Sequence record: NC_074654.1 | Length of the DNA: 18,655 bases | Reading direction: 5' to 3' (one strand) | Shown here: piece by piece, positions 1-18,655 of the stretch | How positions within the stretch are numbered: position 1 is the first letter of the stretch | Layout: the number at the start of each line of letters is the position of its first letter | Position numbers and translations under genes: made by a program | The notes under the pieces: model-generated | The model's database searches: none | The model's input: only the letters and a program-made list of their open reading frames with translations | What the model was told of the DNA's origin: nothing

Positions 1-62
1 CCCTAGAGGGAGGGAGCTTTCAACTCCGGCATAGTTGAGATGCAGGAGAATAGAAGGCATTA

Positions 63-94
63 AGGTCCCTCGGGATTCAGGTCCCTCGGGATTC
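63..94 (+). repeat. 16-bp tandem repeat (AGGTCCCTCGGGATTC x2) at the left terminus
   Basis: Exact copies at 63-78 and 79-94; each contains the small palindrome TCCC-TC-GGGA. Confidence 0.95.
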
Positions 95-176
95 AACCCT
101 CCCGAGGTTGAACCCCGACAATTCCCCACATATAGGTGAGGAATATGTACGGCTTTCAGCTCCCTATATAATAGGG
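74..176 (+). repeat. Left inverted terminal repeat (103 bp)
   Basis: Base-by-base reverse complement of 18553-18655; contains hairpins TTCAACC..GGTTGAA (92-112) and CCCTAT-ATA-ATAGGG (162-176). Confidence 0.97.
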
Positions 177-597
177 GGAGGGGGCCGGTCCCCTTGGGTC
201 CCCCTATCTTTCGGCTATTGTGCCGAATTGTAATTTGAGAATTTGAATCATGTCGGAGGGGCCTCCTTTACACCAACCCAGAATTTTGGTTTACATATAT
301 GCGTAGGTAGTAAGGACCTTTAAAGCGCGCCGACCCTTTTGGTTTTTTTGTCAAGGGAAGTCCTGGATATGTCCAGATAACACGACCCAATTAACACCCG
401 AGAATTGAACTCTTAAAACGTTGCCCCGCTTATTAGAAAAAAAGAACATTATAGGCCCTCGGCGGCCGGTGTAAACTGTAAAATAATTGGTTCTACTCTC
501 CCCTATTGTCCCCTTGACAACAGTAGTTAACAATAAGCGTGCTTATATGTCTGTATAAAACAGAATTGCCCGGACAAAAAACCGAATTGCTCAGGGT

Positions 598-780
598 CTA
601 CAACAGCGTTGGCAAAAGCGGAAAATAGCGGTCAAACCTTACGCCCATAAAAGTAAAGACGGGGGGCGCCACCGGGCGCCCCAGAGACCCACCGACCTTA
701 GAGGCGCCGGCAGAGTCAGCTATGGCCGCACTTGCGGCCGCGCCATGGTCAACGCCGACGCCTCTAAGGTCAATTTGCAT
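598..780 (-). CDS. Possible 60-aa hypothetical protein, divergent from the helicase gene
   Basis: ATG start; GC-rich stretch within AT-rich DNA; shares the TATTTATA box at 802-809, about 22-29 nt upstream on the minus strand. No recognisable motif. Confidence 0.4.
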   Translation of the reverse strand: MQIDLRGVGVDHGAAASAAIADSAGASKVGGSLGRPVAPPVFTFMGVRFDRYFPLLPTLL

Positions 781-801
781 TGGTGGTTAGATTGTCCCGG
801 G

Positions 802-809
802 TATTTATA
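802..809. promoter_or_regulatory. Bidirectional TATA box (TATTTATA)
   Basis: Lies about 25-30 nt from ATG 836 (+) and ATG 780 (-); leaderless promoter geometry. Confidence 0.6.
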
Positions 810-835
810 GGTGCCTGCCGTGGTTCTTGCCGGAC

Positions 836-2437
836 ATGGATAAAAACGGGGGCTATCTACCTATTATGAGCATAGGTAATGTAGACAGGATGGACGGAGG
901 CCGCGCGACCCCGGAGGCATGGCAGTCCATAATGTTCAAGTGCATAGGGGACCTCGCGAGGGAGTACGCCCACGGCAACGTTACATACACCATGGACGGG
1001 GACTTTATATTCGCGGACGTCAAGGAGGGGGAGGTCAAGAAGTCGTGGGACATAAACCTCGCGACGTGGGCCGTGGTCAAGACCGAGGGGAAAAGAAAGT
1101 ACAAGTGCCGCATGAACAACAACGAGCTGGTGTGGGTCATGACCTTCTTGGCCAAGACCCCGGTGGCCAATGCCGTGGAAATAAACGCGGCCAAGGTGGT
1201 CGGCAACACGGTGGTTATCCCGGCGTGGTGCGACAACACCCCCGTGGTCATGACCGCGGACATAAGCCAATGGACCATATCATTGGGGACGTATGCGGCC
1301 GTGGGAGGCACCTACTACTCACCGGGTCGCTATGCCTCGCTCTACTGTCCTCCCACCACGCCCCTAGAAAACCCGAGGGAGGTCCGTAGGGCCGCGGCCG
1401 CCATGGTGACCACATACGGGACCTCCCTCACCACATTGGCCATACTGCCCTACATAAATCCCGTATTCCAGAAAAGGTACGTCCCCATAGTCCTGGGCCG
1501 CATGAGGTCGGGCAAGACCTCGATACTACAAGCCATAAGGCCCCTATGGCCCAGCAACACGGTCCAAGTGTCCTCCCCCACCACGGCCGCGGTGAGGAAT
1601 TTGCTGGTGGGCCACCACGTCATAGCGGACGACGTGGCTGAGTCCGTCAATACGCCCTTCGACTACACCCTAATAGTGGCCTACTTCGACCGCAACGAGA
1701 TACCTAGGGTCCGGGTCACCGATTTACGGGTGACCTCTTTCCCGCTAAGGGGGACGCTAGCCATGGCCACAAACAACCCCCAGATATCCCTAACAAGCAT
1801 ATCGGATAGGGTGATTATCGTGGACGTGGACAGGGTCAAGGCGACGGTGGGCCTCCCGGTGTCCATAAAGGCCGACATAGAGCCGGCGTGGTTCATACTG
1901 TCTCCCCTATTCCTGGGCGTCCCCACGACCCTATTTTCCTACATGGCCGGGCTGAGGGCTGACGCCACCGACGTCAAGAACCAGATAGATGAACCGACCA
2001 AAATCGTGCTGGACAACATGGACCCAATGGTCTACTTCTATAGGTGGCTCTACTACCGCCTAGCCAGGCTGAGGGCTAACGAGTGTAGGGGCCGCGGCGT
2101 CAAGGTAATTGAAAACGACTATTGGGCCTCCTTTGACGTGAGGTATATCCCCCACCCCTCTGTGGGGGACACCGTGTCGGTCACCGTGTCGCGGTCCCTA
2201 TCGGCCTCGGACTCGGAATATTCCGTGAGCTTCGGCACGGCCCGGCAGAAATATGGGGTCGTACAAGTCAGGTTCTACCTAGAGCGCCTAAACATACCCT
2301 ACAGGTCCCAGGGCAACGTGTTCATGGTGCCGTGCTCTAGGATAGATGACATAATCGAGGTGCTGAGGCCCTATAGCGATAGGGGCCCGGCCATACCGGC
2401 CAATGGCCACGAGGCTATAAATACGGCCGGCAATTAG
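836..2437 (+). CDS. SF3 helicase-like AAA+ ATPase, putative replicative helicase, with a C-terminal winged-helix-like region
   Basis: Walker A GRMRSGKT (1496-1519), Walker B VIADD (1619-1633), motif C/sensor-1 TLAMATN (1754-1774), candidate Arg finger SDRVIIV. ATG 836 preferred over the track's TTG 827 on TATA spacing. Confidence 0.8.
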   Translation: MDKNGGYLPIMSIGNVDRMDGGRATPEAWQSIMFKCIGDLAREYAHGNVTYTMDGDFIFADVKEGEVKKSWDINLATWAVVKTEGKRKYKCRMNNNELVWVMTFLAKTPVANAVEINAAKVVGNTVVIPAWCDNTPVVMTADISQWTISLGTYAAVGGTYYSPGRYASLYCPPTTPLENPREVRRAAAAMVTTYGTSLTTLAILPYINPVFQKRYVPIVLGRMRSGKTSILQAIRPLWPSNTVQVSSPTTAAVRNLLVGHHVIADDVAESVNTPFDYTLIVAYFDRNEIPRVRVTDLRVTSFPLRGTLAMATNNPQISLTSISDRVIIVDVDRVKATVGLPVSIKADIEPAWFILSPLFLGVPTTLFSYMAGLRADATDVKNQIDEPTKIVLDNMDPMVYFYRWLYYRLARLRANECRGRGVKVIENDYWASFDVRYIPHPSVGDTVSVTVSRSLSASDSEYSVSFGTARQKYGVVQVRFYLERLNIPYRSQGNVFMVPCSRIDDIIEVLRPYSDRGPAIPANGHEAINTAGN

Positions 2438-2440
2438 GCC

Positions 2441-2584
2441 ATGAAGTGGGTCTGTAAGGAGTCGGTTAACGAGCACGGCGTAAAGATGGTGGTGTGCCGG
2501 CCGCTATTCCCTAGCGAGGAAAAGGGGGAGGGCGAAAAAGACAGGGTGCCCGTCCTCCGGTTCTACGAGGGAGGGATTCTATAG
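2441..2584 (+). CDS. 47-aa microprotein MKWVCKESVNEHGVKMVVCRPLFPSEEKGEGEKDRVPVLRFYEGGIL (not in ORF track)
   Basis: ATG 3 nt after the helicase stop; TATAAATA at 2416-2423; T6 tract right after its TAG. Confidence 0.7.
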   Translation: MKWVCKESVNEHGVKMVVCRPLFPSEEKGEGEKDRVPVLRFYEGGIL

Positions 2585-2666
2585 GTTTTTTACAGGTCCA
2601 CGTAATTTACGACCGGAGTAATTTACGGAACGTGGTAGAGTTCAATTTTACAGATCGAGGTAAAAA
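2584..2666. repeat. Intergenic box cluster 1 (four TTAC-N7/8-GTAA boxes)
   Basis: Boxes at 2590-2605 (N8), 2607-2621 (N7), 2623-2638 (N8, ends GTAG), 2648-2663 (N8); 2603-2637 matches 9063-9097 at 33/35. Confidence 0.9.
2586..2591 (+). terminator. Oligo-T archaeal terminator candidate
   Basis: TTTTTT immediately after stop 2584; similar tracts follow stops at 8811-8816, 9754-9758, 14252-14257 and 16015-16020. Confidence 0.5.
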
Positions 2667-2711
2667 TGGCCCGGCGAAATAACTCTAAATAGGGAATTGT
2701 TATGGCTTCTT

Positions 2712-3029
2712 ATGTCCTCCCTAATAGTAGAGGCCTTCGGCAAGATCATAGAGGAATTGGCCTCCCTCGATTGCGACAAAATGAGGCGGCACGAGATAAA
2801 CGGCCGCCTCTACGTGAGGATTAGAAAGCTGAGGGACGCCTCGCTATACCTAGAGGTGCTGAGGACCATATTCGGCGTAGAGGGGGCCTTTAAGTCCGAC
2901 AAGCTCATATACATACCGTGCGACGCCCTCCCCCTCATACGTGAGAGGGCCCTAGCCCTAGGAATATCACCAAAGCCAAGGACGCGGGTAGGCCCACAAG
3001 ATAGTAATAGCGTCGCGAGAGTAGGGTGA
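2712..3029 (+). CDS. 105-aa hypothetical protein, possible winged-helix DNA-binding domain
   Basis: ATG 2712 with CTAAATA about 25 nt upstream; weak similarity by eye to the helicase C-terminus (YLE.L ... hhhPC). Confidence 0.7.
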   Translation: MSSLIVEAFGKIIEELASLDCDKMRRHEINGRLYVRIRKLRDASLYLEVLRTIFGVEGAFKSDKLIYIPCDALPLIRERALALGISPKPRTRVGPQDSNSVARVG

Positions 3030-3885
3030 ACTTGACCGCTATTGCGAATAGGTTAAGGAGCGAGGGGTAGGTAGAGCCGGCCCCAGCCACAAGGAGCATA
3101 ATAACGGCCGGCACGGACACTTGGTCGTGGACGGCCGACGCCAGCATGGTGGCCACCGCCTCGGCGTCCGACTCTGACCCCACTATCCTGGCGTAGATGG
3201 CCCTTATCATGAGGGCGGCCACCAGGTCCGGCAATGCCGTCAAGAAGGCCGACGTGAGGCCCAGCCCCACCTCCGTGACCGTGAGGGCGTATATGTCCTG
3301 TATTAGGTAGTATGTGCCGTAGGCCATGCCTATGGTGTTCAGCAAGGCCGTCGCTATGACCGAAAGGGGCGGCCGGCCTCCCACCACCTCGCCAAGGTTC
3401 AGCACTATCAAGGCCGGCAAGGCCACATAGCCGGCAACCACAAGCATGGTCGAGATAAAGGCCGATTGTATGCCGGACCTGGCGTAGAGGTCCACGGTCA
3501 AGGCGGCCGCGGACCACATTATGAGGGACGGCAATAGGCGCCTAATGTAGGGGGACCCCGGGGCGTAGGGGCGGACTAAAGCCGTCACAAACACGGCGTC
3601 CACCACCGTGCTGAGGATAGTGTCTATCCATGCCGCCTCTACGTTGCCTCCCAAGGCGAGGGACACGGCACTAATAGCCTGGGGCATGGCCGAAAGGGCC
3701 GACACCACCATGACATTGTACCACACCCTCACGTCGTAGAGGGCTATGGTTATCTCGGTGGCGTATGAGGCCGACGCGAGGATAATGAGCCACATGGCTA
3801 TCCCCACCCAAGGGGAATTGACCACCATTAGGCCTATGGTCGCAAGCCCCATAACGAATTCGGCCCATATTAGGCGGTTATCCAT
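2935..3885 (-). CDS. Polytopic membrane protein, degenerate CaCA (Na+/Ca2+ exchanger) superfamily
   Basis: About 10 TM segments; two alpha-repeat-like motifs, SALSAMPQ..IDTILSTVVD and AFLTALPD..ATMLASAVHD, versus canonical GTSLPE..GNxxGSNxxN/D. Start taken at ATG 3885, not the track's TTG 4050. Confidence 0.7.
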   Translation of the reverse strand: MDNRLIWAEFVMGLATIGLMVVNSPWVGIAMWLIILASASYATEITIALYDVRVWYNVMVVSALSAMPQAISAVSLALGGNVEAAWIDTILSTVVDAVFVTALVRPYAPGSPYIRRLLPSLIMWSAAALTVDLYARSGIQSAFISTMLVVAGYVALPALIVLNLGEVVGGRPPLSVIATALLNTIGMAYGTYYLIQDIYALTVTEVGLGLTSAFLTALPDLVAALMIRAIYARIVGSESDAEAVATMLASAVHDQVSVPAVIMLLVAGAGSTYPSLLNLFAIAVKFTLLSRRYYYLVGLPASLALVIFLGLGPSHV

Positions 3886-3910
3886 ATATTGGCATATATC
3901 ACCGGTATTA

Positions 3911-4345
3911 ATGCCTCGCAGAAAGGTGAGGGAGTACAACCCCTCCGAGAGCGACACCATGAGCCTAAAGGGCACCACCGCGGCCTTGAAACATGCCGAA
4001 TTGGTCCTCGTGGCCTCCCCCACATGCCCGGCGTGCAAGGCCCTATTCAAGTCAAAAAGCGTGAGGTACTACGCCTCTAAGGGCGTCATAACCGTGGTGC
4101 CTCCGGACCGCATGAGGCTGGAGGACATGGGCGAGTGGGTCCTGGACTCTAAGGGCTTGGTCCTCATGGCCTCTACCCCCACCTTTCTAGTTAGGTGCAA
4201 GGACGGCCGCGTCCTGTGGCGCTATAGGGTCCAAGCCGTCGATATATACAATGCCGACGCGGTCATGCAATTGGTCCTCGGCACGTTCAAGAGCCTGGCA
4301 ATTGAGTGCATGCCCGAGGACGCGGCCGGCGTAGAGGGCCTATGA
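3911..4345 (+). CDS. Thioredoxin/glutaredoxin-like CxxC protein
   Basis: ASPTCPACK active-site motif (CxxC at 4025-4036) after a beta-strand, plus downstream STPTF cis-Pro-like motif. Start at ATG 3911 or 3959. Confidence 0.72.
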   Translation: MPRRKVREYNPSESDTMSLKGTTAALKHAELVLVASPTCPACKALFKSKSVRYYASKGVITVVPPDRMRLEDMGEWVLDSKGLVLMASTPTFLVRCKDGRVLWRYRVQAVDIYNADAVMQLVLGTFKSLAIECMPEDAAGVEGL

Positions 4346-4446
4346 ATTGCGATTGTATGCAAAAAATCATAGAGGAATTGGTGCGTAGGGGGGTGGTAAG
4401 CAAGGAGGACGCCAAGAAGATGGCCGAGAAATTGGCCAAGGCATGA
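4342..4446 (+). CDS. 34-aa microprotein MNCDCMQKIIEELVRRGVVSKEDAKKMAEKLAKA (not in ORF track); SHOCT-like helical pattern
   Basis: ATGA overlap with the upstream stop (4342-4345) and ATGA overlap with the downstream start (4443-4446). Confidence 0.8.
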   Translation: MNCDCMQKIIEELVRRGVVSKEDAKKMAEKLAKA

Positions 4447-4721
4447 TTCCGTGCAAGGCCGATAGCATGGCCGAAATAGTGAGGCGGGTCCGGGACGCCT
4501 TAAAGCCCCTAGGCAACTACTACGTGTTCAGCTCAGACCTTGCCGATTGCCTCACGAGGATAAAGCTGGCCTTGCTCATGTACGCCCGTCAGACCGGGGA
4601 CGCCATGGTGTACGCCTACGCCAATTTCAATTTCAATTGCCCCGGCAACATGTGCGTCGTGCCTCCCTCGATTATGGAGGTGCTGGACTTCGCCCTAATC
4701 ACTATAGCAAGTTCAGCATAA
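4443..4721 (+). CDS. 92-aa hypothetical protein
   Basis: Coupled start, typical codon usage, followed by a TATA box for the next gene. Confidence 0.75.
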   Translation: MIPCKADSMAEIVRRVRDALKPLGNYYVFSSDLADCLTRIKLALLMYARQTGDAMVYAYANFNFNCPGNMCVVPPSIMEVLDFALITIASSA

Positions 4722-4729
4722 CATAGCTT

Positions 4730-4736
4730 TTTATAA
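4730..4736 (+). promoter_or_regulatory. TATA box (TTTATAA) for gene 4756
   Basis: Starts 26 nt upstream of the ATG. Confidence 0.7.
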
Positions 4737-4755
4737 GGTCGGCTTTGACCCGGCC

Positions 4756-5466
4756 ATGTTCAAGTTGCTTGACTATCTGTCAAGGCAGTTGAAACCCCTA
4801 AGGATAACCGAGAGGGAGCTCTGCCCGTCCTCAGCACTCTCCGAGTGGCTTGGCCTCGACATAGGGACCCGGTGCATACCGTTGACCCCAGCCGCATACG
4901 GGGAGCTTATCAAGCTATTCAAGCCCTTCGGCAAGGACTACATAGCTGAGGGCTATCTACTGCCCGACACCGTGAGGATTATATCATGCCGCCTCGTGTT
5001 GCTCACGCTAGAGGGGCAGGAGACCCACGAGGTCCTCTACGACGTGAGGACCAATACCTACGGCATAGCCATAGGCGGTGGGTTCAAGCCCCTAGAGGGG
5101 CTGGTGCCGTACACGTGCCCGCCCACCGGCTTCATGGTTGCCGTCGGGACCGTGGTGGACCTGGGGACGCGAGCCAAGCTGGCCATATACCTCCCCAATG
5201 ACCTATACGTCAAGTGGGCCAGGGCCGTCATAAGCAACAACATAGAGGGGGCCCTAGACGTGGTCAAGGTCATGAGGGCCGTGGTCGCGGGTTATGAGAA
5301 GACCGTAGAGGCCCTAAGGAGCCAGCTGGTGAGTGCCTTCGCGGACCAGGCAACCACAATAGAAAGCATATTCCAGCAGTACTTTAGGCCCTTGGAAACG
5401 GCTGAGCGGGTCCTTAGGACCGAAAGGGAAAGGGGCGGAGGCCGGCCGCAACCAGCCCCGCCCTAA
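4756..5466 (+). CDS. 236-aa soluble hypothetical protein with C-terminal helical/coiled-coil region
   Basis: Own promoter, long ORF, typical codon usage; no motif recognised. Confidence 0.85.
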   Translation: MFKLLDYLSRQLKPLRITERELCPSSALSEWLGLDIGTRCIPLTPAAYGELIKLFKPFGKDYIAEGYLLPDTVRIISCRLVLLTLEGQETHEVLYDVRTNTYGIAIGGGFKPLEGLVPYTCPPTGFMVAVGTVVDLGTRAKLAIYLPNDLYVKWARAVISNNIEGALDVVKVMRAVVAGYEKTVEALRSQLVSAFADQATTIESIFQQYFRPLETAERVLRTERERGGGRPQPAPP

Positions 5467-5535
5467 TTTTACCTCGATTCGTAAGATTCCCGGGGCACCA
5501 ATTTTACCACGTTTCGTAAATTACGTCCGGAGTAG
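5467..5535. repeat. Intergenic box cluster 2, between convergent genes
   Basis: TTAC-N8-GTAA at 5469-5484 and 5504-5519; TTAC-GTCCGGA-GTAG at 5521-5535; 5463-5488 matches the start of cluster 4 (around 11696-11721) at 25/26. Confidence 0.9.
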
Positions 5536-5620
5536 GAAATACCCTTTAGGTATGTCAACACAAAAGCATGCCGAAAAAGGGAGTATATAGGGACGGCAGC
5601 TATAGAAAAAAGTAAAGTGT

Positions 5621-6376
5621 TTACGGCTGGACGGTGAACTGATAGGTCCCGGGCTGACTCGTGTATATGCCCCAAGCCGGCAGTATTCCCGAGGGAGGCG
5701 AGGACCACGACCCTAGCGATATGGTCACCGGGTTGCCGTTGACGTAGGCCGTGCCGTGGACCACGTATATCCTGTAGGTGGCGCCCGATATAGGCATGCC
5801 GTTATCGCTAGATGCCGGCACGTAGACGTAGTAGAGCAAGCCCGTTATGTTATATGTGTAGGCCGTCAGTAGAACCGCGGCTTGGGCCGGTTTGTAGAGT
5901 ATATAGCCATAGCCGGCCGTCGCGTTAGCCCATACATACACGGTGCCTGAGGTGTCGGTGAAATTGAGCGTAGGCGTGGTGGTCGCTATGCCGAATAGGT
6001 ACAGCTGATAGCCGTTCACGGTCACGTAGGCGTTGCCGTAGGTTATATTGGCCGACTTGACGGAGCCGCCATAGGCGATTATGTCGTAGAGCGACCCAAA
6101 CCCTTGGGCGCTATAGGTGCATGAGCTGGCGCCGCACGTGACATAGCTTGGCACGTACACCAGGGAGGCCGGATTAGCCGGCCCGCTCTTGGGCTGGAGG
6201 GTGCTGACGGGTGCGCTAGTCGTGGTGGTGGTGGGGCTGGGCGAGGGTCCTGTGACCACGGTGCCGGACCTGCCGGTCATGTAGAGCCATATTATGTACC
6301 CCAAGACCGCTATGATTATCAACGCAACGACGGCCATGGCCGCCCTTTCGCGCGACCGATTGTGTATATTGGCCAT
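5621..6376 (-). CDS. Membrane-anchored S/T/P-rich, beta-rich surface protein with class III (pilin-like) signal peptide motif
   Basis: Charged n-region RSRERA|AM then hydrophobic helix; PSPSPTTTTTS linker; four ectodomain N-x-T sequons; Tyr/Thr/Gly-rich body. Confidence 0.8.
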   Translation of the reverse strand: MANIHNRSRERAAMAVVALIIIAVLGYIIWLYMTGRSGTVVTGPSPSPTTTTTSAPVSTLQPKSGPANPASLVYVPSYVTCGASSCTYSAQGFGSLYDIIAYGGSVKSANITYGNAYVTVNGYQLYLFGIATTTPTLNFTDTSGTVYVWANATAGYGYILYKPAQAAVLLTAYTYNITGLLYYVYVPASSDNGMPISGATYRIYVVHGTAYVNGNPVTISLGSWSSPPSGILPAWGIYTSQPGTYQFTVQP

Positions 6377-6394
6377 GTGCGGATAGTGGCGCGG

Positions 6395-6404
6395 ATATAA
6401 ATAT
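6395..6404. promoter_or_regulatory. Bidirectional TATA element (ATATAAATAT)
   Basis: Centred between divergent ATGs at 6376 (-) and 6423 (+), about 26-27 nt from each. Confidence 0.75.
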
Positions 6405-6422
6405 ACTGAGCTCTATTCCTCT

Positions 6423-7280
6423 ATGCAATTAAGGGACCTGTTTAGGGCGGCCGCCTCTACGGCCGCGATAGCCTCGGGGCTTGCCGTATTCGCCCTAGAC
6501 CCTACGCCGATAGGCCTATTGGCGGCCCTAATGTACGCCGGATTCGCATACGCCATATTCCAATATTGGGGTCAGCTGGAGAACCCCCTATTGATATTGC
6601 TCTACGTCCTCATGGTGTTTGCCGTGGCCATAAACGTCTACCAGCTGGTGATTTTCGCGGCCGTCGTGATAGCCCTCGTGGTGGCCGCTAAGAGGCCCAG
6701 CCTGGCCACGAGGCCCGGCCCCACCTTGGTCTATCCCCTAAGGCTTGCCGGCCTGGCCGCGGGGATATTGGCCGCGCCCCTAATACTGTGGTATGAGGCC
6801 ATACGGAGGGGCACGTGGCTCTACCGCCTCTATATGGTCCTCGGAGGCATAGGCCTAGTCCTAGCCATGGTGGGGCTGGGCTTCGACGTGAGGCCCATAG
6901 CCTCCCTCCTTGCGACGCCCATGCTGGGCCAATACCTCCAAATTGAGCCCGACGCCTCGCCTCTGTGGTGGCTTGGGGCCATAGGCTGGGAGGAATTCAT
7001 ATCGAGGGCCGCGGGACCCATGGGCAACGCCTTTTGGGTCATATTGCATTTTCCCACGAGGTACCTAATCATAGGCGTGCTTGGGGCCATAGGGGCCGTG
7101 TCCTATATCCAGATAGGCGCCCGGTGGCTGTGGGACACCTATGAGCGGGGAGGGATTATAGGGTCCCTCATAGGCCATGCGACCTACAACGCGGTGCTGT
7201 CCCTATTGATAGAGGTCCCCATTACGCTATGGCCCTTGGTCATTATTGCCGCGATAACATTATACTTCGTCGGGTGCTGA
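6423..7280 (+). CDS. CPBP/Abi (type II CAAX protease-like) intramembrane glutamic/metalloprotease
   Basis: All three family motifs in order in a multi-TM protein: EEFISR (EExxxR, 6990-7007), FWVILH (FxxxH, 7032-7049), HATYN (HxxxN, 7176-7190). Confidence 0.88.
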   Translation: MQLRDLFRAAASTAAIASGLAVFALDPTPIGLLAALMYAGFAYAIFQYWGQLENPLLILLYVLMVFAVAINVYQLVIFAAVVIALVVAAKRPSLATRPGPTLVYPLRLAGLAAGILAAPLILWYEAIRRGTWLYRLYMVLGGIGLVLAMVGLGFDVRPIASLLATPMLGQYLQIEPDASPLWWLGAIGWEEFISRAAGPMGNAFWVILHFPTRYLIIGVLGAIGAVSYIQIGARWLWDTYERGGIIGSLIGHATYNAVLSLLIEVPITLWPLVIIAAITLYFVGC

Positions 7281-7374
7281 TTAGGGGCAACGCCATGGTG
7301 AACGGCACGATATACGGCAACTATACGGAGATACCCTGTAAATAGCCATATAAAACGCCCACCTTTTTCCGGCC

Positions 7375-7761
7375 ATGAGGGCCATAGCTTTGGCATTGGC
7401 TATACTCATGATAGCCATAGCGGCCTACTACCTCATGAACCCTCCCAAGCCCAAGGTGGTGGTCGTGGGCCCGCCTCAGACCGCGACCAATACAAATACA
7501 ACGCCTCCCACGTCAACGCCTCAGACCCCGCCTCCGGCCCAGCAATACATATGCAATTCAACCATGATATCGGTGGACGGCGTGAGGGCTTGCGGAGTTA
7601 TCCAATACCAATACCCCACGGTGGTGGTGGCCGCGCCCGGCTGGCTTGCCGGCAAATTCCAGATAGCGGGTATCCAAGGCGCATGCATATTCACCGTGCA
7701 ATATGGCGAGGTGCTGGTGTCGGGGCCCGGCTGTGTGGTAACGATAAATATCCCCTCGTGA
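7375..7761 (+). CDS. Signal-anchored protein with P/T-rich linker and small Cys-containing beta domain
   Basis: N-terminal hydrophobic helix, PPQTATNTNTTPPTSTPQTPPP linker, 4 Cys; ATATAAAA at 7348-7355. Confidence 0.82.
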   Translation: MRAIALALAILMIAIAAYYLMNPPKPKVVVVGPPQTATNTNTTPPTSTPQTPPPAQQYICNSTMISVDGVRACGVIQYQYPTVVVAAPGWLAGKFQIAGIQGACIFTVQYGEVLVSGPGCVVTINIPS

Positions 7762-7769
7762 CCTAGGAC

Positions 7770-7985
7770 ATGCTTGACATATTGAAATCGAGCTCTAAGC
7801 CGCTATATTGCCTGGTGACCCCCATGCCTAACGGGGACATATCCATAGAGTGCGAGCCCAAGGACCTCAGGAAATACGTCGATATGGAAAGGGTGTGCGC
7901 CATAGAGATTCACAAGGACGGCAGGGCCTATACAATGTGCGACAAGGGGACGGCCATAGTCGCCAGGCTTGCCTCCCTTAGGTAA
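7770..7985 (+). CDS. 71-aa protein with two tandem C-x7-G-x5-C hairpin motifs
   Basis: CLVTPMPNGDISIEC and CAIEIHKDGRAYTMC; ATAAATAT 26 nt upstream; TAATG coupling to the next gene. Confidence 0.78.
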   Translation: MLDILKSSSKPLYCLVTPMPNGDISIECEPKDLRKYVDMERVCAIEIHKDGRAYTMCDKGTAIVARLASLR

Positions 7986-8470
7986 TGGATTGGCTAAAGA
8001 AGGCCCTTGTCCTTTTTTACCTCGGGACCGTCATAGGGGCCTCGTGGGTCCAGCTGGCCCTATTCTTCGGCATACCCGCGCCCGCGGGGATAATCCTGAC
8101 CCCCTCCGACATGCCGTATATGCCTCCCCTATCCGTGGTCTTCTTGGCCCCCACGGATACGTGCCAAGGCTGGAGCCTCTACTACCAGCATGGCCGCCTA
8201 TTCGGGGTCCTCGATATCCAGATACCGACTATCCACTACTTTGACTCGGGCTATATGGTGTTCAACTACTACGTGATCACCGGCAACCCGGCGGCCGACG
8301 TGGTGGACTATTTCAAGGCCCTCCTATTCCCAGATATAGTGATTGTAAAGGCCGATAGCGTCCAATGCACGGAGAGGGTCGTGGCCTACATACCGGGCTA
8401 TTTCACCGTGGTCCTCATGCTGGTGACCATACCGATACGGCTGGTATACAAGTTCAGGCGGGTATGGTAG
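7985..8470 (+). CDS. 161-aa membrane protein (N- and C-terminal TM segments)
   Basis: TAATG overlap; hydrophobic ends flank a beta-rich domain. Confidence 0.8.
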   Translation: MDWLKKALVLFYLGTVIGASWVQLALFFGIPAPAGIILTPSDMPYMPPLSVVFLAPTDTCQGWSLYYQHGRLFGVLDIQIPTIHYFDSGYMVFNYYVITGNPAADVVDYFKALLFPDIVIVKADSVQCTERVVAYIPGYFTVVLMLVTIPIRLVYKFRRVW

Positions 8471-8475
8471 AAAGA

Positions 8476-8483
8476 TATAAATA
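8476..8483 (+). promoter_or_regulatory. Consensus TATA box (TATAAATA) with purine-rich BRE-like upstream sequence
   Basis: GAAAGA-TATAAATA, 22-28 nt upstream of ATG 8498/8504. Confidence 0.75.
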
Positions 8484-8497
8484 GCGGTGGCAACCCT

Positions 8498-8800
8498 ATG
8501 GTCATGTCCGAGCAATTAACGGTATCGCCAGCAATGGCCGGCCGCTTCCAGATAGGCAGTTACCCCGACACGGTCACCGGTACGCCCTTCGTAGAGATGA
8601 CTGAGGAAAAGTATAAGCGTCGCTATGCCATAGGCGTGTGCATGGCCCTTCAGAAGGCCGACCCCCAGACATTTAATAGCGTCTTTGGGAGCCTGGAGAA
8701 TTGCGTCAGGCAGGCTGGGGCCTTCGCGGACTTTAACTTTGACAAGTGGAAGATATCGTGGCCCGCTAACCTATCGACCGCTATCGCGACCTTCGGCTGA
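8498..8800 (+). CDS. About 100-aa soluble protein; candidate abundant structural protein (inference only)
   Basis: Own consensus promoter, T-tract after the stop, basic KYKRRY helix; start 8498 or 8504. Confidence 0.8.
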   Translation: MVMSEQLTVSPAMAGRFQIGSYPDTVTGTPFVEMTEEKYKRRYAIGVCMALQKADPQTFNSVFGSLENCVRQAGAFADFNFDKWKISWPANLSTAIATFG

Positions 8801-8834
8801 TATAACCTTATTTTTTAGTCCCCTTCTATCCCCC

Positions 8835-9065
8835 ATGGACCCGCTCACCTACTTGACGGACCCCACCACGTGGCAGGCTATCATAGACCTGCTGAGGCAG
8901 ATATTTTCCTGGGTCATGTCGGCAAACCCCCTAGCCTTGATTTTTGTCGGGGCCGTCGTGGCATTTATCGGAAAGAGGGTTATCGAGGCCGTGGGCCTCC
9001 TTATACTGATATACGGCGTGGTCAAGCTGGTGGCGCCCCTAATAGGCGTCCACTTGCCTTTTTAA
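8835..9065 (+). CDS. 76-aa small membrane protein (2 TM)
   Basis: ATG 8835 (MDPLTYL..) rather than the track's 8685, which lies inside the previous gene. Confidence 0.78.
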   Translation: MDPLTYLTDPTTWQAIIDLLRQIFSWVMSANPLALIFVGAVVAFIGKRVIEAVGLLILIYGVVKLVAPLIGVHLPF

Positions 9066-9112
9066 TTTACGTCCGGAGTAATTTACGAAACGTGGTAAAA
9101 TACGTCCGGAAT
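9063..9112. repeat. Intergenic box cluster 3
   Basis: TTAC-N7-GTAA 9067-9081, TTAC-N8-GTAA 9083-9098, then degenerate ATAC-GTCCGGA-ATAG; upstream of TATA at 9125-9133. Confidence 0.9.
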
Positions 9113-9150
9113 AGCGGTCAATATTAATATATAGGGGCCTACGGCATGAC

Positions 9151-9753
9151 ATGCGGAAAGTCCCAATACCGCTAGTGTTTGCGGCCATAGCCCTAGCGGC
9201 CGTTACCGTAATGCTTAACGTGGCCATGTCATCTATAGTCACATATCAAGGGACGCCCATAAGCCTCGGAGGCGGCTGGATAGCGGTCAACGCAACGACC
9301 CAAGGCCATGCCTACGTCAACGGCACCATGAGGTACGTCGTGATACCCGTGGTGTCGATATACGGCAAGACCCTGACCAATATCACGGCCGGCAACGTCC
9401 TGCTATTCAGCACCTCTACCGCCAAGTGCGCGGCCGTGGCCTATAACCAATACTACATTGGGTTTCAGCTCTACAACAATAGCGGGCTTTGGACGCCCTT
9501 GGAAGGCCAAGGGTCGTGCCCAGCCCAGATAGGGGCCAACAACGTGACCTATATCACCGGCATAGCCGTGAACGCGACCGGCGTGACGCTATATACGGCC
9601 GCGGGCACTTTCTATATTCCCGCCATATACGTGGGCGCGGGGCAGAATTTCGGGGCCGGCGTAGGCAACTACGTGAACCTGGGCAACGGCTTGGTGGCCG
9701 AATACTACTACTACGTTATCACTAACGGCACGTCGGTCAAGATAACCACCTAG
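9151..9753 (+). CDS. Secreted/virion beta-rich glycoprotein, MRK[IV]PIPL-leader family member 1
   Basis: MRKVPIPL plus hydrophobic helix; 7 N-x-S/T sequons; Tyr/Gly/Asn/Thr-rich. Confidence 0.85.
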   Translation: MRKVPIPLVFAAIALAAVTVMLNVAMSSIVTYQGTPISLGGGWIAVNATTQGHAYVNGTMRYVVIPVVSIYGKTLTNITAGNVLLFSTSTAKCAAVAYNQYYIGFQLYNNSGLWTPLEGQGSCPAQIGANNVTYITGIAVNATGVTLYTAAGTFYIPAIYVGAGQNFGAGVGNYVNLGNGLVAEYYYYVITNGTSVKITT

Positions 9754-9808
9754 TTTTTCCCTACCCTAACTATTTCGGCATAGGTATTTTTAAGGTAGGT
9801 AATTCGGC

Positions 9809-10030
9809 ATGGACATGGAGGGGGACGGGGGAGGGGGGTATTCCGTAAAGCACGCACTTTTTGCCCTATTCCTGGTGGGGCTGGCCCTCATATACGTGGG
9901 GGCCGCCCTAGCCCAGGTTGACGGAGGACTGTCGCTAATGCTGATATTCGTGGGTATATGGGCCGCCATAGCCGCCATAGCGATAGGCGTATTCTCGTTC
10001 ATGGCGAGGGAGGTGCTGGGGTTGCCATGA
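9809..10030 (+). CDS. 73-aa two-TM membrane protein
   Basis: Helical hairpin hydrophobicity; ATGA coupling to the next gene. Confidence 0.75.
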   Translation: MDMEGDGGGGYSVKHALFALFLVGLALIYVGAALAQVDGGLSLMLIFVGIWAAIAAIAIGVFSFMAREVLGLP

Positions 10031-10500
10031 TAGTGGGGATATACAGGTCCAGGCGCAACTTCGGCATGTTTGTGCCCATAAAGCACGGAGGCGTTACCTA
10101 CTACGCCAAGGTCTACCGGAAATTTGTCAAGGGTATAGGCCGGTACGGCCCCCTTGTGGTCGGGCTGTCGTGGGAGACCGATAGGGGCTATCTCGTGACC
10201 GTAGAGGCCGACCGCTATATCGACCTGCCCCACGACATGCTGAGCCGGCTGGAGGTCCTCTATTACCGCCTCTATATATCGTGCGACGGGACGCCCCACG
10301 TGCACCTCATAGCGGGGCCTCCCATGCCCAAGCACAGAGCCCTTAAGTACGCCCGGCCCTACACCGATAGGAGGCACATAAGGCTGAGGCATAGGGTGCC
10401 CTATGCCGGCGTCGTGAGGGTGACCCCGTTGCCTTGCGAGGAAACCCTGGCCGTGGTCAAGGACCCCCTAATCGATAAGGTCGCCTCGCTAGTGCCATGA
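10027..10500 (+). CDS. 157-aa basic protein containing an HUH-like motif (DGTPHVHLI)
   Basis: ATGA-coupled start at 10027; H-V-H at 10297-10305; function call tentative. Confidence 0.75.
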   Translation: MIVGIYRSRRNFGMFVPIKHGGVTYYAKVYRKFVKGIGRYGPLVVGLSWETDRGYLVTVEADRYIDLPHDMLSRLEVLYYRLYISCDGTPHVHLIAGPPMPKHRALKYARPYTDRRHIRLRHRVPYAGVVRVTPLPCEETLAVVKDPLIDKVASLVP

Positions 10501-11126
10501 CCGAGGTAGAGCAACTAGAGGGATTCCTGGAGTGGGACGCGGAGGAATTGGACAGCCCCGATAAGTGGGTGGGTGCGTGGGACTTTGTCAAGGATACACT
10601 CTATGAGTGGCAGAGGCCGGGGACCGACGTGGATAAAGGCATATCGTTCTTCACGGTGATTCAACGGGCTAGGGATATCAGGACCCATGGGGAGGTGGTG
10701 TCGGAGGACCTGGATAGGGCCGTCGGCATGGCCATGTACCACGAGGTGACCCAGGAGCGGGTGCCGATAGATAGGGCGGCCGCGGCCTCCCTTATCAAGG
10801 GGGCTTGGGAGTACCTACATGCCTACGGCGTAGATGAATTCTATGACATAATCAACGCCCTCATGTGGGACCAATACCAGGACCTGAGGCGAGCCTCGGA
10901 CTACTACCTATCGCTATCGCCCGACGCTATCATGCAGGTGTTCAACGTGGCCTATAACCTGGAGCACGGCGTGATTACGCCCAACGAGGCGGCTGAGGCC
11001 GTGAGGGAGATAGCCAGGTCCGAGGGAAAGAGCCCGAGGGCGGCCTATTTCAACGTCTACTACCTCGCCAAGGCCACCGGGGACCCCACGCTAACCGCCC
11101 TCGCCAGGGTCCTATCTAGAAGGTAG
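10497..11126 (+). CDS. 209-aa acidic, mostly alpha-helical hypothetical protein
   Basis: ATGA coupling; Asp/Glu-rich N-terminus. Confidence 0.85.
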   Translation: MTEVEQLEGFLEWDAEELDSPDKWVGAWDFVKDTLYEWQRPGTDVDKGISFFTVIQRARDIRTHGEVVSEDLDRAVGMAMYHEVTQERVPIDRAAAASLIKGAWEYLHAYGVDEFYDIINALMWDQYQDLRRASDYYLSLSPDAIMQVFNVAYNLEHGVITPNEAAEAVREIARSEGKSPRAAYFNVYYLAKATGDPTLTALARVLSRR

Positions 11127-11155
11127 GATTTAAATAACCATATTCATTTTGACCT

Positions 11156-11437
11156 ATGCCCAAATTGGCTAAACGGAGGTTGAATATGTCGATATTGTGC
11201 CGGTTCATATGCGCCCACAAGGGGTCGGTGGCCTACATCTACCCCCATAAGGTGAGGGTGTTCATGGAAAATGATACGCCCGTGGTGGTGGGAGGCGTGA
11301 CCGCCCAAGGCCTGAGGCGCCTCATGAGGCGGCTGGAGCCGGCAATAATGCACACGTTTTTTGACAATAAAAGGGGCCGCGTCTATATGGTAGACATAAA
11401 AACCGCCAAGGAAATATGTCGCAAGTATGTCCGCTAA
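11156..11437 (+). CDS. 93-aa basic protein, possible winged-helix regulator
   Basis: TTTAAATA 27 nt upstream; helix-strand-helix-helix-beta-hairpin pattern ending KRGRVYMVD. Confidence 0.75.
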   Translation: MPKLAKRRLNMSILCRFICAHKGSVAYIYPHKVRVFMENDTPVVVGGVTAQGLRRLMRRLEPAIMHTFFDNKRGRVYMVDIKTAKEICRKYVR

Positions 11438-11699
11438 GAAGGGCGAATACGGCACGGAATTCGTGACGGCCGATAAGCTGGCCTCCCTAGACCTAAACGA
11501 GGTCTACAACATGCTTTCACAGGGCCGCTATGCTGAGGCCTTGCATAGGGTCAAGGCGTACCTCGCCAGGCTGGGCGTATTCGTGTTCAGGGCCGACGTG
11601 ATTCAAGTGGACGTTGAGAGGGGCGTGTTGACGGTCTATGCGGCGTGCGGCGTGAGGATACGGGTCCACGTCCCGACCCAGCACGTGGAAATAGCCTAA
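11427..11699 (+). CDS. 90-aa hypothetical protein
   Basis: 11-bp overlap with the upstream gene; ends directly at box cluster 4. Confidence 0.75.
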   Translation: MSAKKGEYGTEFVTADKLASLDLNEVYNMLSQGRYAEALHRVKAYLARLGVFVFRADVIQVDVERGVLTVYAACGVRIRVHVPTQHVEIA

Positions 11700-11777
11700 T
11701 TTTACCTCGATCCGTAAGATTGATTTTTACCACGTTCTGTAAATTACGTCCGGTGTAATTTACAAATCGAGGTAAGA
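11700..11777. repeat. Intergenic box cluster 4, including a 53-bp imperfect palindrome
   Basis: N8 boxes 11702-11717, 11727-11742, 11760-11775; N7 box 11744-11758; arms 11725-11747 and 11755-11777 are inverted at 19/23. Confidence 0.92.
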
Positions 11778-11800
11778 TTAGCTGGGTCCGGATAGGCGGC

Positions 11801-11869
11801 CAAGTCCCCCAATTGAAAGGCATTAAATTCCCGGGTGTCGGCGTGTGGCAGCCGTTTCTATTTGTAAAG
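11801..11869 (+). repeat. Internal 69-bp inverted repeat, copy A
   Basis: Exact reverse complement of 16302-16370. Confidence 0.97.
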
Positions 11870-11919
11870 TGCGACGGCCTTTAAGGCAAGCAATATAAAT
11901 TCGGACCGTAGTGGGGTCT

Positions 11920-12663
11920 ATGATAATCCCGCTAGCATTGGGGTCGCTAGCCGCCTTGATACTCGTGGCCCTAATGGGGAGCCGCAACATGCTGGTGTAC
12001 ATACTTATAGAGATATTCGTGTCGGGGGCCTTGGCCCTTGCCGGCGTTGCCGCGTCCACATACGCCCTATTCTCGGGTCTATTCATAGCGGCCATGGCCC
12101 TATGGATAATAACCCACGTAGAGGAAAGGGTGGTTGAAAGGGCCGTGGTGACGCTTTTATCGGTGACCCTGGTGTGGGCCTCTAACAACGCGGTGGCCGC
12201 CCAAGCCCTAGGCGCCCTATCCTATGACATAATCGAGCCCTTCTTCGCGGCATTGGCCACGGTGGGGGACGTGGTGCTGGGCGTCTCGGGCTTCGGTGCC
12301 CTATTCGCCTACATGGTCCTATCCAGCCGCATACTGTCGCTAGCTGAGGAAAACCCGCTAGTGGCTATAGGCTATGTCTACCTCGCCAATGCCGTCCTGT
12401 CGGCCTTGGTGGCGCCCATGCCGGACTTTCTCAAGCTTGCCCTAGGCCTGGCCTTGCTGTACCCGCTAGGGAGGGCCATTAGGGGCAACCTTGAGGCCCT
12501 AGCTGAGGTCGCGCCCGTCCTCTACCTCCTGCCTATCCAGCCCTCGGTCCTGGTACAGCTGGGTGCGGTCATGGCCCTCGTGGAATTGGCTATGGCGATA
12601 CTGTCGCGCAAGCACTTGGTGGGGGCCGCCATGTGGGCCGCGGCCTTGCTATTCGTGGCATGA
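11920..12663 (+). CDS. Polytopic membrane protein (about 8 TM)
   Basis: Almost wholly hydrophobic; ATG 11920 is 26 nt after TATAAAT (11894-11900). Confidence 0.82.
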   Translation: MIIPLALGSLAALILVALMGSRNMLVYILIEIFVSGALALAGVAASTYALFSGLFIAAMALWIITHVEERVVERAVVTLLSVTLVWASNNAVAAQALGALSYDIIEPFFAALATVGDVVLGVSGFGALFAYMVLSSRILSLAEENPLVAIGYVYLANAVLSALVAPMPDFLKLALGLALLYPLGRAIRGNLEALAEVAPVLYLLPIQPSVLVQLGAVMALVELAMAILSRKHLVGAAMWAAALLFVA

Positions 12664-13568
12664 GCTCGTTCATACCGGACCTAGCCGAATACTCGGCCCT
12701 TTTAATACTCGCCATTTTCCTGCCCACCTTGGTCTATGGCGCCATGTCCATGTACCTCGGACCGTCGCCTAACCTGTTTATTATCCAGGCAATAGCCCTA
12801 GCGGCCGTGACCGTAAAGCTGGCTAGGGAGAACCTATTTGACGGGGTTCTATTCGCGGCCGGGGCCTCGATATTCACGGCCATAGCCTACCTCGTGCCCG
12901 TCCCCAAGCTATTCATAGAGGGCTTTAGCGCAATATTGGGGCCCTTTATCAACACCCTGCTGAGCACCGTCATAGAGTTCTTCGCCTTCGGCCTCGCCAT
13001 AGGGGCCATTATGGGCCTTGCCGGCATATTCGTGTCGTTCATAGCCGGCATTATCGGCTTTCTGCTAACGGCCTTTATCATGATATTCGCGAGGCTGTCC
13101 AGGCTGGTGTATGAGGCCACCGAGGCGGCCACGTCACTATTCATTAAGGCCGTGCCGGAGGGGGTCGGAGCCGTCCTGGCGCCCTACTTCGGAGGCATTG
13201 TCATAGCGGCCCCCATAGCCGTGGCCATATCGGTCATAGCCGCGGCCGCGGCCCTATGGCTTGGCATGCTCATAGGCATGGCCATAACCGGCGTGCTATT
13301 CCTCAACGTGAACCTGATACTCTACGGCCTGGCCTCGATATTTTCGGCCGTGTTGCTGAGGCCGCAGTCAATTCCCGTCATAGACATGGCCATGGACATA
13401 GCGGCCCTTGTCCTGGTGCCCTACGTGGTGCCCGTCCTGTGGACCGTGGGCTATGCCTTGCTGTCAAGCCGGAGGTACGCCCACCGCGGCATGTACTTTA
13501 TCGGCATATCGGCCGCGGCCGTGGTGGTCTACGCCCAAGCCGCCTCTATCCTCACGGCCATAATTTAA
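12660..13568 (+). CDS. Polytopic membrane protein (about 9 TM), transporter-like
   Basis: ATGA coupling with the previous gene; Gly/Ala-rich TM helices. Confidence 0.82.
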   Translation: MSSFIPDLAEYSALLILAIFLPTLVYGAMSMYLGPSPNLFIIQAIALAAVTVKLARENLFDGVLFAAGASIFTAIAYLVPVPKLFIEGFSAILGPFINTLLSTVIEFFAFGLAIGAIMGLAGIFVSFIAGIIGFLLTAFIMIFARLSRLVYEATEAATSLFIKAVPEGVGAVLAPYFGGIVIAAPIAVAISVIAAAAALWLGMLIGMAITGVLFLNVNLILYGLASIFSAVLLRPQSIPVIDMAMDIAALVLVPYVVPVLWTVGYALLSSRRYAHRGMYFIGISAAAVVVYAQAASILTAII

Positions 13569-13591
13569 ATGGTAGGTGTTTTTTATTACCT

Positions 13592-13897
13592 ATGCATAAC
13601 ATGGTAACAAAAGCCAAGGCCAAGAAGTGCGACGTGGGCGGATACCTAAGGGCCGGCCGGACGCTCTACTACGTAGGCGACCCGAATACCGCGGTCATGT
13701 ACGCCAGGGTGATAGAGGGCCTCATAAGGTCCAGGCGTAGGCCCAAGTGCGCCAAGTGCGGCAGGGCCGTAGAGGGCATGGCCCATGCCGTCGTGTGGGA
13801 CACTTGCGAGGGCATAGAGGGGGCCCTATGCTGGTCGTGCGCCTCTAAGTACCTAAACTACATGGTATGGGACAACGACGGTGCGATAAGGCTATGA
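13592..13897 (+). CDS. Zinc-finger protein (CxxC..CxxC)
   Basis: CAKC and CWSC pairs; TTTAAAT at 13564-13570; start 13592 or 13601 rather than the track's 13256. Confidence 0.78.
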   Translation: MHNMVTKAKAKKCDVGGYLRAGRTLYYVGDPNTAVMYARVIEGLIRSRRRPKCAKCGRAVEGMAHAVVWDTCEGIEGALCWSCASKYLNYMVWDNDGAIRL

Positions 13898-14247
13898 GCG
13901 AGAAGCCGATAAGGGTGTCCACGGTGCCCTATGAGTATCTGCTGTGCATAGCGCTCAAATTGCTGGCCTACTATTCCCGCGGCAACGGGGTCCTTATGCC
14001 CGTGGACACCAAGAAGGTGAACTACGTCCTCCGCAAGGTGGACAAAAACCTAACCGCGACCCAGATCCTGGTGTCCTCGGTCCTGAACTTCCTAAAGCCG
14101 TTCACGGTGCGCGTGGGCCGAAAGAAGCTGGTCCGCCTAAGCCGCGACGCCATACCGGAGTACTTCGCCATGGTCGGCAAGTCTGTCGATTGCCGTGCGT
14201 GGGACCGGAGGCTGGTCGGCCGGGACCCGCGCTTCGGCCTCAAATAA
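13894..14247 (+). CDS. 117-aa basic protein, possible winged-helix regulator
   Basis: ATGA coupling; same apparent secondary-structure order as gene 11156. Confidence 0.75.
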   Translation: MSEKPIRVSTVPYEYLLCIALKLLAYYSRGNGVLMPVDTKKVNYVLRKVDKNLTATQILVSSVLNFLKPFTVRVGRKKLVRLSRDAIPEYFAMVGKSVDCRAWDRRLVGRDPRFGLK

Positions 14248-14276
14248 TCCATTTTTTAATTGGGCTTATTTCCTAT

Positions 14277-15038
14277 ATGCGCAAGATCCCAATTCCGCTA
14301 ATCGCGGCGGCCGTATTCCTGTCGGCCGTGACCATATACATAACCATAACCATACAGACCATACTGTCCTATGACCCCACATATGTCAGTTTCAACGGCA
14401 CTAACTATATCGTGACCGTGTCGGGCTCTAGCCCCTACGACACCTTTCCGCCCATGTACATAGACGTGGTCAATATCTCACAGGTGTATACGGTGACCTC
14501 GATAGGCTATGGGTCCTCCGACACTTGGTATACATGCCAGGCTGGCGGGTGCGACATAGGCCTCACGATTGTCAACTTCCCCAGCATGCCCAATGCGACG
14601 GCCCTAAATCCCAAGTCCGGCGTGTACGTCTACAAGATGAACACCGGCAACGTGGTGCTGGTGTACGGCACGGCCACCACCTCCGGAGGCACGTCGGGCT
14701 ATATCATATGGCCCTACGTCCTTGTCGCGACGTCCGGGTCGGAGTACTTCTTCATCCTGGCGACCCAGGCACAGACACCGGCCTCTACCATATGCTCAAT
14801 GTCCCCCTTCAGCACGGCCGGCACGGCCGTTATCCAGGCGAGGGACGCCTACTATGTGTGTCCCCTCGCCTCGTGGTCCTCAGGCACGTCCTCCCTTGTC
14901 AAGACCGGATACGTGTCCGTGGGGGCCGGCACGTCGCTAGGCTATAAGGAGATCTATTCCTACTCGTGGGGGTCGATAATCCTACACCCGTGGTACTACG
15001 TGACGTCTAGCGCCTATATCGTGGGCAAGCCAAATTAA
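14277..15038 (+). CDS. Secreted/virion beta-rich protein, MRK[IV]PIPL-leader family member 2 (fibre/adhesin candidate)
   Basis: MRKIPIPLIAAAVFL start at 14277, not the track's 13944; S/T/Y/G-rich; 3 sequons; 4 Cys. Confidence 0.85.
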   Translation: MRKIPIPLIAAAVFLSAVTIYITITIQTILSYDPTYVSFNGTNYIVTVSGSSPYDTFPPMYIDVVNISQVYTVTSIGYGSSDTWYTCQAGGCDIGLTIVNFPSMPNATALNPKSGVYVYKMNTGNVVLVYGTATTSGGTSGYIIWPYVLVATSGSEYFFILATQAQTPASTICSMSPFSTAGTAVIQARDAYYVCPLASWSSGTSSLVKTGYVSVGAGTSLGYKEIYSYSWGSIILHPWYYVTSSAYIVGKPN

Positions 15039-15059
15039 TAAATTTCCCATATTTTCTAC

Positions 15060-16007
15060 ATGCGCAAGATACCCATACCGCTAATAATAGCGGCCGTATT
15101 CCTAGTTGCGGTGGCAATATACATAACCTACACGGTGAACACGGCCGCACCGCCTATATGGACGTCGGCCGCTAACCAGACCATAAACCTGGTGACGCCC
15201 CAGACATATTTCATCTACGGCACGGAGTTCAACAGGGTGGTGGACGGCAAGTCCTTGACCACGGTGAGCCAGCTGGGCTCTAGGCTGGCCACGATAGCCG
15301 TGAACAACACGGCCTATATACCGTGGATAATTGTAAGCGAGTCCAAGGTGTCGGGCTCTATAGGCTCACCCGATATAGGTGTGGGTAGTGCCACGATTAA
15401 TCTGCCCATGCTTCTCGCCATGGCCTACAACGAGAGCCAGCTGGCCAGCATGTACGGCACTAACACCATATGTGTCACGATAAACGGGACGTCGGTGACC
15501 CTCCAGGTCAACCCCTCGGGGGCGCCCGGGTATATCGCGCTAGGCTATGTATTCAAGAACTCTTACAATTATCTATTCGGTCTAGAGGTTGAATACTACT
15601 ACGTGGGCAAGGTCGTGACGGCCAACGGCTTTACTTGGTACATGTACCTACTCGCACCCATGGCCGGAGCCGCGACGGGCAAGATAACGCTATCAACCTA
15701 CGCCTGTAGTTACACCACGTCCTCAGCAATACCGACCGAGGTCACGCAGGTCGGCGTGTCGGGCTATCTACCTTATGTAACTATTTATTATAATTCGGGT
15801 TATTCGGGTTATACAAACTTTAATTTCCAATTCACCCAGGTCGCTAACGTGACCACAAGCACCACGCCCGTGTCGGTGCCGGCTGGGTCGGGCTCTACCA
15901 TATATGGGCCGGGCACAAACCCCATGGTGCTGGGCGTCGCTCTGCCAATGGAGGCCTACGCTTTCCCGGTTAATAACGGTCCGGTGCAAATAACCTATAG
16001 CCCGTAA
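15060..16007 (+). CDS. Secreted/virion beta-rich protein, MRK[IV]PIPL-leader family member 3 (fibre/adhesin candidate)
   Basis: MRKIPIPLIIAAVFL; 5 sequons; TTAATAAA 25 nt upstream. Confidence 0.87.
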   Translation: MRKIPIPLIIAAVFLVAVAIYITYTVNTAAPPIWTSAANQTINLVTPQTYFIYGTEFNRVVDGKSLTTVSQLGSRLATIAVNNTAYIPWIIVSESKVSGSIGSPDIGVGSATINLPMLLAMAYNESQLASMYGTNTICVTINGTSVTLQVNPSGAPGYIALGYVFKNSYNYLFGLEVEYYYVGKVVTANGFTWYMYLLAPMAGAATGKITLSTYACSYTTSSAIPTEVTQVGVSGYLPYVTIYYNSGYSGYTNFNFQFTQVANVTTSTTPVSVPAGSGSTIYGPGTNPMVLGVALPMEAYAFPVNNGPVQITYSP

Positions 16008-16040
16008 CCGAATATTTTTTCTACCTATCAATTTTCTAGT

Positions 16041-16181
16041 ATGTCTCGGAGCGTCCATAGGCTGACTTGGGGCATTGCGGTAGTGCTGGCGATTGCTGGC
16101 CTCCTTGGCTATATCAGCCCGGCCAATGCCGCCCTCCTTGGCCTCCTAGTGGCCGGTGCCGGTGAGCTCTTTGAGGAATAG
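16041..16181 (+). CDS. 46-aa two-TM microprotein MSRSVHRLTWGIAVVLAIAGLLGYISPANAALLGLLVAGAGELFEE (not in ORF track)
   Basis: ATG preceded by ATTTTCTAGT, like the context of gene 15060; clean helical hairpin. Confidence 0.75.
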   Translation: MSRSVHRLTWGIAVVLAIAGLLGYISPANAALLGLLVAGAGELFEE

Positions 16182-16201
16182 GCCGGCCTAACCCACCCAT
16201 T

Positions 16202-16238
16202 TTTTACCACGTTTCGTAAATTACGGGTCGAGGTAAAT
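16202..16238. repeat. Intergenic box cluster 5a
   Basis: N8 boxes 16204-16219 and 16221-16236 joined by CGTAAATTACG; 16202-16224 identical to 5502-5524. Confidence 0.92.
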
Positions 16239-16301
16239 TACCGACCTGCCCGTAGAATACCCCTCGCTTTGGGGCCTCGCCTATCCGGCAAGGCGGAGGC
16301 C

Positions 16302-16370
16302 CTTTACAAATAGAAACGGCTGCCACACGCCGACACCCGGGAATTTAATGCCTTTCAATTGGGGGACTTG
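16302..16370 (-). repeat. Internal 69-bp inverted repeat, copy B
   Basis: Exact reverse complement of 11801-11869. Confidence 0.97.
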
Positions 16371-16393
16371 TCCGGCCTCCTGGAGCCCGTCAT

Positions 16394-16430
16394 TTTTACC
16401 TCGATTCGTAAATTACGAAACGTGATAAGA
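16394..16430. repeat. Intergenic box cluster 5b
   Basis: N8 box 16396-16411 and near-perfect box 16413-16428 (ends ATAA). Confidence 0.9.
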
Positions 16431-16526
16431 TTCAGATATGTAAAATACATATTTCGGCGTGCCGGGCTTTCGGCGTGGCTAGTTGAAAGCTGAGCGGTAC
16501 CCTACATAGTTGAAAGACGTGGTTCA

Positions 16527-16565
16527 TTACACCCGTCGTAAATTACGGGGCCGATAAGTTTAAAT
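16527..16565 (+). promoter_or_regulatory. Promoter of the right-terminal operon with two N7 boxes directly upstream of the TATA
   Basis: TTAC-N7-GTAA 16527-16541, TTAC-N7-ATAA 16543-16557, TTTAAAT 16559-16565, ATG at 16587. Confidence 0.7.
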
Positions 16566-16586
16566 TTACCGGAATTTCCATAACCC

Positions 16587-16877
16587 ATGGCCAAACCAAA
16601 AGTCCACGGAAACTACCCCCGCGAACTGAACACCGTATTCCGGAATACGGGGGTAATGGTCAAGTGCCCCAAGTGCGGGGAGGAGGGCGCGCTAAGGGTC
16701 CACGTAGGCGGCTATCTCGTGGTGAGGCATTGGCACGGTGGGACCCACATGGTGCCGGCCGACCAGGAGGCCCAGGTCCTTAAGGGCGTAATAGACAGCC
16801 TGGTGAGTTTCAAGAAGGTCCTAGATGACGCCATAGCCACTATCCAAGGCGTCGTTGACAAGGCGGGGCATGACTAA
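16587..16877 (+). CDS. Zinc-finger protein (CPKCG..YLVVRH..H) with C-terminal helix
   Basis: CxxC followed by His residues, a pattern common in crenarchaeal mobile-element proteins. Confidence 0.8.
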   Translation: MAKPKVHGNYPRELNTVFRNTGVMVKCPKCGEEGALRVHVGGYLVVRHWHGGTHMVPADQEAQVLKGVIDSLVSFKKVLDDAIATIQGVVDKAGHD

Positions 16878-17244
16878 GGCGTGGCGGGTGGAAATTCTGG
16901 ATTCCATGCCGGACGCGGACATGGTGCTGGCCAGGTTCTACTACAACAACGGCGTGGCTATACGGTTCAAGGCCAAGGCCGACGGTGCGACGTATTCCGG
17001 GACCGTTGCCGTCGTGGCCGGGCGGTTCTACTACAGGGTGAGCAACGGCCGCAAACAGGTCATGTATATCGCCAAGGTGGTGCCGGAGCAATTGACCCAG
17101 CTGGCCCTTATCCTAATGTCGGTGAGGGGGCTGTGCGACTACTACAACCTAATGAAATTCATAGACGGCGTTAAATTCTGCCGTGTGGGGCCCCTTGACA
17201 TATATATAATATGCCCCGAAAGGCCTTGGGCGCCTTGCCTATGA
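16870..17244 (+). CDS. 124-aa hypothetical protein
   Basis: 8-bp overlap with the upstream gene; ATGA coupling downstream. Confidence 0.78.
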   Translation: MTKAWRVEILDSMPDADMVLARFYYNNGVAIRFKAKADGATYSGTVAVVAGRFYYRVSNGRKQVMYIAKVVPEQLTQLALILMSVRGLCDYYNLMKFIDGVKFCRVGPLDIYIICPERPWAPCL

Positions 17245-17621
17245 GGTCCAAATTCCTCCTTCAGCTGGCTGAGGCTGTAAGGGCGCTAGAGCCGCCCTCC
17301 GTGGGCCGGAGGCGTGTAGAGGTCCTTGAGAGGGGCGACGGCTGGATTATGTACAGGGTCGTGTCGGACACGAGTCTGAGGGTGGGCTATGCCAGCTGGC
17401 GCGACGGGCATTACAAGGTATTCGTCATGCTCACCGACTCGTGCGCCTTCTACAATGGCGACGGCCTGGTGACGGGTCACAGGCTGACGGTGCGCGATAT
17501 AGCGGACCTCATGGCCGTGAGGACCCGCGAGGAATTGATGCGGCTGGTGTGGCGGCACGTGAACGAGGCCCTTCAGCATGGGGAGAAAGAGCCGTGTGAG
17601 GGGGTGTGGGTGTTGCCGTGA
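17241..17621 (+). CDS. 126-aa hypothetical protein
   Basis: ATGA-coupled start at 17241. Confidence 0.78.
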   Translation: MRSKFLLQLAEAVRALEPPSVGRRRVEVLERGDGWIMYRVVSDTSLRVGYASWRDGHYKVFVMLTDSCAFYNGDGLVTGHRLTVRDIADLMAVRTREELMRLVWRHVNEALQHGEKEPCEGVWVLP

Positions 17622-17728
17622 GCCGCGACTATATCTTTAGGGTAGAGCTGAGGGTCATTAGGGCCTTGGCCGCGGCGTATGCCCTATTCCTCCTTGCCGA
17701 AATACTTGCGGCCGTGGTGGCGATATGA
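17618..17728 (+). CDS. 36-aa single-TM microprotein MSRDYIFRVELRVIRALAAAYALFLLAEILAAVVAI (not in ORF track)
   Basis: GTGA overlap upstream and ATGA overlap downstream; fills the gap exactly. Confidence 0.78.
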   Translation: MSRDYIFRVELRVIRALAAAYALFLLAEILAAVVAI

Positions 17729-18108
17729 GGCCTATAGAGGGCGTGGTGGTGGACGTGGACTTCGGCCTCTACCGCAAGACCCGCGAGGTGGTCTATTCCT
17801 CGGAGGGCGAGTCGCTCACCAGGGTGGTCCTGGCCGAGGGCGGGTGTCCGTGCGGGTCGGTGGTGCTGGCCTATCGACGCCACGGCCGTAGGTACACGGT
17901 GCTTGAGCTCACGGAGTACGGCGCCCCTAAGCTCACACTGAGGATAGAGACGGACAATAGGCCGTGGCGGGTCCTCCTTAAGACTAGGGTTGAGCTGTCT
18001 AAGGCCCAGGCTGAGGAAATTAGGCGGCGTATGCTGGAGGTGGGGTCGGTGGGCGGCTTCCTGGAGCTCATATACTACGTGGTGGGCGGCCTTGTCTATG
18101 GCCTCTAA
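17725..18108 (+). CDS. 127-aa hypothetical protein
   Basis: ATGA-coupled; beta-rich N-terminal half. Confidence 0.78.
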   Translation: MRPIEGVVVDVDFGLYRKTREVVYSSEGESLTRVVLAEGGCPCGSVVLAYRRHGRRYTVLELTEYGAPKLTLRIETDNRPWRVLLKTRVELSKAQAEEIRRRMLEVGSVGGFLELIYYVVGGLVYGL

Positions 18109-18196
18109 GTCGTGTTGCTTTATCATATGCCGGGGCCCCACGTGCACCAAGGTGTGTCCCTACATATTTATGGGGCTATATTTTGATTGGCCGTGA
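18098..18196 (+). CDS. 32-aa Cys-rich microprotein MASKSCCFIICRGPTCTKVCPYIFMGLYFDWP
   Basis: ATG overlaps the upstream gene end by 11 nt; GTGA overlap with the next gene; 3' part of the track's 17990..18196 ORF. Confidence 0.68.
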   Translation: MASKSCCFIICRGPTCTKVCPYIFMGLYFDWP

Positions 18197-18531
18197 GGTG
18201 GCTGACCCACATTATATGGGGCGTCGCGGCCCTCTCCTTTTTCTCCGTGGACCTGACTGTGGCGGCCGGCATGTCCTTTATCCATACGGCCTTGACCGAC
18301 GTATTCGGCCATACGGGACTACACCGCAATAGGTACCACGACATACTCGCCATATTTTGGGCCGTCCTAATCGCGGGACTCATTAAGAACCCCGCCTTTA
18401 TTGTCCTGGGTCCTTTGCACATAATATTGGACCTAATTTCTCCTGGGAGGTGGGGCGTGAATTGGGCCTACAATTCCCTATTCATAGCCTTGGCCGCGGC
18501 CCTATTAATGGCGAGGGGCGTGCCGATATAA
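18193..18531 (+). CDS. YdjM/DUF457-like membrane-bound metal-dependent hydrolase
   Basis: N-terminal THxxWG, TD..GH..HR..YH and LHIILD.ISPG motifs in a multi-TM protein match the family pattern TH..PD.D..HR..THS..H..LD. Confidence 0.72.
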   Translation: MRWLTHIIWGVAALSFFSVDLTVAAGMSFIHTALTDVFGHTGLHRNRYHDILAIFWAVLIAGLIKNPAFIVLGPLHIILDLISPGRWGVNWAYNSLFIALAAALLMARGVPI

Positions 18532-18554
18532 ATTACGTGGACCTGTAAAAAACC
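18530..18554. repeat. Box cluster 6 abutting the right ITR
   Basis: N8 box 18533-18548; 25-bp exact inverted match to 2584-2608. Confidence 0.9.
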
Positions 18555-18655
18555 CTATTATATAGGGAGCTGAAAGCCGTACATATTCCTCACCTATATG
18601 TGGGGAATTGTCGGGGTTCAACCTCGGGAGGGTTGAATCCCGAGGGACCTGAATC
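18553..18655 (-). repeat. Right inverted terminal repeat (103 bp)
   Basis: Reverse complement of 74-176. Confidence 0.97.

Follow-up and report, generated by a model that had tools for sequence, protein, structure and literature searches.

Dyad-symmetric TTAC-N7/8-GTAA boxes in the intergenic DNA of the globulovirus TSPV1 as putative operator sites at transcription-unit borders

The window analysed here, NC_074654.1 (18,655 nt), is the complete genome of TSPV1, a member of the Globuloviridae. Distributed through its intergenic DNA are short dyads with the consensus W-TTAC-N7/8-GTAA-W, standing singly or in head-to-tail arrays with a period of 16-17 bp. The 16 perfect boxes (N7 and N8 together) fall into eight clusters at six gene-block borders, 2.3-4.5 kb apart along the genome, and the spacers sort into four classes, A, B, C and D (Table 1); both classes and spacing are as described in the initial annotation. 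Cluster 1, which is conserved in relatives, begins 5 nt past the stop codon of an unannotated 47-codon ORF, and in the unannotated ORF that follows it the substitutions among relatives resemble those of coding DNA, some being synonymous. Cluster 2 lies between the convergent genes GP5 and GP6; cluster 3, whose last, D-like unit is poorly conserved, comes shortly before the TATA-like element of GP13 (about 9120-9135). Clusters 5 and 6 are inverted partners with 34-nt arms. Cluster 7 abuts the TATA box TTTAAATT (16559-16566), ending 1 nt before it, and this TATA box itself starts 28 nt ahead of the GP26 start codon. Finally, cluster 8 is located 1 nt past the GP31 stop codon and 4 nt ahead of the right terminal repeat, and its region is a perfect 26-nt inverse of positions 2584-2609.

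Table 1. Boxes, neighbouring ORFs and repeats in the TSPV1 genome (+ and - after a class letter give box orientation)
Feature	Position	Strand	Details
47-codon ORF, unannotated	2441-2584	+	TATAAATA 25 nt upstream; kept in 10 relatives
Cluster 1	2590-2663		C+ 2590-2605 (TTACAGGTCCACGTAA, T6 before); D+ 2607-2621; A- 2623-2638 (near-perfect, ends GTAG); B- 2648-2663
105-codon ORF, unannotated	2712-3029	+	Directly downstream of cluster 1; TATA-like TCTAAATAGG 2684-2693
Cluster 2	5469-5535		B+ 5469-5484; A+ 5504-5519; D+ 5521-5535 (near-perfect)
Cluster 3	9067-9114		D+ 9067-9081; A- 9083-9098; degenerate D-like unit 9100-9114
Cluster 4	11702-11775		B+ 11702-11717; A+ 11727-11742; D+ 11744-11758; B- 11760-11775
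X element, + copy	11776-11881	+	Upstream of GP19 (VP2 homologue) promoter; order: B- box, 46 nt, AATTGAAAGGC, TATA-like ATTAAATT (11822-11829), GCAGC...TTTCTATTTGTAAAG
GP22	13894-14247	+	AF2 model, pLDDT 61 (low confidence); H-S-H-H-hairpin topology
Cluster 5	16204-16255		A+ 16204-16219 (T6 before); B- 16221-16236; box-like TTACCGACCTGCCCGTAG 16238-16255
X element, inverted copy	16290-16395	-	Clusters 5 and 6 on either side; TATA-like AATTTAAT at 16342-16349, + strand
Cluster 6	16396-16428		B+ 16396-16411 (T5 before); A- 16413-16428 (near-perfect)
Cluster 7	16527-16566	+	N7 boxes TTACACCCGTCGTAA 16527-16541 and TTACGGGGCCGATAA 16543-16557
GP26	16587-16877	+	PSV ORF131-like; Pfam PF22415, E = 1.3e-41
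Cluster 8	18533-18548		C- box TTACGTGGACCTGTAA, then A6 (T6 on - strand)
Right inverted terminal repeat	18553-18655		Partner 74-176; starts with TATA-like palindrome CCCTATTATATAGGG, facing the C- box of cluster 8

The abundance of these boxes is far beyond chance. Twelve perfect TTAC-N8-GTAA boxes, with starts at 2590, 2648, 5469, 5504, 9083, 11702, 11727, 11760, 16204, 16221, 16396 and 18533, are present against an expectation of 0.22, and none of 200 shuffles reached 12; all twelve had been placed correctly by the initial annotation. It had also listed five N7 variants, four of which (2607, 9067, 11744 and 16527; 0.19 expected) are indeed perfect, the fifth, at 5521 (TTACGTCCGGAGTAG), being near-perfect in the manner of those it had recognised at 2623 and 16413. 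The junction palindrome CGTAAWTTACG occurs in perfect form at 2601, 5515, 16215, 16407 and 16537 and nowhere else (0.03 expected), again as first reported, and a genome scan found no enriched spacing besides N7 and N8. The earlier suggestion that the boxes are purely intergenic holds up under an exhaustive scan: all 16 perfect boxes lie in the 2589 nt of non-coding DNA (0.18 expected), and none in the 16066 nt of coding DNA (0.31 expected). We found no published description of these boxes.

The boxes are kept at syntenic sites in at least 10 related genomes from hot-spring metagenomes (L075-L088 and L228-L237); a dozen diverged genomes retain them in this way, even with the inner sequence exchanged or flipped. 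Across the 8-12 related genomes compared per cluster, the TTAC/GTAA ends are 98.3% identical and 91% invariant, more constrained than every other class of site compared: the figures are 92.5% and 67% for other intergenic positions (Fisher p = 1.5e-7 against the ends), 93.4% and 73% for coding positions, and only 85.6% and 53% for the spacers. Within the ends, C and G are invariant to the same degree as T and A, while the spacers vary. Since relatives conserve the boxes, the condition under which the initial annotation would have reduced them to passive local duplication does not hold. To judge from this pattern of conservation, the boxes are a selected dyad-symmetric system confined to intergenic DNA, and their near-invariant ends and freer spacers agree with recognition by a dimeric protein. 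That much of the dimeric-protein code proposed in the initial annotation fits; nothing supports its extension to a packaging code.

Where, then, do the boxes stand relative to genes? The claim that clusters begin at or just after stop codons is borne out, the first box lying 1-5 nt past the stop in five of the six cluster series and 22 nt past it in the sixth. Directly before this first box runs a tract of T4-T6 in four of the six series, cluster 3 having T5 and then T3; T5-T6 is found at four clusters (1, 3, 5, 6) and, reading the minus strand, at cluster 8, whilst clusters 2 and 4 have only T4. At their other side, a TATA-like element follows clusters 1, 3 and 4 at a distance of 22-47 nt; downstream of clusters 2 and 8 no gene is annotated. 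Cluster 8, cited earlier for precisely this reason, adjoins the TATA-like palindrome of the terminal repeat. To call them the "operon boundaries" goes too far: a perfect A/T 8-mer of its own is found at -23 to -34 of each of about 19 TSPV1 genes, and the boxes therefore mark no more than some of the promoter/terminator junctions.

The search for this dyad in other globuloviruses, advised by the initial annotation, was rewarded in the PSV-type viruses and PSV2. Seven perfect N7 boxes occur in PSV (0.64 expected); every one of them lies 45-46 nt ahead of a start codon, and its GTAA half directly adjoins the TATA box. This configuration is seen at no fewer than seven promoters in PSV-type globuloviruses; a repeat search resolves the surrounding promoter cassette into nine copies of about 54-119 nt. 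In six PSV-type genomes T6-TTAC-nGGWCCnn-GTAA directly follows the ORF137 stop codon, and in PSV2 T6 boxes follow that of gp17. The PSV cassette and the TSPV1 GP26 promoter thereby have the same TTAC-N7-GTAA dyad in the same relation to the TATA box, and both viruses place a C-type T6 box after a stop codon, these contexts being shared despite the absence of nucleotide similarity between PSV-type genomes and TSPV1. They differ in that the PSV box belongs to a long repeated terminator-promoter cassette and is fixed at -45, whereas in TSPV1 free-standing boxes of four classes have multiplied into arrays. Because the same dyad abuts TATA boxes in PSV-type viruses and at GP26, the earlier dismissal of simple promoter operators as an explanation was too strong. 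A genome scan of TTSV1 found no boxes; instead, GTGATATCAC palindromes adjoin its TATA boxes. Such an absence is what one would expect if the site and its binding protein were lineage-specific.

Which protein might read the boxes? We consider it probably virus-encoded, a host factor being less likely, and two candidates, both weak, can be named. GP26 has a C-x2-C motif, conserved histidines, a β-sheet and a long C-terminal helix; its family occurs in TSPV1-like and PSV-like genomes and is absent from TTSV1 and PSV2, and in every lineage carrying the gene a pair of boxes lies upstream of it. Its sole fold match is 2x5c, the fold search giving none to a DNA-binding fold, and PSV2, with two boxes yet no ORF131 homologue, counts against a binder of this type. 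GP22, from its low-confidence model, is possibly a winged-helix protein: the fold matches, none significant, are mostly winged-helix DNA binders, the best being 3ov8 and F-93 of SSV1. Neither Pfam nor PHROGs detects a helix-turn-helix or ribbon-helix-helix domain in TSPV1 proteins.

Several better-known systems invite comparison. Operators such as lambda OR/OL and those of SSV1 F55 are likewise 15-17-bp pseudo-palindromes with one conserved and one variable half; they form arrays of 2-4 joined by short A/T linkers, and dimers recognise them (putatively so in TSPV1). TSPV1 indeed has dyads of about that length with constrained symmetric positions, and contact between site and core promoter is seen in PSV and at GP26. 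Unlike those operators, TSPV1 has four spacer classes at eight dispersed loci rather than one control region, and for most of its boxes the next promoter is 20-110 nt away or there is none. Roadblock termination has a similar logic. Reb1 in yeast and the Sal box/TTF-I pair in mouse provide roadblock factor sites for RNA polymerase I: short sites repeated downstream of a unit, with a T-rich element just upstream and a copy before the next promoter. TSPV1 boxes similarly lie beyond the 3' ends of units behind a T-rich element, but the likeness is in logic only, as those eukaryotic sites are asymmetric, orientation-dependent and bound by Myb-like factors, whereas the TSPV1 boxes are dyads, the T-run abuts the box, and no homologous factor was found (Pfam detects no Myb-type domain in any TSPV1 protein). 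We know of no roadblock terminator in Archaea.

Variation among relatives brings two further systems to mind. Whole boxes are exchanged or inverted in place, exactly at box borders, such that copy number, class and orientation differ: the third box of cluster 2 is A- in L078 and L079, box order there differs in L084, L081 has 63 extra nt of box units, and the first box of cluster 3 is B+ in L084 and L088. The C- box, for its part, stays beside the terminal repeat even where a relative has gained a further gene at that end. The two X elements of TSPV1 form a 127-nt inverted repeat (87% complementary), and six relatives (L078, L079, L081, L083, L084 and L086) carry this module in + orientation as a 175-nt insertion in cluster 1, flanked by two direct B- boxes; there are also 62-63-nt insertions built from box-like units. 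The clusters are indel hot spots, holding three of the four indel loci above 40 nt. As to the recombination junctions envisaged in the initial annotation, box-bounded indels and box swaps exist, but block-wise identity profiles reveal no module breakpoints at clusters, and a role in module exchange has little support.

Could the boxes be selfish or passive mini-repeats, akin to REP/BIME or mobile cassettes, kept by gene conversion or a recombinase and with module exchange as the main consequence? Exact border replacement and inversion, the X module and box-unit insertions and the indel hot spots speak for this, and like REPs the boxes comprise several short extragenic types at 3' ends and between convergent genes, with alternating orientation and set linkers. 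REPs, however, form hairpins and are mobilised by RAYT; the single TSPV1 box has 4-bp arms and no significant fold, no RAYT/Y1 or other transposase domain occurs in the 32 proteins scanned, and no transposase or recombinase was detected among TSPV1 proteins. With ends more conserved than adjacent intergenic DNA, syntenic positions and a dyad context that persists in PSV-type genomes without nucleotide similarity, we regard this explanation as distinctly improbable. A little less so, whilst still unlikely, is that the clusters are multi-purpose regions resembling baculovirus hrs, bound by a viral dimer as enhancers and/or internal origins, with the boundary positions secondary. Eight dispersed intergenic clusters of 1-4 imperfect dyads in mixed orientation, varying between relatives and prone to rearrangement, match the strain-variable hrs; the 405 non-coding nt at 16182-16586 bring together boxes, inverted repeats, an AT-rich palindrome and an MRYTGAAAG motif that recurs in the terminal repeats, and the replication mode of globuloviruses is not established in the literature. 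On the other hand, hr palindromes are about 30 bp, bound by IE1 and have shown enhancer/origin activity, whereas the 15-16-bp TSPV1 boxes are tied to stop codons and T-runs, a coupling that origins do not call for, any more than they do the one to PSV TATA boxes; a linear genome with terminal repeats would be expected to initiate at its ends, and no replication initiator gene is recognised in TSPV1. Replication iterons, also raised in the initial annotation, have little support: the eight loci are scattered along the genome, their boxes point in both directions, and no initiator is recognised.

A protein-free alternative would have the boxes act as intrinsic DNA or RNA signals, either oligo-T terminators with TTAC/GTAA extending the T/A runs or transcript hairpins. 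T4-T6 runs do precede the outer boxes, T5-T6 runs without boxes follow many other TSPV1 genes, and long stems are available to cluster 4, whose inverted B boxes (11702-11717 and 11760-11775) could pair with each other, and to the cluster 5/6 pair. Yet inner boxes have only T2-T3, and T-runs leave unexplained both the invariant C and G of the ends and the GTAA arm. With 4-bp arms, six of seven clusters barely beat their shuffles at 37 C (z = -0.9 to -2.1), let alone at host growth temperature, and only cluster 4 has a clearly stable fold (z = -6.1); the promoter-proximal PSV copies, moreover, are not at gene ends. We hold this alternative, too, to be unlikely. Least probable of all, and very much so, is nucleation or anchoring of genome condensation or packaging by a virion protein in the helical nucleoprotein core. 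The roughly regular 2.3-4.5 kb spacing, the box abutting the terminal repeat and the nucleoprotein filaments of globulovirus cores would suit it, but stop codons, T-runs and TATA boxes have no connection with packaging sites, and TTSV1 has homologous structural genes and no boxes.

The reading we favour, tentatively and at somewhat less than an even chance, is that the boxes are putative operator sites at which a dimeric regulator would act on the borders of transcription units, with an oligo-T terminator, control of the promoter and possibly a roadblock working together. The initial annotation is confirmed in its observations and partly supported in its interpretation; its transcription-roadblock option fits best, since TSPV1, PSV2 and the PSV-type viruses all have the first box standing against a T4-T6 run after the stop codon. 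Several points count against the operator reading. Most predicted promoters and many T5-T6 gene ends are box-free, so ordinary initiation and termination can do without them; the T-run abuts the box, which is nearer than a roadblock usually stands to the active site of the polymerase; the reading does not account for the conserved spacer classes; and Pfam, PHROGs and fold matches yield no clear DNA-binding protein among TSPV1 proteins.

The dyad recurs across the family in two fixed contexts: behind a T4-T6 run after a stop codon, and in front of a TATA box. An oligo-T tract is the usual archaeal termination signal, and we posit that a protein bound to the boxes would act at both ends of transcription units. 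Behind the oligo-T, it would stop read-through RNA polymerase or insulate against it, including antisense transcription from the right terminal repeat; ahead of TATA/BRE, its role would be to modulate or shield the promoter that follows, and perhaps spacer classes A-D may set its affinity or choice of partner.

All twelve of the TTAC-N8-GTAA boxes that the initial annotation had proposed for TSPV1 (NC_074654.1; 31 annotated proteins, all hypothetical), whose host is the hyperthermophilic archaeon Thermoproteus sp. CP80, are present in the sequence against 0.22 expected, as are the near-perfect copies at 2623 and 16413. The N7 variants held in part: four are perfect (0.19 expected), and the copy at 5521 is near-perfect. 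The palindrome CGTAAWTTACG, which joins neighbouring boxes, occurs at 2601, 5515, 16215, 16407 and 16537 and nowhere else (0.03 expected), and a scan of spacings from 0 to 24 found enrichment at N7 and N8 only, besides a signal at N24 that arises because boxes adjoin one another. With coding and non-coding DNA divided by the gene map plus two conserved unannotated ORFs, the 16 perfect boxes all fall in the 2589 non-coding nucleotides (0.18 expected) and none in the 16066 coding nucleotides (0.31 expected); the restriction to intergenic DNA, left open for want of a full scan of coding DNA, can thus be regarded as settled. The clusters do begin just after stop codons: the distance from the stop to the first box is 1-5 nt in every one of the six cluster series except c5, where it is 22 nt. 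A T-run of at least four directly precedes the first box in four of the six series; the first box of c3 follows T5 and then T3, and c8 has T6 on the minus strand. Boxes are not a prerequisite of ordinary promoters or terminators: nineteen TSPV1 genes show a perfect A/T 8-mer between -23 and -34, and T5-T6 stands at many gene ends that lack a box.

The spacers sort into four main classes, as had been supposed: A (TTACCACGTT..GTAA), B (TTACCTCGA...GTAA), C (TTAC.GGWCC..GTAA) and the N7 class D (TTACG.CCGG.GTAA). Box flanks are A/T-rich and neighbours are linked by a single A or T, hence a period of 16-17 bp; the order and orientation of boxes in each cluster are given in the table, together with the longer repeats in which some of them lie.

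Box clusters, repeats and other features of the TSPV1 genome (+ and - after a class letter give box orientation)
Feature	Coordinates	Strand	Description
Cluster c1	2590-2663		C+ D+ A- B-
Cluster c2	5469-5535		B+ A+ D+
Cluster c3	9067-9114		D+ A-
Cluster c4	11702-11775		B+ A+ D+ B-
Cluster c5	16204-16255		A+ B-
Cluster c6	16396-16428		B+ A-
Cluster c7	16527-16566		two N7 boxes, GP26 promoter
Cluster c8	18533-18548		C-
Inverse copies	2602-2665 and 11700-11763
Perfect inverse copies	2584-2609 and 18529-18554
127-nt inverted repeat	11755-11881 and 16290-16416		brackets GP19-GP25; formed by X module
X element	11776-11881	+	flanked by B boxes
X element	16290-16395	-	flanked by B boxes
Terminal repeat	74-176 and 18553-18655		perfect only between these segments
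Unannotated ORF	2441-2584	+	47 codons; absent from GenBank annotation
Unannotated ORF	2712-3029	+	105 codons; absent from GenBank annotation
Segment from c2 to GP6 stop	5536-5620		85 nt, nearly invariant among relatives
GP23 and GP24	14277-16007		common 95-nt repeat at gene starts
AT-rich palindrome	16436-16452		17 nt, ATATGTAAAATACATAT; inside 405-nt non-coding region 16182-16586

The case for function rests on conservation. A search of IMG/VR with GP7 returned no relatives, and one with the GP7-family alignment returned TTSV1 only; the same alignment, scanned against metagenomes, recovered 14 TSPV1-like contigs, with GP7 identities of 85-96% at the amino-acid level, and 18 further, more distant globulovirus contigs, and an exact look-up of GP26 supplied additional right-end sequences. 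Every TSPV1-like genome has boxes at the same intergenic sites. In alignments of clusters c1-c4, with identity measured against TSPV1, the TTAC/GTAA ends are 98.3% identical with 91% of columns invariant, compared with 85.6% and 53% for the box spacers, 92.5% and 67% for other intergenic positions, and 93.4% and 73% for flanking coding DNA (ends versus other intergenic positions, Fisher p = 1.5e-7). Variation within a class is confined to two or three spacer bases beside one GTAA, so each box comprises one specific half and one generic half. Indeed, whole boxes have been swapped or flipped in place between relatives: L078/L079 have A- as third box of c2, where most genomes have D+; L084/L088 have B+ as first box of c3, against D+ in the majority; and L081 has B- as first box of c2, against B+ in the majority. 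Taken with the conserved ends, these exchanges argue that selection bears mainly on whether a box is present and on its ends, and less on how the box is oriented or what its interior reads. Such end-biased selection is the hallmark of a symmetric protein-binding site; it speaks against passive duplication, and we accordingly hold it improbable, at perhaps one chance in ten, that the boxes are selfish mini-repeats.

The dyad reaches beyond the closest relatives, as a scan of other globuloviruses demonstrated. In PSV seven TTAC-N7-GTAA boxes are perfect (0.64 expected). All stand 45-46 nt before a start codon, within a terminator-promoter cassette that recurs in the genome, nine times according to a repeat search; in this cassette the GTAA arm directly touches the TATA box CGTAAAATTTAAAAAT, that is, it occupies the BRE position. 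This arrangement returns at the GP26 promoter of TSPV1 (TTACGGGGCCGATAA-G-TTTAAATT), where 28 nt separate the start of the TATA box from the start codon, and the pattern recurs in PSV-type metagenome contigs. Six PSV-type genomes have T6-TTAC-nGGWCCnn-GTAA past the stop codon of ORF137, in one case (L104) with a spacer identical to that of the TSPV1 C box, and the only two boxes of PSV2, both B-like and preceded by T6, start directly past the gp17 stop. From these occurrences in PSV-type genomes, PSV2 and TSPV1 it follows that the dyad is a family-level element, and it recurs in two contexts: at a T-run past a stop codon, and in front of a TATA box. TTSV1 contains no TTAC...GTAA box. Instead, three copies of a 95-nt intergenic module of its own are dispersed over its genome (5610-5704, 12067-12161 and 18533-18627), one of them at the site syntenic with c2, and at least six of its TATA boxes have a GTGATATCAC-type palindrome beside them; the intergenic code thus seems to be peculiar to each globulovirus lineage. 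Outside the family, a scan of IMG/VR for tandem boxes gave 69 single matches in unrelated contigs, close to the estimated chance number, and one for the T6 C-type box gave four isolated matches; in bacterial and archaeal genomes the matches listed were scattered over unrelated organisms, with no Thermoproteales among them.

On this sequence evidence we posit, at a little under an even chance, that the boxes are sites of a putative dimeric regulator at transcription-unit borders. A dimeric protein would recognise both TTAC arms, which, being spaced 11-12 bp centre to centre, lie on one helix face, and would fill the box arrays cooperatively. Bound just behind the oligo-T tract of a gene end, this dimer would stop read-through or insulate against it; bound against the TATA/BRE, it would protect the following promoter or tune its output. 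A bolder version, which we rate as unlikely, would have a dedicated globulovirus boundary factor that binds the dyads, stops archaeal RNA polymerase at oligo-T and shields the next promoter, in the manner of eukaryotic Reb1/TTF-I sites; in TSPV1 this system would have grown into a four-class box code that also keeps out antisense transcription from the terminal repeat.

Which protein might bind the boxes? Pfam and PHROGs searches detected no HTH or RHH domain in TSPV1 proteins, and two proteins stand as weak leads. GP26 belongs to the PSV ORF131-like family (PF22415, E = 1.3e-41), which occurs in both box-rich lineages (TSPV1-like and PSV-like) and is absent from TTSV1 and PSV2; a box pair always lies upstream of its gene. 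Its fair model (pLDDT 83) combines a small sheet, bearing a conserved C-x2-C and histidines, with a long helix, and its sole match in the PDB is PSV ORF131 itself (2x5c), so that GP26 is no more than a candidate box binder. The low-confidence model of GP22 (pLDDT 61), the other candidate, suggests a winged-helix topology; its best fold matches fall short of significance, though most of them are DNA-binding proteins of the winged-helix type, SSV1 F-93 among them. In GP21 (13592-13897) the CxxC...CxxC zinc ribbon at the C-terminus is related to PSV ORF126 (structure 2X5R; hhalign probability 96.9%), a family found in PSV (two or more members), PSV2, TTSV1 and TSPV1, that is, in all four lineages, and therefore one that does not discriminate a box binder. 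This GP21-ORF126 link was the only one to emerge from profile-profile comparison, which found no TSPV1 homologue of the PSV winged-helix ORF165a or of the PSV2 regulator.

Other readings deserve a hearing. In genomic layout the nearest parallels are baculovirus hrs and REP/BIME elements, and the boxes could be hr-like enhancer or origin elements, a reading we give only a slim chance; TSPV1 has no single origin cluster, and the iterons that had been suggested fit poorly with boxes that are dispersed and of mixed orientation. REP/BIME elements differ in having hairpin units and a transposase, neither of which accompanies the TSPV1 boxes. Just as slim is the chance that the boxes are intrinsic signals acting without a protein. 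As hairpins the boxes were rejected, since folding beats shuffled sequence significantly at c4 only, with its inverted B pair. Rfam returned no RNA family at E up to 1, and a promoter and terminator scan gave shuffle-level results with bacterial models not relevant to Archaea. Packaging sites, also raised initially, we consider very improbable. Returning to a regulator at transcription-unit borders, the closest systems in logic are the Reb1/TTF-I sites of eukaryotic Pol I terminators and promoters, together with lambda-type operator arrays, with the difference that no Myb-type factor was found in TSPV1. As Myb factor, hairpins, transposase and origin cluster are all missing, we treat these likenesses as analogies and not as family assignments: the boxes would belong to a known kind, dispersed protein-binding dyads at transcription-unit borders, and represent a new form of it.

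The clusters are also the main sites of structural change, holding three of the four loci with indels above 40 nt within 200-16000. The idea that boxes are junctions for module exchange is not clearly borne out, as neither block-wise nor sliding identity to relatives shifts at clusters. One of these indels is an insertion of the X module, a B-box-bounded element of about 110-175 nt with a TATA-like ATTAAATT, in the order B- box, 46 nt, AATTGAAAGGC, ATTAAATT, then GCAGC..TTTCTATTTGTAAAG. There are two or three copies per genome, at sites and in orientations that differ among relatives; six of these (L078, L079, L081, L083, L084 and L086) have a 175-nt copy between two direct B- boxes of c1, and the copy at c4 lies upstream of the VP2-homologue gene. 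It looks like a portable promoter cassette. A PSV repeat past stop codons has the 3' part of the module, a T-run and TTAC-N6-GTAA. Free-standing copies run into a GC-rich repeat or hairpin and then a short T-run, and might thus yield a small RNA, for which Rfam offers no match. The motif MRYTGAAAG has seven copies, all non-coding (17, 153, 11811, 16352, 16481, 16508 and 18568), in the terminal repeats, in the two X elements and at two sites upstream of the GP26 promoter; its complement CTTTCAAYT occurs in the PSV promoter cassettes about 10 nt upstream of the box.

At the right end, the terminal C- box with its minus-strand T6 faces a TATA-like palindrome, CCCTATTATATAGGG, that opens the terminal repeat, an orientation that would suit the blocking of inward antisense transcription. 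Some TSPV1-like genomes (L228 12006-12737, L233 and L235) have an extra last gene of 243 codons between the GP31 homologue and this box; there a plain promoter follows the GP31 homologue, and the C- box still adjoins the repeat, with 21 nt left over from the 3' end of GP31 lying beside the box. L229 has instead a 116-codon minus-strand gene past the box. As the right ends of L233 and L235 continue with the complement of positions 1-73, the deposited TSPV1 right terminus appears to be about 73 nt short. The terminal repeats are rich in short CTGAAW/TTGAAW units and contain ACATATGT-type sequences akin to the AT-rich palindrome of the 405-nt non-coding region, one of which makes a TTACATATGTACGTAA box in L075/L076.

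The same comparisons revise the gene map. Both unannotated ORFs have a TATA-like element 25-28 nt upstream and are kept in all ten close relatives covering the region; the longer overlaps the 3' end of the opposite-strand GP2 by 95 nt. For GP19, the VP2 homologue, ATG 11920 is a likelier start than the annotated GTG 11911, being invariant in all relatives and having the perfect A/T 8-mer AATATAAA begin 28 nt upstream. Between GP7 and GP8 (about 7272-7374) each of the seven relatives aligned has an additional 206 nt that encode an 87-codon gene; TSPV1 has lost this gene. The segment between c2 and the GP6 stop, with a small inverted repeat (ATACCCTTTAGGTAT) and a minus-strand T6 directly past the stop, is probably the GP6 terminator or 3' UTR, conserved above expectation. 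GP23 and GP24 are paralogues by their shared start repeat, and some relatives have an additional one of about 309 codons; nowhere else in the genome do relatives diverge nearly as much as in the GP24 region (~14900-16000; 56-92% identity), a pattern that suits a host-interaction protein.

Our literature search found the motif in no paper, and the globulovirus papers covered are silent on intergenic boxes; an earlier remark on PSV promoter repeats is possible (Haring 2004).

To our knowledge, almost nothing is known of gene expression or replication in the Globuloviridae, and nearly all their proteins lack an assigned function. For the annotation, the results add two genes, point to a start codon that probably needs correction and indicate that the terminal repeat is truncated; the finding also provides a family-wide cis-element of defined sequence, positions and natural variants, usable as bait for the first DNA-binding regulator of the Globuloviridae. 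Archaeal termination is currently ascribed to oligo-T tracts, FttA/aCPSF1 and Eta. If the boxes are factor-dependent terminators or insulators, they would represent a new mode of transcription control for Archaea, and if the dedicated boundary factor exists, the first system there in which factor-bound DNA acts as a roadblock to terminate or insulate transcription.

Follow-up and report, generated by a model that had tools for sequence, protein, structure and literature searches.

The DNA analyzed here, the window, is the 18,655-bp genome of TSPV1 (GenBank MT047590/NC_074654), a virus of hot-spring archaea with a small, enveloped virion. Megablast aligned the window to this record at 100% over all 18,655 bp. 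All 31 genes of TSPV1, including GP2, are deposited as "hypothetical protein". GP2 is annotated on the minus strand at 2935–3960 and had been predicted from the letters of the sequence to encode a cation exchanger of the CaCA superfamily. We read the gene with a later start than the deposited one (Table 1). Relative to the ATG at 3885, the deposited start at 3960 adds 25 codons (75 nt) to the N terminus, whereas the homologues, 307–323 aa long, begin at a methionine aligned with the MDNRL start. No homologue has the extension, and it is probably noncoding and probably the promoter region, which would place the deposited start 75 nt too far upstream. A TTAATA box is placed ahead of the ATG as would be expected of an archaeal TATA box with a leaderless mRNA. 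Among the contigs of a metatranscriptomic run, one spans 2727–3859 at 98.6% identity and the next spans 3919–4709; the gap from 3859 to 3919 is exactly the divergent intergenic stretch between GP2 and GP3, with the proviso that these are assembled contigs and that DNA carry-over is possible. These RNA contigs weakly back a start at 3885 and, as assembled contigs only, suggest that GP2 is expressed.

Table 1. Positions of the GP2 gene, its upstream elements and its predicted motifs in the TSPV1 genome
Feature	Positions	Strand	Remarks
GP2 coding sequence as read here	2935..3885	−	316 aa, begins MDNRL; TGA stop at 2935–2937
N-terminal extension of annotated GP2	3886..3960	−	25 codons; missing from every homologue
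TTAATA box	3906–3911	−	21–26 nt upstream of the GP2 ATG at 3885
TM0, extra N-terminal helix, residues 3–21	3823..3879	−	From DSSP of the model; precedes the predicted 10-TM core
Repeat 1, TM2–TM3, residues 54–104	3574..3726	−	Invariant N57, S62, P68-Q69, D88, S92-T93, D96
P68-Q69	3679..3684	−	Gln at the repeat-1 Glu position (NCX_Mj E54) by hhalign profile alignment and conservation
S92-T-V-V-D96 on TM3	3598..3612	−	Corresponds to about NCX_Mj S77/N81 by spacing and helix boundaries, with ~1-residue uncertainty
Repeat 2, TM7–TM8, residues 205–265	3091..3273	−	TM8 invariant T246, M247, H253-D254-Q255
P219-D220	3226..3231	−	Asp at the repeat-2 Glu position (NCX_Mj E213) by profile alignment and conservation
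S250-A-V-H253-D254-Q255 on TM8	3121..3138	−	D254 corresponds to about NCX_Mj D240; H253 and Q255 are invariant extras

GP2 belongs to the globulovirus family that contains PSV2 ORF3 (phrog_33563), with homology over the full length (E 5.5e-87, profile positions 9–311 of 313). Orthologues were located with tblastn in all other named globuloviruses, at 48% identity in TTSV1 (gp04), 42% in PSV (gp03) and 39% in PSV2 (gp03), and the family thus comprises all four named globuloviruses and related uncultured viral contigs. When GP1–GP11 were compared by BLAST with the named globuloviruses, GP2 gave the strongest matches (lowest E). The PSV2 orthologue, ORF3 (YP_010772697), is 39% identical over 91% of GP2, falls in the same phrog_33563, has the same invariant residues and occupies the same place beside the AAA+ ATPase gene. 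In the genomes compared, GP2 adjoins, or is within about 1 kb of, the homologue of GP1, which in PSV2 is an AAA+ (ClpB-like) ATPase (Baquero et al. 2020, bioRxiv 10.1101/2020.01.16.907410).

An exhaustive phmmer search of 1.84 billion representatives returned 13 proteins, all of the GP2 viral family and none a cellular CaCA protein, and a word-index search returned 6 proteins from the single sequence and 10 from the alignment, adding a few members. None of the 15 family members with Pfam data listed carries a precomputed Pfam domain, and a scan of IMG/VR with GP2 gave nothing beyond TTSV1 itself. A 16.8-kb contig that had been binned into a Pyrobaculum MAG carries one homologue. This contig also encodes homologues of GP3, 5, 7, 8, 9, 10 and 11 and is on that account viral; the same MAG contains a canonical P-E CaCA gene, which is part of the 18-protein alignment used below. 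The genome scan gave no sign of a recent host donor of GP2, its only hit being this viral-looking contig. More distant members, at 24–37% identity, come from hot-spring metagenome contigs, one of which has GP7, 9, 10 and 11 in common with TSPV1 while the other shares only GP2 by BLAST. Against a 97%-identical relative the dN/dS of GP2 was 0.53, from 21 differences, which are too few to be informative.

Predicted fold and sequence comparisons

The AlphaFold2 model of GP2, computed from a 12-sequence alignment, has a mean pLDDT of 84.8, a pTM of 0.83 and eleven long helices. A second AlphaFold2 model was computed from eight distant-clade sequences with the TSPV1 clade excluded (pLDDT 86.0, pTM 0.86). 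With Foldseek against the PDB, the 24 best matches of the GP2 model were all CaCA proteins at a probability of 1.00, after which the probability dropped to ~0.1; the top match was the H+/Ca2+ exchanger CAX_Af (4kpp, E 7e-5), and NCX_Mj, YfkE, VCX1 and AtCAX1 were also among them. We then compared both family models with 48,161 representative chains using VIA-align (Table 2). The CaCA matches take in every solved CaCA family and span 268–298 of the 316 GP2 residues, and the best structural match of the TSPV1 model is again CAX_Af. The comparison with NCX_Mj (Methanocaldococcus jannaschii MJ0091; PDB 3V5U/3V5S) that the original prediction had proposed likewise gives a match, over 268 residues at Z 19.2. 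In the ESM Atlas, the shape search matched residues 23–313 to a PF01699 cluster with a TM of 0.70, against 0.32 for the next row, and in the feature search a PF01699 cluster scored 0.92 and 98 of 100 matches belonged to that family set. The second multi-TM protein of TSPV1, GP20, gave no usable match in the ESM Atlas.

Table 2. VIA-align Z scores of the two GP2-family models against representative chains
Chain	TSPV1 model	Distant-clade model
CAX_Af 4kpp	22.2 (297 aligned)	20.5
Human NCX1 8sgi	21.1	22.4
NCLX 9ps1	19.6	20.4
NCX_Mj 3v5s	19.2 (268 aligned)	18.7
YfkE 4kjr	18.8	19.8
VCX1 4k1c	18.1	18.9
AtCAX1 9vsa	18.1	18.7
Next unrelated chain	11.4	10.0

As modeled, GP2 consists of TM0 followed by two inverted five-helix halves, with very short loops and no regulatory domain. 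TM7 is kinked or broken at residue 217, just ahead of P219-D220, as TM7 of CaCA proteins is broken at the signature. The CAX chains (4kpp, 4kjr, 4k1c and 9vsa) align from model residue 1–2 and the NCX-type chains from about residue 15–23; TM0 thus corresponds to the extra helix of CAX proteins. Within five residues of the loops there are 10 lysine and arginine residues on the side predicted to be cytoplasmic and 1 on the opposite side, and the counts and model helices together predict the canonical CaCA orientation, with the N terminus inside because of TM0. According to the models, the fold of GP2 is that of CaCA proteins, and its 10-TM core has the inverted two-fold arrangement; the two AlphaFold2 models may share a bias learned from CaCA structures.

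At the sequence level, the link between GP2 and CaCA proteins is weak. Searches of PDB sequences with the single sequence and the profile gave zero matches even at E 10, and none of the NCBIfam models matched GP2. CaCA genes were gathered via TIGR00367 from 61 genomes in the class to which the Pyrobaculum MAG belongs, and 18 of the proteins were aligned; the profile of these Thermoprotei proteins matches NCX_Mj at 3e-22. HMMER comparisons of the GP2 family with the 18 proteins, in both directions, gave scores of at most 7.7 bits, which are not significant. With hhalign, the GP2 family and the same 18 proteins aligned over 231 collinear columns at E 0.002 and a probability of 13%, and across GP2-family/CaCA alignments the E values were 0.002–0.009 with probabilities of only 4–13%. 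In the register of this alignment, P-Q69 falls onto the repeat-1 P-E and P-D220 onto the repeat-2 P-E. For PSV2 ORF3, an HHpred probability of 95.5% to bacterial and archaeal cation exchangers has been published (Baquero et al. 2020, bioRxiv 10.1101/2020.01.16.907410), and this result is independent of the present models. The original prediction was to be given up if both a PF01699 match and the inverted two-fold 10-TM topology were lacking. The PF01699/HMMER match is indeed absent, but the topology is clearly present in the models, and the CaCA reading is therefore not refuted.

Repeat motifs and pocket residues

The motifs from which the exchanger had first been suspected are present in the translation. 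P68-Q69 is followed after 22 residues by S92 and its S-x3-D motif, the same spacing as from E54 to S77 in NCX_Mj, and in repeat 2 P219-D220 is followed after 29 residues (22 + 7) by S250-AVH-D254, so that the archaeal NCX spacing claimed for the first repeat and the seven-residue-longer loop claimed for the second were both correct. For this, the NCX_Mj numbering was verified on a residue-by-residue alignment (P53-E54, S77, N81, P212-E213, S236 and D240). Both motifs together in the right halves occurred at a frequency of 5e-5 among 20,000 composition-preserving shuffles. The reported loss of the signature glycines also holds, G49, G76, G208 and G235 of NCX_Mj being replaced by L64, L91, L215 and A249. 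The claim of two alpha-repeats needs qualification. The motifs and the predicted fold agree with it, but the sequences of the N and C halves of GP2 do not resemble each other significantly (hhalign E 0.59), so that these two features are the only sign of the repeats, and S250 is S, A or G among the homologues and hence not conserved.

Across 16 GP2 homologues down to 24% identity, 27 columns are invariant. They include E44, P219, D220 and P259 besides the residues named for the two repeats in Table 1, and most of the invariant polar columns are on TM2, TM3, TM7 and TM8. Glu is found at position 69 or 220 in none of the 16. Residues of GP2 were mapped to those of NCX_Mj by spacing, helix ends and the profile alignment, not by coordinate superposition, with an uncertainty of about one residue. 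On this mapping, TM2–TM3 would align to NCX_Mj with an ungapped offset of +15 (A47 to S62, E54 to Q69, N73 to D88, S77 to S92 and N81 to D96), TM7 with an offset of +7 (E213 to D220) and TM8 with an offset of +14 (S236 to S250 and D240 to D254). Within GP2, TM3 and TM8 would be related by an offset of 158, pairing D88 with T246, S92 with S250, T93 with A251 and D96 with D254; the helix starts in the model, at residues 82 for TM3 and 240 for TM8, fit this offset. The hhalign alignment puts gaps at TM3 and TM8 and differs by one residue at TM8.

The pocket of NCX_Mj has three carboxylates, E54, E213 and D240; among other CaCA families, repeat 2 of eukaryotic NCX and NCKX carries Asp (GTSVPD), NCLX carries Asp at repeat 1 and CAX proteins have GNxxE(H) (PMC8366772). 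Since Asp is normal at repeat 2 in eukaryotic NCX and NCKX, Asp220 of GP2 is ordinary, and the proposal of altered ion-binding residues is upheld for the unusual Gln69 of repeat 1 but not for repeat 2. Judged from the aligned sequences, the real departures of GP2 appear to be the neutral repeat-1 Gln, a carboxylate in place of N81 and the invariant H253 and Q255 flanking the equivalent of D240. The Glu and Asn of positions 54 and 81 have apparently been exchanged for Gln and Asp, which keeps the number of carboxylates at three; if the mapping is right, none of the three is on TM2.

Affiliation and possible function

Both AlphaFold2 models match the CaCA core, ten TM helices in two inverted halves whose TM2–3 and TM7–8 form the pocket in CaCA proteins. 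The repeat signatures of the superfamily, G-T/S-S-x-P-E and G-S-x3-N/D, are not retained: Gln69 is not acidic, Asp220 would be acceptable, and the glycines and the equivalents of T50, S51 and S210 of NCX_Mj are not conserved in the GP2 family. In place of the G(T/S)SxPE on TM2 and G(T/S)SxP(E/D) on TM7 that characterize NCX and YrbG, GP2 reads L-S-A-M-P-Q and L-T-A-L-P-D. It resembles CAX proteins in its 11-helix topology and in the alignment of TM0, but the GNxxE(H) motifs are absent, so it is not a member of that family. GP2 is thus outside NCX, NCKX, CCX/NCLX, CAX and YrbG, and judged by the predicted fold it forms a divergent branch, specific to viruses, within the CaCA superfamily (TC 2.A.19; two Na_Ca_ex domains, PF01699, in Pfam).

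Among the known systems, NCX_Mj is like GP2 in its ten-helix inverted-repeat core, the Pro ahead of the key residue on TM2 and TM7, the same spacing to the S-x3-polar pair on TM3, three pocket carboxylates, a length of about 300 aa and minimal loops. Unlike NCX_Mj, GP2 has Gln for E54, Asp for N81 and Asp for E213, lacks conserved equivalents of T50, S51 and S210, has lost the glycines of GTSLPE and G-S, and has H253 and Q255 beside the equivalent of D240; TM0 is extra, the TM7–TM8 connection is seven residues longer and there is no HMM-level similarity. The H+/Ca2+ exchangers of the CAX family (CAX_Af 4KPP, YfkE 4KJR, VCX1 4K1C and AtCAX1 9VSA) have 11 helices, as GP2 does, and their N-terminal helix aligns with GP2 residues 1–21. 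Unlike them, GP2 lacks both the G-N and the Glu of GNxxE(H), and its invariant His is on TM8 and not beside the acidic residue of repeat 2. NCKX and eukaryotic NCX, with GTS(V/I)PD, share with GP2 the Asp after the repeat-2 Pro, and NCKX also has a carboxylate at the D240 position and three carboxylates overall (PMC8366772). In contrast to GP2, these are large eukaryotic proteins with regulatory loops that keep the repeat-1 Glu and the Gly/Ser/Thr ligands.

The resemblance to cation exchangers is not new. In 2020, PSV2 ORF3 was annotated as a membrane transporter similar to cation exchangers (Baquero et al. 2020, bioRxiv 10.1101/2020.01.16.907410; ISME J 2020), and beyond that paper we found no other mention in the literature of such a resemblance for a globulovirus gene. 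That description gave the HHpred probability alone, without confirmation of the fold or the rewired pocket, and counted nine predicted TM segments, compared with the 11 helices found here for GP2. New here are the strong confirmation of the fold, the 11-helix CAX-like topology, the rewired pocket that is invariant across the family, the corrected start of GP2 and the addition of uncultured viruses to the family. Few viruses are as poorly understood as globuloviruses, and one of their best-conserved genes now has a firmly assigned fold; for a viral genome of 18.7 kb, it is unusual to invest in a multi-pass protein with a secondary-transporter fold. The gain is limited in that the resemblance had been published for the PSV2 orthologue and the function of GP2 is deduced. 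The family is also a natural experiment, with a neutral Gln where Glu or Asp is found in the named CaCA families compared in PMC8366772 and, on the next helix, an Asp that compensates, and as such it bears on ion selectivity and coupling in CaCA proteins.

From the invariant residues and the models, we lean, with some reserve, toward GP2 being a transporter that still works on cations or protons, though with a different selectivity. It would be a very diverged CaCA homologue that has kept a mid-membrane pocket in rewired form, with, in NCX_Mj numbering, Gln at 54, Asp at 81, 213 and 240 and an adjacent invariant His. A working ion site is indicated because buried acidic and polar residues are invariant on the four ion-binding helices across divergent viruses. 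The protein would work by alternating access with a selectivity other than Ca2+/Na+ exchange, and would act in the membrane of the infected cell, from which it could also reach the virion envelope, which derives from the host. The analysis establishes the gene, its conservation, the fold, the topology and the invariant polar residues; transport activity, substrate, membrane of action and benefit to the virus are all things that we infer, and the change in host ion or pH balance suggested in the original prediction is hypothetical. The neutral Gln at the main Ca2+-ligating position of repeat 1 could abolish Ca2+ transport, or all transport.

Alternatively, GP2 may keep the CaCA fold as a structural or organizing membrane protein that moves no ions, such as an envelope component, a platform for assembly or budding, or a partner of another viral protein. 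This we consider unlikely. The neutral Gln in place of the main repeat-1 Ca2+ ligand and the loss of the helix-breaking glycines are what such a scaffold would lead one to expect, and it would suit an enveloped virus with many membrane proteins (a membrane-spanning region is predicted for 13 PSV2 ORFs; Baquero et al. 2020) in which GP2 is among the few genes still detectable by BLAST in uncultured relatives. A scaffold has no need, however, for invariant buried Asp, Gln, His, Ser and Thr residues on the four ion-binding helices at 24% identity, and buried carboxylates are costly unless they are used.

Slightly less probable again is an uncoupled leak, the alternative named in the original prediction, in which GP2 would act as a viroporin-like uniporter that lets protons or cations pass down their gradient through the rewired pocket, depolarizing the host membrane or, in the envelope, equilibrating the virion interior. 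The change from Glu to Gln removes one charge from the coupling site, the invariant H253 beside D254 could relay protons, and the minimal loops and missing regulatory domain of GP2 would agree with such a role. The data do not distinguish coupled from uncoupled transport; against a leak, no natural CaCA protein is known to work as a channel, and strong depolarization of the host would be costly because globuloviruses are reported to be released without lysis.

The transporter that we favor might also be at work in the virion envelope itself, where its His/Asp/Gln pocket would transport protons or cations across the envelope, between the virion interior and the medium outside, an idea that we regard as improbable. 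It would then, for example, hold the nucleoprotein in condensed form at ~85 °C or trigger uncoating on entry, for which influenza M2 offers an analogy. If true, GP2 would be the first protein with a secondary-transporter fold shown to function in the virions of a prokaryotic virus, and would represent a CaCA branch with a selectivity other than for Ca2+.

We give little credence to GP2 carrying another substrate, for example a transition metal or Mg2+, by way of the His-Asp pair and the TM3 aspartates: the invariant H253-D254 with D88 and D96 would provide mixed N/O ligands, which are unusual for a Ca2+ site, but residue chemistry is the sole basis of this proposal. Least probable is that GP2 is not a CaCA homologue and that convergence, or an AlphaFold artifact on a generic helical bundle, explains the fold, as the weak sequence statistics and the lack of a detectable sequence repeat between the halves would allow; against this, both models, which were built from disjoint alignments, match seven independent CaCA families with a gap of ~8–10 Z to the next chain, the profile alignment is collinear and lines up both P-E motifs, and the published HHpred result for PSV2 ORF3 (95.5%) and the language-model feature search, which leads to PF01699, point to the same superfamily.

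The start of GP2 and its boundary with GP3

The deposited start of GP2, the CaCA-fold membrane protein gene of TSPV1, is probably placed 75 nt too far upstream (Table). Homologues of the protein begin at the methionine encoded at 3885, and the extension that precedes it in the deposited record contains a TTAATA box at 3906-3911. The annotated ATG at 3960 also overlaps the start of the divergent GP3 at 3959. In the metatranscriptome run X10, a contig covering GP3 and GP4 stops at 3919, where Illumina adapter sequence is attached; the GP3 ATG lies 40 nt downstream of this end, which could represent either the end of a fragment or an RNA 5' end.

Table. Coordinates of the features discussed
Feature	Position	Strand	Description
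GP1	836-2437	+	homologous to TTSV1 ORF1, PSV ORF582 and PSV2 ORF2
Deposited N-terminal extension of GP2	3886-3960	-	annotated start 3960
GP20	12660-13568	+	second large multi-pass membrane protein; phrog_38616

The neighbouring gene GP1 and the membrane protein GP20

Across the named globuloviruses, a homologue of GP1 adjoins or lies near that of GP2 in all four genomes. In the Thermoproteus viruses, GP2 and GP1 run in opposite directions; in the Pyrobaculum viruses, the two homologues are co-directional. GP1 itself had no match in PHROG or NCBIfam; its PSV2 homologue is annotated as a ClpB-like AAA+ ATPase. In a hot-spring DNA run, one contig connects position 177 to 2587, omitting 2,409 bp and therefore skipping the whole GP1 gene. 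As the shorter side of this junction contig is only 23 nt, the junction may stem from a repeated sequence and not from a variant carrying a deletion.

GP20 probably corresponds to PSV2 ORF9, judged by length only (302 aa each). Its model in the ESM Atlas is poor (pLDDT 0.51) and gave no usable fold match and no usable feature match there.

GP2 homologues on metagenomic contigs

On JBEULK010000073.1, a contig of 16.8 kb assigned to a Pyrobaculum MAG by binning, TSPV1 GP2, 3, 5, 7, 8, 9, 10 and 11 all have homologues. The contig appears to be the genome or provirus of a globulovirus that was binned together with its host.

Two divergent, virus-like contigs, L032 (JGI 3300005799, 14 kb) and L033 (JGI 3300021973, 13 kb), carry PAPS-reductase-like genes alongside a member of the GP2 family. 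On L032, a GP7 homologue comes immediately after that of GP2; this contig additionally encodes a DNA methylase and a PBP2-like protein. By BLAST, GP2 is the only gene that L033 has in common with TSPV1. Upstream of it, L033 encodes two paralogous proteins of ~315-321 aa with a mutual identity of 28%. A 297-aa gene lies between them, and the second paralogue immediately precedes the GP2 homologue.

Runs X6 and X10, with approximately half of the sampled sequence words of the GP2 gene, are labelled as "hypersaline lake metagenome". A Thermoproteus virus would be out of place in such a habitat, and the label itself is probably at fault.

Follow-up and report, generated by a model that had tools for sequence, protein, structure and literature searches.

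Whether a small archaeal virus encodes an intact intramembrane protease of the CPBP/Abi type, as an earlier note on this DNA had proposed, and what such an enzyme might do there, are the questions raised by gene GP7 of the hot-spring virus TSPV1. The gene lies at positions 6423–7280 on the plus strand of the window, that is, of the whole 18,655-nt stretch of DNA analysed here (sequence record NC_074654.1). Its reading frame is open, begins with ATG, encodes 285 aa and matches the annotated CDS of GP7 exactly. The product (QIM61612.1 in the TSPV1 record MT047590) is labelled "hypothetical protein", as are the products of all the genes in that record (31/31), and about 98% of globulovirus proteins are without annotation. 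In an HHpred analysis of PSV2, four or five proteins were named, and the GP7 orthologue ORF15 was not among them (bioRxiv 10.1101/2020.01.16.907410). In the literature searched, which did not extend to the original description of TSPV1 or to the journal version of the PSV2 work, no paper mentions both Globuloviridae and CAAX, and the sole one to combine "archaeal virus" with "CPBP" is unrelated. The protein encoded is a polytopic membrane protein, interpreted here as an intramembrane protease of a divergent CPBP/Rce1-like kind. If predicted correctly, it would add a rare candidate enzyme to the envelope/structural gene block of the globuloviruses, encoded by a core gene with clear catalytic residues to mutate. 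It would also open a tangible way into the question of how these viruses, which are enveloped and infect hyperthermophiles, form their envelopes and, in TSPV1, their filaments.

The three motifs that had been reported for the C-terminal half of the protein, EExxxR, FxxxH and HxxxN, are indeed present and complete, and their six motif residues are invariant in 20 homologues. Motif 1 (EEFISR; 6990–7007, plus strand) lies where a TM helix begins and comprises E190, E191 and R195, the equivalents of MmRce1 E140, E141 and R145; E190 presumably acts as the catalytic glutamate. Motif 2 (F204-W205-V-I-L-H209; 7032–7049) runs on into a family-specific extension, FWVILHFPTR (7032–7061, plus strand), and H209 is the presumed dyad partner of the glutamate. 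In TSPV1 this motif is strictly WxxxH (or Fx4H); the residue at position −4 is F in most relatives (e.g., FVLLH) and F, W or M overall, so that FxxxH is valid for the family. Motif 3 (HATYN; 7176–7190, plus strand) supplies H252 and N256, which correspond to MmRce1 H227 and N231 and presumably stabilise the oxyanion. H209 and H252 are the only two histidines in GP7, and none of 200,000 shuffles of its sequence reproduced the ordered motif set. The alignment of the 20 homologues, in which identity falls to 23%, contains only 11 invariant columns (W183, G185, E190, E191, R195, H209, P211, G244, H252, Y255 and N256), and six of them are the CPBP motif residues E190, E191, R195, H209, H252 and N256. 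R213, W235 and Y240 are near-invariant, and R234 is conserved in most members. Features specific to the GP7 family are the H-x-P-x-R that follows motif 2, two additional N-terminal helices, and an RWLWDxY turn (RWLWDTY in TSPV1; 7122–7142, plus strand) between the helices bearing motifs 2 and 3.

One of the closest known systems is Rce1, the type II CAAX prenyl endopeptidase (MmRce1, 4CAD, PF02517), which shares with GP7 the motifs EExxxR, (F/W)xxxH and HxxxN in the same order. A tryptophan also stands four residues before the motif-2 histidine in both proteins (W205/H209 in GP7 and W169/H173 in MmRce1). MmRce1 acts through a Glu/His dyad and a His/Asn oxyanion hole, and the residues concerned are E140, E141 and R145, W169 and H173, and H227 and N231 (PMC12067869). 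In contrast to Rce1, GP7 is encoded by a virus, carries two more N-terminal helices and scores below threshold for PF02517. Its motifs also stand closer together: the distance from the catalytic glutamate to the motif-2 histidine is 19 residues in GP7 and 33 in MmRce1, and that from the motif-2 histidine to the motif-3 histidine (H209 to H252) is 43 in GP7 and 54 in MmRce1. The Glu-to-His spacing of 19 residues lies outside the typical CPBP range, which spans 27–42 residues among the 44 archaeal CPBPs sampled. Prenyl-CAAX processing by GP7 is unlikely, since no conserved CAAX-type C-terminal motif was seen in TSPV1 proteins.

Membership of PF02517 was assessed with the family model itself. The standard Pfam scan returned neither PF02517 nor anything else at E ≤ 10 in any of nine family members, the NCBIfam scan of GP7 found nothing, and the GP7 family profile gave nothing at E ≤ 10 against PDB sequences. 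A six-frame search with PF02517, the gathering threshold of which is 22.4 bits, yielded sub-threshold matches at the GP7 orthologue of TTSV1 (15.7 bits, E 2.6e-4), at residues 202–258 of GP7 in TSPV1 (11.2 bits) and at the PSV orthologue (9.9 bits), and no match in PSV2. Each of the TTSV1, TSPV1 and PSV genomes contained exactly one such match, which in every case covered motifs 2 and 3; the genome of E. coli K-12, 250 times larger, gave no PF02517 match at E ≤ 0.01. The earlier note had staked its assignment on a PF02517 match, and with none in the standard scan and a best targeted score of 15.7 bits against 22.4, the assignment in that strict form formally falls. GP7 is not filed as a PF02517 member because of that same shortfall; judged by its sequence, it is a putative remote relative lying outside the current model and not a member as modelled.

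Profile–profile comparison was made with CPBPs from archaeal genomes that had been chosen through an archaeal 16S primer match: 29 genes from Thermoproteia, to which 15 from other archaea were later added (44). Thermoproteia is presumably the class that holds the globulovirus hosts in the GTDB taxonomy. HHalign scored the GP7 family at 34.3 (P = 3.8e-4) against the 29 cellular Thermoproteia CPBPs and at 32.2 (P = 9.2e-4) against the 44 archaeal ones, and in every run H209 and H252/N256 were paired with the motif-2 histidine and the HxxxN of the CPBPs, which puts motifs 2 and 3 in register. As controls, reversed alignments and four other families of globulovirus membrane proteins scored 8.7–22 (P 0.025–0.95). 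Against a subgroup of short Thermoproteia CPBPs (171–191 aa, with a Glu-to-His spacing of 27), all three motifs came into line, and two gaps of four residues each opened in GP7 on the stretch from motif 1 to motif 2, one on either side of the turn. Direct sequence similarity between GP7 and cellular CPBPs was not detectable among 1.84 billion representative proteins or in the genomes of 185,579 species; outside the motifs the resemblance is too slight for a useful alignment or a tree with host CPBPs. A feature search of the ESM Atlas returned PF02517 families as its top three clusters (scores 0.86–0.88), two of them from Thermoproteota; these language-model neighbours point to PF02517 and are taken as a lead only.

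AlphaFold2 gave an unusable model from five sequences (pLDDT 50) and, from the alignment of 20 sequences, a model with a pLDDT of 89.9 and a pTM of 0.88 that contains about 10–11 helices. About six of these precede motif 1, within the N-terminal 180 residues, and include helices at residues 3–25 and 29–49; DSSP reads residues 180–207 as a single helix. In 48,161 structural comparisons, the best two matches of the model were SpdC and Rce1, both of the CPBP family, so that an Rce1-type helical fold was found in GP7 on the strength of the AlphaFold model and this comparison. The top match, SpdC/LyrA of S. aureus (6U0O), is a non-catalytic CPBP scaffold that shares only 9% identity with GP7. SpdC, according to its description, is without protease activity and partners the glucosaminidase SagB; the GP7 family, in contrast, has every catalytic motif residue invariant. 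A BFVD search returned only the TTSV1 orthologue, whose independent model matches that of GP7 at a TM-score of 0.76, and Foldseek against the PDB and an ESM Atlas shape search with the GP7 model gave only non-significant, transporter-like rows.

The superposed core comprises residues 51–265 (6573–7217, plus strand), which correspond to chain residues 8–240 of MmRce1 and 10–224 of SpdC, and the alignment with Rce1 ends nine residues after the motif-3 asparagine in both proteins. The pair of N-terminal helices in residues 1–50 (6423–6572, plus strand) has no counterpart in Rce1 or SpdC, the structural alignments starting at residue 51 or 52. Since the Rce1 alignment starts at residue 51, only the first two helices of GP7 are additional to Rce1. 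The extra N-terminal TM bundle of the earlier description is thereby reduced to these two helices, as the rest of the roughly six aligns to Rce1. From the equal end offsets in the Rce1 alignment and the symmetric 4 + 4 gaps, the motif residues of the model may be clustered about one cavity. The symmetric gaps suggest that each arm of the TM hairpin has lost about one turn, and with both arms shortened equally, the glutamate and the histidine would stay opposite each other.

By analogy with MmRce1, E190 and H209, on the two arms of the helical hairpin, would together activate water, with H252 and N256 stabilising the oxyanion and R195 lining the floor of the cavity. The hairpin arms of GP7 would each be about one helical turn shorter than those of cellular CPBPs, and two more helices would precede the Rce1-like core. 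The CPBP superfamily would also be widened by a clade found only in viruses, whose catalytic hairpin falls short of that of any cellular CPBP sampled by about two helical turns, which would bear on the minimum size of a working active site in CPBP proteases.

The family to which GP7 belongs is small. A word-indexed protein search found four close metagenome homologues, and tblastn added an orthologue from every other globulovirus sequenced so far: gp11 of TTSV1, ORF15-300 of PSV2 and gp21 of PSV. An exhaustive search of 1.84 billion representative proteins with the GP7 family profile gave 16 clusters at E ≤ 1e-3, one of which was a low-complexity repeat artefact; the remainder constitute one small family without a Pfam domain, and no cellular protein among those representatives matched. 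PHROG 35488, which is without known function, matches residues 1–284 of GP7 at E 4.2e-48. A pattern search confirmed by tblastn, covering one genome each of 185,579 prokaryote species, found no relatives; a scan of IMG/VR with GP7 peptide patterns found no loci; and a word-based protein search with the GP7 alignment at E ≤ 10 returned family members only, with no twilight-zone CPBPs. Each of the contigs fetched for distant members carries homologues of globulovirus genes nearby (VP1, VP2 or the cation-exchanger-like GP2). Since the distant members occur on globulovirus-like contigs and no prokaryote or cellular relatives were found, the family appears to be confined to globulovirus-like viruses. 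Its most distant clade consists of proteins of 320–333 aa seen on metagenome contigs only (L164:147–2140, L165:1973–3966, L008:1–1902 and L166:2–1341), in which the CPBP-like gene directly follows a cation-exchanger-like homologue of GP2. These contigs represent globulovirus-like genomes in which the genes are arranged differently; on L165 the order is VP2-like, ORF315, VP1-like, GP2-like, CPBP-like.

Comparison of the four globulovirus proteomes by BLAST showed GP7 to be a core gene of all four viruses. The order CPBP gene, one variable gene (absent in TSPV1), GP8, GP9, GP10 and VP1 is conserved in all of them, and in PSV and PSV2 the GP7 orthologue comes immediately after VP2, its start codon overlapping or abutting the VP2 stop codon. 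This context favours a maturation protease, because the gene is a core gene that heads a block ending in VP1 and stands directly after VP2 in PSV and PSV2. Upstream of GP7, GP6 runs divergently on the minus strand from 6376 (5621–6376). A TATA-like box read from the sequence, ATATAAATATA (6395–6405, plus strand), precedes the GP7 ATG by about 23 nt; another, ATATAAAA, is found at about 7348–7355, about 20–25 nt before the ATG of GP8. The arrangement suggests that GP7 and GP8 may have separate promoters and leaderless or near-leaderless mRNAs. Hot-spring metatranscriptome contigs (runs X12 and X17; window positions 5650–7670) cover GP6 and GP7–GP8 of a relative that is 95–97% identical. Their coverage shows a gap over the divergent promoter (6228–6435) and an about ten-fold drop in depth after GP8, whereas the DNA runs are flat; this is compatible with, and weakly suggests, transcription of GP7–GP8 in nature.

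The 3′-end of GP7 differs between the TSPV1 isolate and its environmental relatives. At window positions 7264–7273, eight letters in TSPV1 are replaced by 214 others in environmental relatives from three runs, and one of these relatives continues GP7 in frame to IAKPFAHA and a stop codon, like the homologues P0002 and P0003. The longer version in the environmental relatives indicates that the C-terminus of GP7 in the TSPV1 isolate is altered and shorter (…YFVGC). Relative to them, the isolate is missing about 200 nt between GP7 and GP8, and the gap lies at the site where TTSV1, PSV and PSV2 carry an extra gene of about 130 aa.

The intact CPBP protease of the earlier note thus holds as a relationship, by its fold, the profile–profile alignment, the sub-threshold PF02517 matches and the invariance of the motifs, and gives way to a remote relative where plain PF02517 membership is concerned. 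GP7 is very probably a remote homologue of the CPBPs and, as its motif residues indicate, likely an active protease. The explanation that we favour, with moderate confidence, is that GP7 is a highly diverged, compact CPBP/Rce1-like glutamate intramembrane protease, most likely one that matures virion membrane proteins; it would mature or trim viral membrane proteins as the enveloped virion assembles. That GP7 is instead unrelated to the CPBPs, being some other polytopic membrane protein (for instance a transporter or a structural protein of the envelope) in which convergence or chance produced the likeness to the motifs, is improbable. Such a reading would have to accommodate 48,161 structural comparisons of which the best two are with CPBP-family proteins, an HHalign alignment that places motifs 2 and 3 in register at scores well above the controls, sub-threshold PF02517 matches that recur at the orthologous gene in three genomes, and a motif order reproduced in none of the 200,000 shuffles.

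Two further explanations retain the CPBP fold. A true CPBP-type protease could serve in defence or competition, through superinfection exclusion or immunity, or by cleaving a host envelope protein (a receptor, a pilus or an S-layer anchor) during chronic infection, and the fold and motif evidence for it is identical to that for virion maturation. Bacterial CPBPs include immunity proteins, and both Abi and bacteriocin-immunity CPBPs exist in bacteria. Against such a role, GP7 is a core gene whose order is conserved within the structural block, directly after VP2 in PSV and PSV2, whereas accessory defence genes are usually variable; nor can a host target be named from sequence. Globuloviruses infect chronically and are released without lysis (PMC12662056), and such a lifestyle would profit from superinfection exclusion or from an envelope that is locally remodelled for budding. 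On balance we regard the defensive role as unlikely. A CPBP fold without proteolysis, in which GP7 would be a membrane scaffold or regulator organising viral envelope proteins in the manner of SpdC/LyrA or the streptococcal CovS-interacting CPBPs, has in its favour that the best structural match is SpdC, itself a non-catalytic CPBP. Another non-catalytic CPBP regulator is described in a recent preprint (PMC13692083). The shortened hairpin, moreover, might not permit catalysis. Non-catalytic CPBPs have, to our knowledge, lost motif residues, whereas the six motif residues of GP7 are invariant family-wide down to 23% identity, a maintained active-site signature that speaks against an SpdC-like scaffold without catalysis; we regard this explanation as the least probable of those considered.

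If GP7 matures virion proteins, as we favour, its substrates might be sought among three TSPV1 proteins that begin with a shared leader followed by a TM helix, all encoded on the plus strand. These candidates are GP13 (9151–9753; leader MRKVPIPL, 9151–9174), GP23 (14277–15038; leader MRKIPIPL, 14277–14300) and GP24 (15060–16007; leader MRKIPIPL, 15060–15083). GP24 is reported to be the protein that forms the TSPV1 filaments. The filaments are up to 500 nm long (PMC10970483). The near-invariant leader is found on 14 proteins across the four viruses; each sister virus has three or four such proteins, VP3 among them in PSV and PSV2, and the consensus of the leader is an N-terminal R-(I/V/F/W/Y)-P-(I/V/M)-P-(L/M) before the TM helix. 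The leader proteins are the best substrate candidates because an intramembrane protease could plausibly cut where a proline-rich stretch opens a helix next to a TM segment, and because filament subunits, as GP24 presumably is, can hardly all stay anchored in the membrane. In 351 Thermoproteia genomes, the strict DNA form of the leader gave two matches against four in the reversed control, which is chance level; both matches are without a downstream TM helix, and MRIPIPL as well as GTG/TTG starts fall outside the pattern. A complex prediction for GP7 with residues 1–50 of GP24 scored 0.00, a result that speaks neither for nor against binding. That GP13, GP23, GP24 and the VP3 proteins of PSV and PSV2 are substrates of GP7 is a speculative suggestion, drawn from co-occurrence within one virus family, and we hold it only as a possibility; processing of the leader proteins by host signal peptidase is possible, as is their being left uncleaved.

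A broader form of the idea is a private globulovirus sorting system, in which GP7 would recognise and cleave the MRK(I/V)PIPL leader together with the TM helix of surface proteins, the filament protein and VP3 among them; cleavage of the leader would release or activate these proteins for envelope and filament assembly. This proposal is tentative, and doubtful as it stands. We know of no dedicated signal-and-protease pair for any archaeal virus, and if true, the system would be a viral analogue, working at the N-terminus, of the sortase, exosortase and myxosortase systems. CPBPs dedicated to sorting signals include myxosortase for MYXO-CTERM and MroQ for the AgrD leader (PMC11980579; bioRxiv 10.1101/516906). 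The concept in the globuloviruses would be the same, with a single gene for a membrane protease and a set of proteins that have a short signal in common at one end, next to a TM helix; unlike in those systems, the globulovirus signal is N-terminal, is without cysteine and has with GP7 a putative link, that of co-occurrence in one virus family.

Two other groups of membrane proteins were observed around the GP7 block and the VP2 gene. GP20 (12660–13568) is a conserved membrane protein with about nine TM helices and has orthologues in TTSV1 (gp21), PSV (gp17) and PSV2 (ORF9). In TSPV1 and TTSV1 it directly follows VP2, the slot that is held by the CPBP gene in PSV and PSV2; neither a motif nor a function could be assigned to it, and its HHalign scores against CPBPs (14–22) are at background. 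In the neighbours of GP7, GP6 (5621–6376, minus strand) and GP8 (7375–7761), as in their orthologues, an N-terminal TM helix leads into a linker rich in Thr, Pro and Ser, such as TTTTTSAPVSTLQP, which by its composition looks like the stalk of a surface protein and is possibly glycosylated.

Follow-up and report, generated by a model that had tools for sequence, protein, structure and literature searches.

Genes and features of the TSPV1 genome

[quoted passage not shown] A preliminary description of this DNA had considered TSPV1 as its source only conditionally, and this identity could be settled. As had been described, three of the viral genes (GP13, GP23, and GP24, Table 1) code for proteins that start with MRK[IV]PIPL, which is followed by an uncharged stretch of 19-23 residues. 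When a degenerate DNA pattern for M-R-K-[IV]-P-I-P-L was applied, the matches were exactly these three gene starts, while 0.00 matches are expected (200 shuffles).

Table 1 Features of the TSPV1 genome that are discussed in the text. Leader positions are approximate.
Feature	Position	Strand	Length	Characteristics
GP3	3959..4345	+	128 aa	CPAC motif; described as thioredoxin in the preliminary description
GP7	6423..7280	+	285 aa	polytopic membrane protein, conserved in all globulovirus genomes checked
GP13	9151..9753	+	200 aa	N-terminus MRKVPIPLVFAAIAL
GP13 leader	about 9151-9225	+		MRKVPIPLVFAAIALAAVTVML
GP19 and GP20	11911..13568	+		belong to the structural module; multi-pass membrane proteins, conserved; GP19 is the homologue of coat protein VP2
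AT-rich stretch	14251..14276	+		TATA-like, immediately 5' of the GP23 start
GP23	14277..15038	+	253 aa	N-terminus MRKIPIPLIAAAVFL
GP23 leader	about 14277-14354	+		MRKIPIPLIAAAVFLSAVTIYITITI
GP24	15060..16007	+	315 aa	N-terminus MRKIPIPLIIAAVFL
GP24 leader	about 15060-15143	+		MRKIPIPLIIAAVFLVAVAIYITYTV

The body that follows the leader is beta-rich in GP13, with 7 N-x-S/T sequons and 2 cysteines. The leader of GP23 is followed by a conserved SY[DN]PxYxxFNGT motif. Only for the GP23 class could orthologues be detected by sequence in all four isolates (TTSV1 gp26, PSV2 gp23, PSV gp30); GP23 is 30% identical to TTSV1 gp26 over its full length. In GP24, a conserved VNT-x-x-PP-[IV]-W junction leads over to an all-beta body with 5 sequons and 2 near-invariant cysteines. 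The bodies of GP13 and GP24 have no sequence-detectable relatives beyond TSPV1-like genomes. The AT-rich stretch ahead of GP23 is part of a 95 nt direct repeat (76% identity) that also includes the region upstream of GP24 (15034-15059). This common upstream repeat suggests that GP23 and GP24 may each have their own promoter and may be expressed from leaderless mRNAs.

Conservation and distribution of the leader

BLASTP comparisons among GP13, GP23, and GP24 resulted in alignments that are confined to the first 22-41 residues. The leader regions of GP23 and GP24 are identical in 22 of 28 positions (E=8e-10) and those of GP13 and GP23 match with E=7e-7. When the classes were compared profile against profile, the leader was the sole part to be aligned, and after trimming of the leader the bodies of every pair of classes remained below 3% probability. 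For GP13 and VP3, an hhalign probability of 85% was obtained with the leader included and nothing was left without it. The absence of identity between the three bodies, which had been noted from the sequences alone, thus extends to the level of profiles; the leader is the only part that is conserved between classes and across the Globuloviridae. Among the first 22 codons of GP23 and GP24, 18 specify the same residue, and six of these 18 are different codons. Also in the leader genes of PSV2, identical residues are mostly encoded by different codons. As the synonymous sites have diverged, the leader peptide is under selection, which is in accordance with the initial proposal.

The core of the leader can be described as [KR]-x-P-x-[PA]-L-x-x-A-A. 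A looser form, consisting of an N-terminal [KR]-x-P-x-[PA]-[LM]-x-x-A-[AGL] and about 20 subsequent uncharged residues, describes GP13, GP23, and GP24 and fits all 38 leader-bearing genes (32 distinct leaders) from 11 genomes and contigs. Three core positions are 100% conserved (K/R at 1, P at 3, A at 9), the uncharged run after the core has 19-23 residues, and the basic tip ahead of it has 1-6 residues, usually MRK. A fixed P-I-P, as originally claimed, does not exist, since several orthologues have Ala or Ser in place of the second proline; the first proline alone is invariant.

Between two and five leader genes occur in each sequence examined, which include PSV, PSV2, TTSV1, TSPV1-like metagenomic genomes, and one distant lineage. 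The count of three is thus correct for TSPV1 itself, while its relatives have up to five. The leader is carried by several ectodomain classes that look unrelated (VP3, GP13, GP23, GP24, PSV gp31, and TTSV1 gp23). One of these, VP3, is the annotated coat protein of PSV and PSV2, and VP1-3 have been described as major structural proteins of the enveloped virions. A VP3-class gene is absent from TSPV1. In the distant lineage, the leaders are degenerate (MRLPIPWLLAL, MRIPWAWLLAI, and MSRLPISALIAAL) and adjoin a VP2/GP20/VP1/GP2/GP7 block. Tandem duplicates exist for GP24 and GP23, while the VP3 and GP13 classes have been gained or lost. The leader-carrying genes duplicate and turn over in a modular fashion.

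A search of 185,579 species genomes with the strict leader pattern resulted in 57 matches, compared to about 59 that are expected (estimate from base frequencies); none of the 57 is from Thermoproteales and none is a comparable leader. In IMG/VR, TTSV1 was the only genuine match, and every genuine match in the metagenome search was a GP23- or GP24-class gene. The leader is restricted to globuloviruses, and no host or other genome exceeds the level expected by chance.

Filaments have been reported for TSPV1 only. The non-piliated viruses PSV, PSV2, and TTSV1 have 3-4 leader-bearing genes each; the same leader is found on VP3 of PSV and PSV2 and on its unannotated neighbours, further virion proteins of the same family (PSV gp30 and gp31, PSV2 gp23 and gp28, TTSV1 gp23, gp24, gp26, and gp31). 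As every relative of TSPV1 keeps the leader, it would serve throughout the family as an address tag of virion surface proteins and is not a device specific to filaments. The search for related leaders, which had been recommended in the preliminary description, recovered the leader family-wide in globuloviruses, while the tie to filaments was lost with the non-piliated viruses.

Possible types of the leader: signal-anchor, signal peptide, or class III signal

We consider it somewhat likely that the leader is a Globuloviridae-specific N-terminal signal-anchor on fast-evolving, beta-rich, N-glycosylated virion proteins, and that it is kept by a viral contact within the membrane. Insertion of the proteins by the leader would make use of the Sec/SRP route of the host and would leave the N-terminus inside, while the body would be outside, and upon envelopment the bodies would decorate the virion. 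A sequence-specific contact within the membrane to a conserved viral membrane protein (candidates are VP2/GP19, GP20, GP2, and GP7) would select the proteins for the virion or process them, and the ectodomains would be free to diverge as host-contact modules.

The leader might also be an ordinary Sec signal peptide and a substrate of host signal peptidase I. Its likeness between classes would then be residual paralogue ancestry with no sequence-specific role. The basic tip, the hydrophobic core, and the polar junction agree with this, as does the total length of about 25-30 residues, and the invariant V-N-T junction of GP24 fits the -3/-1 rule. Furthermore, the GP24 model is similar to one other model, namely that of PSV VP3 in BFVD, and to no other (Foldseek E=3.7e-6, TM 0.44/0.53), so that two or more classes may be true paralogues. 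However, mature domains usually change more slowly than signal peptides, and here the reverse is found: the similarity of the bodies is no longer recognised by profiles, while the K/R, P, and A positions are 100% conserved in about 11 genomes whose synonymous sites have diverged. With its 19-23 residues, the hydrophobic run has the length of a transmembrane anchor, whereas the h-region of a Sec signal has about 7-15 residues, and a uniform peptidase site is absent from the junctions of the GP23 and VP3 classes. We thus consider a Sec signal peptide unlikely, in accordance with the earlier impression that the leader does not look like a generic one.

Two observations count against the signal-anchor. 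A total of about 28 residues would equally fit an ordinary cleaved archaeal signal peptide, and the junction after the transmembrane segment (V-N-T) is signal-peptidase-like in GP24, although neither the GP23 nor the VP3 class consistently shows such a site.

Type IV pilins and archaellins also combine a conserved hydrophobic N-terminus with divergent subunits and use a dedicated pathway. A class III signal with PibD/FlaK-type processing, with a filament core made of the hydrophobic N-termini, might thus be envisaged, and the very short basic tip would be compatible with it. Yet a Gly or Ala ahead of the hydrophobic segment, which begins right after K/R, is absent from all 32 distinct leaders, as had been noticed for TSPV1. 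When ten TSPV1 proteins were scanned, no Pfam match was obtained, including prepilin-peptidase families, and neither a peptidase nor an assembly ATPase was present among them. The bodies are all-beta, a Foldseek search gave no match to a pilin, and a 3 nm filament made of a 30 kDa all-beta subunit would not be wide enough to hold a helical core of the pilin type. A class III signal is highly improbable.

The signal-anchor can be compared to influenza A neuraminidase. The subtypes of this protein have divergent heads but a conserved N-terminal tail and anchor, and such anchors aid virion incorporation. This type II signal-anchor glycoprotein likewise combines a short conserved tail and a transmembrane anchor with a diverging ectodomain. 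There is no homology, however, the globuloviruses have an archaeal host and another membrane, and GP24 cannot keep its anchor exposed in a filament.

The single-pass proteins GP6 and GP8 of TSPV1 have anchors of other kinds, and the leader motif is therefore not needed for membrane insertion as such. The leader is probably conserved due to an interaction within the membrane, the partner being a viral protein. Within a genome, covariation between the leader residues of paralogues, which would prove a common partner, was not seen, and replacement of Pro7 by Ala occurs in single paralogues. Besides GP7, the conserved membrane proteins GP19 and GP20 may be considered as alternative partners within the membrane.

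GP7, GP24, and a possible maturation of surface modules

GP7 had been described as an intact CPBP protease. In the GP7 family (15 sequences, down to 21% identity), the motifs EExxxR, [FW]xxxH, and HxxxN are found in the order known from the CPBP/Rce1-like glutamic proteases (PF02517), with E190, E191, R195, H209, H252, and N256 being invariant; W183, G185, N202, P211, and Y255 are further invariant residues of GP7. The three motifs are in helical stretches of the GP7 model (pLDDT 85, pTM 0.83). However, the first two motifs are separated by 19 residues, compared to about 33 in archaeal Rce1. GP7, its three isolate orthologues, and 10 further members did not match the Pfam PF02517 and NCBIfam CPBP models at E<=1 to 10, none of the matches in large searches with the family carries a Pfam label, and two GP7 profiles did not match any PDB sequence. 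In a Foldseek comparison of the model to the PDB (best E 0.23), all matches listed were transporters or other unrelated proteins and none was an Rce1. As Foldseek performs poorly with membrane proteins that are all-helical, this negative outcome is not a strong one. The family forms an isolated clade with about 16 cluster representatives among 1.84 billion. The original assignment is thus overstated, and we regard GP7 as a candidate for an intramembrane hydrolase that may be the partner of the leader. The assignment of GP3 as a thioredoxin is based on its CPAC motif and a weak, non-significant match: the best matches are thioredoxin 3hz4 (E=0.25) and MauD (E=0.064, far below its cut-off).

According to the preliminary description, the leader is the recognition element for this CPBP-like protein, which cleaves and matures interchangeable fibre subunits that polymerise by strand donation. 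GP7 was indeed found together with the leader in all globulovirus genomes checked, even in the distant lineage with degenerate leaders. This co-occurrence is explained by common descent and is not independent evidence. Helix-breaking prolines at the start of the transmembrane segment would suit a substrate of an intramembrane protease, and there is a precedent for leader removal by a CPBP member: MroQ from Staphylococcus aureus removes the N-terminal membrane-associated leader of AgrD. In GP24, residues 26-60 behind the transmembrane segment belong to the best conserved ones although the monomer model does not place them, and the C-terminal strand is also highly conserved. The conserved, unplaced residues 29-60 would be compatible with strand donation but are no evidence for it. 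On the other hand, the leader occurs equally in viruses without filaments and on VP3, and the conserved motif is at the N-terminal (inner) end of the transmembrane segment, where a cut would leave the ectodomain unreleased. GP7 does not match a profile or fold, although its model is confident, and the GP24 fold does not match a donor-strand pilin. We consider this explanation unlikely.

The filaments of TSPV1 have a width of 3 nm and reach a length of up to 500 nm. GP24 is reported to be their subunit by Hartman et al. 2020 (J Virol 94:e00036-20), and is thus already known as the filament protein. When GP13, GP23, and GP24 were all proposed as filament candidates, this was to the point for GP24, while a leader that is shared with PSV, PSV2, TTSV1, and VP3 is not tied to filaments. 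With the leader as signal-anchor, GP24 would be the one module that polymerises into filaments in TSPV1. In a filament with a length of hundreds of nm, the subunits cannot all expose a hydrophobic 23-mer, and GP24 would therefore have to lose or bury its leader. Cleavage within the invariant junction, between V-N-T and x-x-P-P, would be most plausible. The conserved but unplaced residues 26-60 of GP24 also count in favour of the signal-anchor.

Thin, very stable, often glycosylated filaments of beta-rich subunits are known as type V pili (FimA/Mfa1 of Bacteroidota), as threads from Sulfolobus acidocaldarius, and as AbpA bundling pili from Pyrobaculum calidifontis. Their subunits are exported or membrane-tethered and then undergo strand exchange, which is preceded by a protease cut in type V pili, the analogue for a pathway that involves GP7. 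TSPV1 GP24 would also form thin filaments from a beta-rich subunit. However, Foldseek comparison of its model to the PDB did not reveal similarity to these or to any other known pilin fold, including the donor-strand pilins of the chaperone-usher, type V, threads, and AbpA/TasA groups (best E 0.03, TM <0.2), and a sequence profile search of the PDB gave no match to a known pilin.

It is quite improbable that globuloviruses have a sorting and maturation pathway of their own, in which GP7 reads the leader and releases or licenses the changing surface modules, and in which GP24 of TSPV1 then polymerises end-to-end by strand exchange. If this is true, the family would possess a virus-borne route of pilus assembly, in which both the fold of the subunit and the branch of intramembrane proteases are new.

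The leader in TSPV1 and in other globuloviruses

All 31 genes of TSPV1 are labelled 'hypothetical protein' in the GenBank record. Three of them, coding for GP13, GP23 and GP24, share an N-terminal leader of the type MRK[IV]PIPL, as the preliminary description had stated, and when residues 1-8 are turned into a degenerate DNA pattern, their starts are the only matches in TSPV1 (0.00 expected from shuffles). The remainder of the proteins, referred to as bodies, had been considered to lack obvious mutual identity, and the sequence comparisons agree. Pairwise BLASTP alignments are confined to residues 1-28 for GP23/GP24 (79% identity, E=8e-10), to residues 1-41 for GP13/GP23 and to residues 1-22 for GP13/GP24. 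When the alignments of body types (classes) are compared profile to profile, the leader is the sole aligned part, and upon its removal all class pairs remain at or below 3% probability (hhalign). Of the 18 residues that the leaders of GP23 and GP24 have in common, 6 are encoded by different codons, and in PSV2 this holds for the majority of identical leader residues. As synonymous sites have diverged, it is the peptide that is under selection, as had been proposed, and recent copying or gene conversion is ruled out, with the exception of one identical tandem GP23 pair (contig L089). A nucleotide-level or RNA element was also rejected as the cause, since there is no Rfam match and conservation is found at the codon level.

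A six-frame scan of the isolates PSV, PSV2 and TTSV1 revealed three to four leader genes in each: VP3, gp30 and gp31 in PSV, VP3, gp23 and gp28 in PSV2, and gp23, gp24, gp26 and gp31 in TTSV1. VP3 is one of three major structural proteins of the enveloped globulovirus virions. These isolates have not been described as filamented, yet they bear the leader. The leader is a family hallmark and is specific neither to TSPV1 nor to filaments. The core, derived from 32 distinct leaders, reads [KR]-x-P-x-[PA]-[LM]-x-x-A-[AGL], with 100% conservation of K/R, of the first Pro and of Ala at position 9. The P-I-P that had been called fixed is only half so, because the second Pro is kept in 27 of the 32. 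A basic tip of 1-6 residues is followed by an uncharged run of 19-23 residues, with one leader excepted.

Searching 5.8 billion proteins, we found 55 orthologues of GP24, each at least 47% identical to it, on metagenomic contigs of which several are 17-22 kb long. In the related contigs L007-L009 and L089-L092 the leader is kept on all classes. A distant lineage was reached through the GP7 homologue of contig L188 (18.9 kb), where three genes directly upstream of the VP2/GP20/VP1/GP2/GP7 block carry the degenerate leaders MRLPIPWLLAL, MRIPWAWLLAI and MSRLPISALIAAL. This contig also codes for a protein matching Phage_integrase (PF00589); the family is described as non-integrating. Covariation of leader residues within a genome, which would have been a sign of a shared partner, was considered as well. 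Pro7 is changed to Ala in both paralogues of L090 and in a single paralogue of L091 and of L092, and the idea was therefore dropped.

It had been proposed to search for the leader among viruses and hosts. Cellular genomes gave chance-level matches only: with the single stringent pattern [KRNSHQ]-IPIPLI-x-AA, 57 matches were found in one genome per species from 185,579 bacterial and archaeal species, where we estimate that about 59 are expected by chance. None of the 57 is from the Thermoproteales and none is a comparable N-terminal anchor. At this stringency, the leader thus does not derive from a sorting pathway of the host, and a host-encoded sorting signal was rejected. A wider distribution among viruses was rejected likewise. 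TTSV1 is the sole genuine match in IMG/VR, and in the metagenome collection 27 of 98 matches are genuine, all in GP23- or GP24-class genes, once short ORFs that recur and an unrelated protein of bacterial type are set aside. A look-alike match (L132) is from an unrelated contig with 43% GC.

Surface modules, genome ends and repeats

Modular turnover is evident in the contigs. Tandem GP24 paralogues occur in four of them, the copies differing in their variable regions, and GP23-class genes are present in two copies each in the PSV-like metagenome contigs L119 and L148. These duplications suggest that surface modules diversify rapidly. L089 lacks GP13, L091 has five leader genes, and both carry a VP3-class gene, which is missing from TSPV1. 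In PSV, PSV2 and the 22-kb TSPV1-like contig L091, this gene directly follows the GP31 homologue, and the TSPV1 genome ends 124 nt past GP31. Of the family's three 'major structural proteins', one is thus absent from the piliated isolate, unless its place is taken by GP13 or GP24. At the genome ends, perfect terminal inverted repeats of 103 nt are found. The left arm begins 73 nt inside the left end, while the right arm reaches the last base. About 73 nt may be absent from the right terminus as deposited; alternatively, the two ends may differ in structure, being asymmetric.

Features of TSPV1 and of related contigs, with their positions
Feature	Sequence	Position	Strand	Remark
GP13	TSPV1	9151-9753		N-terminus MRKVPIPLVFAAIAL
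GP23	TSPV1	14277-15038		N-terminus MRKIPIPLIAAAVFL
GP24	TSPV1	15060-16007		N-terminus MRKIPIPLIIAAVFL
GP6	TSPV1	5621-6376	-	other N-terminal anchor
GP7	TSPV1	6423-7280		polytopic
GP8	TSPV1	7375-7761	+	other N-terminal anchor
GP16	TSPV1	10497-11126		
GP26	TSPV1	16587-16877		
Region without VP3-class gene	TSPV1	18187-18655		
Region with VP3-class gene	L091	13116-14246		
Tandem GP24 paralogues	L007	10001-11919		two
Tandem GP24 paralogues	L008	9028-10936		two
Tandem GP24 paralogues	L091	9001-10930		two
Tandem GP24 paralogues	L092	4647-6564		two
Tandem GP23 pair	L089	8429-9982		identical copies
Integrase-like gene	L188	16034-16573	-	PF00589
127-nt inverted repeat	TSPV1	11755-11881, 16290-16416		
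Terminal inverted repeats	TSPV1	74-176, 18553-18655		
Intergenic repeat family	TSPV1	2584-2674, 5458-5534, 9048-9113, 11695-11781, 16197-16242, 16389-16432, 16526-16550, 18529-18554	both	

An inverted repeat of 127 nt (87% complementary) has intergenic arms which flank the GP19-GP25 block, i.e. the VP2 homologue GP19, GP20-22, GP23, GP24 and GP25. Both arms are kept at the same relative positions in the TSPV1-like contigs L007, L008, L009, L091 and L092. The repeat could delimit a structural cassette that can be inverted or exchanged, or it could represent a pair of regulatory regions. The orthologue of GP23 in TTSV1 is on the opposite strand. In addition, a family of intergenic repeats composed of units such as TTTTACCACGTTTCGTAAATTAC and GTAATTTACG was found, one copy being located 40-100 nt upstream of GP13. 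In translation, this repeat gives the '...RNLRNVVK...' that recurs in spurious ORFs, and it has no Rfam match; it probably serves as a promoter or terminator element or is bound by a viral regulator. In related contigs, the homologues of GP16 and GP26 match PF22056 (ORF239-like) and PF22415 (PSV_ORF131-like domain). Few globulovirus folds have solved structures, and these two are among them; the GenBank record does not mention them.

The filament protein GP24 and the polytopic protein GP7

The bodies of GP13, GP23 and GP24 have few charged residues and 56-59% S/T/N/G/Y/V, and each protein has 3-7 N-x-S/T sequons and 2-4 Cys. All three had been proposed to carry sequons, to be beta-rich and to end on a beta-strand; sequons occur in each, and for GP24 an AlphaFold2 model (45 orthologues; pLDDT 76.8, pTM 0.77) is all-beta from about residue 45, with a final strand at 310-314 and residues 1-41 unplaced. 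In the orthologues, residues 26-60 (with V26, N27, P31, P32 and W34 invariant) and the last 35 residues show high conservation; variable stretches are 101-110, 241-250 and, less so, 211-230. Two further TSPV1 proteins, GP6 and GP8, are single-pass and beta-rich with Ser/Thr/Pro-rich stalks. The gene for GP6 is on the opposite strand; every isolate has a homologue of GP6, and in TTSV1 two regions match it.

The three proteins had been named as the best filament candidates, which is correct for GP24: Hartman et al. 2020 (J Virol) reportedly identified the glycosylated, 35-kDa GP24 as the main constituent of the filaments. According to a review, TSPV1 filaments are 3 nm wide, flexible and up to 500 nm long, with seven per virion on average, and glycosylation is thought to stabilise them (another paper). 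Neither the GP24 model (best E 0.03, TM <0.2) nor its sequence profile matches any PDB entry, so that GP24 is unlike any solved pilin, be it donor-strand or type IV. A type IV pilin-like signal was considered for the leader, and we regard it as very improbable. In BFVD, apart from GP24 itself, only VP3 from PSV is matched (E=3.7e-6, probability 1.0, TM 0.44/0.53, 15% identity). By this predicted fold, GP24 may be a very divergent paralogue of VP3, and an ordinary globulovirus surface protein may have given rise to the filament protein. Otherwise, hidden homology between the bodies was rejected, as leader-less hhalign comparisons are empty.

The preliminary description had combined the leader with a dedicated protease, an 'intact CPBP', and with polymerisation by strand exchange. 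Leader and GP7 were found together in all four isolates, in every related contig that covers the region and in the distant lineage, which is explained by shared ancestry; for the distant lineage, co-occurrence is seen in L188, contigs L093-L095 being too short. With GP7, an HMM search run exhaustively against 1.84 billion representatives gave only 16 matches at E<=0.001, of which 13 reach E<=1e-10. In 15 sequences, down to 21% identity, W183, G185, E190, E191, R195, N202, H209, P211, I229, W235, G244, H252, Y255 and N256 are invariant. They spell EExxxR, aromatic-xxx-H and HxxxN in that order, a notable arrangement, since this order is said to define CPBP/Rce1-type proteases (Pei and Grishin 2001; structure of archaeal Rce1). 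While the ordered motifs are thus present, every test of family membership was negative. GP7, its three isolate orthologues and 10 further family members do not match PF02517 or NCBIfam, both GP7 family profiles and phmmer found nothing in PDB, and a word-indexed profile search of 5.8 billion proteins gave no cellular relatives and no Pfam labels. The AF2 model is confident and all-helical (pLDDT 85, pTM 0.83) and has only insignificant Foldseek matches in PDB, none of them Rce1 (best E 0.23). Motifs 1 and 2 are 19 residues apart; in Rce1 the spacing is longer, roughly 33 residues. Of the evidence for a CPBP identity, only the motif triad is thus left. GP7 is a conserved polytopic protein with hydrolase-like invariant polar residues in helices, and from these motifs it is a plausible but unproven candidate intramembrane protease. 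We consider the combined model of dedicated leader, protease and strand exchange rather unlikely. GP3, taken for a thioredoxin, has the CPAC motif, but its matches are non-significant.

Proposed role of the leader

The basic tip and about 21 uncharged residues are conserved far beyond the attached domains, which duplicate and swap, and the leader is present on known virion proteins of enveloped viruses. As a signal-anchor it would insert proteins through the host Sec/SRP pathway, keeping their N-terminus inside and their body outside, which would put the glycosylated bodies onto the virion surface. Signal peptides normally evolve fast, and the anchors of GP6 and GP8 differ, so the conservation of the leader argues for a sequence-specific role within the membrane; we regard an ordinary signal peptide without a special role as quite unlikely. 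We have a slight preference for the leader being a signal-anchor and a virus-specific membrane determinant. It might dock to a conserved viral membrane protein, leading to selective incorporation into the envelope, or might be recognised by a processing enzyme. For GP24, a 3-nm filament made of a roughly 30-kDa all-beta subunit implies a single-file polymer in which a 23-residue hydrophobic segment cannot stay exposed on each subunit, so that the leader must be removed or buried. The obvious candidate for a cleavage site is the invariant V-N-T that precedes a variable residue and P-P, and host signal peptidase I or GP7 would be candidate enzymes.

The TSPV1 genome and the role of GP24 are already published, and signal-anchors with conserved tails are of a known kind. 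What appears to be new is a family-specific leader with invariant Pro and Ala, common to surface modules that look unrelated; it is unmentioned in the literature searched, original isolate descriptions excepted. In the ICTV profile, 'paralogous genes' are coloured in PSV, and some of these may be leader genes. The finding would be of higher interest only if the reading with GP7 processing and strand exchange were true; with GP7 as processing enzyme, a virus-specific branch would be added to the intramembrane proteases.

Globulovirus proteins are mostly unannotated (98% without database matches in one study), and the leader provides a simple rule to pick candidates for surface, host-recognition and filament proteins in globulovirus genomes and metagenomic contigs. 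It also shows that the anchor remains constant as the modules undergo duplication and exchange. It is a handle on how an enveloped archaeal virus chooses its envelope proteins, and it bears on how a membrane-born 30-kDa subunit turns into a very stable 3-nm filament.

Follow-up and report, generated by a model that had tools for sequence, protein, structure and literature searches.

The repeat and its setting

What is a perfect inverted repeat doing on either side of a 4.4-kb block of genes in the genome of the archaeal virus TSPV1? A sequence-only reading of the window (a stretch of 18,655 nucleotides from NC_074654.1) had proposed that the repeat delimits an invertible or exchangeable host-range cassette, or else represents a duplicated small RNA or cis-element. 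Sequence comparison bears out the repeat itself: the reverse complement of 16302-16370 equals 11801-11869 at 69 of 69 positions, and the identity ends abruptly at both boundaries. With looser matching the inverted repeat becomes 127 nt long at 87% (11755-11881 and 16290-16416), because it runs into a neighbouring 'box'. A perfect match of 69 nt cannot have arisen by chance in 18.7 kb. The suspicion that one copy is a misassembly is contradicted by an independent 19.3-kb contig (L021/L043), which is arranged in the same way, its two copies agreeing at 66/69 positions; therefore, the repeat is not an assembly artefact.

Both copies of the repeat (hereafter R69) are, as had been noted, non-coding and adjoined by box clusters. 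The left copy, at the site S2, lies on the plus strand in the 211-nt GP18|GP19 border and faces GP19, and the right copy, at the site S3, lies on the minus strand in the 405-nt GP25|GP26 border and faces back to GP25. Each contains a conserved 34-nt core AATTGAAAGGCATTAAATTCCCGGGTGTCGGCGT (11811-11844, plus strand; 16327-16360, minus strand); in the left copy the core is followed by the variable 3' part of R69, GTGGCAGCCGTTTCTATTTGTAAAG (11845-11869, plus strand).

The left box cluster (11700-11779) consists of three half-boxes TTTACCNCGNTYNGTAA, at 11701-11717 (+), 11726-11742 (+) and 11760-11776 (-), with a T5 run inside it at 11724-11728. Between the cluster and the left copy lies the spacer s1 AGCTGGGTCCGGATAGGCGGC (11780-11800, plus strand), holding the 11-mer CCGGATAGGCG at 11788-11798 (+). 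This 11-mer occurs only once more, at 16278-16288 (-), and the positions confirm that it is found on opposite sides of the repeat: read in the R69 orientation, it precedes the left copy and follows the right one. The second occurrence falls within a GC-rich hairpin-forming palindrome GGCCTCCGCCTTGCCGGATAGGCGAGGCC (16273-16301, minus strand) downstream of the right copy; relatives retain this palindrome, with one base pair replaced in a compensatory manner (T-A to C-G) and several G-T pairs. It is followed by a 'tail' CCAAAGCGAGGGGTATTCTACGGGCAGGTCG (16242-16272, minus strand) that relatives conserve in their cassettes at S1 and S3. On its upstream side the right copy adjoins the spacer s2 GACGGGCTCCAGGAGGCCGGA (16371-16391, minus strand), a GC-rich imperfect palindrome whose homologues are also palindromes of varied sequence (CCGGCCTC-AAA-GAGGCCGG, CCGGCCTCC-G-GGAGGCCGG). 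The whole is bracketed by two boxes into a cassette of about 190 nt: b1 (16200-16242), a composite palindromic box centred on CGTAAATTACG, which begins with a T6 run (16200-16205) directly after GP25, and its inverted partner b2 (16393-16432), which begins with a T5 run (16393-16397). The inverted match between b1 and b2 spans 34 nt at 88% (16204-16237 and 16395-16428).

R69 in related viruses

The comparison set comprised about 40 related metagenomic contigs or loci, and in these R69 is a dispersed intergenic cassette occupying up to three operon borders per genome, which lends support to the duplicated cis-element of the earlier proposal. At S2 (GP18|GP19) R69 is present in every related contig spanning GP18-GP19, always in the plus orientation and facing the VP2 homologue. 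At S3 (GP25|GP26) it is in the minus orientation in most relatives, in the plus orientation in L005, L052 and L057, and missing in L027, where one box stands without a cassette. The third site, S1 (GP1|GP2), is occupied in seven loci and lacks R69 in TSPV1, L018 and L028. The S1 cassette of L005 is flanked by two direct copies of a box where TSPV1 has one; in general, whole R69 cassettes lie between two boxes and empty sites have one, a pattern that would fit box-box recombination as well as insertion. Examination for MITE-like features revealed neither terminal inverted repeats nor a flanking duplication in R69 itself. Lone remnant tails occur at S3 (+) in L020, L022, L026, L029, L055 and L058 and at S2 (reverse) in L005, L016 and L017. 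A 21-nt core pattern had zero copies in the 185,579 species genomes searched.

A promoter-like core

The core of R69 is conserved. Among 15 distinct S2 orthologues its mean pairwise identity is 0.959 vs 0.873 at the third codon positions of GP19, i.e., it evolves about three times slower than the latter, with the provision that the 23-nt pattern by which relatives were fished is itself part of the core and makes it look more conserved in those loci than it is; L033-L041, which were found through proteins, and the second copies do not carry this bias. The 3' part has an identity of 0.874 between genomes, close to the third-position rate.

Within the core, GAAAGGCATTAAATT (11815-11829 and 16342-16356) comprises a TATA-like octamer with an upstream purine-rich BRE and has the WWTAAATW form of the TATAs located 15-27 nt upstream of GP7, GP11, GP17, GP19, GP24, GP26 and others. 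WWTAAATW is matched 13 times in TSPV1 against 3.8 expected, and outside R69 8-9 of the 11 matches lie 15-27 nt upstream of a start codon, so this motif seems almost always to be a specific promoter marker in the TSPV1 genome. By its sequence R69 is, hence, a predicted archaeal BRE/TATA promoter. Transcripts of archaeal promoters begin about 22-27 nt past the centre of the TATA, and in the left copy the start is predicted near 11846-11852.

On balance, and with modest confidence, we take R69 to be a repeated intergenic promoter or regulatory cassette rather than the boundary of a switch, its inverted arrangement being incidental. In TSPV1-like viruses it is present in one to three copies, located at major operon borders and each flanked by palindromic boxes and GC-rich palindromes. 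The constant copy, before GP19, most likely acts as an upstream second promoter or activator site of the structural operon running from VP2 to the fibre genes, while the extra copies (GP25|GP26 in TSPV1, GP1|GP2 in relatives) may be dispensable satellites. The right copy of TSPV1 would initiate a non-coding transcript running back, antisense, into GP25-GP23. On the minus strand a T5 run is absent for 2.3 kb from this copy, which would hardly suit a short RNA; the right cassette ends, on the opposite strand, in a terminator-like palindrome and T5, and therefore the other strand could be the transcribed one. No conserved ORF lies downstream of R69.

Instead of a promoter, the core might be the target of a DNA-binding protein, viral or from the host, that recognises the genome ends as well; it would then be a replication, end-processing, packaging or genome-organising site, the internal copies being end-like. 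Elsewhere in TSPV1, R69 is indeed best matched by AAGGCATTAAGGTCCC at 53-68 in the terminal repeat (P about 0.01 for the terminal 200 nt), although this similarity is short (16-22 nt) and marginally significant, and AATTGATGGCATTAAGGTCCC is found about 20-75 nt from both contig ends in relatives. TTGAAAG occurs 6 times vs 0.9 expected, and five of the six are in non-coding DNA, namely in the two R69 copies, at the left terminus and twice upstream of GP26. The conserved core also reaches 15 nt past the TATA (GGTGTCGGCGT), farther than is usual in a plain promoter. The L007 lineage, which is more distant, has a core-like sequence GGCATTAAGGCGCCGGGTGTC, itself a poor TATA, directly upstream of the VP2 TATA, only 10 nt from it, and here a protein-binding site seems to fit better than a promoter. 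However, an essential replication or packaging site would hardly be expected to vary from one to three internal copies, the TATA-like motif strongly marks promoters in TSPV1, and no binding protein was identified. We consider this explanation rather unlikely.

Orientation and content of the bracketed block

The block GP19-GP25 (11911-16181, plus strand) encodes the VP2 homologue, an 8-TM protein, a zinc-finger protein, GP22, GP23, GP24 and a 46-aa membrane protein. The gene content previously ascribed to it holds for the two polytopic membrane proteins (GP19, with about six predicted TM segments, a homologue of the globulovirus coat protein VP2 whose annotated start is the GTG at 11911, with an ATG at 11920; and the conserved GP20, with about eight), for GP21, which has CxxC pairs and weak zinc-ribbon matches, and for the single-TM protein GP25; the designation of GP22 as a regulator finds no support. 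The similarity of the fibre candidates GP23 and GP24 is limited to the first 28 residues. The promoter of the block does lie inside the bracket, the proximal TATA of the GP19 operon being at 11892-11901 (plus strand).

A 69-bp inverted repeat without mismatches makes a good substrate for recombination, and host homologous recombination could regularly invert GP19-GP25, giving two genome isomers in the virus population in the manner of the chloroplast and herpesvirus inverted repeats, or the block could be a programmed host-range switch similar to that of Mu G. Between TSPV1 and L005 the spacers that precede the two copies have changed places and, as described above, the location of the remnant tail, S3 (+) or S2 (reverse), differs among genomes; both observations are the expected leftovers of a double crossover, in R69 plus a box, between inverted regions. 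Flipping should moreover be tolerated, because GP19 would stay behind an R69 copy and its own TATA. Nevertheless, GP18->GP19 and GP25->GP26 are co-oriented in every contig, at about 20 junction-spanning loci per side that come from many samples and years and whose assemblies report the majority arrangement only. Many contigs assemble straight through both copies, and among these majority arrangements a flipped block was found in no related contig: GP19-GP25 is always in the plus orientation relative to GP18 and GP26. Nor is the bracket a conserved feature, as the copies are direct in one lineage and the right one is missing from one contig. Pfam revealed no resolvase, invertase, integrase or transposase domain in 30 of the 31 proteins (E<=0.01-0.1), which confirms at this level the impression that no recombinase gene is visible. 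An inversion would switch nothing, because the repeats are non-coding and cut no gene, which would leave every protein unchanged, all seven genes are co-directional on the plus strand, the proximal TATA would travel with the block, and no alternative gene or fibre set was found for the block. The variability is confined to GP24: its hypervariable part (15160-15960, plus strand) has 64-86% nucleotide identity to L021, L024 and L005, while its flanks have 96-99% (L021 and L024), and relatives have one or two GP24 paralogues. The exchange-prone region is this part of GP24, not the R69-bounded block. In view of the constant orientation, the direct or absent S3 copies and the restriction of variability to GP24, the host-range cassette of the sequence-only reading is not supported, and regular or programmed flipping appears improbable to us.

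R69 or a part of it could also be a duplicated small non-coding RNA gene on either strand, or the box-to-box cassette of about 150-190 nt could be the RNA. In the S1 and S3 cassettes R69 is flanked on either side by GC-rich palindromes that form hairpins and show some compensatory change, the plus-strand unit at S3 finishes with a palindrome and T5 (16371-16397), and box b1 contains a TATA-like GGTAAATTACC. On the other hand, Rfam gave no match at E<=1, no tRNA or tmRNA was found, and the folding energies of R69 and of the 150-nt unit on both strands were no better than those of shuffles (z = +0.8, +0.4, +0.1 and -0.2). The consensus fold, at -10 kcal/mol with a covariation term of -1.3, is weak, the hairpins favour different strands in the S1 and S3 cassettes, and the S2 copy has neither the downstream hairpin nor the tail. 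R69 does not, in this respect, look like a structured small RNA gene; Rfam and the folding statistics give the earlier suggestion no support, and we see little chance that it is correct.

Concerted evolution of the copies

The S2 and S3 copies resemble each other within a genome (69/69 in TSPV1, 68/69 in L005, 66/69 in L021) more than copies at the same site resemble each other between genomes (59/69 for TSPV1 vs L005); in a permutation test the observed within-genome likeness was reached by 3.6% of pairings. Spacers have moved as well: s1 is located upstream of the S3 copy instead in L005, L055 and L058, an s2-type spacer is located at S2 in L005, and L018 and L024 have a chimeric s2/s1 spacer. 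Paralogues that are more alike than orthologues, together with mosaic tracts, characterise R69 as a family of dispersed repeats under concerted evolution. Among the recovered S2 alleles, GCAGCCGTTTC is present only in TSPV1 and the near-identical fragment L033, and it is the S3 allele of TSPV1 and L021; in the last conversion the left copy of TSPV1 appears to have taken the right-site allele.

The zero mismatches of the TSPV1 pair had been ascribed to recent duplication or ongoing homogenisation. The likeness of paralogues, the swapped and chimeric spacers and the S3 allele at S2 argue for the latter, in the form of recent gene conversion, and, as the 3' part is near neutral, its perfect identity in TSPV1 reflects recency, not constraint. 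The duplication is old, because the two-site arrangement is common to many independently assembled relatives, with 52-68/69 between copies. That the pair is a functionless product of a very recent one-off duplication or of an assembly error, as the zero mismatches across 69 nt might suggest, is next to impossible given these relatives, the differing, site-specific flanks of R69 and the purifying selection on its core.

Returning to the regulatory cassette, we suppose that its copies recombine through host homologous recombination, by short gene-conversion tracts and reciprocal exchanges in which R69 and the boxes would provide the homology. Such exchange would keep the copies alike and, very recently, would have rendered those of TSPV1 identical; the inverted arrangement around the 4.4-kb block would be a by-product.

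Comparison with known systems

In the invertible host-range systems of the phages Mu (G segment, Gin) and P1 (C segment, Cin), a gene for a serine invertase adjoins the segment, 34-bp crossover sites lie inside a fibre gene, two alternative C-terminal gene sets are oppositely oriented, and any lysate contains both orientations. The TSPV1 block shares with them the inverted repeats around a segment of a few kb with fibre-type genes, but differs in having no recombinase domain, non-coding repeats, one gene set confined to a single strand and no contig with the block flipped. An invertase-driven segment of the Gin/Cin/Hin/Pin type was accordingly rejected: the inverted repeats are there, but a recombinase domain at the Pfam level, a second orientation among the assembled contigs and exchanged coding or promoter connections are not.

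Like plastid inverted repeats, herpesvirus repeats and palindromic gene pairs, which evolve in concert by gene conversion, R69 has paralogues more alike than orthologues, mosaic tracts and an identity that spans otherwise neutrally evolving positions. Unlike them, it is only 69 bp long, non-coding and present in up to three copies of mixed orientation, and isomerisation of the DNA between the copies is not seen.

Multi-copy intergenic repeats at operon borders are also present in the globuloviruses PSV (families of 60-nt and 54-119-nt repeats) and TTSV1 (95-nt repeats), for which we know of no described function. In the nine-copy family of PSV a palindrome CTTTACG-N5-CGTAAA stands directly upstream of a TATA box and ATG. 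In the 60-nt family a 25-nt stretch matches at 23/25 the 3' end of R69 alleles in TSPV1 relatives (L016, L026 and L030, whose allele is related to that of TSPV1). PSV has three copies facing one way and one facing the other. Beyond this stretch there is no significant DNA similarity, whole-unit alignments scoring no better than shuffles, and the TTSV1 copies, unlike those of R69, are all direct.

As to the cassette of about 190 nt at GP25|GP26, its promoter-like element between inverted boxes resembles the invertible promoter switches fimS of E. coli and the hin H segment of Salmonella, and it is found in both orientations in near-identical genomes: plus in L005, L052 and L057 vs minus in L055, L058 and L059, with GP25 identical, and GP26 too where the contig reaches it. 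It differs from fimS and hin in that TSPV1 has no dedicated recombinase, the promoter is predicted from WWTAAATW only, and the two orientations come from different samples, not one clone, in genomes with further differences (remnant tail, SNPs). This small box-flanked cassette, seen in both orientations, is the more novel lead.

An Inverted Repeat Around a Block of Constant Orientation

The record of TSPV1 (NC_074654.1) annotates 31 "hypothetical proteins" (GP1-GP31), 29 of the 31 being encoded on the + strand. The perfect inverted repeat reported by the sequence-only reading holds true: 11801-11869 (+) is the reverse complement of 16302-16370 (-) at 69 of 69 positions, and identity stops exactly at both borders. 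Under looser matching this repeat (R69) grows to 127 nt at 87% identity because an adjacent "box", an intergenic palindromic element, gets included. Both copies are intergenic, as had been claimed, the left one lying between GP18 and GP19 (211 nt; site S2) and the right one between GP25 and GP26 (405 nt; site S3). The displaced 11-mer CCGGATAGGCG was also found again, only at 11788-11798 (+) and 16278-16288 (-); in R69's own orientation it precedes the left copy and follows the right one. The 16436-16520 part of the GP25-GP26 spacer is conserved in all relatives, even in those without the R69-containing cassette at S3. Ahead of the GP26 promoter, this part carries the 17-nt palindrome ATATGTAAAATACATAT and a direct pair of AGTTGAAAG motifs.

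The relatives come from metagenomes. Contigs with GP19 homologues of 96, 79, and 67% identity were taken in, a metagenome scan with a 23-nt R69 pattern gave 17 further loci, many on 17-22-kb contigs, and look-ups by GP18, GP25, and GP26 gave about 25 additional loci; all TSPV1 proteins and all R69-like sequences were then mapped onto them. IMG/VR yielded no relatives by the DNA pattern or by GP19, and a phage collection searched at the DNA level returned only TSPV1 itself. A host-derived sequence or attachment site was rejected, as a 21-nt core pattern had no match among 185,579 species (one genome each).

The suggestion that the repeats delimit an invertible or exchangeable host-range cassette is not supported by these loci. 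In every spanning locus GP18-GP19 and GP25-GP26 are co-oriented, these loci being independent contigs from many Yellowstone-type samples; many contigs assemble straight across both R69 copies, and flipped block junctions were absent from the loci fetched. The copies cut no gene, all seven block genes run in one direction, and the proximal TATA box of GP19 (11892-11901) lies within the bracket, where the promoter had been predicted, therefore inversion would change no product. In agreement with the earlier remark that no recombinase is visible, recombinase, integrase, and transposase domains were not found in 30 proteins. The GP19-GP25 block thus differs from Mu/P1-type invertible segments in three of their four defining features, and fibre genes may be bracketed by a perfect internal inverted repeat without forming a host-range switch.

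As to the gene content, GP19 is homologous to VP2, the globulovirus coat protein (PHROG 35471, E = 3e-70; 42-47% identity to VP2 of TTSV1, PSV2, and PSV), and GP20 is a conserved globulovirus protein with eight transmembrane segments. GP21 contains CxxC pairs with weak zinc-ribbon matches, no match was found for GP22, and GP25 is a 46-aa protein with a single transmembrane segment. Core structural family genes reside in the block, which is not an accessory cassette. GP23 and GP24 are alike over the first 28 residues only (MRKIPIPLI...), and neither has a sequence relative in PDB. GP24, which Hartman et al. 2020 reportedly described as the filament protein, is the truly variable part: in comparison with otherwise 96-99% identical genomes (flanks in L021/L024), the hypervariable gene (15060-16007) shows only 64-86% nucleotide identity. 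Relatives have one or two GP24 paralogues; GP23 is missing from one of them (L029). A common 55-nt 5' repeat of GP13, GP23, and GP24 (9149-9203, 14275-14329, and 15058-15112), encoding the N-terminal MRK(I/V)PIPL..., is a likely substrate for swapping of fibre genes.

Dispersal and Gene Conversion of R69

Across the related loci R69 is dispersed and can occupy three sites. The first, S1, between GP1 and GP2, is filled in seven genomes (L005, L014, L015, L016, L017, L019, L025) and empty in TSPV1, L018, and L028. S2 is filled in every contig spanning GP18-GP19, with R69 always directed towards GP19. In TSPV1 and most relatives R69 at S3 is turned back towards GP25; it is turned forward to GP26 in L005/L053, L052, and L057, which originate from three samples and have identical intergenic sequence; in L027 it is missing, with a single box in its place. 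The S1 cassette of L005 has the box TTTTACRGATCGAGGTAAAAATG on either side, in direct orientation, where TSPV1 has a single such box. Such differences in box number between filled and empty sites indicate gain or loss of cassettes between boxes. TSPV1's inverted pair is, therefore, just one among several arrangements.

The sequence-only reading had also considered homogenisation of a cis-element, and this part of it is upheld by paralogues closer than orthologues, exchanged spacers, and mosaic alleles. Within one genome the S2 and S3 copies agree at 69/69 positions in TSPV1, 68/69 in L005, and 66/69 in L021, then at 63, 63, and 52, while the same-site copies of TSPV1 and L005 have 10/69 differences. 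Paralogues closer than orthologues are a signature of concerted evolution; with permuted genome labels, the observed mean identity was reached in 3.6% of cases. Of the recovered S2 alleles, GCAGCCGTTTC is restricted to TSPV1 and L033, a near-identical fragment; the closest relatives of TSPV1 have GCAGCTATTTC or GCTGCTTTTTC. As GCAGCCGTTTC is the S3 allele of both TSPV1 and L021, S3 converted S2 in the TSPV1 lineage. Furthermore, relative to TSPV1, L005 has the S2 and S3 spacers upstream of R69 swapped, the spacer of L018/L024 is chimeric, and a remnant cassette "tail" is found in + orientation at S3 of several genomes and, reversed, at S2 of others. These patterns are footprints of conversion and reciprocal exchange between two inverted regions, for which R69 and the boxes would provide the homology. 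Between genomes the 25 nt at the 3' end of R69 change at the rate of third codon positions (identity 0.874 vs. 0.873), thus the perfect identity in TSPV1 reflects recency, not constraint. Intragenomic recombination and gene conversion, then, actively reshape the intergenic regions, and the fibre gene GP24 varies independently. Dispersed regulatory repeats subject to gene conversion are already known, and the R69 family would belong with them.

A more distant lineage (L011/L012; JGI Ga0199148_1000543 and ENA ERZ1669249 NODE_526; VP2 67% identical) has another gene order, with a GP26-like gene after GP18 and the GP2-GP5 block directly upstream of VP2; therefore, large rearrangements occur in this virus group. 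Their breakpoints fall at the same box-rich borders.

Predicted Function of R69

A 34-nt core of R69 (11811-11844), which includes GAAAGGCATTAAATT, has a mean pairwise identity of 0.959 in 15 distinct S2 orthologues, vs. 0.873 at GP19 third positions. The octamer form WWTAAATW was found 13 times against 3.8 expected, and outside R69 eight or nine of 11 occurrences are located 15-27 nt upstream of a start codon, so that it is a specific promoter mark in the TSPV1 genome. R69 is not followed by a conserved ORF. Contrary to the idea of a duplicated small RNA, neither R69 nor the 150-nt cassette folded better than its shuffles, whichever strand was taken, and RNAalifold on 12 cassettes gave only a weak consensus fold. 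We therefore read R69 as a predicted promoter or regulatory DNA element. The S2 copy may serve the VP2-fibre operon as an activator site or as a second promoter further upstream; the S3 and S1 copies would be dispensable satellites heading non-coding DNA. Transcription from S3 of TSPV1, we infer, would enter GP25-GP23 in antisense, with no T5 run on its path for 2.3 kb.

The core could alternatively be a protein-binding site common to genome termini. It resembles a motif located about 20-75 nt from the genome ends in TSPV1 and relatives (P about 0.01), and 10 nt from the VP2 TATA of the more distant L007 lineage there is a core-like sequence, itself a poor TATA. Besides, T5 comes after a GC-rich palindrome at the + strand end of the S3 cassette (16371-16397), and boxes give T runs at operon ends, therefore the opposite (+) strand could be the transcribed one at S3. 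Taken with this + strand end, the L007 and terminus observations keep the binding-site explanation alive beside the promoter reading. Hairpin energies gave a strand asymmetry that was inconsistent between sites. A small protein was rejected, since most alleles read GTA TAG where TSPV1 has GTG-started ORFs (17 aa left, 40 aa right), and so was a known RNA, with no match in Rfam (E<=1) or by ARAGORN.

Boxes and the Small S3 Cassette

The box sequence TTTACCNCGNTYNGTAA occurs in 11 copies vs. 0.01 expected, and CGTAANTTACG in five vs. 0.02. Every copy lies between genes, at one of six operon borders; the boxes are located at 2584-2674, 5467-5534, 9059-9113, 11700-11779, 16200-16242, 16393-16432, 16526-16550, and 18529-18554. 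Full boxes, TTTACC-N-CG-N-TT-CGTAA-A-TTACG..., are palindromes of about 35 nt that often begin in a T5-T6 run after a stop codon; their probable role is that of operators or terminators, and they are clearly hot spots of recombination. The S3 cassette lies between box b1 (16200-16242) and its inverted partner, box b2 (16393-16432); it is present in either orientation among near-identical genomes (same GP25, and same GP26 where the contig reaches) and in its "-" form is flanked by 20-nt perfect inverted box halves. It is this small cassette, not the 4.4-kb block, that demonstrably inverts, as seen between genomes.

The orientation-changing, box-flanked promoter cassette remains the less ordinary lead. 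Cassettes of about 170-190 nt with the same predicted strong promoter would lie between palindromic 35-nt boxes at operon borders, and box recombination, driven by the host or by an unrecognised box-binding recombinase, would invert, delete, duplicate, and move them over short time scales, so that transcription would be redirected, in sense, to the GP26 operon or, in antisense, to fibre genes GP25-GP23; the same core near the genome ends might link cassettes to end-directed transcription or replication. We consider it unlikely that box recombination rewires transcription in TSPV1-like viruses in this way as a whole; if true, it would be phase-variation-like regulation in an archaeal virus.

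Other Globuloviruses and Genome Ends

To our knowledge, almost nothing is known about globulovirus transcription and replication, and nearly all the genes are unannotated. Three testable cis-elements are gained here: the 34-nt promoter-like core, the 11-copy palindromic box, and a short motif common with PSV. PSV and TTSV1 also have multi-copy intergenic repeats. Whole-unit homology of R69 to PSV, TTSV1, and PSV2 was rejected, local alignment scores being no better than those of shuffles. The 3' 25 nt of R69 in the L016, L026, and L030 alleles match at 23/25 positions a four-copy PSV element, ...ATAGCTGCAT-NN-GCTATTTGTAAAG, located at 4344-4403, 15257-15316, and 23079-23138 in one orientation and at 26677-26702 in the opposite one (alignment score 40 vs. 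a maximum of 32 in 100 shuffles); only this 25-nt motif is significant. The match is notable because globulovirus genomes were reported to be without appreciable nucleotide similarity (bioRxiv 10.1101/2020.01.16.907410). In PSV, the palindrome CTTTACG-N5-CGTAAA, related to the boxes, is directly upstream of nine TATA boxes, and TTTGTAAAG is found about 80-90 nt from both ends. According to the ICTV profile, information on globulovirus replication is lacking, and the PSV ends appear covalently closed (PMC12662056).

The terminal inverted repeat of TSPV1 is offset: 74-176 pairs perfectly with 18553-18655, and bases 1-73 have no partner at the right end. The GGCATTAAGGTCCC... motif of 1-73 is near both contig ends in relatives, so about 73 nt are probably missing from the right end as deposited. 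The left end has no annotated gene over 835 nt (1-835). An unannotated 105-aa ORF at 2712-3029 (+), with a TATA-like CTCTAAATAGG 24 nt upstream, has protein identity of 77-99% in nine related contigs and a convergent overlap of about 95 nt with the 3' end of GP2. Another ORF, at 2441-2584 (+), of 47 aa and unannotated in TSPV1, begins 18 nt after TATAAATA (2416-2423), and at the matching position in L005 a gene of equal length is called.
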